Of a stretch of 64,000 nucleotides of DNA, positions 1 through 64,000 are shown piece after piece. The position numbers and the translations under genes were made by a program. Every line of letters starts with the position of its first letter. Positions within the stretch are counted from its first letter, which is position 1. The notes under the pieces are model-generated. The model made no database searches, had not been told where the DNA came from, and saw only the letters and a list, made by a program, of their open reading frames with translations. The stretch is from Leucoraja ocellata. Lineage: Eukaryota. The stretch lies in contig JAWMAR010000070.1 of the NCBI GenBank assembly GCA_036785375.1, positions 4,464,001 through 4,528,000 on the forward strand, written 5' to 3'.

Positions 1-1770
1 GACATGGCAGACCAATTGAATAACTACTTTGGTTCTGTCTTCTCTAAGGAAGACATAAATAATCTGCCGGAAATCGCAGGGGATCAGGGGTCAAATGAGT
101 TGGAGGAACTGAGTGAAATCCAGGTTAGCCGGAACGTGGAGTTAGGTAAATTGAATGGATTAAAGGCCGATAAATCCCCAGGGCCAGATAGGCTGCATCC
201 CAGAGTACTTAAGGAAGTAGCCCCAGAAATAGTGGATGCATTAGTGATAATTTTTCAAAACTCTTTAGATTCTGGTAGTTCTTGAGGATTGGAGGGTAGC
301 TAATGTAACCCCAATTTTTAAAAAGGGAGGGAGAGATAAAACGGGGAATTACAAACCAGTTAGTCTAACGTCGGTAGTGGGGAAACTGCTAGAATCAGTT
401 ATTAAAGATGGGATAGCAGCGCATTTGGAAAGTGGTGAAATCATTGGACAAAGTCAGCATGGTTTTACGAAAAGAAAATCATGTCTGACGAATCTTATAG
501 AATTTTTCGAGGATGTAATTAGTAGAGTGGATAAGGGAGAACCAGTGGATGTGTTATATCTGGACTTTCAGAAGGTTTTCGAAAAGGTCCCACATAAGAG
601 ATTAGTATACAAACTTAAAGCACACGGTTTGGGGGTTCAGTATTGATGTGGATAGAGAACTGGCAGACAAGAAGCAAAGAGTAGTAGTAAACGGGTCCTT
701 TTCACAATGGCAGGCAGTGACTAGTGGGGTACCGCAAGGCTCAGTTCTGGGACCCCAGCTATTTACGATATATATTAATGATTTGGAGGAGGGAATTGAA
801 TGCAACATCTCCAAGTTTGCGGATGACACGAAGCTTGGGGGGCGGGGGGGGGGGGGGGGGGGGGGCAGTGTTATATGTGAGGAGGATGCTAGGAGGCTGC
901 AAGGTGACTTGGATAGGCTGGGTGAGTGGGCAAATGCATGGCAGATGCAATTTAATGTGGATAAATGTGAAGTTATCCACTTTGATGGCAAAACAGGAAA
1001 GTAGACTTATAATCTGAATGGTGGCCGATTAGGAAAGGGGGAGATGCAACGAGACCTGGGTGTCATGGTACTCCAGTCATTAAACGTAGACATGCAGGTG
1101 CAGCAGGCAGTGAAGAAGGCGAATGGTATGTTAGCATTCATAGCAAAAGGATTTAAGTATAAGAGCAGGAAGGTTCAACTGCAGTTGTACAGGGTCTTGG
1201 TGAGACCACGCCTGGAGTATTGCGTACAGTTTTGGTCTCCTAATCTGAGGAAATATATTCTTGCCATAGAGGGAGCACAGAGAAGGTTCACCAGACTGAT
1301 TCCTGGGATGTCAGGACTTTCATATGAAGAAACACTGGATAGACTCGGTTTGTACTCGCTAGAATTTAGAAGATTGAGGGGGGATCTTATAGAAACTTAC
1401 AACATTCTTAAGGGGTTGGACAGGCTAGATGCAGGAATATTGTTCCCGATGTTCGGGAAGTCCAGAACAAGGGGTCACAGTTTAAGCATAAGGGGGAAAT
1501 ATTTTAGGACTGAGATGAGGAAATCATTTTTCACATAGAGAGTGGTGAATCTCTGGAATTCTCTGCCGCAGAAGGTATTCGAGGCCAGTTCATTGGCTAT
1601 ATTTAAGAGGGAGTTAGATGTGGCCCTTGTGGCTAAAGGGATCAGGGGGTATGGAGAGAAGGCAGGTACAGGATACTGAGTTGGATGATCAGCCATGATC
1701 ATATTGAATGGCGATGCAGGCTCTAAGGGCCGAATGGCCTAGTCCTGCACCTATTTTCTATGTTTCTATG
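1..1770 (+). mobile_element. CR1-clade LINE, decayed ORF2 RT plus 3' end with (TTTCTATG)n tail
   Basis: [29 protein letters not shown] motifs; frameshifts, stops and an internal poly-G. Lies in the post-TM intron of gene A. Confidence 0.95.
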
Positions 1771-1819
1771 GCCTAATTCTGCTCCTATAATTCATGAACA
1801 TGATGACAGTAAAACCTAC

Positions 1820-1910
1820 CTTAGAGTCTCTTGTGAACACCGCGGTTGAGATACTCCAGATCACAAGCAGGAGAAAGAACATCCAGCGCCCCACTTCCCA
1901 TGAGATGTAA
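1820..1910 (-). CDS. Gene A TM exon SYISWEVGRWMFFLLLVIWSISTAVFTRDSK
   Basis: 91 nt, phase 2-0; hydrophobic helix with E and R near its N-terminus; donor GTAGGT. Confidence 0.88.
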
Positions 1911-4900
1911 CTGGGCAAAGGTCAAGAAATACAGAGTCAATGGGAGGAAACGAGACGGTTAATCTTTGAAGCATTTACCTGTTATTTGCTTCATAATCTT
2001 GGTGAAGTGAAGCGGGGCGAAGCGGCAGCGTCAGTGGAGACCATCTTTGTAAAATAACATGTGTTGGACTGGGAGGGGGGGGGGGGGGGACAACAGATGA
2101 TCACCAATTGTTGACCTCATTGCTGGGGCATGACTATAAGACTGGGAATGAGAGACTACGCGGTTAAATGGATTCAGAGAAGACAGATAAATAAGATGAG
2201 TTGGGGCAGTGAATACAAAACAGATGGACACAAAATGTTGGAGAAAAAAAGCGGGAGAGGCAGCATCTCTCTGGAGAGAAGGAATGCGTGAAGTTCCGGG
2301 TCGAGACCCTTCTTCAGACTGAGAGTCACGGGAGAGGGAAACTGTGGATGTGGAAGGATGCAAAGAACAGTGTGATACCATGGAAGAAAGAAAATGCAGC
2401 TGCAAGGAAGTTTATAATAAAATCCATTTGGATAGGCAGGAATAATAAAAACGGATCAATTCCAATAATGGATGGGAGATGGGCAATAAAAATTCTTCAC
2501 AGATTCAGCCACTCTCCTGTACACATGGGGCAATTTACAACTGGCTCATCTTTGGGAGCTGGGAGGAAACTGGAGCACTTGAATGAAACCAACACAATTA
2601 AAGGCAAAACATGCAGACCACGCACAGACAGCTCCTAATGAACCAATGTCGTGGCGTTGTGAGACTGTGGCTCAACACTCTCACGCATTTAATGCCAGTT
2701 TCTCCCAATTAAAGCATTCCCCAATCAAAACACCAGCAAATAGTACATTGTGACTTTCATTGGAAACAGAGCATTTTACCTTGCAGAGTAATTGGATGGT
2801 ATCGAATTTTCACAATAATATTCAAGACCTGTTGGAACAGGGTAATACAAGTCAGTTTCACTGCTTTTCACTTGCAGTTTAACAAGTAGCTATGGTTTTC
2901 CGATGCAAGGAGTTGATAGGCTTAACAGACAGGGCAATGCTTCTTCTGTGTGATTTGCAGCAAATGGGAGATGTTATCATGACAAGCAAGCGTGCTGGTA
3001 ACAACTCTGGCTCCAGGTGTAGATGGCACGGTGGCGCAGCGGTAGAGTTGCTGCCTTACAGCCAGAGGCACGGGTTCGATCCTGACCACAGATGCTGTCT
3101 GCACGGAATTTGTACCTCCTCCCTGTGACCGCGTGGGGTTTCTACAAGTGCTCCAGTTTCCCCACAGTCTGAACTCTTGCAAGTGTGTTGGTTAATTGGC
3201 TTCTGTAAATTTTCCCCATGGAACTAGTGTACTGGTGATTACTGGACGTTGTGTACTCAGTGGGACGAAGAACCTGCTTCCACGATGTATCCACAAATTA
3301 ATCAAAAGGGTCCAATTTCACTTGAGAGGAGTATTGCTTGGGATGAAACATTACAGTGATGGGGAGGGGTTGGATAGAGGTTTTATAAAATTCCATGCAG
3401 AACAGGTGAGGAAGGGGGGACCTATTACAGGTGTGCAAAACTATGAGCAGCATAGACAGGGTATTTTTGGAACATTTTACAAGACAGATATGTGTAAAAG
3501 TGGAGAACATATGGGTAAGTTAAGGAGCAGGATGTTTGAAGGGTATAAATAAATATTTTTAAACCGAGAAGATAGAGGTACCTGAATTGCCTCAATGGAC
3601 GAGGTGCTGGTAAGTGGGATGAGTATTGATAGTACTGAATGGTCAACATTAACACAGTGACCCAAATGCGATACCGTCGTCTAGGAGTTAACTGTGGCCA
3701 CATTTACTGATAATTTCTGATCCCTTCACATATTTGAGTGTCGGTCATGTGGAGATGATGGAAAGTGAAAATGCTTGGACTGATGTCACTGCAAACCTAG
3801 TTTAAAGCTGTGTAAACATAAGAGGCAGTTCTAGCCGGGAAGCTGGTCTACACCAGCACTGGGAAATCTATTTATGGAGCCCAGCAACCAAGTATTGACA
3901 AATGGGCCATAATTCCATCATTTTAATCTTGATAACGTAATTAAATAACGTGCATGGATTTCAGGGTGTCGTGGGTTATTGGGAGAAGGCAGGAGAATGG
4001 GGTGAAGAGGGGAAGATAGATCAGCCATGATTGAATGGTCTATTTCTGTTTCTATCACATGTGATTTTATGAACCACCCCACCGCACTTCCCCTTCTTCT
4101 CCCCATTCCCTCCACTACTTACCAGTGCCGTTGACTTTCACCAGGAAACTACAGGGCACGTCACTGCTGGAGATGGACACGTTGACCATTTCACTGGATT
4201 TTGATCCATGTTGATTTGAGGCTGTGCAATAATATTGATGGTGCTGGTGTTTGAAGGATTGACAATGTAGATCCAGGGCATTGTTGTCTGAGATCTTTGA
4301 ATCCCCAGATGGGGTCTTTTCATACCAGCTGTAGTTAATGGGAAGGGATCCCCGGACCGACTCACAGGACACTGTCACTGAGCCCCCGAGACAAGAGACA
4401 TTGGCTGGTGACAGACACCCAAGCACAGGAACAGACACGGGTTCTGTGGGAAAGGAGAAAACAGTCAGACACTGAGTGAACATCTGAAAATCAAACACTC
4501 GCCAATATCCACCATCTCTGTATCTTCGCCAGAGCCGCCAGGTTGGAATCTGACCCATCCATCTACTTAGAGTCATAGAGGCATATAGTGTAGAAGCAGG
4601 CCAACATGTCCATCCACACTAGTTCCACCTGCCCTTGCTTAGCCCATAAGCTTCCAAACGGAAGAGACTGTGCATTTACTCGATCTATTCGTCGCGTGAT
4701 TTTGTAGCTGCCGTAAGATCATCCCTCATCCTCCTGCTCTCCCAGAAATAAAGTCCTAGTCCGCTCAATCCCTCCCTGGAGTTCAGGCACTCAAGTCATG
4801 GCAGCATCATTGTAAATCTTTTCTGCACCCAATCTTACTTGATAGCATCTTTCCTATAACATGGTGATGAATACTGACCACAGGGCGGACAAATCATCAG

Positions 4901-7900
4901 ACAATCTTCGATTCTCTTTTACATTTCAGGAATTGCCAGCAGGAAAAAGGGAGCATTGTTTATATAACTGTCGGACCCATCCCATCTACATAGATTCGTA
5001 GAGTCATACAGTAGAAACCTCGGCCTAACTTGCCCGCGCTGACCAACACGCCCAATCTACACTAGTTCCACCTGTCCTTTCTTGGCCCTTAACCCTCTAA
5101 ACATATCCTATTCATGTAACTGTCCAATATTTTCTGAAATGTTACGTTAGTACCGGCCATAACTACTTCCGTCAGCATTTCGTTTCATGGACCTACCAAC
5201 CTTTGTGTAAACACGTTACTCGCCAGGTTCCTGTTAAATCATTCCCGCCTGATATGAAAACTATGTCCTCTGGTTCCCGATTCCCCTACTCTGGGCAAAA
5301 GACTGTGTATTTACTCGATCTATTCCTCGCGTGATTTTTGTGATTTAAAATATATATATATATATATTTTTATTAGAATCAATGTACAGTAGTATAAACC
5401 GTGTTTTACATATTACATTTAGTGTAAAACTTCTTGTTTTTAATTTATTAATAGAAAAGTAACAGAAGCAAAACAGAGAAGGAGAGAGAAAGTTAAGTAG
5501 TGATATTGATAGTTCGTGAAAGAATAGATAGAAAGAACCCGTAAGGTTATAAAGCCGCAAAAAAACCGTGACCCCCCCCCCCAAAAAAATAAATACATAA
5601 ATTAGTAAATAGAAATAAAATATAGAAAATAAAATAAAATAATAAGGAAACAAAACAGAAAAAGAATAAAAGGGAGAAGGGATATACCTGCTTCATGTCT
5701 TTCCACACCCCTCACCCAGTTCTGAAACAGTTAATGTCCAGGGATATGTTGGACCATGTACTTGGAATGTCGATAAAAGGAGACCAAATCTTTAGGAATT
5801 GGTCTGCTTTACATGCTAGGACGAATCTCCTATCTTCGAGGTGTAACATTTCAGACATGCTTGAAATCCACATTTGGGTTCGTTGTTCAAGAATTTGAGT
5901 ATACGTTTTTTTGCTGTTATCAAGCCATGGTTAAGGAGAGAATTTTGGAACGAAATCACCTTAGAGCCGGCTTCCATTGTTCCAAAAATAATCAATTCAG
6001 TGTTGGGGTCCAATTCTATTTTAAACTCGCAGGATTTTTTTACCTGCTAATAAAATCACCACTCATCCTCCTGCGCTCCAAGGAATAAAGACCTAATCTG
6101 CTCAACCCCTCCCTGTATACCAAGCCCTGAAGTCATCGCAACATCCTTGTAAATCATCTCTGCTCCTTCTCCTCACAATCCAATTACCAGATTTAGACAT
6201 CTCTGTGTCTCTCCATCCTCCCAGCCGCCAGAACTACCATATCTGCCACTGTACCAGTACACAGCAGCACCATCTCCCTTTGTTTTACAATTCCAGCATC
6301 TGCAGTTAATCTTCTTTTAATCTGAAACTCTGCTTTTAATCTGAACATTCAAACACCTCATTAGTGCAACAGTATCAATTTTTTTTTAATTTCCTTGCAT
6401 AAAATTGTTGATGGTGATACTGTTGCACTAATGAGGTGTGTGAATGGCGGTATTGTAGAATAGTGTGTAGGGAGCGAATGGGGAAGTGGAATAATATAGA
6501 ACTAGTGTGACCGGTGATCGCTAGTTGGCGAGGATTGGGTGGGCCGAAGGATCCGTTTCCATGTTACATTTGTAAACTATTACTAAATATCCAGGTGAAC
6601 ATTTTTCTGTAAACTCTACAAACCGTTCACATCTTTCGTTTAATAAAGCGGCGACCAGAACTGTGCACCAGACTCTCACCTAACAAATGTTTTCCCGTTG
6701 CCAAAGTGTGGACATGAAGTCACTCATTGAGAAACCTACCTTCAGATACTTGGAGATGTACTTTAAATGTTGGTTCGCCAAGTGTAGTAATTCCACATCT
6801 GTACCATCCTGTATCTCCAGAGTGAAGATCCTCCACAGTCACAGTAAATATTCCTCGTGCCGGGTTATCTGTGATTGACACTCTTCGGCTCTGTCCATGT
6901 TTCCCATTTGTTTCCACTACATGTGTACACTGGCGACTTGTCCCACGGCACCAGTATTTTGTGTGTGAGCGGTACACTGCTGCATAGTGACAATCGATTG
7001 AGATCGCTCTTCCCACAATCCCTCGCACTTCGCTCTCAGCCCACAGTGCACCTGCAACTGAAGGAAAAATCTTTCATAAATTGAAGAGCAAAATTAGCCT
7101 TTCACAAACATACACATTAGAGTATAATGTACAGGGGAGTCTGCCCACTCAATTTCTTAACTCTGTTGAATTCCACCTAGATTGCGATGAGAGACAGATA
7201 CTATACACCGTCCCTCACCATCTGCACAGGTCGTTCCAAAGCGCTTCCCAGCCAATGTGGGTGTGAATGGTGAAGAATGATGTATTGAACACGGAGCCTC
7301 TTGCAATTGGAAGGCGCTGTCTAGGGAGTCTTGGTCAGTTGCTGCAGTGCATCGTGCAGATGGTGCAAACTGCTGCTGCTCTGCACCAGCGGGCGAGGTT
7401 GAGGATGGGGTGTCTATCATGCGCGACTCTGGAACATGACAAACCAAACACAAGTGTTCGGCGAAATTGTAGCCTAGGCCAGTGCTTCTTAAACTGATGA
7501 ATGGTTCACCCAAGGGCGAATAAAATTATTTTGGGGTAAATTAGTTAATTTATGTTTTTTGCTCATGTGACAAAATCAATTATCTATAAAATTATGCACA
7601 AAGGAAAATGCGATGATAATAACCAAAAGAACATAAGAACATTTAGTGGAGGGTTAATTAAATCTTGTATAAAGACTCAAGGGTGAATGACACTGTAATA
7701 GTTTAAGAAGAACTGGCCTTGTATAAAATTGGTCTCGCTGATGTAAACCATTCACACTCTCTTCTGGTCTTCCAACTGAGCGTCTCCACACCTACAGGGA
7801 CGTTCTTTTCAAAATTATCTTTGACAAAAGTAAGGGTTATACTTGATGGAGTGACGGCCAAGTAGATTCCAATTTAATTTTGTGAGATTACTGGAGTTTT

Positions 7901-10900
7901 ACACAAATTAACAGAACATGATCATGAAATTGTACATCCTTGGTTATAACTGATGATGGATCCAAACAGAATGAATTTGGTTTCTTTCTCTGTCTCAAAG
8001 TGCGGCAGCCAGAAAATAATTTTGATGGAATGCACTGAACCCGCAGGTATTTCTCTCATTTGCTGAAATTTCTCACCACCTCCCAGGTGAAAGCAACAGG
8101 CAATCATTTACCAGTCCCCCAAACAAACTCTCGCATTTTACACCATGAGCTCCCGGTGGCTGCAATGATGCCGTCTGCAAATAACAAGAAATCCATGAAC
8201 ATCACCTCAAAGCGAATAGCAGCAGGTTCAGGGACACGAGAAGAACACACACCTGCATTGTTGATTTCTGTCACATAACTGCACGTCCCTGCTCCTTTGA
8301 AGACTTTCACGTTGAGTATTTCACTGGATTTTGTCCCACGATTATTTGAGGCTGTGCAGTAATATTGACGGTGTTGACCTTCGAGGATTTCACAACTCAG
8401 ATCCAGTTGATTGCCAGACACGGTAGTTGAAACCCAATGCTCGTTATTTTCAAACCATGTGTAATGGATGGGAAGGGATCCACGGACAGACTCACACGAC
8501 ACTGACACTGAGCCTCCGAGATGTGAGGCATTTGCTGGTGACACATATCTGAGCACAGGAGCAGACATGGGTTCTGTGGGAATGGAGCAAACATTCAGTC
8601 ACCTGTATGAACAGTTAAAAACCAAACACGTGCTAAATCTCAGCAGCCCTTTATCTCAGCCCGAACCGTCCGGTTGACATCTCACCGGCTCATCTACATC
8701 TCTGTGAGTGTGCGAAGCCCAGAAACTGAAGAAGGTTAGAGTTATAGAGAACCGAAAGATGCCCATCACAACAGCTCATTCATGCCGACCAACATGTCTT
8801 TCTGGACCATTTCCATATGTCCACGTTTCTCCCTTATCACTCGCAATGATCCCAATCTACGCAAATATCAAAAAAATATTTTAAATGCTGCTATTCTAAC
8901 TGCCTTAACACCTTCCCCTGGCAGCAGGTTCCATATAAATATCACCCAATGTGTGGAAAATGTTGTCCCTCAGAACATATGTTGGGATGTTACGTCCCTT
9001 TAAGATAGACACAAAATGCAGGAGTAACTCGGCGGATTAGGCAGCATCTTTCGAGAGAAGGAATGGGTGACGTTTCGAATCGTGACCCTTCTTCAGCCTG
9101 AGAACCATGAGAAAGGGAGACAGAAGAGAAATGGAAGGGTACGGTGTGAAAACAAGTGATCAAAGGTGAAAATGTTTTAAAAAATGTAGAATGGATCATT
9201 GTCAGCTGAAGGGAAGGCATAGAATCAGTAAAATATAATCTGGAGGGCAGTGAAAATAATTGGAGGCTTCGGATGGGGCGGGATGGAGACAGGAGTAAAG
9301 CAAGGGTTACTTGAAGTTAGAGAAGTCAATATTCAAACCGCTGGGTTGTAAGCTGCCCAAGCGAAATATGAGGTACTGTTCCTCCAATTTGCTTTTGGCC
9401 TCACTCTGCAGGGGAGGAGGTCCGGGACAGAAAGATCAGTTTGGGAATGGGAGGGTGAATAAAGGTGTTTTGCAATCGGGATGTAGCGTAGGCCGAGGAA
9501 CACTGTGCGGAATTGTTCAGCGAAACGATCGCCGAGCCTGCGTTGGGTCTCCCATCTACTGTATCCGCTTGTTCACACCTGGAACAGCGGAAATAGTAGA
9601 GGAGGTTAGAAGAGATGCAAATGAACCTCTGACTCACCCGGAAATACTGTTGGAACCTTGGACGGAGTAGAAGCGGGATATATAGGGACTGGTGTTGCAT
9701 CTCCTGCAGTTGTAGGGGAAGGTATCTGGGGACGGGGTGGGAAAGGACGAGTTGACCAGTGAGTTGCGGAGTCTGTCGGGTTATTAGTTTGAGTCGGAAT
9801 GCAAACCTCTGACAGGGTGACATTTCATACAGTTCAGAGGCAGGGAAATGTGTTGAGCATCCCACTTGAAGTGGGTGGCCGCTCAGTGGAACAGAGCCCG
9901 CACTGGGTGAGAGCAACATGAGTGGGGTTTCCCGACCCCCGCCCGTTCCCCGCAGGTCTCTGCACTGCTGCGGAGCCTCGGGATATCGGTGCTGCCCTGA
10001 CCCTTCCCGGAGAGAACATAGATAAGGCATTTCAGTGGAGACGTCAAGTCAATCGCTGCGAAACGTACCGTCAGATACTTGGAGATGTACGTTAAATATT
10101 GGACGGTCGCCAGGTGTAGTAATTCCACAGCTGTACCATCCTGTATCTTCAGAGTGAAGATCCTCCACAGTCACAGCAAATATTCTTAGTGCGGGTATAT
10201 CTGTGATTGACACTCTTCCACTCCGTCCGTTTTGCCCATTTGTTTCCACTGAAACTCTACATGGGCGATTCCTCCCACGGCACCAGTATTTTGTGCGTGA
10301 GCGGTACGCTGCTGCATAGTGACAATCGATTGTGATCGCTCTTCCCACAACCCCTCTTACATCCCTCTCTGCCCACACTGCATCTGAAACTGAGGGGAGA
10401 AACTTTCAGATCAACCACAGATCAAACAACACTTGTTCCTCTGTGGAGCGAAGGAAATAGGCAACGTTTCGGGCCGAAACCCTTCTTCAGTCTGAAGAAG
10501 GGTTTCGGCCCGAAACGTTGCCTATTTCCTTCGCTCCATAGATGCTGCTGCACCCGCTGAGTTTCTCCAGCTTTTCTGTGTAACCTTCGATTCTCCAGCA
10601 TCTGCAGTTCCCTCTTAAACACTTGTTCCTCACCGGGATTATTAGTTTTGAGTCTGAATGCAAATTTCTGACGGGTGACATTTCATACAGTTCAGAGGAA
10701 GGGCAATGCGCTGAGTATTCCACTTGAAGTGAAAAGTGAAGTTAAATCCCACTTTTCAAGAAAGGAGCGAGAGAAAACGGGAAATTACAGAGCAGTTAGC
10801 CTGACTTCGGTGCGGGAAAGATGCCGGAGTCAATTATTAAAGAGGTAATAATGGGGTATTTGAATAGCAGTAAAATAATTAGTCCAAGTCAGCATGGATT

Positions 10901-13900
10901 TATGAAAGGAAAATCATGCCTGACTAATCTTCGGGAATTTTTTGAGGATGTGGCAAATAAAATGGACGAAGGTGAGCCAGTGAATGTCGTCTAGACTTCA
11001 AGAAATCCTTTGATAAGGTTCCGCACGGGAGACTGGTGACTAAATTGAGAGCGCATGGAAGGGTGTTGACGTGGATAGGAAATTGGTTGGCAGACAGGAA
11101 GCAAAGAGTAGGAGTGAACGGGTCCTTTTCTGAATGGCGGGAAGTGGCGAGTCAGTGGAGACGACAAGTCAATCGCTGCGAAACGTACCGTCAGATACAA
11201 GGAGTTCTACGGTAAACATTGGGAGGCCGTTAGATGTTGTAATTCCACATCTGTACCAGCCTGTATCGCCAGAGAGAAGATCCTCCACAGTCACAGTAAA
11301 TATTCCTCGTTCCGGGCTATCGGTGATTGACACTCTTCCACTCCTTCCGGGTAGCCCAATTGTTTCCACCATATCTGTACATTGGCGATTCTGCACACGG
11401 CACCAGTATTTTGTGTGTAAGCGGTACTCTGCTGCATAGTGACAATCGATTGCAATCGCACTTCCCACAACTCCTCTTACATACATCTCTCCCCACACTG
11501 CACCTGAAACTGAAGGGGAGAAACTTTCAGATGGAGAGCAAATGAACAGTTTAGTGGAAATAGATACATTTTGAAGATTACATGAAAGAAAACTTAAATA
11601 GTTCCATGATGTGTCATATTGCTTCACGGCCAATGTCTCCGGTCTGAAGTGCAGACAGTGCTGTTATTGTACCAGTTGTGTCAGTGTTCTGTCCCCGGGT
11701 CAGTACAATTAGGGTTCACTTCCCACTCCAGATCCCTGAGCAGAAACTGGGCTGGGATCGCAGTGCAGTGCTGAGGGAGCGCGGCAGTGTTGCAGGAGCT
11801 GCCTTTCAACAATCCCAGGCGGTGCCTGGCCTCTCACCCCACGAAAGACCCCACTTTGCTATTTCATTGGCGGTGACAATTTCTTCACAGCAGTTATCAG
11901 GCATCTGAATCATCCTACCACGCCCAGAGATCTGTCCTGAACTCCCATCTACCTCTTTGACGACCCTCGGACCACCCTTGATCGGACTTTGCTGCCTTTA
12001 CCTTACACTAAACGTTATTTAATTTCCATGTATCTATGCACTGTATGAGAATCGATTGTAATCCTGTATTGTCTTTCTGCTGGAGACGTCAATCAATCGC
12101 TGCGAAACGTACCGTCAGATACTTCGAGATGAACATTAAATATTGGATGGTCGGCAGATGTTGTAATTCCACATCTGTACCATCCTGTATCTCCATCCTG
12201 AAGATCGTCCACAGTCACAGTAAATATTCCTCGTGCCGGGTTATCTGTGATTGACAATCTTCCACTACGTCCGTGTTGCTCATTTGTTTCCACCAAAACT
12301 GTACATTGAAGACTCATCCCACGGCACCAGTATTTTGTGCGTGAGCGGTACTCTGCTGCATAGTAACAATCGATTGTGGTCGCTGTTCCCACAACTCCTC
12401 TTACATCCCGCTTTGCCCACAGTGCACCTGAAACTGAGGGGAGAAACTTTCAGATGGAGAGCAATGAACTGTTTAATGGAAATAGATACATTTTGAAGAT
12501 TACTTCTTCATATAAACTACTTCATCGCCTCCAATGCATTCAGAACTCAGCAGCCCGGATCATCACCCGCACCAGATCATCGGACCACATCACACCCATC
12601 CTCACTCAGCTCCACTGGCTCCCTGTGCACCACCGGATTAACTACAAGAATTTACTGCTGACCTTCAAAGCCCTAGACCACCTTGCTCCCCAATACCTCT
12701 CTGACCTGCTGCTACCATACACTCCTTCCCGGTCACTTCGTTCCTCCTCAGCTGCAATTTTAACTGTCCCCACATTTAGACTCAGCACAATGGTTGCCAG
12801 AGCCTTTGGCTGCTCTGCCCCACGTCTCTGGAACACTCTCCCACCTCCCTTCCGTCACCTGGACACTATCGATCAATTCAAATCACAACTCAAAACACAC
12901 CTGTTTAGATTAGCATACCCGACATAACTTCCACCATGTTCACCCTGATTTTAATGAGTTAAAATATTTTGTGTATTTTTTTGTTTTTTGTTTTTTGGCA
13001 ACTTAATTTTAATATTGATAATTGTATTGTGATTTTATGTCCTGTAAGGTGTCCTTGGGTGTCGAGAGNNNNNNNNNNNNNNNNNNNNNNNNNNNNNNNN
13101 NNNNNNNNNNNNNNNNNNNNNNNNNNNNNNNNNNNNNNNNNNNNNNNNNNNNNNNNNNNNNNNNNNNNNNNNNNNNNNNNNNNNNNNNNNNNNNNNNNNN
13201 NNNNNNNNNNNNNNNNNNNNNNNNNNNNNNNNNNNNNNNNNNNNNNNNNNNNNNNNNNNNNNNNNNNNNNNNNNNNNNNNNNNNNNCGCCCCATGATGTG
13301 TCATATTGCTTCACGGCCAATGTCTCCGCTCTGAAGTGCAGGCAGTGCTGTTATTGTACCAGTTGTGTCAGTGTTCTGTCCCCGGTTCAGTACAATTTGG
13401 GTCCAGATCCCTGAGCAGAAACTGGGCTGGGATCGCAGTGCGGTACTGAGGGAGCGCGGCAGTGTTGCAGGAGCTGCCTTTCAACAATCCCAGGCGGTGC
13501 CCGGCCTCTCACGCCACAGAAATACCCCACTTTGCTATTTAATTGGCGGTGCCGCCGGCTACGCTGCCAACATTCATCTCTCAACCGACACTGGGCAGGA
13601 CCCGTGTTTTTTTTAATTATCAAATAATTTATTCAATTATTAAAAATAATATTTACACTACAATAAAACAAGAACCCAGCACCATAATACCAGACAAACA
13701 AATATACTAAATACACTACTATACAACTATGTTACAATACTTGTCAAGGATGTATTCAACCGCAGGCGATGCCCAGATGTCCCGGAAATCCCCCAGGTGC
13801 CCGTGGACAGCGCCTGGTCCTTCTCGAGTCCCACCCGGACGCGGAAAGCCGACCCGTGTTTAGACATTCACCGCCGCCAATGCTTTCCAACGCCCTGACT

Positions 13901-14816
13901 GAGGACAGAGGACGGACGAGTTACGGGTCCATTAACGGAGAGCGGGTCCATTAACGGAGAGCGTTAGTAGCGTGAAAACGCACACCGCCAGATTCGGGGA
14001 ATGTTTCTTCCCAGCTGTTATCAGACATCGGAATCATCCTCCCATAACCAGAGAGCAGTGCTGAACTATCTACCTCTTTGGTGACCCTCGGACTACCCTT
14101 GATCGGACTTTGCTGGCCTTACCTTACACTAAACTTTATTTCCCATTCATGTGTGTAAGATGATCGATTGTAATCATGCATCTGGCAGGTTAGCATGCAA
14201 CATAAAGCTTTTCTCTGTACCTCGGTACACGTGACAATAAACTGAACTTGGATTTCAGCAGGACTGGGCCGTGGATCCGAGAGCGGATGGAGAGAGTGTT
14301 GGGAGTGGGTGGATAGAGCGAGGACAGTGGTTCAGTCTCAGACTCCGGGGAATTGTTGGGTTTGCGACAGAGTTGAGATGGACAAATGCAGGGAATATTT
14401 GAACTGACACAATGAGACCTCAATCCTGACTTCCACCTCAGTTGTAAACACATTTTGTTAGTGTAGAATTAACTTCCTGGTGATGTTGGAACCTCTGTCC
14501 TTCGGTCCAGGTGTCTTGGAGTATCTGCTCCAAATACATTCGCTATTTAATGCCCATAAACTACCATCAGGATGCAATTAGACCTAGTGTTAGCGGTGGT
14601 TAAACTACGAACATAGTCTAGATATTCAAATGTGATATCAGATCCGTCACCACAATGCACTGAGTTCCATCTCGCCCATTACATGTCTACACACACTTAA
14701 CCATCTCTGCTGTAGAAAGGGTGCACGGGACCCCAACCTACATTGATCATTGGAATATCAAGATCTGGCTTTCACTCACCCGGCAGCGAGGCGATGAGAA
14801 GAATGGGAATCCACAT
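1820..14816 (-). CDS. Gene A (spliced, 3' end outside window): CD300/pIgR-like, MDIR-like multi-Ig receptor, activating type; L-V1-V2-V3-C2a-linker-V4-C2b-micro-stalk-TM
   Basis: Exons 14816-14780, 12433-12113, 11509-11189, 10389-10069, 8573-8253, 7428-7219, 7057-6740, 4443-4123, 2828-2780, 2044-1979, 1910-1820. All are GT-AG, phase-compatible and stop-free. The terminal exon is expected left of position 1, beyond the CR1. Confidence 0.8.
1979..2044 (-). CDS. Gene A stalk exon WSPLTLPLRPASLHQDYEANN
   Basis: 66 nt, phase 2-2, donor GTAAAT; conserved in B and C. Confidence 0.7.
2780..2828 (-). CDS. Gene A 49-nt micro-exon GLEYYCENSIPSNYSA(R)
   Basis: AACAG acceptor and AG|GTAAAA donor. It converts phase 1 to phase 2, which is exactly what is needed to reach the stalk and TM exons. 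Conserved in B and C. Confidence 0.8.
3025..3295 (+). mobile_element. tRNA-derived SINE (HE1-like); paralogues at about 22675-22945 and 39586-39855
   Basis: A box TGGCGCAGCGG and B box GGTTCGATCC, followed by the conserved body. Confidence 0.8.
4123..4443 (-). CDS. Gene A C2b exon
   Basis: 321 nt; EPVSVPVL..VSCESVRGSLPINYSWY..YYCTASN; donor GTAAGT. Confidence 0.9.
5345..6050 (-). mobile_element. L1-like LINE 3' fragment (paralogue at about 41925-42645)
   Basis: LDPNTELIIFG..LLNHGLITAKK.ILKF, homologous to the 63137 ORF; AT-rich 3'UTR. Confidence 0.75.
6740..7057 (-). CDS. Gene A V4 exon, V-set Ig
   Basis: 318 nt, phase 1-1; KYWCRGTSRQC..GDTGWYRCG. Confidence 0.9.
7219..7428 (-). CDS. Gene A putative S/T/P-rich, 3-Cys linker exon
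   Basis: 210 nt, CAG acceptor, G|GTGAGG donor, phase 1-1; open in all three paralogues. Confidence 0.55.
8253..8573 (-). CDS. Gene A C2a exon, C2/FcRL-like Ig
   Basis: 321 nt; GGSVSVSCESVRGSLPIHYTW..YYCTASN. Donor is GTGTGT (GTGAGT in B and C). Confidence 0.88.
9000..9770 (-). mobile_element. Penelope-like element 3' fragment: GIY-YIG endonuclease end plus 3' terminus (paralogue at about 27540-28310)
   Basis: QRFICISSNLLYYFRCSRC...HPIAKH..SPSHS..KLEEQYLIFRLGSLQPSGLNIDFSNFK* (stop at 9309-9307), frameshifted. Confidence 0.85.
10069..10389 (-). CDS. Gene A V3 exon, V-set Ig
   Basis: 321 nt, phase 1-1; KYWCRGRNRPC..EDTGWYSCG. Confidence 0.9.
10442..10617. mobile_element. Short Penelope-derived insertion with 47-bp perfect palindrome and 14-bp target-site duplication
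   Basis: AACACTTGTTCCTC at 10428-10441 and 10618-10631; empty site in gene B at about 28966-28979. Confidence 0.85.
10745..11152 (+). mobile_element. CR1 RT fragment (paralogue at about 29090-29505)
   Basis: SQHGFMKGKSCLTNL, DF.K.FDKVPH, KQRVGVNGSFSEW. Confidence 0.9.
11189..11509 (-). CDS. Gene A V2 exon, V-set Ig
   Basis: 321 nt, phase 1-1; KYWCRVQNRQC..DTGWYRCG. Confidence 0.9.
12113..12433 (-). CDS. Gene A V1 exon, CD300/pIgR-type V-set Ig
   Basis: 321 nt, phase 1-1; IDCYY..KYWCRGMSLQC..DGDTGWYRCG. Confidence 0.9.
12503..13068 (+). mobile_element. L2-clade LINE 3' fragment
   Basis: LQCIQNSAARIITRT..HITPIL.QLHWLPV..APRLWN.LP; runs into an assembly gap. Confidence 0.9.
13069..13286. other. 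Assembly gap
   Basis: Run of N; the paralogous position in B is the (TTA)n tract. Confidence 1.
13608..13850 (-). mobile_element. Short poly-A-tailed retroposon (Tx1/L1-like 3' end) with GACCCGTGTTT target duplication; also at about 31888-32130 and 50990-51216
   Basis: Empty site visible at about 47087 and 48471 (GGACCCGTGTTTAGAC). Confidence 0.7.
13965..14250 (+). mobile_element. Rex1-like 3'UTR fragment; related pieces at about 11878-12080, 30228-30430, 32245-32520, 49965-50215, 51310-51510, 60265-60575
   Basis: Shared GACCCTCGGAC...GATCGGACTTTGCTG...CACTAAAC block, often ending GTGACAATAAA. Confidence 0.6.
14780..14816 (-). CDS. Gene A leader exon MWIPILLIASLP
   Basis: ATG, hydrophobic 12-mer, phase-1 donor GTGAGT; same peptide in B and C. 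Confidence 0.9.
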
Positions 14817-17293
14817 TGTTTTATCCACAGTGACAAAAGCAGCACTTTTCTGTCTGTTGCTCAGCTCTGAGCTTTCAGAGACAACCGCGTCTCTCAAATA
14901 GCAATGACTTAGAAGGGAACAGGACGTCAGATCGTGAACCACAGCGAGCCAGCAGCAGCTCGACACGATGTAGTGTGAAAGGCTCAGGGTTATATTTAGC
15001 AAATGGTTGGGTCAGATGATCACAGAGTCATACGTCACGGAAACAGGCCCATCTCCCCAACTCGTTAGACCAATATGCTCATCTAAGTTAGTCAAATTTG
15101 CCCACGCTCGACCCATATCTCCCCAAACCTTCCCTATCCATGGACCTGGCCGAATGCCCGTTCCATGTTGTTATTGCAGCTGCTTCAGCCGCTTCGTCAA
15201 GTGTGATGTATACGTAAGGATGGAGCGGCGGTTATCTCTGTACTGAGAGTCTGTTAACACTGAACTGTGGTGGAAATATTGACAGACAAAAAAAATGCAG
15301 GAGCAACTCTGCGGGCCCGTCAGCGCCTCTGGAGAAAATGGATAGATGACGTTTCGGGTCGGGACCCTTCGTGTAAACAATGATACGTTGTATAAAATAT
15401 GACATTTACAAGAGTAAAAATTAGGTTCCACTGTACCGTTTTGTACTGTATTAACTTCTAATAAAATAAACAAAAAAAAAGAGAGTAAAAACGTCTAAGA
15501 TGTGTACACTTCCGGATCATTCCCTCTTGATGATTTTGTAAGTGGACCGGCAGACCAAAAACATGGAACTTTTGTTTTGGAATATTGCTGAAGTGATACA
15601 CTTAGTGAAGTTAAAGCAAGTTAGAATATACACGGTGAATTGAATTGTTAACTTGTCTTCTTCACAAGTGCTAATAAATTATCAGAGTTGTGGTCATGTA
15701 CATTCCATTGGTTGATTTTGTACATCTGCTTGCAACGATTTAATTCTGTAGGCAACTAGTTGTATTATAATATGACTTAATATCTGCTGCGGGCTATCGT
15801 TCTGGGTGTGTTACTTTCAGGGGAACAGTACAGTTTATTCGCGTTGTGTACATCAGTGGCATTGTTGTGTATCACGTGGTATGGGTGTAACACACTGATG
15901 TGTCCGCTACTGATGTTAGCTGAGCGCTGGCAACCCTCAGTAAATTATCTTTTGTTCGGAGCTATTTCCTGTTTACTTGCCCAACTAAAAATACTGCAGA
16001 GGGGAACCGACGATGCAGCAAAACAATTTAATCCTGTCTTCATTCGCCATTGACCCATGACTTCTGCAAACACTGCTCAGCAATCAGTGTTACACCGAGC
16101 TGCTCGCAAGATGCGGTTCAGAGATACGAATCTACCCACCCTTGTTTCAGCAGCGCGAGCAAAGTGTCAGCACTGCAGAACAATTCAGTGTAAAGGGAGA
16201 AATGACTGTTTGATCATATTAGATTCAAGTACAATGCAAGTCAGCACCCACCGCTAAACACAACAGTGGCATCGACCCGAAATGTCACCCGTTCTTTCCC
16301 TCGAGTGATGCCGCCCTTCCCGCGGAGTTGCTCCAGTATTTTGTGTATATCTGTGGCATCTCAGACCATTTATCTCTCATTATCTGAGAGGCACTTTGGG
16401 ATGTCCTGCAGTGGGGAAATGATCCAACTCAAGATCATTCCTCCCATTAGACCATTAACAAGCTCAATTTGAACGGGCCAGGCAGCATCAATGTGACCAC
16501 AGAATCTGCAAGTATCCCTGGTTATTCAGCACCCCTCCCTGACCTGGGGGTTTGTGAGTTCAAAGCAGTCTCTGGTCTCATTTCCGTGTCTCTCCGCTTA
16601 CTGTGTGGAGAATATTTATCTTTGTCAGTGGGACATTTCAGCAATCTTTGAATCTTTCCGGAGTTTATGGCGGTTACTCTGTTATTGCAGGTCACCATTT
16701 TTTATTCGCAAATAACATCCTTCAAAGTTCTTTCATGGGCGGGGCTACAGTCACGAGTCAGACTGAGGAAAGCAACACAATGTATTTGCAGTTTCACACC
16801 CCGCGCTTTGCAAGCTGCAACTCAACCATTTTGTTCTGCACAAGAATAGACGTTCCACTAGTTTAGTTTGGTTTAGTTTAGCTTAGTTTGGAGATACAGC
16901 GAAGAAAACGGCCCTTCGGCCCACCGAGTCCACACTGACCAGCAATCCCCGCACATTACACGCACACTGGGGACGATTTACATTTATAACATGCCAATTG
17001 GGTGGGGGGGGGGTTGTTGGATTGAGAGGGAATGCAAGGGTTACTTGAAGTTAGAGAAGTCCCCGTTCACACCGCTGGGGTATAACCAGCCCAAGCGAAA
17101 TATGATGTGCAGTTTCTCAAATTTGTGCGGCAACTTACTCTGACAATGGAGGATGCCCAGGACAGTAATGTCAGTGTGGGAATGGGAGGGGGGAGTTACC
17201 GTGGCTAGCGACCGGGTTATCAGGTAGGGGCGGACTCAATGGAGGTGTTCAGCGAAACGATCGCAGTCTAATCAAAACAAATTAGACAAACCG

Positions 17294-17316
17294 TTTATTG
17301 ACAACAACCATTTATT
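17294..17316 (-). terminator. Tandem polyadenylation signals of gene B
   Basis: AATAAA at 17316-17311 and 17299-17294, about 200 nt after the stop. Confidence 0.7.
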
Positions 17317-17513
17317 AAGAAGCATTCTGTTGCATTATTATTCATTAATCTGTGAAACAAAATCCAGGAAATTGTATGCATATAATATAGTTTAACATGG
17401 TATAAAACTCTAAAGCAGCAGAAACCACGCAAAGGTTAAAACAATAGTTCGAAGCTGACGAAAGAAACCTTGGAAGAGGTGGCAAAAATTAAGAAGGTGC
17501 AAGCTAGCAGTCT

Positions 17514-17561
17514 TCATTGTAATTCGTGGGTCGAGTGGCGAGGTTCTGTGTCATCGCGTCT
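17514..17561 (-). CDS. Gene B terminal exon RRDDTEPRHSTHELQ*
   Basis: TTTTGCAG acceptor, phase 0 matching the TM donor; same sequence in C; followed by a 3'UTR with two AATAAA. Confidence 0.75.
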   Translation of the reverse strand, partial: RRDDTEPRHSTHELQ

Positions 17562-20500
17562 CTGCAAAAGACAAATGTGAAGTCAAATGTGAAGACTCTC
17601 TGACAGTGGGAACCACGCTTTATTTGACCCGACCACTCCCAACACATTGCTGTCTGCAAGATGCTAATCCACGAATTAGCTAATCAACTGCCAACGAACC
17701 CACACCGGGCACAGAAATCCACCCTGCACGAGTACAACCTGACAGAACCCCGTGATATCATCTACATACAGATTTGGTTTAACTTCAGGATATGAAAACG
17801 TGCACGATTTCTGTTTCTATCGATGGACAAGATATATGAAAGCATTAATGGAAACCGTTTGGAAACATTCGGCGAAGAGAAGGGATTGCTTTGTGCGAAT
17901 CCCTTCTGGTAAATCTATGGATTTCATTGCCACAGGAGGCTGTGGAGGCAAAGTTAATTCACACCGGAGATGCTGCCTGTCCCGCTGAGCTACCCCAGCA
18001 TTTTTGTATCTGTCCAAATTAATTGATATTTTTAAGGCGGAGATTTTCATTTTCTTGATAAATAAGGATGTCAATGGTTATGGGGAGAAGGCAGGTGAAT
18101 GGGATCGAGTGAAGGATAGGTCAGCCGTGATTGGGGGCCGATTAGATATGATGAGCTGAATGGAGGGAGAGGATTTCTTGGAATGTATGCGGGATAGTTT
18201 TATAAACCAATATGTAGAGGAACCAACGGGAGAGCAGGCTATTCTAGACTGGGTATTGAGTAATGAGGAAGGGTTAGTTAGAAGTCTTGTTGTGCGTGGC
18301 CCCTTGGGCAAGAGTGACCATAATATGGTTGGGTTCTTCATTAGGATGGAAAGTGGCATTGTTAATCCAGAAACAAGGGTCCTGAACTTAAAGAAAGGTA
18401 ACTTTGAGGGTACGAGACGTGAATTGGCCAAGATAGACTGGCAATTGATTCTTAATGGGTTGACGGTGGATATGCAATGGAAGGCATTTAAAGACTGCAT
18501 GGATGAACTACAACAATTGTTCATCTCAGTTTGGCAAAAAAATAAATCAGGGAAGGTAGTACATCCGTGGATAACAAGGGAAATCAGGGATCGTATCAAA
18601 ACAAAAGATGAAGCGTACAAATTAGCCAGAAAATGCAGCCTACCAGAGGACTGGGAGAAATTCAGAGACCAGCAGAGGAGGACAAACGGCTTAATTAGGA
18701 AAGGGAAAAATAGATTATGAAAGAAAACTGGCAGGGAACATAAAAACTGACTGCAAAAGCTTTTATAGATATGTGAAGAGAAAAAGATTCGTTAAATCAA
18801 AAGTAGGTCCCTTGCAGTCAGAAACAGGTGAATTGATCACGGGGAAGAAGGACATGGCAGACCAATTGAATAACTACTTTGGTTCTGTCTTCACTAAGGA
18901 AGACATAAATAATTTGCCGGAAATAGCCGGGGCCGGGGGTCAAATGAGATGGAGGAACTGAGTGAAATCCAGGATAGCCGGGAAGTGGTGTTAGGTAAAT
19001 TGAATGGATTAAAGCCCGATAAATCCCCAGGGCCAGATAGGCTGCACCTCAGAGTACTTAAGGAAGTAGCCCCAGAAATAGTGGATGCATTAGTGATAAT
19101 TTTTCAAACCCTTTAGATTCTGGAGTAGTTCCTGAGGATTGGAGGGTAGCTAATGTAACCCAACTTTTTAAAAAGGGAGGGAGAGAGAAAACGGGGTATT
19201 ACAGACCAGTTAGTCTATGATTAGATGTGTTAGTTGATGTGGATAGAGAACTGGCTGGCAGACAGGAAGAGTAGGAGTAAACGGGTCCTTTTCACAATGG
19301 CAGGCAGTGACTAGTGGGGTACCGCAAGGCTCAGTGATGGGACCCCAGCTATTTACGATATATATTAATGATTTGGACGAGCGGATTGAATGCAACATCT
19401 CCAAGTTTGCGGATGACACGAAGCTGGGGAGCAGTGTTAGCTGTGAGGAGGATGCTAGGAGGCTGCAAGGTGACTTGGATAGGCTGGGTGAGTGGGCAAA
19501 TGCATGGCAGATGCAGTATAATGTGGATAAATGTGAGGTTATCCACTTTGGTGGCAAAAACAGGAAAGTAGACTTATATCTGAATGGTGGCCGATTAGGA
19601 AAGGAAGAGATGGAACGAGACCTGGGTGTCATGGTACACCAGTCATTAAAAGTAAGCAGGCAGGCGCAGCAGGCAGTGAAGAAGGCGAATGGTATGTTAG
19701 CATTCATAGCAAAATGATTTGAGTATAGGAGCAGGGAGGTTCTACTGCAGTTGTACAGGGTCTTGGTGAGACCACACCTGGAGTATTGCGTACAGTTTTG
19801 GTTTCCTAATCTGAGGAAAGACATTCTTGCCATAGAGGGAGTACAGAGAAGGTTCACCAGACTGATTCCTGGGATGTCAGGGCTTTCATATGAAGAAAGA
19901 CTGGATAGACTCGGTTTGTACTCGCTAGAATTTAGAAGTTTGAGGGGGGATCTTATAGAAACTTACAAAATTCTTAAGGGGTTGGATAGGCTAGATGCAG
20001 GAAGATTGTTCCCGATGTTGGGGAAGTCCAGAACAAGGGGTCACAGATTAAAGGTAAGGGGGAAATCTTGTATGACTGAGATGAGGAAAACCTTTTTCAC
20101 ACAGAGAGTGGTGAATCTCTGGAATTCTCTGCCGCAGAAGGTAGTTGAGGCCAGTTCATTGGCTATATTTAAGAGGGAGTTAGATGTGGCCCTTGTGGCT
20201 AAAGGGATCAGGGGGTATGGAGAGAAGGCAGGTACAGGATACTGAGTTGGATGATCAGCCATGATCATATTGAATGGCGGTGCAGACTCGAAGGTCCGAA
20301 TGGCCTACTTTCTATGTTTCTATGGCGTAATTCTGCTCCTATAATTTATGAACATGATGACAGTAAACCCTACCTTTGAGCCTCTTGCGAACACCGCGGT
20401 TGAGATACTCCAGATCACAAGCAGGAGAAAGAACATCCAGCGCCCCACTTCCCATGAGATGTAACTGGGCAAAGGTCAAGAAATACAGAGTCAATGCGAG

Positions 20501-23500
20501 GAAACGAGACGGTTAATCTTTGCAGCATTTACCTGTTATTTGCTTCGTAATCTTGGTGAAGTGGAGCGGGGCGAAGCGGCAGCGTCAGTGGAGACCATCT
20601 TTGTAAAAGAACGGGTGTTGGACTGGGGGGAGGCGGGGGGGGGGGGGGGGGGGACAACATATGATCACCAATTGTTGACGTCATTGCTGGGGCATGGCTA
20701 CAAGACTGGGAATGAGAGACTACGCGGTTAAATGGATTCAGAGAAGACATATAAATAAATCACGAGATTACACAAAAAAGCTGGAGAAACTCAGCGGGTG
20801 CAGCAGCATCTATGGAGCGAAGGAAATAGTCAACGTTTCGGGCCGAAACCCTTCTTCAGACTAAATAAGTCATGAGTCGGGGCAGTGGAATACAATGAGT
20901 TGGGGCAGTGAATACAAAACAGATGGACACAAAATGTTGGAGAAACAGCGGGAGTGGCAGCATCTCTCTGGAGAGAAGGAATGCGCGAAGTTCCGGGTCG
21001 AGACCCTTCTTCAGACTGAGAGTCACGGGAGAGGGAAACTGTGGATGTGGAAGGATACAAAGAACAGTGTGATACCCTGGAAGAAATAAAATGCAGCTGC
21101 AAGGAAGTTTATAATAAAATCCATTGGGATAGGAATAATAAAAACGGATCAATTCCAATAATGGAAGGGAGATGGGCAACAAAAATGGAAACAGATGAGG
21201 CCAATTAATAAAATAAATTTTAAAATGATTATGCTTAATGTCACGCCCTGGATACTTCGTGGATCAACGCGGTAGGTGTGTGGATGGAGGAATTGTGTTC
21301 GAAAAATCGGTTAAAGATTCGTTCATAACGGCGTGGCTTTCATGAACATTTGCTAACGCAAGTATAACACAAGAGTGTGATAGAAAGTCAGATATATTTC
21401 AATTGTATTAAGATAAATAACAAAGTGTTCTCATTTTCATGAATATATTATGATTGAATGTTTAATGGTTTCAATTATCAACGAGTAAGAGAGAGTCAGT
21501 TAACTCATTTTGCTGTATTCGGTCTGATTCAAGACAATTTTCTGACATTCTGCGCCAGCGATTTTCTGGTGTATGGCCCCATCAATGACAAGGTGTTGCC
21601 ACAAGTGATATCATAGGGAGTGTGGCGTAGCCCATCATTCATAAAGCATTTCCCTATCAGCACCACACAAGAGGAATTCACAGCAAAGCTAAACTGGAAG
21701 ACTAAGGTTTGGGAACTATATTAATCTCACAGCATGGGATGAGGTGAGTGATGGAGCAGTCATGTTGAATACTGCAGGGAGCGCTCTCTGAAAAGCATCA
21801 AATGGAGGAACTTGTTCTTATCATCCAAGCATGTACACAACACAATGAGATGTAAACCAGTGCGATTCCCCTTCTGATGAGTTAACTAATAACTGGTTTG
21901 CAAGTTATATTTATTGTATTAAATAATATTTAATAGATACGTTTATATTTGGTGTCAGGCTTGAAACTTGTACAACAATTGTGCTTCGTGACATTTAGGT
22001 TAATTGGATCAAAGATCCATAGAGAAACACAGTATAGAAACAGGCCATTTCCGTCAACTGCATTCACATGATTCCTGTGTCAATCCTATTTTTATTTCCC
22101 CCACTTTCTCATCAACTACCACCCCCACCCCCACCCACCCCCCTGCCCCCTCCCCCACCCATTCTTCACAGATTCAGCCACTCTCCTGTACACATGGGAC
22201 AATTTACAACTGGCACATCTTTGGGAGCTGGGAGGAAACTGAATGAAACCAACACAATTAAAGGCAAAACATGCAGATCACACACAGACAACACCCATTA
22301 AACCTATGTCGTGGCGTTGCGAGACTGAGTTTCTATAGGCTTTGCCACTGTGCATTCAGATCAATACTCTCACGCATTTATTGCCAGTGAAAGGAAGGCA
22401 CAACTTTCCCCCAATTAAAGCATTCCCAATCAAAACACCAGCAATTAGTACATGCAATTTTCATTGGAAACAGAGCGGTTTACCTTGCAGAGTAATTGGA
22501 TGTTATCGAATTTTCACAAGAATATTCATGACCTGTTGGAACAAGGAAATAAAATCCAGTTTCACTGCTTTTCACTTGCAGTTGAGCAAGGAGGTATGAT
22601 TTTCCGATTTGCAGCAAATGGGAGATGTTGTCATGATAAGCAGGAATGCTTTTAACCACGTTGGCTCTGTAGACGGCACGGTGCCGCAGCGGTGGAGTTG
22701 CTGCCTTCCAGGGCCAGAGACCCAGGTTTGATCCTGACTACGGATGCTGCCTATACGGAATTTGGCCCTCCTACCTGTGATCGCGTGGGTTTCTTCAAGT
22801 GCTCCAGTTTCCCCCAGCGTTCCAAAGTCGTGCAGGTTTGTAGGTTAATTGGCTTCTGTAAATTGTCCCTATGGAACTAGTCTATTGGTGAATACTGGGC
22901 TGTGTGCACTCAGTGGGCCGATGAGCCTGTTTCAAACCTGTATCCATAATGTAATCTAAAGAGTGCAATTTCACTTGAGAGGAATATTGCTTGGGATGAA
23001 ACATTACAGTTATGGGGAGGGGTTTGAAAGGGCATTATAAAAGTCCATGCAGAACAGGTGAGGAATGGGGGACCTATTGCAGGTGTGCAAAACTGTGAGC
23101 TGCAAAGATTAAGTATTTTTAGAAAAACTTGCACGGCAGACATGTGTAAATGTGGAGAACATATGGTTAAGTTCAGGAGCAGGATGTTTCAAGGGTCTCA
23201 AGACATATTTTTAAACGCAGAAAACTGAGGTGCCTGAATTGCCACAATGGACGAGGTGCTGGTAAATGGGATTGTATCGATGGCACTGAATGGTCAACAT
23301 TAACACAGTGGACCAAATCTGATACCGTCGTCCACGAGTTAACTGTGGCCACATTTACTGCTAGTTTCTGTTCCCTTCCCATATTTGAGTGTCGGTCATG
23401 TGGCGATGATGGCGGGAAAGTGAAAGTGCTTGGGCTGATGTCACTGCAAACCCAGTTTAAAGCTGTGTAAACATAAGAGGAAGTTCTAGCCAGGAAGCTG

Positions 23501-26500
23501 GTCTACACCAGCGCTGGGGAATCTATGTCTGGAGCCCAGCAACCAAGTATTGACAAATGGGCCATAATTCCTTCATTTAAATAACGTGCATGGATTTCAG
23601 GGTGTCGGGGGTTATGTGGAGAAGGCAGGAGAATGGGATGAAGAGGGGAGATAGATCAGCCATGATTGAATGGTCTATTTCTGCTTCTATCACGTGATCT
23701 TATGAACCACCCCACCCCCACTTCCCCTTCTTCTCCTCATTCCCTCCACTACTTACCAGTGCCGTTGATTTTCACTAGGAAACAGCAGGGCACGTCACTG
23801 CTGGAGATGGACACGTTGACCATTTCACTGGATTTTGATCCATTATTATTTGAGGCTGTGCAATAATATTGATGGTGCTGGTGTTTGAAGGATTGACAAT
23901 GTAGATCCAGGGCTCTGTTGTCTGAGATCTTTGAATCCCCAGATGGGGTCTGTTCATACCAGGTGTAGCTAATGGGAAGGGATCCCCGGACCGACTCACA
24001 GGACACTGACACTGAGCCGCCGAGACAGGGTTCATTGGCTGGTGACAGGAATCCAAGCACAGGAACAGACATGGGTTCTGTTGGAAAAGAGCAAACATTC
24101 AGACACTGAGTAAACATCTGAAAATCGCCAATATCCACCATCTCTGTATCTTAGCCAGAGCCGCCAAGTTGGAATCTGACCCATCCATCTACATAGAGTC
24201 ATAGAGTCATAGAGTCATGCAGCGTAGAAACAGGCCCTTCGATCTAACTTGCCCGCGCTGACCAACACGCCCAATCTGCACTAGTTCCACCTGCCCTTTC
24301 TTGGCCCTTAATCCTCTAAACATATCATATTCATATAACTGTCTAATATTTTCTTAAATGTTACGATAGTACCTGCCACAATTACTTCTGTCGGCAGTTC
24401 ATGTCATGTACCTACCAACCTTTATGTAAAAACATTACTCCCTAGGTTCTTGTTAAATCATTCCCCCCTCATATTAAACATATGTCCTCCGGTTCTGGAT
24501 TCTCCTACTCTGAGTAAAAGACTCTGTGTATTTACTCGATCTATTCCTCGCATAATGTTTTACCTGCCATCAGATCAACCCACATCCTGCTGCGCTCCAA
24601 GAAATAAAGCCCCAATCTGCTCAACCCCTCCCTGTATGCCAGGCCCTCAAGTCATCGCAACATCCTTGTAAGTCTTCCCTGCTCATTCTCCACACAATTT
24701 ACCAGATTTAATTATCTCTGTGCCTCTCCATCCTCCCAGCTGCCAGAACTACCATGTCTGCCACTGTGCCAGGACACAGCAGCACCATCTCTCTTTGTTT
24801 TACAATTCCAGCATCTGCCGTTAATATGTTTTAATCTAAACCTCTGCCACAATTCTACAATATCAACATTCAAACACTTCATTAGTGCAACATAATCACT
24901 ATCAACAACTTTTTAATTTCCTTGCATAAAATAGTTGATAGTGATACTGTTGCACTAATGAGGTGCATGAATGGCGGTATTGTAGAATTGTGTGCAGGGA
25001 GCGAATGGGGAAGTGGAATAACATAGAACTAGTGTGACCAGTGATCGCTAGTCGGTGAGGACTCTGTGGGCCACAGGATCAGTTTCAATGTTACATTTGT
25101 ACACTATTACTAAATATCCGGGTGAACATGTTTCTGTAAACTCTACAAACCGTTCACATCTTTTGTTTTATAAAGCGGCGACCAGAACTGTGCACCAGAT
25201 TCCCACCTAACACATGTTTTGCCCGTTGCCAAAGTGGGGACATAAAGTCACCCATTGAGAAACCTACCTTCAGATACTTGGAGATATACTTTAAATGTTG
25301 GTTCGCCAGGTGTAGTAATTCCACATCTGTACCATCCTCTATCTCCAGAGTGAAGATCCTCCACAGTCACAGTAAATATTCCTCGTGCCGGGTTAACTGT
25401 GATTGACACTCTTCCGCTCTGTCCATGTTTCCCATTTGTTTCCACTACATGTGGACACTGGCGACTTGTCTCACGACACCAGTATTTTGTGTGTGAGCGG
25501 TACACTGCTGCATAGTGACAATCGATTGAGATCGTTCTTCCCACAACCCCTCGCACTTCGCTCTCAGCCCACAGTGCGCCTGAAACTGAAGGAAACAACT
25601 TTCATAAATTGAAGAGCAAAATTAGCCTTTCACAAACATATACATTCCAGTATACAAGGGAGTCCGCCGACTCATTTTCTTAGCTGTGTTGAATTCCACC
25701 TAGATTGCGATGAGAGACAGATACTGTACACCGGCCCTCACCACCTGCACAGGTCGTTCCAAAGCGCTTCCCAGCCAATGTGGGTGTGAATGGTGAAGAA
25801 TGATGCATTGAACACGGAGCCTCTTGCAATTGGAAGGCGCTGTCTAGGGAGTCTTGGTGAGTTACTGCAGTGCATCGTGCAGATGGTGCAAACTGCTGCT
25901 GCTCTGCATCAGCGGGCGAGGTTGAGGATGGGGTGTCTATCATGCGCGATTCTGGGTCATGACAAACCAAACATAAGTGTTCGGCGAAATTGTAGCCTAG
26001 GCCAGTGCTTCTTAAACTGATGAATGGTTCACCCAAGGGCGAATGAAATTATTTTGGCGTAAATTAGTTAATTTATGTTTTTTGCTCATGCGACAAAATC
26101 AATTATCTATAAAAATTATGCACAAGTGAAAATAAGATGATAATAACCAAAAGAACATAAGAACATATAGTGGAGGGTGAATTAAATCTTGTAATAAAGA
26201 CTTAAGGGCGAATGACACTGTAATAGTTTATTAAGAACTGGCCTTGTATAAAATTGGTCTCGCTGATGTAAACCATTCACACCCTCTTCTGGACTTCCAA
26301 TATGAGCGTCTCCACACCTACAGGGAAGTTCTTTTCAAAATTATCTTTGACAAAAGTAAGGGTTATACTTGATGGAGTGACGGCCAAGTAGATTCCAATT
26401 TAATTTTGTGAGATTACTGGAGTTTAACACAAATTAACAGAGTTAAAATCATGAACATGATCATGAAATTGTACATCCTTGGTTATAACTGATGATGGAT

Positions 26501-29500
26501 CCAAACAGAATGAATTTGGTTACTTTCTCTGTCTCAAAATGCGGCAGCCAGAAAATAATGTTGATGGAATGCACTCAACCCGCAGGTATTTCTCTCATTT
26601 GCTGAAATTTCTCAACACCTCCCAGGTGAAAGCAACAGGCAATCATTTACCAGTCCCCCAAACAAACTCTCGCATTTTACACCATGAGCTCCCGGTGGCT
26701 GCAATGATGCCGTCTGCAAATAACAAGAAATCCATGAACATCATCACAAGGCGAATAGCAGCAGGTTCAGGGACACGAGAAGAACACTCACCTGCATTGT
26801 TGATTTCTGTCACATAACTGCACGTTCCTGCTCCTTTGAAGACTTTCACGTTGAGTATTTCACTGGATTTTGTCCCACGATTATTTGAGGCTGTGCAGTA
26901 ATATTGACGATGTTGACCTTCGAGGATTTCACAACTCAGATCCAGTTGATTGCCAGACACGGTAGTTGAAACCCAATGCTCGTTCTTCTCAAACCATGTG
27001 TAATGGATGGGAAGGGATCCACGGACAGACTCACACGACACTGACACTGAGCCTCCGAGATGTGAGGCATTTGCTGGTGACAGATATCTGAGCACAGGAG
27101 CAGACATGGGTTCTGTGGGAATGGAGCAAACATTCAGTCACCTGTATGAACAGTTAAAAACCAAACACATGCTGAATCTCAGCAGCCCTTTATCTCAGCC
27201 CGAACCGTCCGGTTGACATCTCACCGGCTCATCTACATCTCTGTGAGTGTGCGAAGCACAGAAACTGAAGAAGGTTAGAGTTATAGAGAACCGAAAGATG
27301 CCCATCACAACAGCTCATTCATGCCGACCAACATGTCTTTCTGGACCATTTCCATATGTCCACGTTTCTCCCTTATCACTCGCAATGATCCCAATCTACG
27401 CAAATATCAAAAAAATATTCTAAATGCTGCTATTCTAACTGCCTTAACACCTTCCCCTGGCAGCAGGTTCTATATAAATATCACCCAATGTGTGGAAAAT
27501 GTTGCCCCTCAGAACATATGTTGGGATGTTACGTCCCTTTAAGATAGACACAAAATGCAGGAGTAACTCGGCGGATTAGGCAGCATCTTTCGAGAGAAGA
27601 CGTAGGTGACGTTTCGAATCGTGACCCTTCTTCAGCCTGAGAACCATGAGAAAGGGAGACAGAAGAGAAATGGAAGGGTACGGTGTGAAAACAAGTGATT
27701 AAAGGTGAAAATGTTTTAAAACATGTAGAATGGATCATTGTCAGCTGAAGGGAAGGCATAGAATCAGTAAAATATAATCTGGAGGGCAGTGAAAATAATT
27801 GGAGGCTTCGGATGGGGCGGGATGGAGACAGGAGTAAAGCAAGGGTTACTTGAAGTTAGAGAAGTCAATATTCAAACCGCTGGGTTGTAAGCTGCCCAAG
27901 CGAAATATGAGGCACTGTTCCTCCAATTTGCTTTTGGCCTCACTCTGCAGGGGAGGAGGTCCGGGACAGAAAGATCAGTTTGGGAATGGGAGGGGGAATA
28001 AAGGTGTTTTGCAATCGGGATGTAGCGTAGGCCGAGGAACACTGTGCGGAATTGTTCAGCGAAACATCGCCGAGTCTGCGTTGGGTCTCCCATCTACTGT
28101 ATCTGCTTGTTCACACCTGGAACAGCGGATATAGTAGAGGAGGTTAGAAGAGATGCAAGTGAACCTCTGACTCACCCGGAAATACTGTTGGAGCCTTGGA
28201 CGGAGTAGAAGCGGGATATATAGGGACTGGTGTTGCATCTCCTGCAGTTGTAGGGGAAGGTATCTGGGGACGGGGTGGGAAAGGACGAGTTGACCAGGGA
28301 GTTGCGGAGTCTGTCGGGTTATTAGTTTGAGTCGGACTGCAAACCTCTGGCAGGGTGACATTTCATACAGTTCAGAGGCAGGGAAATGTGCTGAGCATCC
28401 CACTTGACGTGGGTGGCCGCTCAGTGGGACAGAGCCCGCACTGGGTGAGAGCAACATGAGTGGGGTTTCCCGACCCCCGCCCGCTCCCCGCAGGTCTCTG
28501 CACTGCTGCGGAGCCTCGGGATATCGGTGCTGCCCTGACCCTTCCCGGAGAGAACATAGACAAGGCATTTCAGTGGAGACGTCAAGTCAATCGCTGCGAA
28601 ACGTACCGTCAGATACTTGGAGATGTACGTTAAATATTGGACGGTCGCCATGTGTAGTAATTCCACAGCTGTACCATCCTGTATCTCCAGAGTGAAGATC
28701 CTCCACAGTCACAGCAAATATTCTTAGTGCCGGTATATCTGTGATTGACACTCTTCCACTCCGTCCGTTTTGCCCATTTGTTTCCACTGAAACTCTACAT
28801 GGGCGATTCCTCCCACGGCACCAGTATTTTGTGCGTGAGCGGTACGCTGCTGCATAGTGACAATCGATTGTGATCGCTCTTCCCACAACTCCACTTACAT
28901 CCCTCTCTGCCCACACTGCATCTGAAACTGAGGGGAGAAACTTTCAGATCAACCACAGATCAAACAACACTTGTTCCTCACTGGGATTATTAGTTTGAGT
29001 CTGAATGCAAATTTCTGACGGGTGACATTTCATACAGTTCAGAGGAAGGGAAATGCGCTGAGTATTCCACTTGAAGTGAAAAGTGAAGTTAAATCCCACT
29101 TTTCAAGAAAGGAGCGAGAGAAAACGGGAAATTACAGAGCAGTTAGCCTGACTTCGGTGCGGGAAAGATGCCGGAGTCAATTATTAAAGAGGTAATAATG
29201 GGGCATTTGGATAGCAGTAAAATAATTAGTCCAAGTCAGCATGGATTTATGAAAGGAAAATCATGCCTGACTAATCTTCTGGAATTTTTTGAGGATGTGG
29301 CAAGTAAAATGGACGAAGGTGAGCCAGTGAATGTAGTGTATCTAGACTTCAAGAAATCCTTTGATAAGGTTCCGCACGGGAGACTGGTGACTAAATTGAG
29401 AGCGCATGGAAGGGTGTTGACGTGGATAGGAAATTGGTTGGCAGACAGGAAGCAAAGAGTAGGAGTGAACGGGTCCTTTTCAGAATGGCGGGAAGTGGCG

Positions 29501-31450
29501 AGTCAGTGGAGACGACAAGTCAATCGCTGCGAAACGTACCGTCAGATACAAGGAGTTCTACGGGAAACATTGGGCGGCCGTTAGATGTTGCAATTCCACA
29601 TCTGTACCATCCTGTATCGCCAGAGAGAAGATCCTCCTCAGTCACAGTAAATATTCCTCGTTCCGGGCTATCGGTGATTGACACTCTTCCACTCCTTCCG
29701 CGAAGCCCATTTGTTTCCACCATATCTGTACATTGGCGATTCTGCACACGGCACCAGTATTTTGTGTGTGAGCGGTACTCTGCTGCATAGTGACAATCGA
29801 TTGTAAACACACTTCCCACAACTGCTCTTACATACGGCTCTCCCCACACTGCACCTGAAACTGAAGGGGAGAAACTTTCAGATGGAGAGCAAATGAACAG
29901 TTTAGTGGAAATAGATACACTTTCAAGATTCCATGAAAGAAAACTTAAATAGTTCCATGATGTGTCATATTGCTTCACGGCCAATGTCTCCTGTCTGAAG
30001 TGCAGGCAGTGCTGTTATTGTACCAGTTGTGTCAGTGTTCTGTCCCCGGGTCAGTACAATTAGGGTTCACTTCCCACTCCAGATCCCTGAGCAGAAACTG
30101 GGCTGGGATCGCAGTGCGGTACTGAGGGAGCGCGGCAGTGTTGCAGGAGCTGCCTTTCAACAATCCCTGGCGGTGCCTGGCCTCTCACCCCACGAAAGAC
30201 CCCACTTTGCTATTTCATTGGCGGTGACAATTTCTTCACAGCAGTTATCAGGCATCTGAATCATCCTACCACGCACAGAAATCTGTCCTGAACTCCCATC
30301 TACCTCTTTGACGACCCTCGGACCACCCTTGATCGGACTTTGCTGCCTTTACCTTACACTAAATGTTATTTAATTTTCATGTATCTATGCACTGTAGGAG
30401 TATCGATTGTAATCCTGTATTGTCTTTCTGCTGGAGACGTCAATCAATCGCTGCGAAACGTACCGTCAGATACTTCGAGATGAACGTTAAATATTGGATG
30501 GTCGGCAGATGTTGTAATTCCACATCTGTACCATCCTGTATCTCCATCCTGAAGATCGTCCACAGTCACAGTAAATATTCCTCGTGCCGGGTTATCTGTG
30601 ATTGACACTCTTCCATTCCGTCCGTGTTGCTCATTTGTTTCCACCAACACTGTACATTGGAGACTCCTCCCACGGCACCAGTATTTTGTGTGTGAGCGGT
30701 ACTCTGCTGCATAGTAACAATCGATTGTGATCGCTCTTCCCACAACTCCTCTTACATTCCTCTTTGCCCACAGTGCACCTGAAACTGAGGGGAGAAACTT
30801 TCAGCTGGAGAGAAAATTAACTGTTTAATGGAAATAGATACATTTTGAAGATTACTTCTTCATATAAACGACTTCATCGCCTCCAATGCATTCAGAACTC
30901 TGCAGCCCGGATCATCACCCGCACCAGATCATCGGACCACATCACACCCATCCTCACTCAGCTCCACTGGCTCCCTGTGCACCACCGGATTAACTATAAG
31001 ATTTTACTGCTGACCTTCAAAGCCCTACCGCACCTTGCTCCCCAATAGCTCTCTGACTTGCTGCCACCATACACTCCTTCCCGGTCACTTCGTTCCTCCT
31101 CAGCTGCAATTTTAACTGTCCCCACATTTAGACTCAGCACAATGGTTGCCAGAGCCTTTGGCTGCTCTGCCCCACGTCTCTGGAACACTCTCCCACCTCT
31201 CATCCGTCACCTGGACACTATCGATCAATTCAAATCACAACTCAAAACACACCTGTTTAGATTAGCATACCCGACATAACTTCCACCATGTTCACCCTGA
31301 TTTTAATGAGTTAAAATATTTTGTGTTTTTGTTTTTTGGCACCTTGATTTTAATATTGATAATTGTATTGTGATTTTATGTCCTGTAAGGTGTCCTTGGG
31401 TGTCCAGAAAGGCGCCAGCAAATAAAATGCATTATTATTATTAATATTAA

Positions 31451-31539
<89 letters not shown>

Positions 31540-33074
31540 GAAAGAAAACTTAAATCGTTCCATGATGTGTCATATTGCTTCACGGCCAATGTCTCCGGTC
31601 TGAATTGCAGGCAGTGCTGTTATTGTACCAGTTGTGTCAGTGTTCTGTCCCCGGTCAGTACAATTTGGGTTCACTTCCCACTCCAGATCCCTGAGCAGAC
31701 ACTGGGCTGGGATCGCAGTGCGGTACTGAAGGAGCGCGGCAGTGTTGCAGGAGCTGCCTTTCAACAATCCGAGGCGGTGCCCGGCCTCTCACCCCACAGA
31801 AATACCCCACTTTGCTATTTCATTGGCGGTGCCGCCGGCTGCGCTGCCAACATTCATCTCTCAACCGACACTGGGCAGGACCCGTGTTTTTTTAAATTAT
31901 CAAATAATTTATTCAATTATTAAAAATAGTATTTACACTACAATAAAACAAGAACCCAGCACCATAATACAAGACAAACAAATATACTAAATACACTACT
32001 ATACAACTATGTTACAATGCTTGTCAAGTATGTATTCAACCACAGGCGGTGCCCAGATGTCCCGGAAATCCCCCAGGTGCCCGTGGACAGCGCCTGATCC
32101 TTCTCGAGTCCCACCCGGACGCAGAAAGCCGACCCGTGTTTACACATTCACCGCCGCCAATGCTTTCCAACGCCTTGACTGAGGACAGAGGACGGACGAG
32201 CTACGGGTCCATTAACGGAGAGCGGGACCATTAACGGAGAGCGTTAGTAGCGTGACAACGCACACCGCCAGATTCGGGGAATGTTTCTTCCCAGCTGTTG
32301 TCAGACATCGGAATCATCCTCCCATAACCAGAGAGCAGTGCTGAACTATCTACCTCTTTGGTGACCCTCGGACTACCCTTGATCGGACTTTGCTGGCCTT
32401 ACCTTACACTAAACTTTATTTCCCATTCATGTATGTAAGATGATCGATTGTAATCATGTATCTGGCAGGTTAGCATGCAACATAAAGCTTTTCTCTGTAC
32501 CTCGGTACACGTGACAATAACCCGCCTCGGATCCGAGAGCGGATGGAGAGAGTGTTGGGAGTGGGTGGATAGAGCGAGGACAGTGGTTCAGTCTCAGACT
32601 CCGGGGAATTGTTGGGTTTGCGACAGAGTTGAGATGGACAAATGCAGGGATATTTGAACTGACGCAATGAGTCCACAATCCTGACTTCCACCTCAGTTGT
32701 AAACACATTTTGTTAGTGTAGAATTAACTTCCTGGTGATGTTGGAACCTCTGTCCTTCGGTCCAGGTGTCTTGGAGTATCTGCTCCAAATACATTCGCTA
32801 TTTAATGCCTATATATGCCTATCATCAGGATGCAATTAGACCACGTGTTAGCGGTGGTTAAACTACGAACAGAGTCTAGATATTCAAATGTGATTTCAGA
32901 TCCATCACCACAATGCACTGAATTCCATCTCCCCCATTACATGTCTACACACACTTAACCATCTCTGCTGTGGAAAGGGTGCACGGGACCCCAACCTACA
33001 TTGATCATTGGAATATCAAGATCTGGCTTTCACTCACCCGGCAGCGAGGCGATGAGAAGAATTGGAATCCACAT
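17514..33074 (-). CDS. Gene B (spliced, complete, 807 aa if all exons used): CD300/pIgR-like, MDIR-like multi-Ig receptor, activating type
   Basis: Exons 33074-33038, 30784-30464, 29860-29540, 28927-28607, 27112-26792, 25951-25742, 25585-25268, 24077-23757, 22532-22484, 20598-20533, 20464-20374, 17561-17514. They sum to 2424 nt ending in TGA, with two AATAAA downstream. Confidence 0.82.
18160..20322 (+). mobile_element. CR1-clade LINE, 5'-truncated, with internal deletion near 19218
   Basis: Endonuclease end (ILDWVLSN, SDHN), RT and tail; same insertion point as the copy in gene A. Confidence 0.95.
20374..20464 (-). CDS. Gene B TM exon
   Basis: 91 nt; SYISWEVGRWMFFLLLVIWSISTAVFARGSK. Confidence 0.88.
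20533..20598 (-). CDS. Gene B stalk exon
   Basis: 66 nt, phase 2-2. Confidence 0.7.
20767..20861 (-). mobile_element. Short Penelope-derived insertion, specific to gene B
   Basis: Flanked by an imperfect TAAATAARTCAYGAG duplication; empty site in C at about 37979-37993. Confidence 0.75.
22484..22532 (-). CDS. Gene B micro-exon GHEYSCENSITSNYSA(R)
   Basis: 49 nt, phase 1-2. Confidence 0.8.
23757..24077 (-). CDS. Gene B C2b exon
   Basis: 321 nt; ends DVPCCFLVKINGT. Confidence 0.9.
24848..24992. repeat. Imperfect long inverted repeat (MITE- or hairpin-like); paralogues at 6346-6446 and 42940-43046
   Basis: Arms CATTAGTGCAACA / TGTTGCACTAATG, extending to CACAATTCTACAATA / TATTGTAGAATTGTG in B. 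Confidence 0.8.
25268..25585 (-). CDS. Gene B V4 exon
   Basis: 318 nt; KYWCRETSRQC. Confidence 0.9.
25742..25951 (-). CDS. Gene B putative linker exon
   Basis: 210 nt, phase 1-1, open. Confidence 0.55.
26792..27112 (-). CDS. Gene B C2a exon
   Basis: 321 nt; donor GTGAGT. Confidence 0.88.
28607..28927 (-). CDS. Gene B V3 exon
   Basis: 321 nt; KYWCRGRNRPC. Confidence 0.9.
29540..29860 (-). CDS. Gene B V2 exon
   Basis: 321 nt; KYWCRVQNRQC. Confidence 0.9.
30464..30784 (-). CDS. Gene B V1 exon
   Basis: 321 nt; KYWCRGRSLQC. Confidence 0.9.
30856..31537 (+). mobile_element. L2-clade LINE 3' fragment ending in a (TTA)n tail
   Basis: Paralogue of the 12503 copy; empty site in C at about 50635. 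Confidence 0.9.
31430..31537 (+). repeat. (TTA)n microsatellite, tail of the L2 element
   Basis: Directly visible. Confidence 0.97.
33038..33074 (-). CDS. Gene B leader exon
   Basis: MWIPILLIASLP followed by G|GTGAGT. Confidence 0.9.
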
Positions 33075-33169
33075 TGTTTTATCCACAGTGACAAAAGCAG
33101 CACTTTTCTGTCTGTCGCTCAGCTTTGAGCTTTCAGAGACAACCGCGTCTCTCAAATAGCAATGACTTA

Positions 33170-33260
33170 GAAGGGAACAGGAAGTCAGATCGTGAACCAC
33201 AGCGAGCCAGCAGCAGCTCGACACGATGTAGTGTGAAAGGCTCAGGGTTATATTTAGCAA
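33170..33260 (-). promoter_or_regulatory. Putative proximal promoter of gene B (ETS/PU.1-like AGGAAGT, RUNX AACCACA, AT-rich TATA-like box); paralogues at about 14910-15000 and 52175-52262
   Basis: Motifs lie 100-180 nt upstream of the ATG in all three units. This is motif matching only. Confidence 0.4.
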
Positions 33261-35094
33261 ATGGTTGGGTCAGATGATCACAGAATCATACGTCACGGAA
33301 ACAGGCCCATCTCCCCAACTCGTTAGACCAATATGCTCATCTAAGTTAGTCAAATTTGCCCACGCTCGACCCATATCTCCCCAAACCTTCCCTATCCATG
33401 GACCTGGCCAAATGCCCGTTCCATGTTGTTATTGCAGCTGCTTCAGCCACTTCGTCAAGTGTGATGTATCCGTAAGGATGGAGCGGTGGTTATCTCTGTA
33501 CTCAGAGTCTGTTAACACTGAGCTGTGGTGGAAATATTGACAGACAAAAAAAATGCAGGAGCAACTCTGCGGGCCCGTCAGCACCTCTGGAGAAAATGGA
33601 TAGAGGACGTTTCGGGTCGGGAACCTTCGTGTAAACAATGATACGTTGTATAAAATATGACAATTAGAAGAGTAAAAATTAGGTTCCAATAAAATAAACA
33701 AAAAAAAAAAAGAAGAATAAAAACGTCTAAGATGTGTACACTTCCGGATCCTTCCCATTTGATGATTTTGTAAGTGGACCGGCAGACCAAAAACATGGAA
33801 CTTTTGTTTTGGCATATTGCTGAAGTGATACACTTAGTGAAGTTAAAGCAAGGTACAATATGCACGGTGAATTGAATTGTTAACTTGTCTTCTTCACAAG
33901 TGCTAATAAATTATCAGAGTTGTGGTCTTGTACATTCCATTGGTTGATTCTGGACATCTGCTTGCAACGATTTCATTCTGTAGGCAACGAGTTGCATTAT
34001 AATATGACTTAATATCTGCTGCGGCCTATCGTTCTGGATGTGTTACTTTCAGGGGAACAGTACAGTTTACTCGGGTTGTGTCCGTCAGTGGCATTGTTGT
34101 GTATCACGTGGTATCGGTGTAACACACTGATGTGTCCGCCACTGATGTTAGCTGAGCGCTGGCGACCCTCAGTAAATGATCTTTTGTTGGGATTTATATC
34201 CTGTTTACTTGCCCAACTAAAAACACTGCAGAGAGGATCCGACGATGCAACAAAACAATTTAATCCTGTCTTCATTCGCCATTGACCCATGACTTCTGCA
34301 AACACTGCTCAGCAATCAGTGTTACACCGAGCTGCTCGCAAGATGCGGTTCAGATATACGAATCTACACACTCTTGTTTCAGCAGCGCGAGCAAAGTGTC
34401 AGCACTGCAGAACAATTCAGTATAAATGGAGAAGTGACTGTTTGATCATATTAGATTCAAGTACATTGCAAGTCAGCACCCACCGCTAAACACAACAGTG
34501 GCATCGACCCGAAATGTCACCCGTTCTTTCCCTCGAGTGATGCCGCCCTTCCCGCGGTTGCTCCAGTATTTTGTGTATATCTGTGGCATCTCAGACCATT
34601 TATGTCTCATTATCTGAGAGGCACTTTGGAATGTCCTGCAGTGGGGAAATGATCCAACTCAAGATCATTCCTCCCATTAGACCATTAACAAGCTCAATTT
34701 GAACGGGCCAGGCAGCATCAATGTGACCACAGAATCTGCAAGTATCTCTGGCTATTCAGCACCCCTCTGGTATCCCTGACCTGGGGGTTTGTGAGTTCAA
34801 AGCCGCCTCTGGTCTCATGTCCGCATCTCCCCGCTTACTGTATGGAGAATATGTATCTTTGTCAGTGGGACATTTTAGCAATCTTTGAATCTTTCCGAAC
34901 TTTATGGCGGTTACTGTGTTATTGCAGGTCACCATTTTGTATTCGCAAACAACATCCTTCATAGTTCTTTCATGGGCGGGGCTACAGTCACGAGTCAGAC
35001 TAAGGAAAGCAACACAATGTATTTGCAGTTTCACACCCCGCGCTTTGCAAGCTGCAACTCATCAATTGTGTTCTGCACAAGAATAGACTTTCCT

Positions 35095-35395
35095 CTAGTT
35101 TAGTTTAGTTTAGTTTAGTTTGGAGATACAGCGAGGAAACAGGCCCTTCGGCCCACCGAGTCCACACTGACCAGCAATCCCCGCACATTACACGACCCCA
35201 CACACAGTGGGGATGATTTACATTTACAGCATGCCAATGAACCAATCGACACGTACGTCCTTGGAGATCTCGGAGAAAACACGGTGTTTTGGGGAGAACG
35301 TACAAACTCCGCACAGACAGCTCCCGCAGTCGGGATCGAACCCGGGTCTTCGGCGCTGCAAGCGTTGTAAGGCAGCATCTCTCCCGTTGCACCAC
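35095..35395 (-). mobile_element. tRNA-derived SINE with (AAACT)n tail; related pieces at about 16858-16997, 55945-56260, 56720-56940
   Basis: B box GGTTCGATCCC on the minus strand; GTTTA repeats at the 3' end. Confidence 0.8.
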
Positions 35396-35757
35396 ATTGG
35401 CCATTGTTTGTAGTCCTTTAACTCCTTTGCACGGTGGCAAAATGAACAACTCGTTGCAGCATTAAAATGTTTATCAATATTACGGTACTCAAAAGACGCG
35501 AACGTGGTGTGATATAGAACTCGTGTGAAAGGGTTGATTACTGGTTGACGTGGACTCGGTGGGCCAAATGGTCTGTATCCATGCTGTATCTTTCAATTAC
35601 TTAATCCAAAAAAATTGTTAGAAACATAGAAAATAGGTGCAGGAGTAGGCCATTCGGCCCTTCGAGCCTGCACCGCCATTCAATATGATCATGGCTGATC
35701 ATCCAACTCAGTATCCTGTACCTGCCTTCTCTCCATACCCCCTGATCCCTTTAGCCA

Positions 35758-36452
35758 TGTACAACATGCTGGAGTAACTCAGCAGGACAGGTAGCATATC
35801 TGGATGAAAGGAATGGGTGACGTTTCGGGTCGAGACCCTTCTTCAGGTTAAAGTCAGGGGAGAGGGTTAAGGAATAGTAAGGTGTGAAAATGGGACAAAG
35901 GCTTTGCAGATCAAAGGACATGTAGAATAGGTCATTGTTAGCTGGGAGAAGGTAACAATAAAGTAATTAGAGATAAAACGTAGTCGGAGACCGTCAGACT
36001 GATCGGATAACTGGGAAGGGGGGGGGGGGGGGGTGTTGGATTGAGAGGGAATGCAAGGGTTGCTTCAAGTTAGATAAGTCACTGTTCACACCGCTGGGAT
36101 GTAACCAACCCAAGCGAAACATGAGGTGCAGTTCCTCCAATTTGTGCGGCAACTTACTCTGACAATGGAGGATGCCCAGGACAGGAATGTCAGTGTGGGA
36201 ATGGGAGGGAGGAGTTACCGTGTTTAGCGACCGGGGTATCAGGTAGGGGCGGACTCAACGGAGGTGTTCAGCAAAACGATCGCCGAGAAGCGAGAACAAT
36301 CGCAGGCTCAGCAATCGTTTCGCTGAACACCGCCCCCCTGTCTGCCTACCCCTACCTGATCTATCTACTGATGCCGCCTGTCACGCTGAGCTACCCCAGC
36401 AATTTATGTCTATCCTCAGTTTAAACCAGCATCTGCAGTTCCTTCCTACCTA
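35758..36452 (-). mobile_element. Penelope-like fragment with inverted terminal piece (shorter relic at about 17000-17265)
   Basis: Same endonuclease-end sequence; strand switch near 36290 with a short inverted duplication. Confidence 0.75.
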
Positions 36453-36685
36453 AAAATGAGTTGCATATCGGCAATGAAATCTGCACATGTTGGATGTGCT
36501 TAGCGCGTCAGTCAGCGTCTGTGCAGAGAAAAATAAGGCTAATAGTCAGAACAATGCCGTTGCATAATTTGGGTCTGATGGGATAGCATAGTCTGAAAGA
36601 TTAATTGAATGTCTTCCCTAGTCGCCTTTAATGTTTGGCAACAAGAGGAATATCCAGCAGTCTAATCAAAACAAATTAGACAACG

Positions 36686-36708
36686 TTTATTGACAACAAC
36701 CATTTATT
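36686..36708 (-). terminator. Tandem polyadenylation signals of gene C
   Basis: AATAAA at 36708-36703 and 36691-36686. Confidence 0.7.
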
Positions 36709-36906
36709 AAGAAGCATTCTGTTGCATTATTATTCATTAAGCTGTGGGAAAAAAATCCAGGAAATTGTATGCATATAATATAGTTTAACAGAGTATAAAA
36801 CTCTGAAGCAGCAGAAACCACGCAAAGGTTAAAACAGTAGTTCGAAGCTGACGAAAGAAACCTTGGAAGAGTTGGCAAAAATTAAGATGGTGCAAGCTAG
36901 GAATCT

Positions 36907-36954
36907 TCATTGTAATTCGTGGGTCGAGTGGCGAGGTTCTGTGTCATCGCGTCT
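36907..36954 (-). CDS. Gene C terminal exon RRDDTEPRHSTHELQ*
   Basis: 48 nt, phase 0, ends TGA. Confidence 0.75.
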   Translation of the reverse strand, partial: RRDDTEPRHSTHELQ

Positions 36955-39900
36955 CTGCAAAAGACAATGTGAAGTCATCAGACAGACTGACAGTGGGAAC
37001 CACGCTTTATTTGTCCCGGCCACTCCCAACACATTGCTGTCTGCAAGATGCTAACCCACGAATTAGTTAATCCAATGCCAACGAACCCACACCGGGCACA
37101 GAAATCCACTCTGCACGCGTACAACCTGACAGAACCTCGTGATATCATCTACATAGTGATTTGGTTTAACCTCAGGATATGAAAACGTGCACGATTTTTG
37201 TTTCTATCGATGCACAGGATATATGAAAGCATTAATGGAAACCGTTTGGAAACACTCGGCGAAGAGAAGGGATTGCTTTGGGCGAATCCCTTCTGGTGAA
37301 TCTATGGATTTCATTGCCACAGGAGGCTGTGGAGGCCAAGTTAATTCACACCGGAGATGCTGCCTGTCCCGCTGAGCTACTCCAGCATTTTTGTATCTGT
37401 CCAAATTAATTGATATTTTTAAGGCGGAGATTTTCATTTTCTTGATAAATAAGGATATCAATGGTTACTGGGAGAAGGCAGGTGAATGGGATCGAGTGAA
37501 GGATAGATCCGCCGTGATTGGGGGCCGATTAGATATGATGGGCTGAATGGCCTAATTCTTCTCCTATAATTTATGAACACGATGACAATAAAACCTACCT
37601 TAGAGCCTCTTGTGAACACCGCGGTTGAGATACTCCAGATCACAAGCAGGAGAAAGAACATCCAGCGCCCCACTTCCCATGAGATGTAACTGGGCAAAGG
37701 GCAAGAAATACGGAGTCAATGGGAGGAAACGAGACGGTTAATCTTTGAAGCATTTACCTGTTATTTGCTTCATAATCTTGGTGAAGAGGAGCGCGGCGAA
37801 GCGGCAGCGTCAGTGGAGACCATCTTTGTAAAAGAACGGGTGTTGGACTGGGGGGAGGCGGGGGGGGGGGGGGGGGGGGGACAACATTTGATCACCAATT
37901 GTTGACGTCATTGTTGGGGCATGGCTACAAGACTGGGAATGAGAGACTACGCGGTTAAATGGATTCAGAGAAGACAGATAAATAAGTCATGAGTTGGGGG
38001 AGTGAATACAAAACAGATGGACACAAAATGTTGGAGAAACACAGCGGGAGATGCAGCATCTCTCTGGAAAGAAGGAATGCGTGAAGTTCCGGGTCGAGAC
38101 CCATCTTCAGACCAAGAGTCACGGGAGAGGAAAACTGTGGATGTGGAAGGATGCAAAGAACAGTGTGATACCCTGGAAGAAAGAAAATGCAGCTGCAAGG
38201 AGGATTATAATAAAATCCATTTGGATAGGAATAATAAAAACGGATCAATTCCAATAATGGAAGGGAGATGGGCAATACAAATGGAAACAGATGAGGCCAA
38301 TTAATAAAATTAATTAAAAAATGATTATACTTAATCTGACACCCTGGATACTTCGTGGATCAACGCGGTAGGTGTGTGAATGGAGGAATTGTGCTCGAAA
38401 AATGGGTTAAAGTTTCGCTCATAACGGAGTGGCTTTCATGAACATTTGCTAACGCAAGTATAACACAAGAGTGTGATAGAAAGTCAGATCTATTTCAATT
38501 GTGATAAGATAAACAACAAAATGTTCCCACTTTCATGACTATATTATGATTGAATATTTAATGATTTCAAGTATCAACGAGTAAGAGAGAGTCAGTTAAC
38601 TCATTTTGCTGTATTCGGATGAGGTGAGTAATGGAGCAGTCATGTTGAATTCTGCAGGGAGCGCTTTCTGAAAAGCATCAAATGGAGGAACTTGTTCTTA
38701 TCATCCAAGCATGTACACAACACAATGAGATGTAAACCAGTGCGATTCCCCCTCTGATGAGTTAACTAATAACTGGTTTGTAAGTTATATTTATTGTATT
38801 AAATAATATTTAATTGATACGTTTATATTTGGTGTCAGGCTTGAAACTTGTACAACAATTGGTTATGCTTCGTGACATTTAGGTTCATTGGATCAAAGAC
38901 CCATAGAGAAACACAGTATAGAAACAGGCCGTTTCCGCCAACTGCATTCACATGATTCCTGTGTCAATCCTATTTTCATTTCCCCCACTTGCTCATCAAC
39001 TACCACCCCCACCCCCACCCCCACCCCACCCATTCTTCACAGATTCAGCCACTCTCCTGTACACATGGGGCAATTTACAAATGGCTCATCTTTGGGAGCT
39101 GGGAGGAAACTGGAGCACTTGAGTGAAACCAACACAATTAAAGGCAAAACAAGCAGACCACGCACAGACAGTGGTCTCCTAATGAACCAATGTCGTGGCG
39201 TTGTGAGACTGTGGCTCAACACTCTCACGCATTTAATGCCAGTGAAAGGAAGGCACAACTTTCTCCCAATTAAAGCATTCCCCAATCAAAACACCAGCAA
39301 TTAGTACATTGTAACTTTCATTGGAAACAGAGCATTTTACCTTGCAGAGTAATTGGATGGTATCGAATTTTCACAATAATATTCAAGACCTGTTGGAACA
39401 AGGAAATACAAGTCAGTTTCACTGCTTTTCACTTGCAGTTTAACAAGTAGCTATGGTTTTCCGATGAATGGAGTTGATAGGCTTAACAGACAGGGTAATG
39501 CTTCTTCTGTGTGATTTGCAGCAAATGGGAGATGTTATCATGACAAGCAGGAGTGCTGGTAACAACTCTGGCTCCAGGTGTAGATGGCACGATGGCGCAG
39601 CGGTAGCGTTGCTGCCTTACAGCCAGAGGCACGGGTTCGATCCTGACCACGGATGCTGTCTGCACGGAATTTGTAACTCCTCCCTGTGACCGCGTGGGGT
39701 TTCTACAAGTGCTCCAGTTTCCCCACAGTCTGAACTCTTGCAAGTGTGTTGGTTAATTGGCTTCTGTAAATTGTCCCCATGGAACTAGTATACTGGTGAT
39801 TACTGGACGTTGTGTACTCAGTGGGACGAAGAACCTGCTTCCACGATGTATCCACAAATTAATCAAAAGGGTCCAATTTCATTTGAGAGGAGTATTGCTT

Positions 39901-42900
39901 GGGATGAAACATTACAGTGATGGGGAGGGGTTGGATAGGGGTTTTATAAAATTCCATGCAGAACAGGTGAGGAAGGGGGGGGGGGGCTATTACAGGTGTA
40001 CAAAACTATGAGCAGCATAGACAGGGTATTTTTGGAACATTTTACATGACAGATATGTGTAAAAGTGGAGAACATATGGGTAAGTTAAGGAGCAGGATGT
40101 TTGAAGGGTATAAATAAATATTTTTAAACCGAGAAGATAGAGGTACCTGAATTGCCTCAATGGATGAGGTGCTGGTAAGTGAGATGAGTATTGATTGTAC
40201 TGAATGGACAACATTAACACAGTGACCCAAATGCGATACCGTCGTCTAGGAGTTAACTGTGGCCACATTTACTGATAATTTCTGATCCCTTCACATATTT
40301 GGGTGTCGGTCATGTGAAGATGATGGAAAGTGAAAATGCTTGGACTGATGTCACTGCAAACCTAGTTTAAAGCTGTGTAAACATAAGAGGCAGTTCTAGC
40401 CGGGAAGCTGGTCTACACCAGCGCTGGGAAATCTATTTCTGGAGCCCAGCAACAAAGTATTGACAAATGGGCCATAATTCCATCATTTTAATCTTGATAA
40501 CGTAATTAAATAACGTGCATGGATTTCAGGGTGTCGGGGGTTATGGGGAAAAGGCAGGAGAATGGGGTGAGGAGGGGAAGATACATCAGCCATGATTGAA
40601 TGGTCTATTTCTGCTTCTATCACATGTGATCTTATGAACAACCCCACCCCCACTTCCCCTTCTTCTCCCCATTCCCTCCACTACTTACCAGTGCCGTTGA
40701 TTTTCACCAGGAAACTGCAGGACACGTCACTGCTGGAGATGGACACGTTGACCATTTCACTGGATTTTGATCCATGTTGATTTGAGACTGTGCAATAATA
40801 TTGATGGTGCTGGTGTTTGAAGGATTGACAATGTAGATCCAGGGCATTGTTGTCTGAGATCTTTGAATCCCCAGATGGGGTCTTTTCATACCAGCTGTAG
40901 TTAATGGGAAGGGATCCCCGGACCGACTCACAGGACACTGTCACTGAGCCCCCGAGACAAGAGACATTGGCTGGTGACAGACACCCAAGCACAGGAACAG
41001 ACACGGGTTCTGTGGGAAAGGAGAAAACAGTCAGACACTGAGTGAACATCTGAAAATCAAACACTCGCCAATATCCACCATCTCTGTATCTTCGCCAGAG
41101 CCGCCAGGTTGGAATCTGACCCATCCATCTACTTAGAGTCATAGAGGCATATAGTGTAGAAGCAGGCCAACATGTCCATCCACACTAGTTCCACCTGCCC
41201 TTGCTTAGCCCATAAGCTTCCAAACGGAAGAGACTGTGCATTTACTCGATCTATTCGTCGCGTGATTTTGTAGCTGCCGTAAGATCATCCCTCATCCTCC
41301 TGCTCTCCCAGAAATAAAGTCCTAGTCCGCTCAATCCCTCCCTGGAGTTCAGGCACTCAAGTCATGGCAGCATCATTGTAAATCTTTTCTGCACCCAATC
41401 TTACTTGATAGCATCTTTCCTATAACATGGTGATGAATACTGACCACAGAGCGGACATATCATCAGACAATCTTCGATTCTCTTTTACATTTCAGGAATT
41501 GCCAGCAGGAAAAAGGGAGCATTGTTTATATAACTGTCGGACCCATCCCATCTACATAGATTCGTAGAGTCATACAGTAGAAACAGGCCCTTCGGCCTAA
41601 CTTGCCCGCGCTGACCAACACGCCCAATCTACACTAGTTCCACCTGTCCTTTCTTGGCCCTTAATCCTCTAAACATATCCTATTCATGTAACTGTCCAAT
41701 ATTTTCTGAAATGTTACGATAGTACCAGCCATAACTACTTCCGTCAGCATTTCGTTTCATGGACCTACCAACCTTTGTGTAAACACGTTACTCGCCAGGT
41801 TCCTGTTAAACCATTCCCCCCTGATATCAAAACTATGTCCTCTGGTTCCCGATTCCCCTACTCTGGGCAAAAGACTGTGTATTTACTCGATCTAGTCCTC
41901 GCGTTATTTTTGTGATTTTTGTGATTTAAAAAAAAAATTAAGAACTATTTTTATTAGAAGCAATGTACAGTAGTATAAACCGTGTATAACATATTACATT
42001 TCGTGTACAACCTCTTGTTTTTAATTTATTAATAGAAAAGTAACAGAAGCAAAACAGAGAAGGAGAGAGAAAGTTAAGTAGTGATATTGATAGTTCGTGA
42101 AAGAATAGATAGAAAGAACCCGTAAGGTTATAAAGCCGCAAAAAAACCGTGACCCCCCCCCCAAAAAAATAAATACATAAATTAGTAAATAGAAATAAAA
42201 AATAGAAAATAAAATAAAATAATAAGAAAACAAAACAGAAAAGGAATAAAAGGGAGAAGGGATATACCTGCTTCATGTCTTTCCACACCCCTCACCCAGT
42301 TCTGAAACAGTTAATTTCCAGGGTTATGTTGCACCATGTACTTGGAATAAGTCGATAAAAGGAGACCAAATCTTTAGGAATTGGTCTGCTTTACCTGCAA
42401 GGCCGAATCTCATATCTTCGAGGTGTAACATTTCAGACATGCTTGAAGTCCACATTTTAAGCGTGGGGGTGGGTTCGTTCTTCCAGAATTTGAGTATACG
42501 TTTTTTTTTGCTGTTATCAAGCCATGGTTAAGGAGAGAATTTTGGAACGAAATCACCTTAGAGCCGGCTTCCATTGTTCCAAAAATAATCAATTCTGTGT
42601 TGGGGTCCAATTTTATTTTAAACTCGCAGGATTTGTTTACCTGCAATAAAATCACCCCTCATCCTCCTGCGTTCCAAGGAATAAAGCCCTAATCTGCTCA
42701 ACCCCTCCCTGCATACCAGGCCCTCAAGTCATCGCAACATCCTTGTAAATCTTCTCTGCTCCTTCTCCTCACAATCCACTTACCAGATTTAGACATCTCT
42801 GTGTCTCTCCATCCTCCCAGCCGCCAGAACTACCATGTCTGCCACTGTACCAGTACACAGCTGCACCATCTCTCTTTGTTTTACAATTCCAGCATCTGCA

Positions 42901-45900
42901 GTTAATCTTCTTTTAATCTGAAACTATTTATAATCTGAACATTCAAACGCCTCATTAGTGCAACAGTATCACTATCAACAACTTTTTTATTTCCTTGCAT
43001 AAAATTGTTGATGGTGATACTGTTGCACTAATGAGGTGTGTGAATGGCGGTATTAGTGTGTAGGGAGCGAATGGGGAAGTGGAATAATATAAAACTAGTG
43101 TGACCGGTGATCGCTAGGTGGTGAGGACTCGGTGGGCCGAAGGATCCGTTTCCATGTTACATTTGTAAACTATTACTAAATATCCCGGTGACATTTTCTG
43201 TAAACTCTACAAACCTTTCACATCTTTTGTTTTATAAAGCGGCGACCAGACCTGTGCACCAGACTCCCACCTAACAAATATTTTGTCCGTTGCGAAGGTG
43301 GAGACATAAAGTCACCCATTGAGAAACCTACCTTCAGAAACTTGGAGATGTACTTTAAATGTTGGTTCGCCAGGTGTAGTAATTCCACAGCTGTACCATC
43401 CTGTATCTCCAGAGTTAAGATCCTCCACAGTCACAGTAAATATTCCTCGTGCCGGGTTATCTGACATTGACACTCTTCCACTCTGTCCATGCTCCCCATT
43501 TGTTTCCACTACATGTGTACACTGGCGACTTGTCCCATTGCACCAGTATTTTGTGTGTGAGCGGTACACTGCCGCATAATGACAATCGATTGTGATCGCT
43601 CGTCCCACAACCCCGTGTACTTCGCTCTCTACCCGCAGTGCACCTGAAACGGAAGGAATCATCTTTCATAAATTGAAGAGAAAAATTAGCCTTTCACAAA
43701 CATATACATTATAGCATGCTTCAATGTGTACAGGGGAGTCCGCGCAATGATTTTCTTAACACTGTTGAATTCCACCTAGATTGCGATGAGAGACAGATAC
43801 TGTACACTGTCCCTCACCATCTGCACAGGTCGTTCCAAAGCGCTTCCCAGCCAATGTGGGTGTGAATGGTGAAGAATGATGCATTGAACGCTGAGCCTGT
43901 TGCAATTGGAAGGCGCTGTCTCGGGAGTCTTGGTGAGTTGCTGCAGTGCATCGTGCAGATGGTGCAAACTGCTGCTGCTCTGCATCAGCTTTTGAGGATG
44001 GGGTGTCTATCAAGTGCGATTCTGGATCATGACAGACCAAGCACAAGTGTTCAGTGGAATTGTAGCCGCGGCCAGTGCTTCTTAAACTAGTGAATGGTTC
44101 ACCCAAGGGTGAATGAACTTATTTTGGGGGTCAATTAGTTAATTTGTGTGTTTTGCTCATGTGACAAAATTAATCATATATAAAATTATGCACAAGGGAA
44201 AATAAGATGATAATAACCAAAAAAACATAAGAACATTAAGTTGAGGGGGAATTACATCTTGTAATAAAGACTCAAGGGTGAATGACATTGAAATATTTTA
44301 TGAAGAACTGCCATTCTATAAACTTGGTCACTCTGATTTACACTCTATTCTGGACTTCCAATCTGAACGTCTCCACACCTACTGGGAAGTTCTTTTCAAA
44401 ATTCTCTTTAACAAAATTAAGGGTTATACTTGATGGAGTGACGGCCAAGTAGATTCACAGCAATTTTGTGAGATTACTGGAGTTTGACTCAAATTACCAG
44501 TTAAAATCATAAACATAATCATGAAATTGTACACCCTTCATTGGAAATGATGGCGGATCCAAACAGAATGAATTTGGTGCGTTCTCCGACTCAAAGTGAG
44601 TGTGAGAACTTAAGTGATAGCCAGAAATAATATTTTTAAGTTGGAATGCCGAAATTTGATGGAATGCACTAAACACGTTGTGATACGTGCATGTTTGTCT
44701 CTCCTTTGCTGAAATTGCTCAACACATCCCAGTTGGAAGCAACGGGCTATTATTTGCCAGTCCCCCAAACAAACTCTCGCATTTACACCACGAGCTGCAA
44801 TGATGCCGTCTGCAAATAACAAGAAATCCATGAACATCACCACAAGGCGAATAGCAGCAGGTTCAGGGACACGAGAAGAATACTCACCTGCATTGTTGAT
44901 TTCTGTCACATAACTGCACGTTCCTGCTCCTTTGAAGACTTTCACGTTGAGACTTTCACTGGATTTTGTCCCATGATTATTTGAGGCTGTGCAGTAATAT
45001 TGACGGTGTTGGCCGGCGAGGATTTCACAACTCAGATCCAGTTGATTGCCATACACGGTAGTTGAAACCCAATGCTCGTTCTTCTCAAACCATGTGTAAC
45101 GGATGGGAAGGGATCCACGGACAGACTCACACGACACTGACACTGAGCCTCCGAGACGTGAGGCATTTGCTGCTGATAGATATCTGAGCACAGGAGCAGA
45201 CACGGGTTCTGTGGAATGGAGCAAACATTCAGTCACCTGTATGAAAAGTTAAAAAGCTTGCTAAATCTCAACAACCCTTTATCTCAGCCCGAACCGCCCG
45301 GTTGACATCTCACCGGCTCATCCACATCTCTGTGAGTGTGCGAAGCCCAGAAACCGAAGAAGGTTAGAGTTATAGAGAACCGAAAGATGCCCATCACAAC
45401 AGCTCATTCATGCCGACCAACATGTCTTTCTGGACCATTTCCTTATGTCCACGTTTCTCCCTTATCACTCGCAATGATCCCATTCTACACAAATATCAAA
45501 TAAATATTTTAAATGCGGTTATTCTAACTGCCTCAACAACTTCCTCTGGCCGCAGGTTCCATATAAATATCACCCAATGTGTGGACAATGTTGTCCATCA
45601 GAACAGAAGTTGGGATGTTATGTTTCAGTTGTACATATGTTGTTGAGGTCGAACTTGGGCGAATTGTGTTCAGCTTCGGCCACTCACCTGTACAAAACAT
45701 GCCATTACAGTAAGTGACAGCTTACTACCCCCCCCCCCCCCCCCCACCCCTCTTTAAATAGTTCCCATTGCGTCCGTCCTCCACTTTTTGATTCCACACA
45801 TCGTGGGAAAATGAACATGCTTCTCGTGATTGATACATTTCTATAGGCTCCTCGCTCAATCATTTCCACACCAAGGAATGAAGTCTGAGTTTGTCCAATC

Positions 45901-48900
45901 GCTCCCTGCGTCAATCACGTCCTGTCCAGGCAGCGTCGTACCAGGGGGCTGACCTGCCCCGAGTGGACTGAACGCAGTCTGTGGAACTCTGGGGCCGGAT
46001 TCCCTGTTTATTATTCTCCGGGTATTCAGACCGTGAGCAACACTTGTTTCTCACTGATCTCTCGGGTTATTAGTTTGAGCGGGAATGCAAACCTCTGACA
46101 GGGTGACATTTCATACAGTTCAGACGCAGGGAAATGTGCTGAGCATCCCACTTGAAGTGGGTGGCCGCTCAGTGGGACAGAGCCCGCACCGGGTGAGAGC
46201 AACATGAGTGGGGTTTCCCGACCCCCGCCCGCTCCCCGCAGGTCTCTGCACTGCTGCAGAGCCTCGGGATATCGGTGTTGCCCTGACCCTTCCCGGAGAA
46301 AACATGGATCAAGCATTTCAGTGGAGACGTCAAGTCCATCGCTAGGAAACGTACCGTCAGATACTTGGAGATGTAGGGAAAACATTGGATGGGCGGCAGA
46401 TGTTCTAATTCCACAGATGTATCTTCCTGTATCTCCAGAGTGAAGATCCTCCACAGTCACAGTAAATAGTCTTAGTGCCGGTATATCTGTGATTGATACT
46501 CTTCCACTCCGTCCGTGTTGCCCATTAGTTTCCACCATATCTGTACATTGGCGACTCCACCCACGGCACCAGTATTTTGTGTGTGAGCGGTACTCTGTTG
46601 CATAGTGACAATCGATTGTGATCGCTCTTCCCACATCTCCTGTTACATTCTTCTTCCCCCAAACTGCAACTGAAATGGAGGGGAAAAACATTTAGATGGA
46701 GAGCAAATGAACTGTTTAATGGAAATAGATACATTTCGAAGATCACATGAAAGAAAACATAAACGTTCCATGATGTGTCATATTGCTTCACGCCCAATGT
46801 CTCCGGTCTGAAGTGCAGGCGGTGCTGTTATTGTACCAGTTGTGTCAGTGTTCTGTCCCCGGGTCAGTACAATTTGGGTTCACTTCCCACTCCAGATCTC
46901 AGAGCAGAAACTGGGCTGGAATCGCAATTCGGTACTGAGGGAGCGCGGCAGTGTTGCAGGAGCTGCCTTTCAACAATCCCTGGCGGTGCCCGGCCTCTCA
47001 CCCCACAGAAAGACCCACTTTGCTATTTAATTGGCGGTGCCGCCGGCTGCGCTGCCAACATTCTTCTCTCAACCGACACTGGGCCGGACCCGTGTTTAGA
47101 CATTCACCGCCTTTACAACGCCCTGACTGAGGGCAGTGAACGGACGGGTTACAATAAAGCGGATCAAAAGATAAGGAGCAGGATGTTTGAAGGGTATAAA
47201 TAAATATTTTTAAACCGAGAAGATAGAGGTACCTGAATTGCCTCAATGGACGAGGTGCTGGTAAGTGGGATGAGTATTGATTGTACTGAATGGTCAACAT
47301 TAACACAGTGGACCAAATCTGATACCGTCGTCTAGGAGTTAACTGTGGCCACATTTACTGATAATTTCTGATCCCTTCACATATTTGAGTGTCGGTCATG
47401 TGGAGATGATGGAAAGTGAAAATGCTTGGACTGATGTCACTGCAAACCTAGTTTAAAGCTGTGTAAACATAAGAGGCAGTTCTAGCCGGGAAGCTGGTCT
47501 ACACCAGCACTGGGAAATCTATTTATGGAGCCCAGCAACCAAGTATTGACAAATGGGCCATAATGCCATCATTTTAATCTTGATAACGTAATTAAATAAC
47601 GTGCATGGATTTCAGGGTGTCGGGGGTTATGGGGAGAAGGCAGGAGAATGGGGAGAAGAGGGGAAGATACACCAGCCATGATTGAATGGTCTATTTCTGC
47701 CGCTATCCTATGAACCACCCCGCCCCCCACTTTCCCTTCTTCTCCCCATTCCCTCCACTACTTACCAGTGCCGTTGATTTTCACCAGGACACTGCAGGGC
47801 ACGTCACTGCTGAAGATGGACATGTTGACCATTTCACTGGATTTTGATCCATGTTGATTTGAGGCTGTGCAATAATATTGATGGTGCTGGTGTTTGAAGG
47901 ATTGACAATGTAGATCCAGGGCATTGTTGTCTGAGATCTTTGAATCCCCAGATGGGGTATTTTTATACCAGCTGTAGTTAATGGGAAGGGATCCCCGGAC
48001 CGACTCACAGGACACTGTCACTGAGCCCCCGAGACAAGAGACATTGGCTGGTGACAGAAACCCAAGCACAGGAACAGACACGGGTTCTGTGGGAAAGGAG
48101 CAAACAGTCAGACACTCAGTGAACATCTGAAAATCAAACACTCGCCAATATCCACCATCTCTGTATCTTCGCCACAGCTGCCTGGTTGGAATCTAACCCA
48201 TCCATCTACTTAGAGTCATAGAGGCATATAGTGTAGAAGCAGGCCAACATGTCCATCCACACTAGTTCCACCTGCCCTTGCTTAGCCCATAAGCTTCCAA
48301 ACGGAAGAGACTGTGCATTTACTCGATCTATTCGTCGCGTGATTTTGTAGCTGCCGTAAGATCATCCCTCATCCTCCTGCTCTCCCAGAAATAAAGTCCT
48401 AGTCTGCTCAATCCCTCCCTGGAGTTCAGGCACTCAAGTCATGCTTCAGGCTCTCAACCGACACTGGGCCGGACCCGTGTTTAGACATTCACCGCCTTTA
48501 CAACGCCCTGACTGAGGACAGAGGACGGACGGATTACAATAAAGCGGATCAAAAGATAAGAGACCATAGGTGCAGGAGTAGGCCATTCGGCCCCTCGAAC
48601 CAGCACCGACATTCACTATGATCATGGCTGATCATCCACAATCAGTATCCCGTTCCTACCTTACTATATATCCCCTAGCGCCGCTATCATTTGGAGTTCC
48701 ATCTAACTCTCCCTCCCTGACGTTTAGTGTCGAGACCCATGCTCAGACCCGAAACTTCACCAATTCCTTCTCTCCAGAGATGCTGCCTGTCCCGCTGAGT
48801 TACTCCAGCATGTTTTAGTCTATCTTTAATTGACTTTTATTTCCTTTTCTCAACAGAATCTGAATCTATACGCGAGTCGTTAACAACTGTAGCGTTCAGT

Positions 48901-51900
48901 TCAAATACAAAAGTAACACCCGAAAACAGTCATCAGGAAACCACTGCGCCCAGTTTCTCTCACGGGTGTAATGTTCTGTTGCTCAAGTTTTGATTGGCCT
49001 TACTTTTCCATATGAGAGTTGGAGACACATGGAACTGTAGATACATACATAGATACATAGATACATAGATGCATAGACAATAGGTGCCATTGCATAGACA
49101 ATAGTATGCCATTCAGCACTTCCAGCCAGCACCGCCATTCTATGTGATCATGGCTGATCATCCACAATCAGTACCCCGTTCCTGCCTTTCCCCATATCCC
49201 TTGATTCCGCCAGCCCAAATAGCTCTATCTAACTCAAAAGAATGCACCCAGTGAATCGGCTTCCACTGCCGTCTGAGGCAGAAAATTCCACAGATTCACA
49301 ACTCTCTGGTTGAAAAAGTTTTTCCTCATCTCCGTTCTAAATGGCCTATCCATTATTCTTAAACTGTGGCCCCCTGTTTCGGGACTCGCCAATATCGGAA
49401 ACATGTTAGGTACACAAAAATGCTGGGGAAACTCAACGGGTGCAGCAGCATCTATGAAGCGAAGGAAATAGGCGACATTTCGGGCCGAAACCCTTCTTCA
49501 GACTGTTTCCTGCCTCTAGCGTGTCAAATCCCTTAGTAATCTTATATGTTTATATCCCTCAATAGCAAGAAGGTCCTTCCTCACATTTGGAGTTCAAAAC
49601 TGCACCCAATATTCCAGGTGTGGTCTCACTAGGGCCATGTACAACTGCAGAAGGACTACTTTTCTCCTGTGCTCAAATCCTCTTGTTATTAAGGTCAACA
49701 TGCCACTAGCTTTCTTCACTGCCTGCTGCACCTGCATGCTTTATTTCAGTCAGTGATGAACAAGGACACCCATATCTAGTTGTACTTCTCCTTTTCCCAA
49801 CCTGACACCATCCAGAAAATAATCTGCCTTCCTGCTTTTGCTACTAAAGTGGATAACCTCACATTTATCCACATTAAACTTCATCTGCCACGCATCTGCC
49901 CACTAACACAACCACTCTCCCACTCACCACTCGCTCACTCACCACCCGCCTCCAGGTCCCTTATCGGAGAGCGTTACGAGCGTGAAATCGCACACCGCCA
50001 GATTCGGAAGCAATTTCTTCACAGCTGTTATCAGGCATCTGAATCATCCTACCACATCCAGAGATCTGTCCTGAACTCCCATCTACCTCTTTGACGACCC
50101 TCGGACTACCCTTGATCGGACTTTGCTGGCTTTACCTTACATTAAACGTTATTTCCTTTTCATGTATCTATGTGCTGTAAGAGGATAGATTGTAATCCTG
50201 TATTGTCTTTCTGCTGGAGACGTCAATCAATCGCTGCGAAACCTACCGTCAGATACTTCGAGATAAACGTTAAATATTGGATGGTCGGCAGATGTTGTAA
50301 TTCCACATCTGTACCATCCTGTATCTCCATCCTGAAGATCGTCCACAGTCACAGTAAATATTCCTCGTGCCGGGTTATCTGTGATTGACACTCTTCCACT
50401 CCGTCCGTGTTGCCCATTTGTTTCCACCAACACTGTACATTGGAGACTCCTCCCACGGCACCAGTATTTTGTGTGTGAGCGGTACTCTGCTGCATAGTGA
50501 CAATCGATTATGATCGCTCTTCCCACAACTCCTCTTACATCCCTCTTTGCCCACACTGCTCCTGAAACTGAGCGGAGAAACTTTCAAATGGAGAGAAAAT
50601 TAACTGTTTAATGGAAATAGACACATATTGAAGATTACATGAAAGAAAACTTAAATCGTTCAATGATGTGTCATATTGCTTCACGGCCAATGTCTCCGGT
50701 CTGAAGTGCAGGCAGTGCTGTTATTGTACCAGTTGTGTCAGTGTTCTGTTCCCGGTCAGTACAATTTGGGTTCACTTCCCACTCCAGATCCCTGAACAGA
50801 AACAGGGCTGGGATCGCAGTGCGGTACTGAGGGAGCGCGGCAGTGTTGCAGGAGCTGCCTTTCAACAATCCCAGGCGGTGCCCGGCCTCTCACCCCACAG
50901 AAAGACCCCACTTTGCTATTTCATTGGCGATGCCGTCGGCTACGCTGCCAACATTCATCTCTCAACCGACACAGGGCCGGATCCGTGTTTTTTTAAATTA
51001 TCTAATTATTTATTCAATTATTAAAAATAATATTTACACTACAATAAAACAAGAACCGAACACCATAATACAAGACAAATAAATATTCTAAATAAACGAC
51101 TATACTTGTCAAGGATGAATTCAACCCCAGGCGGTGCCCAGATCTCCCGGAAATCCTCCAGGTGCCCGTGGACAGCGCCTAGTCATTCTCTAGTACCACC
51201 CGGGCGCGGAAAGCCGACCCGTGTTTAGACATTCACCGCCGCCAATGCCTTTACAACGCCCTGACTGAGGACAGAGGGCGGACGAGTTACAAAAAAGTGG
51301 GTCCATTACCAGTGCTGAACTATCTACCTCTTTGGTGACCCTCGGACTACCCTTGATCGGACTTTGCTGGCCTCACCTTACACTAAACGTTATTTCCCAT
51401 TCATGTATCTATGCGCTGTAGGGATCGACTGTAATCATGTATCTGGCAGGTTAGCATGCAACAAAAAGCTTTTCTCTGTAACTCTGTACACGTGACAATA
51501 AACTGAAATTAAATTTCAGCACGACTGGGCGGCGGATCCGATAGCGGATGGAGAGAGAGTTGGCGGTGGGTGGATAGAGCGAGGACAGTGGTTCAGTCTC
51601 AGACTCCGGGGAATTGTTGGGTTTACGACAGAGTTGAGTTGGACAAATGCAGGGAATATTTGAACTGACACAATGAGTCCACAATCGTGACTTCCACCTC
51701 TGTTGTAAACACATTTTGTTAGTGTAGAATTAACTTCCTGGTGATGGTAGAACCTCTGTCCTTCGGTCCAGGTGTCTTGGAATATCTGCTCCAAATACAT
51801 TCGCTATTTTATGCCTATAATCTATCATCATGATGCAATTAGACCACGTGTTAACGGTGGTCAAACTACGAACATAGTCTAGATATTCAAATGTGATTTC

Positions 51901-52077
51901 AGATCCATCACCAGAATGCACTGAGTTCCATCTCCCCCATTACATGTCTACACACACTTAACCATCTCTGCTGTAGAAAGGGTGCACGGGACCCCAACTA
52001 ACATTGATCATTGGAATATCAAGATCTGACTTTCACTCACCGGGTAGCGAGGCGATGAGAAGAATGGGAATCCACAT
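36907..52077 (-). CDS. Gene C (spliced, complete, about 801 aa): CD300/pIgR-like, MDIR-like receptor with (V-C2)x3 ectodomain, activating type
   Basis: Exons 52077-52041, 50567-50247, 48086-47766, 46669-46355, 45208-44888, 44021-43818, 43643-43332, 41009-40689, 39389-39341, 37823-37758, 37689-37599, 36954-36907. They sum to 2406 nt. Two V exons need the downstream in-frame AG. Confidence 0.75.
37599..37689 (-). CDS. Gene C TM exon
   Basis: 91 nt; SYISWEVGRWMFFLLLVIWSISTAVFTRGSK. Confidence 0.88.
37758..37823 (-). CDS. Gene C stalk exon
   Basis: 66 nt, phase 2-2. Confidence 0.7.
39341..39389 (-). CDS. Gene C micro-exon GLEYYCENSIPSNYSA(R)
   Basis: 49 nt, phase 1-2. Confidence 0.8.
40689..41009 (-). 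CDS. Gene C C2b exon
   Basis: 321 nt; nearly identical to gene A C2b. Confidence 0.9.
43332..43643 (-). CDS. Gene C V4 exon
   Basis: Usual AG is now CG; the downstream in-frame AG gives 312 nt; KYWCNGTSRQC. Confidence 0.78.
43818..44021 (-). CDS. Gene C putative linker exon
   Basis: 204 nt; in-frame 6-nt deletion relative to A and B. Confidence 0.55.
44888..45208 (-). CDS. Gene C C2a exon
   Basis: 321 nt; donor GTGAGT. Confidence 0.88.
46355..46669 (-). CDS. Gene C V2/V3-hybrid V exon
   Basis: Usual acceptor lost; the next in-frame AG gives 315 nt; KYWCRGWSRQC..DTGRYICG. Confidence 0.75.
47066..48560 (+). repeat. 110-bp direct repeats (47066-47175 and 48451-48560) flanking the inserted C2 exon segment
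   Basis: CTCTCAACCGACACTGGGCCGGACCC...GGATCAAAAGATAAG occurs twice with about 4 mismatches. Confidence 0.92.
47766..48086 (-). CDS. Gene C extra C2b-type exon (inserted copy)
   Basis: 321 nt, intact splice sites, near-identical to the C2b exons. Confidence 0.8.
49060..49905 (-). mobile_element. Fragmented CR1 3' region with a nested Penelope-derived insert (about 49410-49503)
   Basis: Reverse complement of the CR1 ORF2 C-terminus and 3'UTR. Confidence 0.8.
50247..50567 (-). CDS. Gene C V1 exon
   Basis: 321 nt; KYWCRGRSLQC. Confidence 0.9.
52041..52077 (-). CDS. Gene C leader exon
   Basis: MWIPILLIASLP followed by G|GTGAGT. Confidence 0.9.
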
Positions 52078-53899
52078 TGTTTTATCCGCAGTGACGAGGC
52101 CAGCACTTGTCTGTCTGTCGCTCAGGTCTGAGCTCTCAGATACAATCGCATCTCTCAAATAGCAATGACTTAGAAGGGAACAGGAAGTCAGATCGTGAAC
52201 CACAGCGAGCCAGTAGCAGCTCGGCACGATATAGTGTGAAAGGCTCAGGGTTATATTTAACAAATGGTTGGGTCAGATGATCACAGAGTCATACAGCAGG
52301 AAACAGGCCCTTCGACCCAACGCGTTAAACCAATATGCTCATCTAAGTTGGTCAAATTTGTCCACGCTCGATCCATATCTCCCCAAACCTTCCCTATCCA
52401 CGGACCTGTCCAATTGCCCGTTACATGTTGTTATTGCGGCTGCTTCAACCACTTCGTCAAGTATGATGTATCCGTAAGGATGGAGCGGCGGTTATCTCTG
52501 TACTCAGAGTCTGTTAACACTGAACAGTGGTGGAAATATTGATAGACAAAAAAATGCAGGAGCAAGTCTGCGGGCCAGGCAGCACATCTGGAGAAATGGA
52601 TAGGTGACGTTTCGGGTCGGGATCTCTCATGTAAACTATGATACTTTGGATGAAATATGACATTTAGAAGAGTAGAAACGTCTAAGATGTGTACACTTCG
52701 GATCATTCCCTCTTGATGATTTTGTAAGTGGACCGGCAGATCAAAAATATAATAATTTGAACTTTTGTTTTGCATATTGCTGTTAACAAGGGCAAAACAG
52801 GAAGCTGGCGTTAGGAAGTAGGGGCTTTTCACCTGTAACCAGCTGAGGTTAATTGGCGTTGTCCTCTCCTCTCTGCTTGGACTCGTCAATTCAACTTTGA
52901 AACACTAATGTCATGATATTCACGTTTTGAAAATGACAATTAATGGTGTAGTGGACTGTGAATAAGTTTGTCTGGAATTACCACAGGATGGAGATCAGCT
53001 GGGAAAGCGGGATGTGGAATGTAACTGACATGTGTAATGTAACTCAAACAAGGGCAAAGTGATACACGTAGTGAAGTTAAAGCAAGGTAGAATATGCACG
53101 GTGAATAGAATTGTTAACTTATCTTCTTTGCAATGCAGAGCTAATAAATAATCAGGGTTGTGTCGATGTACCTGTCATTACTGAGTGTGTTCACCTGCTT
53201 GCATCGATTAATTTCAATCTGTACGCAATTAATTGCATTATAATATATCTAATATCTGCTGCGGGCTATCGTTCTGGGTGTGTTACTTTCAGGGGAACAG
53301 TGGCAGTTTATTCGGGTTGTGTGCATCTGTGGCAATGTTGTGCATTACGTGGTATGGGCGTAACACACTGATGTGTCCGCCACTGATGTTAGCTGAGCGC
53401 TGGCGACCCTCAGTAAATGATCTGTTGTTGGGAGCGATTTCCTCTTTACTTGTCCTACCAAACCGTTCCAGAAATGAACCGACGATGCTGCAAATCAATT
53501 AATTTTAATTCTCGTATTGCTTTGTCCCATGGATTCTCCAAACACTGCTCAACCGTCAGTATTGCAAAGAGCTGCTCGCAAGATGCGGTTCAAGTATGCG
53601 ATCTAACATCTTTGTTTCAGGAGCTACATCAACGTGTCAGCACTGTCAGAACAATTCCGTGTAAAGAAATGGCTGTTTGAACATAAGTACATTCCTAGCC
53701 AGAACCCACCACTAAAAACAACATTCTTTTTCTCCACTGATACTGCCTATCCCGCGGAGTTGCTCCAGTATATTGTGTCTCTCTGTGGCATCTCAGACTG
53801 TTTATCTCTCGATATTTGTGAGGCACTTTGCAACGTCTTGCAGTAGGGAAAGCTCAAATTCAAGTTAATTCCTCCCATTAGACCATTAAAGCTCGAGTG

Positions 53900-54212
53900 C
53901 TTAAGGATAAGCACAGCTTAAGGATAAGGGGAAATCCTTTAAAACCGAGATAAAAAGAACTTTTTTCACACAGAGAGTGGTGAATCTCTGGAACTCTCTG
54001 CCACAGAGGGTAGTTGAGGCCAGTTCATTGGCTATATTTAAGAGGGAGTTAGATGTGGCCCTTGTGGCTAAGGGGATCAGGGGGTATGGAGAGAAGGCAG
54101 GTACGGGATACTGAGTTGGATGATCAGCCATATCATATTGAATGGCGGTGCAGGCTCGAAGGGCCGAATGGCCTACTCCTGCACCTAATTTCTATGTTTC
54201 TATGTTTCTATG
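53900..54212 (+). mobile_element. Young CR1 3' fragment
   Basis: FFTQRVVNLWNSLP and (TTTCTATG)n tail; absent from the paralogous intergenic regions. Confidence 0.9.
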
Positions 54213-57200
54213 AACAGGTTATGTGGCATTAGGTGACCGCAAAATCGACCAAAGTATCTCTGGCTATTCAGCACCCCTCCGATATCACTGATCTGGCGGT
54301 TTGTGAGTTCAAAGTTGGGCCCCCTGCTCTCATTTTCTCGTCTCCCCCGCTTACTATGTGAAGGACTTTATATCACATTCCTCTCTGTCAGTGGGGTATT
54401 TTACTTGATACAATCCTCTATTCTGTGCTAACGCGTGCCAGTGGTTATGGACAGAAGGCGGGAGATGGGGTTGAGATGGAAAGATCAGTCATGATTGAAT
54501 GGCGGAGATAACTTGATGGGCTGAATCGCCCAAATTCTGCTCCAAGATCTATGAACTTATGGACGTAGTCATTGATGGGCGGGAGTTACAGTCACAAGTC
54601 GGACTGAGAAATATAACACATATTTGTAGTTTGTAGTTCATCAATGCAAACCGCAACAAACTGCACTCAACCGGTTTGTTCTAAATATAAATAGACTTTA
54701 TATTATTTGAAGCGAAGGGCTAATATTCCCTAATATTCACGCGTTGTATATTAAAATGAGCGCTGTAATGGACAGTGCAGATGTTTGTCTAAAGATGCCA
54801 CAGCATGTAGATCAAAGTGGGAAACAGGGTAGAGAAATTACATTTGTAATTTAAGTGGGATGTTAATATTCAGAACAAGGTCGTGGCATCATATTGTTCT
54901 GACGGGATACCATAGTCTAAAATAGTAATTGATTTGCCTGTGTTAAACGTCCTTAACGATTGTCAGCAGGATGAATATCCAGCAGTCTGAATGCAGAATG
55001 TTCTTCATCAAATAAAGTTACAGTCAAAAACAATACAATGAGACAAACACTTCATTGACAACAGTTTATTAAGAAGACATTGTAATCATTATTATTCATG
55101 GTCGTTATAAAAATAATTACAGTAATTTGAATGCATTGAACAGGGGTTAACAGAGTAAAAGGTTCTACAGCAGCTGGTAACCGTGCAATTGTTAAACATA
55201 GCTCCAATGTAGCGAAATACAATTTGAGAGATGACACATTTAAAATCAGAGCGGGAAACGATAAGTATAGGGGAGGAGTTTGGAAAAAGTTATGGTCTTG
55301 ACGTTTGGCAATATACGTCCTCTGGTTCTTGATCCCCTTTAACTCTGAATAAAAGGATATGTTCATTTACTCTGTTAATGGTTAGAGTTTTAAAGCGCAG
55401 GGCAAAAAAAGTGGAAACCAAAGGTTCTGATTTGGACTTTAAGATAGCATTTTATAAGATGGCACAAGGTTATTAAAGGGCATTTGATTTATAAAATGGA
55501 TATGTTAGGATTGTAACTTGATCAGGTGTATTATCCGGCAGAATAGGTTGTGGGGAGGTTATTGGGAGACTTAAAAGGGGATGGAGACAGGCAAACAGAA
55601 TGGGTGAAAAAGAATGTGGAAGATGTGACTTATCCACGTTGGTGGCAAATATTGAAGGGTGGTGTATTTATTAGATGGTGATGGATTAAAGTATTGTTGT
55701 GTGGAAAGAGTTGGGTATTCTTTTACACGAATCCTTGAATATTACCAGAAAGACAGTAAGAAATTAGAAAGACAAATGATCACCATTGCATGAAAATGTG
55801 TCTATTCATGTAAAGAGCTTTATATCTTTAAATACGGTATTTACACTCACATCGTATGTAGAGTATTGGTTAGTAGCAGGGACCCTGAACATAAACCGAT
55901 GAAGGATATCTGAAACAGAAGCAAAAATATTGGAAGCAATTTTCTGTTTAGTTTAGTTTGGTTCAAAGATCCAGCGCGGAAACAGGCCTTTCGGCCCACC
56001 AAGCCCGCTCCTACCAGCGATTCCCGTGCACCAGCACTATTTTACACCCTGAGGACAATTTACCATCTTTACCGAAGCTCATTAACCTATAAACCTATAC
56101 GGTTAGTTGAGTTAAGTTTGGAGATACAGCGTGGAAACAGGCCCTTCAGCCCACTGAGTCCGCACCGGCTAGTGATCCCCGTACACTAGCACTATACTAT
56201 ACACGAAGGACAAGTTACAATATTTACCGAAGCTCATTTACCTTCAAACTTGTACTTCTTGGGGGGGGGGGGGTCACGTTTGCAGCACACAATAATGCCT
56301 TATAGACTTTCAATTTTACTGTAACACTTTGCATCAGTTCCTAATATTATTAACCAGCTTAAGCAACCCAACAGATGTTTCCCCTCAATTTGAACCTTGG
56401 TTTAATTTCAGCAGTCTCTGTGGCAACTCAACCGTCTCCTCCAGTTTTCAGTTCCCCTTTATCTACTTCCTTTGAACAGTGATGAAAATCCACGATTGCA
56501 TCAGCTGTTCATGCCATCGCCAGCTGTTGAAGCAAGTGCGTCATCATGCCTGACCATAACTGCAGAGCATAGTTTAAGATTTAATGTCATCCCTGGTAAT
56601 ATAAGCCACATTGTCTCTCTTTCAATTCTTCTAATTAGGTCTAGGACAGATTATATTTGGGTAAGGTCTCTCAACTGCCAGGAGTGCTGCAGTCGTGAAG
56701 GGTGTTCCGGTCAGTTGCTGCAAGTTGTGCTGTCTCTACGGAGTTTGTACGTTCTACTGTGACTGCGTGGGGGTTCTCCGGGAGCTCCGGTTTCCTCCCA
56801 CACACCATGGACATAGAATTTGATGGCTTCTGAAAAAAAATGTAAATTGTCCCGAGTTTGTAGAAAAGGGCTAGTGTACGGTTGATCGCTGGTAGGCGTG
56901 GACTCGCTGGGCCGAAGGGTCTGTTTCCCCGCTGCATCTTTACATAGATATAAACAAAATAAGTGCAGGAGTAGGCCATTCGGCCTTCGAGCCAGCACCG
57001 CCATTCAACATGGCTGATCTTCCAAATCAGTACCCCTTCCTCCTTTCTCCCAATATTCATTGATACCGTAGCCCTAAGAGCTACATCTAACACTCTCTTG
57101 AATATCTCTCTTGAATCTCTAAGTGAAGTAAAGTCTACAGGGCGGAGCAGAGGATATAAGCGCCGAATCATCTTGTCGGTTGTGTGCGTTCTCTTGTGTG

Positions 57201-57624
57201 TTACTTCTGAGAATGGTAACAGTGTGGAACATCGAATCAAACTTCCTTTATTGGTGAAAAATAACACAGCAGCACTGTGCCTAAAATCATACCGCACAGT
57301 GCATATAGTTCTGAGAAAATAAGACCAGAATAATTAAAGCGGGAGTAGTAATAGTTTGGCCCTTTGTACCTAATGAGCCACTGAATGGAATCATGGCTGA
57401 TCTTTTATCCCAGCTTCACAATCCTGCACGAACACTATCCTGCACTAACCTATAGTTTCAGTTTAAAAAATATAGAAACAGGCCATTCGGACCAACGAGT
57501 CCAGGTCAGCTATTGAGCACAGGTTCGCATTTGTTCTGTGTTATTCCACTTTCTCACCTACTCCCTGCATATTAGTGGCATTTTATTTACAGAGGCCCAT
57601 TAACCAACAAACCCACACGTCTTT

Positions 57625-58410
57625 TGGAGGGCAGACATACCCCCATCTACATAAACGGGACTGAGGTGGAGCGCGTCTCCAACTACAAATTCCTCAGGGT
57701 AGATATCTCAGAGGATCTGTCCCTGATTCTTCAATGTCACCAAACTGATCAAAAAGCACAGCAGCGCCTCTACTTTCTGAAGAGGCTTAAGAAAGTTCAC
57801 CTGTCCCCCCCCCCCCCCCCCCCTCCCCTCTCCCCCCAGATCCTGTCCACCATCTACCGCTGTACCATTGGAAAGCATCCTGACCACCTGCTTCACGGTA
57901 TGGTACAGCAGCTGCACAACAGCTGACAGGAAGGGACTGCAACGCGTGGTGGAAACCACTCATCACATCATCGGTGCCCCGCTCCCTGCATGGATGCCGT
58001 CCACCGCAACGGTGTCTGAGACGGGCCGGAAAATCACCCTCTCACCCTACCCATGGACTATTTGCCCTCCTCCCATCAGGGAGGCGGTACGGGAGCCTCA
58101 GGTCTCGCACAAGCAGGCTGAGGAACAGCTTTTTCAATAACACCATTACACTGCTGAACTCAGTCCCAAACGCTAGGTATCTTTTATACTCATTTATCTG
58201 TATATTTTATGTGCCTATGTACTTGTTTAATTCATCCACATTGTACATAGTGTTTTAACCAGTATTTTTACTACTTTGCACTTGATTAGATGCTAAACTG
58301 CATTTCGTTTTACCTGTACTCGTATTTGTGCAATGACAATAAAGTTGAACTAATCTAATCTAATCTAATCTAATCTAATCTAATCTAATCTAATCTAATC
58401 TAATCTAATC
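57625..58410 (+). mobile_element. Rex1/Babar-clade LINE 3' fragment with (CTAAT)n tail
   Basis: PIYINGTEVERVSNYKFL..KAQQRLYFLKRLKK, ESILT.C.TVWY, LLPSGRRY..RTSRLRNSFF. Confidence 0.88.
58349..58410 (+). repeat. (CTAAT)n microsatellite
   Basis: Directly visible. Confidence 0.97.
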
Positions 58411-58611
58411 CGCACGAAAACTGGAGGACCCAGTAATTAGATTACTGTCATTTGTGCAGAAGTCTGAACTGACAGGTTTCATACGTAAATGATAGAATAG
58501 ATGGAAATGATAGGTACTATAGTGAAATACTTTCATCTGAGAATGAGATCAATACAGTAACCATAAGTAACATGTGGTCACATGGAGAACATGCAAACTC
58601 CACACAGACAG

Positions 58612-59430
58612 ATCGACAAAAGTGGTGAATACTGCCCATTCCGTCGATGGTTCTCACCTCCCCACCCTCGCAGGGATTTACAAGAATCGCTGCCTCAAAA
58701 GGACAGCCAGCATGATCAGAGGCCCACACAAACATGGCCACGAACCCATCTCAACCCTACCATCGGAAGACGGTACAGGAACTGAAAAACTATAATGACT
58801 AGCTTCAGAGCAGCTTCCTCCCAACAGCCATCAGGTTAGTAAACACAATAACCTCCAATAAACTCTGACCGACATAGACTAGGATGGGATTAATTTTGTC
58901 TTTTGCAATATTATTGTGTGCTTATTTNNNNNNNNNNNNNNNNNNNNNNNNNNNNNNNNNNNNNNNNNNNNNNNNNNNNNNNNNNNNNNNNNNNNNNNNN
59001 NNNNNNNNNNNNNNNNNNNNNNNNNNNNNNNNNNNNNNNNNNNNNNNNNNNNNNNNNNNNNNNNNNNNNNNNNNNNNNNNNNNNNNNNNNNNNNNNNNNN
59101 NNNNNNNNNNNNNNNNNNNNNNNNNNNNNNNNNNNNNNNNNNNNNNNNNNNNNNNNNNNNNNNNNNNNNNNNNNNNNNNNNNNNNNNNNNNNNNNNNNNN
59201 NNNNNNNNNNNNNNNNNNNNNNNNNNNNNNNNNNNNNNNGATATCGGATATATGATATAGTATTATAATATAATATATTAAATATCACACACATACTTAC
59301 ACATACACACTGAACTTTTTATCGTTTAAATTATTTACATAGTCCTATGTTTATATATTCTGTTATGCTGCTGCAGGTAAGAATGTCATTGTTCTGTATG
59401 GGACATGTGACAATAAAACACTTTTGATTT
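58612..59430 (+). mobile_element. Second Rex1-like 3' fragment spanning the gap
   Basis: KVVNTAHSV.G..LPTL..IYK.RCLKR.ASMI. Confidence 0.65.
58928..59239. other. Assembly gap
   Basis: Run of N. Confidence 1.
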
Positions 59431-59717
59431 TGATCTCAGCTTTTTAGCCAGATCAATGAAAGGAATTAAGTTGGAATATGTGTGAGGATGGATATCGCCA
59501 CTAGACAACTATCGTATGGATAGAAGACATTGAAAATAATGGCAATTGAATACATTAGCCAATGATGGGCTAATTGGGAAAGGGGATGCAACTTGAAAGA
59601 ATAAATTTGTGAAAGCTTGCCAAATTTAGCATGTGCATAGATTATGCCGCAGGAGCTTGATAAAACAGAGGAGCGAAGACAAGGCCGCAAAGAATACAGT
59701 TCCAATAAATAGTTTCC

Positions 59718-60035
59718 CTAAGAAACAACGCTGGCATAAATTGGCTGTGCAGAATCTTGCAGGTTGCCAGGGGACCTGGCATTGCCCTTTCGGGTACGGC
59801 TTGGTAAGTTAACATTTGCATAGGTGACATTGTCCTCACTGGTGACAGGATACTTTCCTTGTGAGATGACGTCGTCTTTGTTGGTAACGGACTGTCCCAT
59901 CCTCGATCGCCTTTGAAACTGCACGGCTGCATACATGATCCCGCTGTCATTGTTGGCCAACTGGTCAGCTGCCTCGTCGTCTCGGGAATGCTGCAGATTG
60001 ACACGAGCAGGTCTTTCTCGCCGTGTTGGTATTTC
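59718..60035 (-). CDS. Gene D terminal cytoplasmic exon with two ITIMs and one ITIM-like motif
   Basis: TTCTGTTAG acceptor, 318 nt. IMYAAV and VTYANV fit (I/V/L/S)xYxx(L/V/I); PIYASV is C-terminal and ITIM-like. Confidence 0.85.
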   Translation of the reverse strand, partial: EIPTRRERPARVNLQHSRDDEAADQLANNDSGIMYAAVQFQRRSRMGQSVTNKDDVISQGKYPVTSEDNVTYANVNLPSRTRKGNARSPGNLQDSAQPIYASVVS

Positions 60036-62308
60036 CTAACAGAAACAAAAATGAAGATCCAATTTACAATCTGACGGAAGGCGGAAGGCGTAGTCTACTC
60101 TTCCAAGTCAATAACACAGCGAGTTTGCGGATGTTTCCACTAGTGGGGGTGTCAGACTAAAAGGACGTACCTTTAGAAAGGAGACGAGAAGGCATTTCTT
60201 TAGTCAATGGGTGGTGAATCTGTTGAATTCATTGCCAAAAAAAGGCTGCGACGAGGGACAAAAGTGCGAAAACGCGCCCCTCCAGATTCAGGGACAGTTT
60301 CTTCCCAGTTATTATCAGGCAACTGAACTGTCCTATCAACAACCACAGAACTATCGTCTACCTCATTAGGGACCCTCGAACTATTTTTAATCGGACTTTA
60401 GTAGACTTTATCCTGCACTAAACATTATTCCTTTTATCCTGTATTTGTATCTGTGGACGGAGTACTTTGTAATCACGAAAAGTCTTTCCCCTGACTGAAT
60501 AGCACAGAATGAAACGATTTTCACGGTACCTAGTACACTGCACACCGTGACAATAAACCAAACCAAACCAAACCTCATCATCGTTCAGCCATGGAAGTTC
60601 CTTCGGGATATTTATTATAGCCCTGCTCCTGCTGTCATGCTTAGAGCAGAAGATTGTGGCATTCTCTCTTCAGTAATTAGCTTCAAAAAGCGGAGAGGCT
60701 GCTGTTAACATTGAAATTTTGCAAGAAATTGACAAATCTATCGCAATGTATTTAATGTGACAAAAACATCATTCAACTTGGTGGTCACTAATACAGAGTT
60801 AATTTGTCAAATGTTCAAGTGTGATCAAGTTCAGTTGTGGCACGTAAATTGGTATATGTTTCCCCACAAACACTGTTCACAGCAGCGCTAATACCATATA
60901 ACCATATAACAATTACAGCACGGAAACAGGCCATCTCGACCCTTCTAGTCCGCGCCGAACACGTTTCTCCCCTAGTCCCATCTACCTGCGCTCAGACCAT
61001 AACCCTCCATTCCTTTCCCGTCCATATAACTATCCAATTTATTTTTAAATGATAAAAACGAACCTGCCTCCACCACCTTCACTGGAAGCTCATTCCACAC
61101 CGCCACCACTCTCTGAGTAAAGAAGTTCCCCCTCATATTACCCCTAAACTTCTGTCCCTTAATTCTGAAGTCATGTCCTCTTGTTTGAATCTTCCCTATT
61201 CTCAAAGGGAAAAGCTTGTCCTCATCAACTCTGTCTATCCCTCTCATCATTTTAAAGACCTCTATCAGGTCCCCCCTTAACCTTCTGCGCTCCAGAGAAT
61301 AAAGACCTAACTTATTCAACCTATCTCTGTAACTTAGTTGTTGAAACCCAGACAACATTCTAGTAAATCTCCTCTGTACTCTCTCTATTTTGTTGACATC
61401 CTTCCTATAATTAGGCGACCAAATTGTACACCATACTCCAGAATTGGCCTCACCAATGCCTTGTACAATTTTAACATTACATCCCAACTTCTATACTCAA
61501 TGCTCTGATATAAAGGCCAGCACACCAAAAGCTTTCTTCGCCACCCTATCTACATGAGATTCTACATTCAGGGAACTGTGCACAGTTATTCCCAGATCCC
61601 TCTGTTCACCTGCATTCTTCAATTCCCTACCATTTACCATGTACGTCCTATTTTGATTTGTCCTGCCACGATGTAGCACCTCACACTTATCAGCATTAAA
61701 CTCCATCTGCCATCTTTCAGCCCACTCTTCCAACTGACATAAATCCCTCTGTAGACTTTGAAAATCTACTTCATTATCCAAAACCATAATGAATGCTAAG
61801 ATATCAGGAGGGGGTCAGGTTTAAGAGATAATAAAGTATGAAAAACCATGACCACTGATCAATCAACTGGCTTCCCAGACTAGTTTTTTTTCTGATTGCA
61901 CATGGATATTTGGGAACAAGAGGCACGTCTGTGTAGCAATTAGCAAAGCCTTTCTCTAACATTAGATACAAGGCTAAACTTATTCTGCAGCTGCCAATCG
62001 CAATTAAAGATTGACGTCACTCCAATGACTAGTCAAGTAAAATATCATGGACGCTTTTAAGTAAAGTCTGGAAAAACACAAGAGGGAAAATAAGGATTGC
62101 AAGGATATGCTGATGTGCTTCCATGTACAGAGGTATTTGGAGGTTTGTGTATAGCATGGATACTGGGGAGGGCTGGTGGGGCTGAATGTCCTGTGTAGTC
62201 CCCTAAAACCTGATTTTGAAAAGATTTAAACATTCAATGAATCCATATTTCATGTCCTTACCTGGGTTCCATTTGCCCTGTCTCTGCGTTGTGTGTTGCA
62301 CTTGGATT
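59718..62308 (-). CDS. Gene D 3' end (5' part outside window): inhibitory receptor cytoplasmic tail with ITIMs
   Basis: Micro-exon 62308-62262 (SKCNTQRRDRANGTQ, donor GTAAGG, phase 0) splices in frame to terminal exon 60035-59718 (EIPTRRERP...IMYAAV...VTYANV...PIYASVVS*). Confidence 0.8.
60891..61787 (-). mobile_element. CR1 LINE of a second subfamily, ORF2 C-terminus
   Basis: LQRDL..WQMEFNADKC, ERVQRRFTRM, FFTQRVVAVWNELP. Confidence 0.93.
62262..62308 (-). CDS. Gene D 47-nt cytoplasmic micro-exon
   Basis: TTGCAG acceptor and CAG|GTAAGG donor, phase 1-0. Confidence 0.7.
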
Positions 62309-62721
62309 CTGCAATATACAATGCTATTGTTGTAAGGACCATGTCAATGTACAGGCCATGTTTCAACATCTATGCGTTACATTCTGATACAGTTACATTC
62401 TTATTTCAATGAGCGTCATCTGCTTTGATCTGCTCTTGTTCACGCCTTACATGCTCTTTGTACCCTTCCGTATCTCTAGTTTCCCTCTCCCCTGATTCTC
62501 AGTCTGAAGGAGGATCTCCATCCGAAACGTCACCCATTCCTTCTCTCTGGTGATGCTGCCTGTCCCGTTGAATTACTCCGGCATTTTGTGTCTATCTTTT
62601 GTGTAAATCAGCATCTACAATTTCTTCCAACAGAAACTATCAGCATCTCACTTCAAACCAACTTCATAGCTGTGATGCAACTTTTCCTCTCCATATTGAG
62701 GCTGAGTTCCCGTCATGTGAA

Positions 62722-63785
62722 ATAATAATAATAATTATTATTATTTTTTTAATTTTATTTTTATTAGAAGTACGGTAAATTACAATCCTACACAACACAT
62801 ATATCTTAATACATTTTTTGTACCGCTTCATTTTTTTTTGAGCTTTAAGAAAAAGGTAGAAGTAAGGAAAGTAAAGAAAGTGCAAGAGAGTCGTGCAGTG
62901 CAAGAGTGTAAGGAAAAGAAAGCCCCTTAGGAAAGAAGTTAGAGAAGGAAGTAAAGTGAGAAAATAAACCCTAGAAAAGAAAGAAAGAGAAAATAGAAAC
63001 AATCGCTCTATTATAACATTAAACTCCGCAGAAAGGAGACTACCAACCAAGTCTGTTTTTGTTATTTTACCTCCCGTTACCAGGTCCTGATTCCGCTTAT
63101 TTATATATTTGTTTTTTTTTAGATTACTATTGCACCTCATACTTGTAATAGGTCCAGAAACATAGACCACGTATTTTGGAATTGGTCTGCTTTACCTGCT
63201 AGGAGGAATCTCATCTCTTCCAGATGTAATGTTTCAAACATATTTGATATCCACATTTTTATTGTTGGTGTCGGCGCATTTTTCCAGAATTTAAGTATAA
63301 GCTTTTTTCCCATTATTAGCCCGTAATTAAATAAATTCTTCTGAAACACGTTTAATTCAGGGTTACCTTCCGATATTCCGAAGATAATCCATTCTGGTTT
63401 TGGTACCAGTTTTATTTTGATCAATTTTGAAAAAATATCAAATATTTCATACCAGAATTTTTGGATTTTTGTACAAAAAACAAAAGAGTGCGCTATGGTA
63501 GCTTCTTGACATAGGCATTTATCACAGATTGGTGAAACATTAGGGAAGATTTTATTTAATTTAGTTTTTGAATAATATAATCTATGTAATGTTTTAAATT
63601 GGATGAGCGTATGTCGTACGTTGATCGAACATTTATGCACCTGTAATAAATGATTATCCCAGGTCTCTTTTGAGATTTTTATAGCTAATTCTTGTTCCCA
63701 ATCTTTTCTAATTCCATCTGTTGTGGGTATTTCTATGTTTAAAATGATATTATATAGGTACGATATTAAATTAGCTGATTCCGCC
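62722..63785 (-). mobile_element. L1-clade LINE ORF2 C-terminus plus 3'UTR
   Basis: LIQFKTLHRLYYS..CDKC....ATIAHSFVFC zinc knuckle; AATAAA followed by an A-rich tail. Confidence 0.85.
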
Positions 63786-64000
63786 GTGAAAGAATTAGAT
63801 TGAGCTCCTAGGGCTAACGGAATTAATGGGTGTGGGGAGAAAGCAGAAACGGGGTACTGACTTTGTATGATCAGCCATGATCATTTTCAATGGCGGTGCT
63901 GGCTTGAAGGGTCGAAAGGCTTATTCCTGCACCTATTTTCTATTGTCTATTTTCTATTTTTCTATGTGGAGTTAAGCAGTACTGTCACCCGGATGCAGTG

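What the first reader, a model, noticed from the sequence alone, without database searches (positions are those of the whole stretch)
1820..62308. Paired activating/inhibitory cluster of six-Ig-domain CD300/pIgR-like receptors in a probable cartilaginous fish
Seen: three tandem genes mix CD300/pIgR-type V domains (B-F disulfide plus the extra KYWC-x6-C pair) with C2 domains. All have a charged TM, and B and C end in a tyrosine-free tail of about 19 aa. They lie directly downstream of a same-strand gene ending in ITIMs. Established: CD300, TREM, LILR and KIR families form such paired clusters, and a mixed V/C2 family (MDIR) is known from skate cDNAs. Inference: this is an MDIR-like locus, and these six-domain architectures (VVVC2-VC2 and VC2VC2VC2) may be undescribed. 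That gene D belongs to the same family cannot be shown, because its ectodomain is outside the window.
Basis: partly seen in the sequence, partly recalled or inferred. Interest (0 to 1): 0.8.

Follow-up and report, generated by a model that had tools for sequence, protein, structure and literature searches.

The report
Skate modular Ig immune-receptor gene cluster
Three intact, tandemly duplicated skate genes encode six-domain immune receptors of a family already known from skates and rays, next to the tail of an inhibitory relative, so this is an ordinary member of a known multigene family.

Summary
The minus strand carries three ~18.5 kb tandem units (A, B, C). Each has a leader exon, six 312-321-nt phase-1 Ig exons, a 49-nt stalk exon and a 91-nt TM exon. 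B and C also have a 15-residue tail exon; A's lies outside the window. All 11 V exons have the CD300/pIgR-type extra cysteine pair, and the 7 C2 exons resemble FCRL5/CD22 domains. The TM begins with a conserved Arg, and the tail is 20 residues without tyrosine. Gene D ends with two canonical ITIMs, and its tail is 71% identical to that of a Rhinoraja V-C2 receptor.

Both assembly gaps lie outside coding exons: intron 1 of A, and the 3' flank of D.

Closest relatives (80-91% per exon) are RefSeq models from skates, mostly named 'polymeric immunoglobulin receptor-like'. One of them already has the V-C2-V-C2-V-C2 layout, so the novelty claim is weak. V-V-V-C2-V-C2 was absent among 150 cluster representatives.

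Exons show 0 indels against 56 in introns, so the genes are under constraint. Four RNA runs gave no exon coverage, so splicing of these genes is neither shown nor refuted. MDIR sequences could not be retrieved.

The scan has noted similar clusters elsewhere in this genome. Verdict: new members of a known kind.

The parts
14780..14816 (-). Gene A leader exon (MWIPILLIASLP, donor GTGAGT, ends in phase 1)
   Evidence: matches N-termini of relatives
12113..12433 (-). Gene A Ig exon 1, V type (alternative acceptor 6 nt downstream at 12427)
11189..11509 (-). Gene A Ig exon 2, V type
10069..10389 (-). Gene A Ig exon 3, V type (query)
8253..8573 (-). Gene A Ig exon 4, C2 type a (FCRL5/CD22-like)
6740..7057 (-). 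Gene A Ig exon 5, V type
4123..4443 (-). Gene A Ig exon 6, C2 type b
2780..2828 (-). Gene A stalk exon, 49 nt (GLEYYCENSIPSNYSA), phase 1 to phase 2
1820..1910 (-). Gene A TM exon, 91 nt (YISWEVGRW... TRDSK), phase 2 to 0; tail exon lies outside the window beyond a LINE insertion
33038..33074 (-). Gene B leader exon
23757..30784 (-). Gene B six Ig exons: V 30784-30464, V 29860-29540, V 28927-28607, C2a 27112-26792, V 25585-25268, C2b 24077-23757
22484..22532 (-). Gene B stalk exon (GHEYSCENSITSNYSA)
20374..20464 (-). Gene B TM exon
17514..17561 (-). Gene B tail exon RRDDTEPRHSTHELQ + stop; AATAAA at 17316 and 17299
18163..20322 (+). LINE (reverse-transcriptase ORFs) inserted antisense in the TM-to-tail intron of gene B; the same insertion in gene A covers 1-1768; absent in gene C
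52041..52077 (-). Gene C leader exon
40689..50567 (-). Gene C six Ig exons: V 50567-50247, C2b-copy 48086-47766, V 46669-46355, C2a 45208-44888, V 43643-43332, C2b 41009-40689
39341..39389 (-). Gene C stalk exon
37599..37689 (-). Gene C TM exon
36907..36954 (-). Gene C tail exon RRDDTEPRHSTHELQ + stop; AATAAA at 36708 and 36691
62262..62308 (-). Gene D cytoplasmic exon (ESKCNTQRRDRANGTQ), 47 nt
59718..60035 (-). Gene D last exon with stop: ITIMs IMYAAV and VTYANV, plus PIYASV
13069..13286 (.). Assembly gap 1, inside intron 1 of gene A
58928..59239 (.). Assembly gap 2, 478 bases downstream of gene D's stop

Best explanation
Genes A, B and C are intact, recently duplicated members of the large modular Ig-receptor family of skates and rays. 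RefSeq mostly names this family 'polymeric immunoglobulin receptor-like', and it most probably is the MDIR family described from clearnose skate. Each gene encodes a type I membrane protein of about 711-715 residues: a signal peptide, six Ig domains, a short Cys-containing stalk, a TM helix that starts with a conserved Arg, and a 20-residue tail with no tyrosine. The V domains are of the CD300/pIgR type and the C2 domains are FCRL-like.

Inferred mechanism: the ectodomain binds an unknown ligand. The boundary Arg pairs with an acidic residue of an ITAM-bearing adaptor dimer (FcR-gamma or DAP12 type), so the receptor activates the cell. Gene D, just upstream on the same strand, is an inhibitory relative whose ITIMs would recruit SH2 phosphatases.

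Shown here: exon structure, domain types, intact frames, constraint against indels, and homology of the TM and tails to annotated relatives. Inferred: adaptor coupling, ligand binding, expression, and pairing of D with A-C.
For: Tandem units of ~18.5 kb at 87-97% DNA identity. There are 18 of 18 Ig exons open, with phase-1 borders.

The exon lengths add up to an open frame from ATG to stop in B (2148 nt) and C (2136 nt). This is my arithmetic.

V exon against PDB: CD300A 69.8 bits, CLM-6 69.4 bits, and pIgR chains E 1.9e-52 over five domains. C2 exon against PDB: FCRL5 E 2.5e-37 over six domains, CD22 d6-d7 and FCRL4.

Full-library HMMER: 2343 proteins at E<=1e-3. The top hits are skate, ray and shark RefSeq models at 60-75% identity, and 24 of the 150 listed mix both domain types.

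The VGRW motif at the start of the TM occurs in 8 of the 150 listed proteins. Six of those eight run on into a short basic tail after the TM; a seventh, P0043, starts the same way but its model continues further; in P0014 the model reads on into other sequence. One tail (P0044...RRDKSEPGHSAHELQ) nearly matches the window's tail exon. P0044 also shows the same C2b - GLEYxCE stalk - TM - tail order.

Constraint: 0 indel events in 2703 aligned exon bases against 56 in 11931 intron bases, so 12.7 were expected, Poisson P = 3e-6.

D's tail is 71% identical to that of P0068, a V-C2-TM-ITIM protein.

P0166 is a 191-residue ORF on a 1028-base contig that holds leader, V, stalk, VGRW TM and tail in one frame. 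It looks like a spliced transcript of a one-V member.
Against: No RNA support for these genes. In four RNA runs (5-25% of each read, tissues unknown) the exons had depth 0 to 2.3 and no exon-exon joints. Nearly all laid reads were repeat-derived.

Pooled pN/pS among paralogous exons is 0.76 (V) and 0.88 (C2). That is compatible with diversifying selection but also with weak constraint.

The Arg lies at the very edge of the hydrophobic span and could simply be a flanking, snorkelling residue.

Akula et al. 2014 report finding no FcR-gamma chain in shark genomes (PMC4016189, passages read), so the adaptor is unidentified.

Two RefSeq models from other skates (P0004, P0006) join the last C2 exon directly to the TM exon. 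That shifts the frame and ends the protein without a TM.

D's ectodomain is outside the window.
Confidence: 0.75

Rival explanations
1. The genes mainly produce soluble six-domain proteins. Skipping the 49-nt stalk exon joins the last C2 exon to the TM exon out of frame, and the protein ends 16 residues later without a membrane anchor. The products would then act as secreted binders or decoys.
For: The direct C2b-to-TM join is in phase with the Ig exons but out of frame for the TM. RefSeq models of two other skates end in exactly that peptide (P0004 Leucoraja erinacea, P0006 Amblyraja radiata). The same reading is available in all three window copies.
Against: A 49-nt exon is easily missed by automatic annotation. 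The stalk, TM and tail exons are conserved in sequence, phase and order across batoids. The TM exon shows 1 difference in 93 exonic bases between A and C, against 33 in 629 in the flanking intron, which argues that the TM frame is used.
Confidence: 0.12
2. The three genes are young, unexpressed duplicates on their way to becoming pseudogenes. Their intactness only reflects their recent origin.
For: No exon coverage in four RNA runs. pN/pS is close to 1 in several pairs. A LINE sits in the last intron of A and B.
Against: Zero indels in 2.7 kb of aligned exon against 56 in 11.9 kb of intron, P = 3e-6. No stop codon in 18 exons. All splice sites, start codons and poly(A) signals are kept. The RNA runs were of unknown tissue and shallowly sampled.
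Confidence: 0.08
3. The receptors are the skate's working counterparts of poly-Ig or Fc receptors. They would bind IgM or IgW through pIgR-like V or FCRL-like C2 domains, rather than acting as generic paired innate receptors.
For: Domain-level similarity to pIgR D1-D5 and to FCRL5, an IgG-binding receptor. The literature says cartilaginous fishes lack PIGR, FcRL and classical FcRs, and asks how they opsonise and transport Ig (PMC4016189 and PMC13337447, passages read).
Against: No binding data. Per single domain, the V exon scores higher against CD300 (69.8 bits) than against the pIgR D1-only chains (55.3 and 46.6 bits; D1 within a full-length chain 50.2). The 20-residue tail has no room for pIgR-type sorting signals. 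The family is hugely expanded and fast-evolving, which is unlike a dedicated Ig transporter.
Confidence: 0.05

Closest known systems
MDIR (modular domain immune-type receptors) of clearnose skate, Cannon et al. 2006, Immunogenetics 58:362
   Same: Skate multigene family. [quoted passage not shown] As I recall the abstract, it has one to six domains of I- and C2-type, a charged TM in one form and ITIMs in others.
   Different: No sequence comparison was possible. The paper is not held and no MDIR-named protein came back. The genomic exon structure and the tandem layout given here may go beyond the cDNA-based description.
RefSeq 'polymeric immunoglobulin receptor-like' models of skates and rays (e.g. 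XP_078277138.1 and XP_078277136.1 Rhinoraja longicauda, XP_055511094.1 Leucoraja erinacea, XP_032898097.1 Amblyraja radiata)
   Same: 80-91% identity per exon. Same V and C2 subtypes, same leader, same GLEYxCE stalk, and the same VGRW TM or ITIM tail. The V-C2-V-C2-V-C2 layout is present in P0003.
   Different: They come from other species or paralogues. Several models are fusions or truncations (P0001, P0004, P0014, P0044). V-V-V-C2-V-C2 was not seen among the 150 representatives.
CD300 (CMRF35-like) family of mammals
   Same: The V domain with the extra C-C' disulfide gives the best single-domain PDB matches (69.8, 69.4 and 64.9 bits). The family also has paired activating and inhibitory members in a cluster.
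   Different: CD300 proteins have one V domain and no C2 domains. Here there are six domains, including FCRL-like C2.
Polymeric Ig receptor (pIgR) and the expanded zebrafish PIGR-like genes
   Same: Tandem pIgR-type V domains. Zebrafish has about 25 clustered genes with two to six domains (PMC13337447, passage read).
   Different: pIgR has only V-type domains and a long sorting tail. The skate genes interleave C2 domains and have a 20-residue tail with a boundary Arg in the TM.
FCRL family (FCRL5, FCRL4) and CD22 membrane-proximal domains
   Same: C2 exons align to six FCRL5 domains, E 2.5e-37 for the whole chain and 35.9 bits for the best domain.
   Different: FCRLs lack CD300/pIgR-type V domains and signal through their own ITAM or ITIM tails.

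Membership tests
MDIR (skate modular domain immune-type receptors) | Occurs in skates as a large multigene family | tested here: met
   Closest proteins are from Rajiformes at 80-91% per exon. There are three tandem copies in the window. Earlier scan notes list further clusters in the same genome (unchecked).
MDIR (skate modular domain immune-type receptors) | Ectodomain assembled from CD300/pIgR-like and C2/FcR-like Ig modules in varying number | tested here: met
   The definition is taken from passages of PMC3031540 and from my recall of the 2006 abstract.
MDIR (skate modular domain immune-type receptors) | Forms with a positively charged TM residue and forms with cytoplasmic ITIMs | tested here: met
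   Arg in VGRW at the start of the TM in A, B and C; two ITIMs in D.
MDIR (skate modular domain immune-type receptors) | Sequence relatedness to the published MDIR1-5 cDNAs | not testable with these tools
   Paper not held. No MDIR-named protein was returned.
CD300 | V-type domain with an extra disulfide next to the canonical one | tested here: met
   11 of 11 V exons have KYWC-x6-C. CD300A, CLM-6 and CLM-1 score 65-70 bits.
CD300 | Single Ig domain ectodomain | tested here: not met
   Six Ig exons per gene.
pIgR | Ectodomain of V-type domains only | tested here: not met
   Two (A, B) or three (C) C2-type exons per gene.
pIgR | Long cytoplasmic tail with sorting and transcytosis signals | tested here: not met
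   The tail is 20 residues.
FCRL | Ectodomain made only of FcR-type C2/Ig-like domains | tested here: not met
   Four (A, B) or three (C) V-set exons per gene.
Paired activating/inhibitory receptor cluster (functional class, as KIR, LILR, CD300) | Activating member: short tail without signalling motif, basic residue in or at the TM | tested here: met
   The Arg is at the outer boundary of the TM, not central.
Paired activating/inhibitory receptor cluster (functional class, as KIR, LILR, CD300) | Inhibitory member with ITIMs in the same cluster | tested here: met
   Gene D last exon, on the same strand, 7.6 kb upstream of gene C's leader.
Paired activating/inhibitory receptor cluster (functional class, as KIR, LILR, CD300) | Closely similar ectodomains in the two partners | not testable with these tools
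   D's ectodomain lies outside the window.
Paired activating/inhibitory receptor cluster (functional class, as KIR, LILR, CD300) | Association of the activating member with an ITAM adaptor | not testable with these tools
   Needs biochemistry. The adaptor repertoire of skates was not examined; the literature search gave nothing relevant.

The most novel reading that the evidence does not exclude
These modular receptors combine pIgR/CD300-type V domains with FCRL-type C2 domains and come in activating, inhibitory and possibly soluble forms. They could be the cartilaginous-fish solution to antibody recognition, that is the functional Fc or poly-Ig receptors that the literature says this lineage lacks. 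The fusion of the two domain types would then mark a common root of the pIgR/CD300 and FcR/FCRL lineages.
Probability: 0.08. Interest if true: 0.75.

Novelty: new member of a known kind. Interest (0 to 1): 0.3.

Why it matters
The locus gives a clean genomic picture of how a fast-evolving immune-receptor family is built in a skate. It uses interchangeable phase-1 Ig exons of about five V types and two C2 types, one shared stalk-TM-tail module, and whole-gene tandem duplication with one exon swap.

It also bears on a statement in the literature that cartilaginous fishes have no PIGR or FcRL homologues (PMC4016189 and PMC13337447, passages read). At the domain level that is not so: the V exon matches pIgR chains at E 1.9e-52 and the C2 exon matches FCRL5 at E 2.5e-37. 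This shows domain homology, not orthology.

The family itself is already described (MDIR) and is annotated in several elasmobranch genomes, so the finding refines knowledge and does not open a new field.

Tried and rejected
RNA evidence: the look-up of sequencing runs found no RNA holder.

MDIR comparison: the 2006 paper and a 2010 review are not held. Four literature searches on MDIR terms returned a single relevant paper. No MDIR-named protein appeared.

Second stalk exon: a 90-nt phase 2-2 candidate between the stalk and TM exons (C 37847-37758) has good splice sites and is conserved in all three copies. It has no counterpart in 169 relatives, so I do not count it as an exon.

Gene D's TM exon: tblastn with P0068 found none between 62309 and 64000.

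Adaptor literature: one search returned nothing relevant.

Species: a 90%-cluster search gave no hit above 69% identity in the 122-387 residue range, so the species was not pinned down beyond 'a skate'.

Pseudogene reading: considered, and rejected as the main reading on the indel contrast.

Supplements: the supplementary files of PMC4016189, which might list which shark data were screened, were not seen.

Full report
WHAT IS THERE. A self-comparison of the window shows three tandem units of about 18.5 kb (roughly 1768-18163, 20322-37550 and 37547-53685) at 87-97% DNA identity. All genes read on the minus strand. A tblastn with the window's own Ig exons finds exactly 18 Ig-like segments, six per unit, and none elsewhere or on the plus strand. 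Every one is an open frame bounded by AG and GT in phase 1, with a length of 309-321 nt divisible by three. With the upstream one of two tandem acceptors, the one RefSeq models of relatives use, the lengths are 312-321 nt.

DOMAIN TYPES. Pfam calls V-set for the 7 V exons of genes A and C and Ig_2/Ig_3/Ig_C17orf99 for their 5 C2 exons. Gene B's exons were not put through Pfam; they are 84-98% identical to their counterparts. All 11 of 11 V exons have the canonical B- and F-strand cysteines plus KYWC-x6-C.

Against solved structures, one V exon matches pIgR chains (E 1.9e-52, all five domains hit). As a single domain it matches best to CD300A (69.8 bits), CLM-6 (69.4) and CLM-1 (64.9). Next come NKp44, TREM2, TLT-1 and the IgM Fc receptor FAIM3. 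One C2 exon matches FCRL5 (E 2.5e-37 over six domains), CD22 d6-d7 and FCRL4. Within the window the V exons fall into four positional types plus one orphan, 65-77% identical between types. The C2 exons fall into two types, 53-56% identical between types.

SMALL EXONS. I found the small exons with the help of relatives.

- Leader: each gene has its own leader exon (MWIPILLIASLP, donor GTGAGT) at 14816, 33074 and 52077.
- Stalk: after the last C2 exon comes a 49-nt exon (GLEYYCENSIPSNYSA in A and C), running from phase 1 to phase 2.
- TM: next is a 91-nt exon (YISWEVGRWMFFLLLVIWSISTAVFTRGSK), running from phase 2 to phase 0.
- Tail: in B and C a last exon encodes RRDDTEPRHSTHELQ and a stop, with AATAAA about 250 nt further on.

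The exon lengths add up to 2148 nt (B) and 2136 nt (C), both divisible by three, giving about 715 and 711 residues.

In A and B a LINE lies antisense in the TM-to-tail intron. That puts A's tail exon outside the window.

ARCHITECTURES. A and B are V-V-V-C2a-V-C2b. C is V-C2b-V-C2a-V-C2b. C's second exon sits in a 1.3 kb segment that is 96% identical to the segment holding the C2b exon.

The last exon has two canonical ITIMs, IMYAAV and VTYANV, and a terminal PIYASV that misses the consensus at position -2. It is 71% identical to the tail of P0068 (Rhinoraja longicauda), a V-C2-TM-ITIM protein of this family. That is indirect support that D belongs to the family.

THE GAPS. Gap 1 (13069-13286) lies between A's leader exon and its first V exon. 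It is intronic, so the frame question does not arise. Its flanks align collinearly with B and C, and neither B nor C has an Ig exon in that intron. Gap 2 begins 478 bases after D's stop codon, with no poly(A) signal in between, so it probably lies in D's 3' UTR. I filled neither gap, and I could not test continuity with reads.

WHO ELSE HAS IT. A HMMER scan of 1.84 billion representatives with one V exon found 2343 proteins at E<=1e-3. The top hits at 60-75% identity are RefSeq models from skates (Rhinoraja longicauda, Leucoraja erinacea, Amblyraja radiata), rays (Hemitrygon, Hypanus, Mobula, Narcine, Pristis) and sharks. They are named 'polymeric immunoglobulin receptor-like', 'CMRF35-like molecule', 'Fc receptor-like protein 5' or 'uncharacterized'.

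Exon by exon, the best identities are 72-91% and all are to skate proteins, so the window comes from a skate. Of the 150 listed proteins, 24 mix both domain types. Their layouts include Vc, VVc, VcV, VcVc and VcVcVc, and an 11-domain shark model.

P0003 is V-C2-V-C2-V-C2 with a TM and three ITIM-type motifs, so that six-domain layout is already in a public annotation. V-V-V-C2-V-C2 was not among these representatives. They are 50%-identity cluster heads, so its absence means little.

Eight of the 150 carry VGRW at the start of the TM. Six of those eight run on into a short basic tail, and a seventh (P0043) starts the same way but continues further. P0044 shows C2b, a GLEYSCE... stalk, the TM and ...RRDKSEPGHSAHELQ in the same order and spacing as the window.

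ARE THE GENES ALIVE? In alignments of A with B and of A with C there are no indel events in 2703 exon bases, against 56 in 11931 intron bases. That makes 12.7 expected, Poisson P = 3e-6. Substitutions run at 3.7% in exons and 4.9% in introns. Pooled pN/pS is 0.76 for V and 0.88 for C2 exons. Between A and B the two N-terminal V exons differ more than their flanking introns (27/642 against 41/1796, Fisher p = 0.017). This pattern is what one expects of a fast-evolving receptor family whose frames are kept open.

Direct RNA evidence failed. No RNA run holds the stretch. In four raw-read RNA runs of the same species label, the reads that laid on 36800-41200 were 88-99% chimeric with unlike sequence and piled on intronic repeats. 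Exon bins had depth 0 to 2.3, and no exon-exon joint appeared. The tissues are unknown and only 5-25% of each run was read, so this neither shows nor refutes expression.

A hint that the family's TM form is transcribed comes from P0166. It is a 191-residue ORF on a 1028-base contig that holds leader, V, stalk, VGRW TM and tail in one frame. In the window the leader-to-V intron alone exceeds 1.4 kb.

HOW IT PROBABLY WORKS. This part is inferred. A short tail without tyrosine, plus a conserved Arg at the outer end of the TM helix, is the signature of receptors that signal through ITAM adaptor dimers. From my own knowledge, FcR-gamma partners such as Fc-alpha-RI, GPVI, OSCAR and PIR-A carry the Arg near the outer end. 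D, with its ITIMs, would oppose such signals.

A second possible output is a soluble form. Joining the last C2 exon straight to the TM exon keeps the Ig phase but shifts the TM frame, and the protein ends after 16 residues. Two RefSeq models of other skates end exactly so. This may equally be an annotation slip over a 49-nt exon. The ligand is unknown.

RELATION TO WHAT IS KNOWN. The family fits the description of MDIRs. [quoted passage not shown] My recall of the 2006 abstract adds one to six domains, a charged TM and ITIM forms. I could not read that paper or retrieve its sequences, so membership by sequence is untested.

The genes are not CD300 (six domains, not one), not pIgR (C2 domains present, 20-residue tail) and not FCRL (V domains present).

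Passages of PMC4016189 and PMC13337447 state that no PIGR, FcRL or FcR-gamma homologues were found in cartilaginous fishes. At the domain level the present exons, and the RefSeq names of their relatives, contradict the first two statements. Orthology is not shown, however.

Earlier notes of this scan (unchecked) list similar clusters from about 556 kb before to about 370 kb beyond this window and on other pieces of the genome. This window is therefore one sample of a very large family.

VERDICT. These are new members of a known kind, of moderate-to-low interest.

Noticed in passing
window 2780-2828, 22484-22532, 39341-39389 with 1820-1910, 20374-20464, 37599-37689: Skipping the 49-nt stalk exon joins the last C2 exon to the TM exon out of frame, and the protein ends 16 residues later without a TM. 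RefSeq models of Leucoraja erinacea (P0004) and Amblyraja radiata (P0006) end with that same peptide. This could be a soluble isoform or an annotation slip.
   Followed up: partly
window 37758-37847 (C); about 1979-2068 (A): A 90-nt candidate exon in phase 2-2 lies between the stalk and TM exons. It has a polypyrimidine/AG acceptor and a GTAAAT donor and is conserved in all three copies, but its peptide matches none of 169 relatives.
   Followed up: yes
window 12427/12433, 11503/11509, 10383/10389, 7051/7057 and the B and C equivalents: V exons have two tandem AG acceptors 6 nt apart, which would add or drop two residues (Val-Ser) at the domain junction. Gene C's fifth Ig exon has lost the upstream one.
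   Followed up: no
window 1-1768 and 18163-20322: A LINE with reverse-transcriptase ORFs is inserted antisense at the same point of the TM-to-tail intron in genes A and B but not in C. The A/B duplication therefore came after the insertion. Another RT fragment (60972-61787, minus strand) lies in gene D's last intron.
   Followed up: partly
window 10618-13067 versus 28966-31408: Between genes A and B the two N-terminal V exons have diverged more than the introns around them (27/642 against 41/1796 differences, Fisher p = 0.017). This hints at diversifying selection on the membrane-distal domains.
   Followed up: partly
window 47168-48443 versus 40082-41366 and 3517-4800: A 1.3 kb segment carrying the C2b exon is present a second time in gene C, at 96% identity. 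It takes the place that a V exon holds in A and B and so creates the V-C2-V-C2-V-C2 layout. An earlier scan note (s1-884924) made the same point.
   Followed up: partly
window 37241-37387, 37535-37681, 39593-39886, 40475-40621: Intronic repeat fragments attract hundreds of RNA reads that run on into unlike sequence in all four runs. They are copies of dispersed, transcribed repeats and not signals from this gene.
   Followed up: no
protein P0044 (XP_078277019.1, Rhinoraja longicauda): This RefSeq model, named TRIM69-like, fuses a RING/B-box/coiled-coil/SPRY-like N-terminal part to a C2-V-C2 activating receptor of this family. It is probably a merged gene model.
   Followed up: no
C2 exons, e.g. 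window 8253-8573 and 4123-4443: Each C2 exon has two cysteines beyond the canonical pair: one in the D/E region and one in the 16-residue linker that closes the exon. The stalk exon holds another Cys (GLEYYCE). These could form extra intra- or inter-chain disulfides.
   Followed up: no

Follow-up and report, generated by a model that had tools for sequence, protein, structure and literature searches.

An old C2-type immunoglobulin exon copy between two V exons of a skate MDIR gene, probably made by local templated insertion

The window that we analysed is a stretch of 64 kb from the genome of Leucoraja ocellata, and all positions given here are those within it. It carries three tandem genes on the minus strand (A, B and C), which consist of V-set and C2-type Ig exons, all of them in phase 1-1. 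Genes A and B have the layout L-V-V-V-C-V-C, and gene C reads L-V1-insert-V2-C2a-V4-C2b-stalk-TM-tail in ten exons (Table 1). The frame of gene C is open both with the inserted exon (709 aa) and without it (602 aa). The inserted exon, read from 48086 to 47766, is 321 nt long, is bounded by AG and GT, has phase 1-1 and contains no stop codon. Pfam recognizes Ig_3/Ig_2 in the inserted exon and V-set in both neighbouring exons; for gene C as a whole, V-set is assigned to V1, V2 and V4, and Ig_3/Ig_2/Ig_C17orf99 to the three C2 exons. The last exon of gene C contributes 15 residues and an Arg stands at the start of the transmembrane stretch; the product is probably a short-tailed activating receptor that would bind an adaptor.

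Several minor features of the cluster accompany these gene models. Where gene C has a single V exon (46058-47039), genes A and B carry two, V2 and V3 (at 9772-11875 in A and 28310-30226 in B). Since V2 of gene C resembles V2 along one of its flanks but V3 along the other, a V exon appears to have been duplicated in A and B or lost in C through unequal crossing-over. The leader of gene B (33040-33086) was found by protein match and had been missed by the exact pattern that caught the leaders of A and C; no tail exon for gene A was found by pattern search within the window. At 59721-60035 and 62253-62369 on the minus strand there are weak matches (31-38%) to an MDIR3-type inhibitory transmembrane segment and tyrosine-motif tail. 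Here an upstream gene of the inhibitory kind probably has its 3' end, which would make this a paired activating/inhibitory cluster. The window contains two N gaps, at 13069-13286 (218 N) and 58928-59239 (312 N), neither of them close to the insert.

Table 1. Positions of the exons of gene C, the C2b copies and the parts of the insertion within the window
Feature	Positions	Strand	Remarks
Gene C leader exon	52041..52077	-	
Gene C V1 exon (adjoins insert upstream)	50247..50561	-	
Stack of high-copy repeat fragments	48543..49954	.	Missing from paralogous introns
Right copy of host direct repeat	48451..48560	.	Self-BLAST
Filler, 7 nt	48444..48450	.	With the next host letters repeats 48425-48437 at 12/13
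CR1-like 3' relic in copied intron	48210..48443	-	Presumed from a motif; contains the copy's gene-upstream breakpoint
C2b exon copy with intron, ~590 bp downstream and ~360 bp upstream	47172..48443	-	Gene orientation, collinear with donors
Inserted C2-type Ig exon	47766..48086	-	5 lineage-specific changes, all amino-acid changing
TAAG microhomology	47172..47175	.	Host and donor
Left copy of host direct repeat	47066..47175	.	Ends ~10 nt into probable 3' tail of CR1-like element
Gene C V2 exon (adjoins insert downstream)	46355..46669	-	
Gene C C2a exon	44888..45208	-	
Gene C V4 exon	43332..43643	-	
Candidate donor, gene C (C2b exon 41009-40689)	40086..41366	-	97.0% to insert, aligned letters
Gene C stalk exon	39341..39389	-	
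Gene C transmembrane exon	37599..37689	-	Arg opening hydrophobic stretch, MDIR5-like
Gene C short cytoplasmic exon and stop codon	36907..36954	-	
Gene B C2b region, outgroup copy (exon 24077-23757)	23173..24215	-	91.8% to insert
Candidate donor, gene A (C2b exon 4443-4123)	3521..4800	-	97.4% to insert, 98.3% to gene C copy

Judged by their predicted proteins, these are skate MDIR genes, that is, genes for CD300/pIgR-like receptors. The family was reportedly introduced by Cannon and colleagues in 2006. PMC3031540 describes MDIRs as relatives of CD300, TREM, FCAR and pIgR. The nearest named proteins are of skate origin: MDIR5 and MDIR3 of the clearnose skate, and a RefSeq model of Leucoraja erinacea that matches the inserted exon at 98%. 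Like MDIR5 (ABC86800.1) and MDIR3 (ABC86797.1), gene C has an ectodomain of V-set and C2 domains, with likenesses to the named MDIRs of 84-87% for the C2 domains and 75-87% for the V domains; MDIR5 also resembles gene C in the leader (11/12), the transmembrane segment (87%) and the tail (69%). However, the predicted order V-C-V-C-V-C of gene C differs from both, since MDIR5 is V-C-V-C and MDIR3, together with four Amblyraja models (P0034, P0035, P0037 and P0041), is V-V-C-V-C. The second domain of gene C is a C2 domain of the membrane-proximal type, whereas the six-domain L. erinacea model P0019, among the close matches listed, has a C2a-type domain in this place. The layout V-C-V-C-V-C is found in 13 of the 120 relatives listed (out of 130 found), and 78 of the 120 are strictly alternating V-C repeats; these layouts come mostly from automated models, some of which are fused. 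None of the Amblyraja models compared is an exact ortholog of gene C: P0034 reaches 94% to V2 and 66% to V1, P0035 reaches 88% to V1 and 74% to V2, and both have the five-domain layout, so that a direct view of the empty site in a second species did not emerge from this comparison.

Self-BLAST of the window identifies the surroundings of the inserted exon as a copy of 1.27 kb that comprises the C2b exon and its intron flanks and is collinear with both candidate donors; 47168-48443 aligns to 3517-4800 at 96.4% and to 40082-41366 at 96.1%, each in one collinear alignment. The copy lies between direct repeats of host sequence of 110 bp that agree in 106 letters (96.4%) and differ at 47133, 47137, 47139 and 47148. 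Three of the four differences are derived in the left copy; they cluster within 7 nt (47133-47139), about 40 nt off the junction, and could stem from a single error-prone synthesis event. At the left junction, the TAAG common to host and donor extends to seven of eight letters, with one mismatch, if the comparison is carried to 47168. At the right junction, donor sequence continues to 48443, the filler follows, and host sequence resumes at 48451. The filler and the host letters after it form a 13-mer that is repeated, with one mismatch, 20 nt away. In an exhaustive comparison only 6 of the 16,384 possible 7-nt fillers scored as well (1 in 3,000 in an earlier sampling), and the filler looks locally templated. 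The original prediction had described a 1.27-kb C2b exon copy, intron included, between two V exons, a 110-bp host duplication on both sides, TAAG microhomology at the left junction, a CTTCAGG filler that resembles GTTCAGG about 20 nt earlier, and an intact exon in phase 1-1, and the alignments bear out each of these points.

The motif that is repeated on both sides of the copy occurs once in each of the leader-V1 introns of the three genes in the window, where it is split by an unrelated insertion; the single-motif state is thus ancestral. The splitting insertion, of about 250 bp, lies inside the same motif in all three genes (about 13599-13861 in A, 31879-32141 in B and 50980-51226 in C), has an 11-bp duplication on its flanks, begins with a run of T and is missing from the V1-V2 intron of gene C. 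It looks like the 3' end of a retroelement. Compared with its paralogs, the V1-V2 intron of gene C also contains a separate 1.4-kb stack of repeats. The left host repeat terminates about 10 nt inside the first element of this stack, and the stack appears to be older than the exon copy.

The copy itself is, to judge by its divergence, old and not fresh. Over aligned letters, A and C are closer to each other than either is to the insert, and B stands at about 92%. In a tree of the four DNA copies, A and C group together with moderate support (84/88), and the insert falls outside this pair on a branch of 0.018 changes per site; six sites support the A+C split, and two and one support the alternatives. 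The phrase "caught in the act" in the original prediction, which had also proposed such a tree as a check, does not hold: the insert is an outgroup to A and C on a branch of 1.8%, A pairs with C and not with the insert, and the arrangement is already present in L. erinacea. At the mutation rate given for the epaulette shark in PMC10587355 (7 x 10^-10 per base per generation), this branch corresponds to more than 10 million generations, and at a tenfold faster rate to more than 2 million. As the rate comes from another species and conversion between paralogs can inflate the branch, we call the insert old and put no figure on its age.

Conversion has probably also blurred the identity of the donor. 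A tract of 600 bp that spans the C2b exon and intron upstream of it is 100% identical in genes A and C (4266-4866; in C near 40.8-41.4 kb), with flanks at 94-98%, and is a probable case of recent gene conversion. In the L. erinacea model, the two terminal C2b domains likewise pair together (82/75, weak). Together these observations suggest that the donors were probably homogenised after the copy was made, and the donor cannot be named. Candidates were searched within the 64-kb window; the donor was presumably an ancestor of the present A and C copies of C2b, or an unseen paralog, with A and C being homogenised afterwards.

With regard to mechanism, the copy was on balance probably made by one local templated insertion with two template switches, in which 110 bp of host sequence were re-replicated. 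Replication or repair synthesis would have jumped from the V1-V2 intron to the nearby C2b region and returned to the host 110 bp short of its departure point, copying these 110 bp again. Such a single event with two template switches would be a local "cycle of templated insertion" of the MMBIR/FoSTeS or polymerase-theta type, and would come last in an order of events that runs from the V duplication through the repeat stack to the exon copy. In section 7 of Li et al. 2020 (PMC7025897), a cycle is defined by a host segment that is re-replicated and a template that is retained at its source. Both features are present here: the insert is a copy whose source was kept, and the 110-bp repeat is made of a motif that is single in three paralogous introns. 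The skate locus thus resembles these cycles, and MMBIR/FoSTeS, in its two junctions, its retained template and its re-replicated host segment; however, the cycles described there are somatic and typically join different chromosomes, whereas the skate case is germline, old and confined to one gene cluster. The right junction also has the feature of SD-MMEJ, or polymerase-theta repair, that an insertion is templated from a repeat motif near the break (12/13 letters, 20 nt away), and the sequence of a short insertion templated beside the break and then microhomology is alike; but SD-MMEJ is defined at induced breaks in Drosophila and accounts for only one junction in the skate. Both donor and target belong to this cluster, at a distance of 7 kb should gene C have been the donor. 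The repeats (4/110) and the insert and its candidate donors (2.6-3.0%) have diverged to a similar extent, as a single origin predicts, although an origin in two steps predicts equal ages too. Homologous recombination between repeat relics was considered and rejected, as the pieces at the left junction that resemble relics are in opposite orientation and have only a few letters in common.

An origin in two steps is possible, if less probable. A 7.1-kb tandem duplication of 40086-47175 at TAAG would have been followed by a 5.7-kb deletion of the equivalent of 41367-47065 in the second copy, with end joining and a templated filler, and the 110-bp repeat would then be a leftover and no target-site duplication. 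If the present sequence is divided into segments A (40086-41366), B (41367-47065) and C (47066-47175), this route reproduces the observed layout A-B-C-A-C letter for letter, so that duplication followed by deletion and the one-step insertion give an identical sequence. The intermediate would stay in frame, and a filler templated beside the break is a signature of SD-MMEJ at deletion junctions (PMC2943611). The cluster also rearranges often: at least 100 bp in net length are gained or lost in 5 places between genes A and B, 5 between A and C and 7 between B and C, many of them repeat insertions, and genes A and B have one V exon more than C. However, two events are needed, and the second must end no more than 110 bp from the end point of the first. 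A restarting fork is expected to come back this close to where it departed, whereas we estimate that a later, independent deletion would end so close about 1 time in 10 over an intron of about 2.5 kb. Moreover, this route requires gene C as donor, but the C2b copy of gene C is not the sister of the insert in the tree; this objection is weak, since the 600-bp tract shared by A and C indicates later conversion. We therefore favour the one-step insertion, in which the close return is expected and gene C need not be the donor. The original prediction had likewise proposed a local template switch at the DNA level, which remains the best reading together with the microhomology and the templated filler, but had overlooked tandem duplication followed by deletion.

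It is unlikely that the copy was templated by RNA. Unspliced pre-mRNA of the same or a neighbouring gene would have served as template for synthesis that was primed at a nick in the resident CR1-like tail and carried out by a CR1-type reverse transcriptase or a repair polymerase; alternatively, the CR1-like relic would have carried the exon along by 3' transduction. In the first form of this doubtful scenario, the enzyme would have copied the gene's own unspliced transcript in cis and left a 110-bp target-site duplication, giving a domain gain with retained introns. Target-primed reverse transcription leaves a polarity, with extra nucleotides at the 5' junction and microhomology at the 3' junction. 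The skate copy has both, the microhomology lying in the probable CR1 tail, and in gene sense the copy opens within a CR1-like 3' relic of the same orientation (48443 to 48210); however, this polarity has even odds by chance. The original prediction had excluded retrotransposition by the retained introns and the lack of poly-A, which is insufficient by itself because LINEs of the CR1/L2 type end in short repeats instead of poly-A. The better argument is that the copy sits in its own cluster, where dispersed retrotransposition would almost never place it: its closest known sources lie only 7 kb and 44 kb away. The 3' end of the copy is plain intron at 4 bp of microhomology, with neither poly-A nor a repeat tail. 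The relic is old, short and about 80% like its neighbours in the window, and read depth in the bin 48149-48345 is 937-11,155 compared with 3.9-5.8 million at 48543-48739, depth being no measure of copy number; the relic thus appears hardly active. The duplication of 110 bp also exceeds the target-site duplications of about 5-15 bp measured for LINEs in cells, as reported in PMC4245944. Templating by RNA is thus unlikely mainly because donor and target are neighbours. An RNA lariat was rejected as a source, as the copy has no splice site at either end.

Even less credible is the re-integration of an extrachromosomal DNA circle excised from the C2b region, which the original prediction had offered as an option: the retained introns, and junctions with only microhomology and a short filler, resemble circle-derived duplications as described in PMC7450558, but the permuted order that marks circular intermediates there is lacking, each donor alignment being one collinear block, and the circle would need to have opened exactly at its own junction or already have held the 110-bp host piece.

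Very probably the insert is not an assembly artefact, although the repetitive cluster, with several near-identical segments and two N gaps in the window, invites that suspicion. Eighteen substitutions are private to the insert where all four copies can be aligned, and it alone has lost a stretch of 10 bp; it is thus no duplicate of a donor. The L. erinacea RefSeq protein XP_055510906.1 contains V1, insert, V2, C2a and V4 in the order of gene C at 96, 98, 96, 98 and 98%, respectively. The second domain of this protein agrees with the insert in all but 2 of 106 residues, has the three residues that are diagnostic of the insert, and groups with it (94/88) in a protein tree of 22 C2 domains, in which 13 of 18 forks are open and the bootstrap has not settled, and of which only this pair is used. 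A record that differs by 2-4% per exon thus has this exon at the corresponding position, diagnostic residues included, which makes misassembly unlikely and answers the suggestion in the original prediction to look for the exon in another species. The model runs into the next gene and lacks a transmembrane exon; as an automated model that fuses two genes, it is no evidence for transcription or splicing. In residues 653-1076 of another L. erinacea model, P0005, the gene after C reads V1-C2a-V4-C2b, with A-like and B-like exons mixed and no V2 or V3; gene number and domain order may differ between the L. erinacea genome and the window, or the model may skip exons.

We mapped sequencing reads from 4 of the 24 runs listed to 44800-50700 at 92% likeness, a mapping swamped by high-copy repeats at 48543-50118; the DNA runs closest to the window share 0.48 and 0.46 of its words. 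In run X2 (organism B), letters particular to the insert have a depth of 24.5 at 48117 and 29.1 at 48175, compared with 23-25 for single-copy-like contigs, or about one copy. Among the joints listed (15 of 949) and the pieces listed (24 of about 371,600), no read or contig crosses the junctions at 47172 and 48443-48451, which under such mapping carries no weight either way, and an artefact is the least probable of the explanations considered here. At four diagnostic places of the insert (48117-48183), run X1 (organism A) has only donor-type letters and run X2 has both types; run X1 has a single-copy-like contig across the repeat-stack junction at 48795-49034. Organism A may have the repeat stack without the exon copy, a lead only, since coverage holes prove nothing. 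Collapsed contigs reach a depth of 262 compared with 32 in X1 and about 300 compared with 24 in X2; such depth is no copy number, but hints at more paralogs than the window shows.

The process at work here is already known, and V-C-V-C-V-C is a frequent layout among MDIR relatives. Symmetric phase 1-1 Ig modules are shuffled by intronic recombination, and the skate insert resembles such shuffling in that a single-domain exon was moved with its intron flanks and the frame was kept. What sets it apart from old shuffling events is that both breakpoints can still be read at the level of single bases, which is unusual but implies no new process. Exon shuffling is usually inferred from domain orders once the breakpoints have decayed, whereas here the junctions, the filler and the re-copied piece of host sequence are legible. 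The locus thus provides a worked example of a phase 1-1 Ig exon moving without homologous crossing-over, in a family that owes its name to modular domains; the empty site or an intermediate could still be present in related skates. If the copy had after all been templated by RNA, the same route would help to explain the modular domain orders of MDIRs. We found no account of the insertion in the MDIR literature searched, which was mainly openly accessible.

Spliced from V1 through the insert to V2, gene C is predicted to encode one extra Ig domain, a gain that the original prediction had stated as given, and the insertion would have turned V-V-C-V-C into V-C-V-C-V-C. If the exon is spliced in, the ectodomain is likely to be longer, with V1 and V2 spaced apart. 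In RNA run X24, sense-strand depth is 2.82 and 0.38 on the two bins of the insert and stays below 3 on the exons, from a sample of about 5 in 100 reads and in a range that paralogous C2b exons could supply; the splice joints 50247->48086, 47766->46669 and 50247->46669 do not appear among the joints listed, which, with so few listed, speaks neither for nor against splicing. A search among short transcript-derived proteins for the insert exon gave three distant proteins only, and the protein cluster of XP_055510906.1, which has one member, holds no isoforms. In the lineage of the insert exon, 5 of 321 nt have changed; all five changes replace an amino acid and none is silent, and the rate equals that of the branch as a whole. 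In simulations of neutral change, the fraction of exons that survive is 0.76 with respect to stop codons and splice sites, 0.51-0.71 with respect to frameshifts, and about 0.4-0.55 for both combined. With changes that are all replacements, a rate like that of the branch and a frame whose survival is an even chance, the exon bears no sign of purifying selection, nor of loss.
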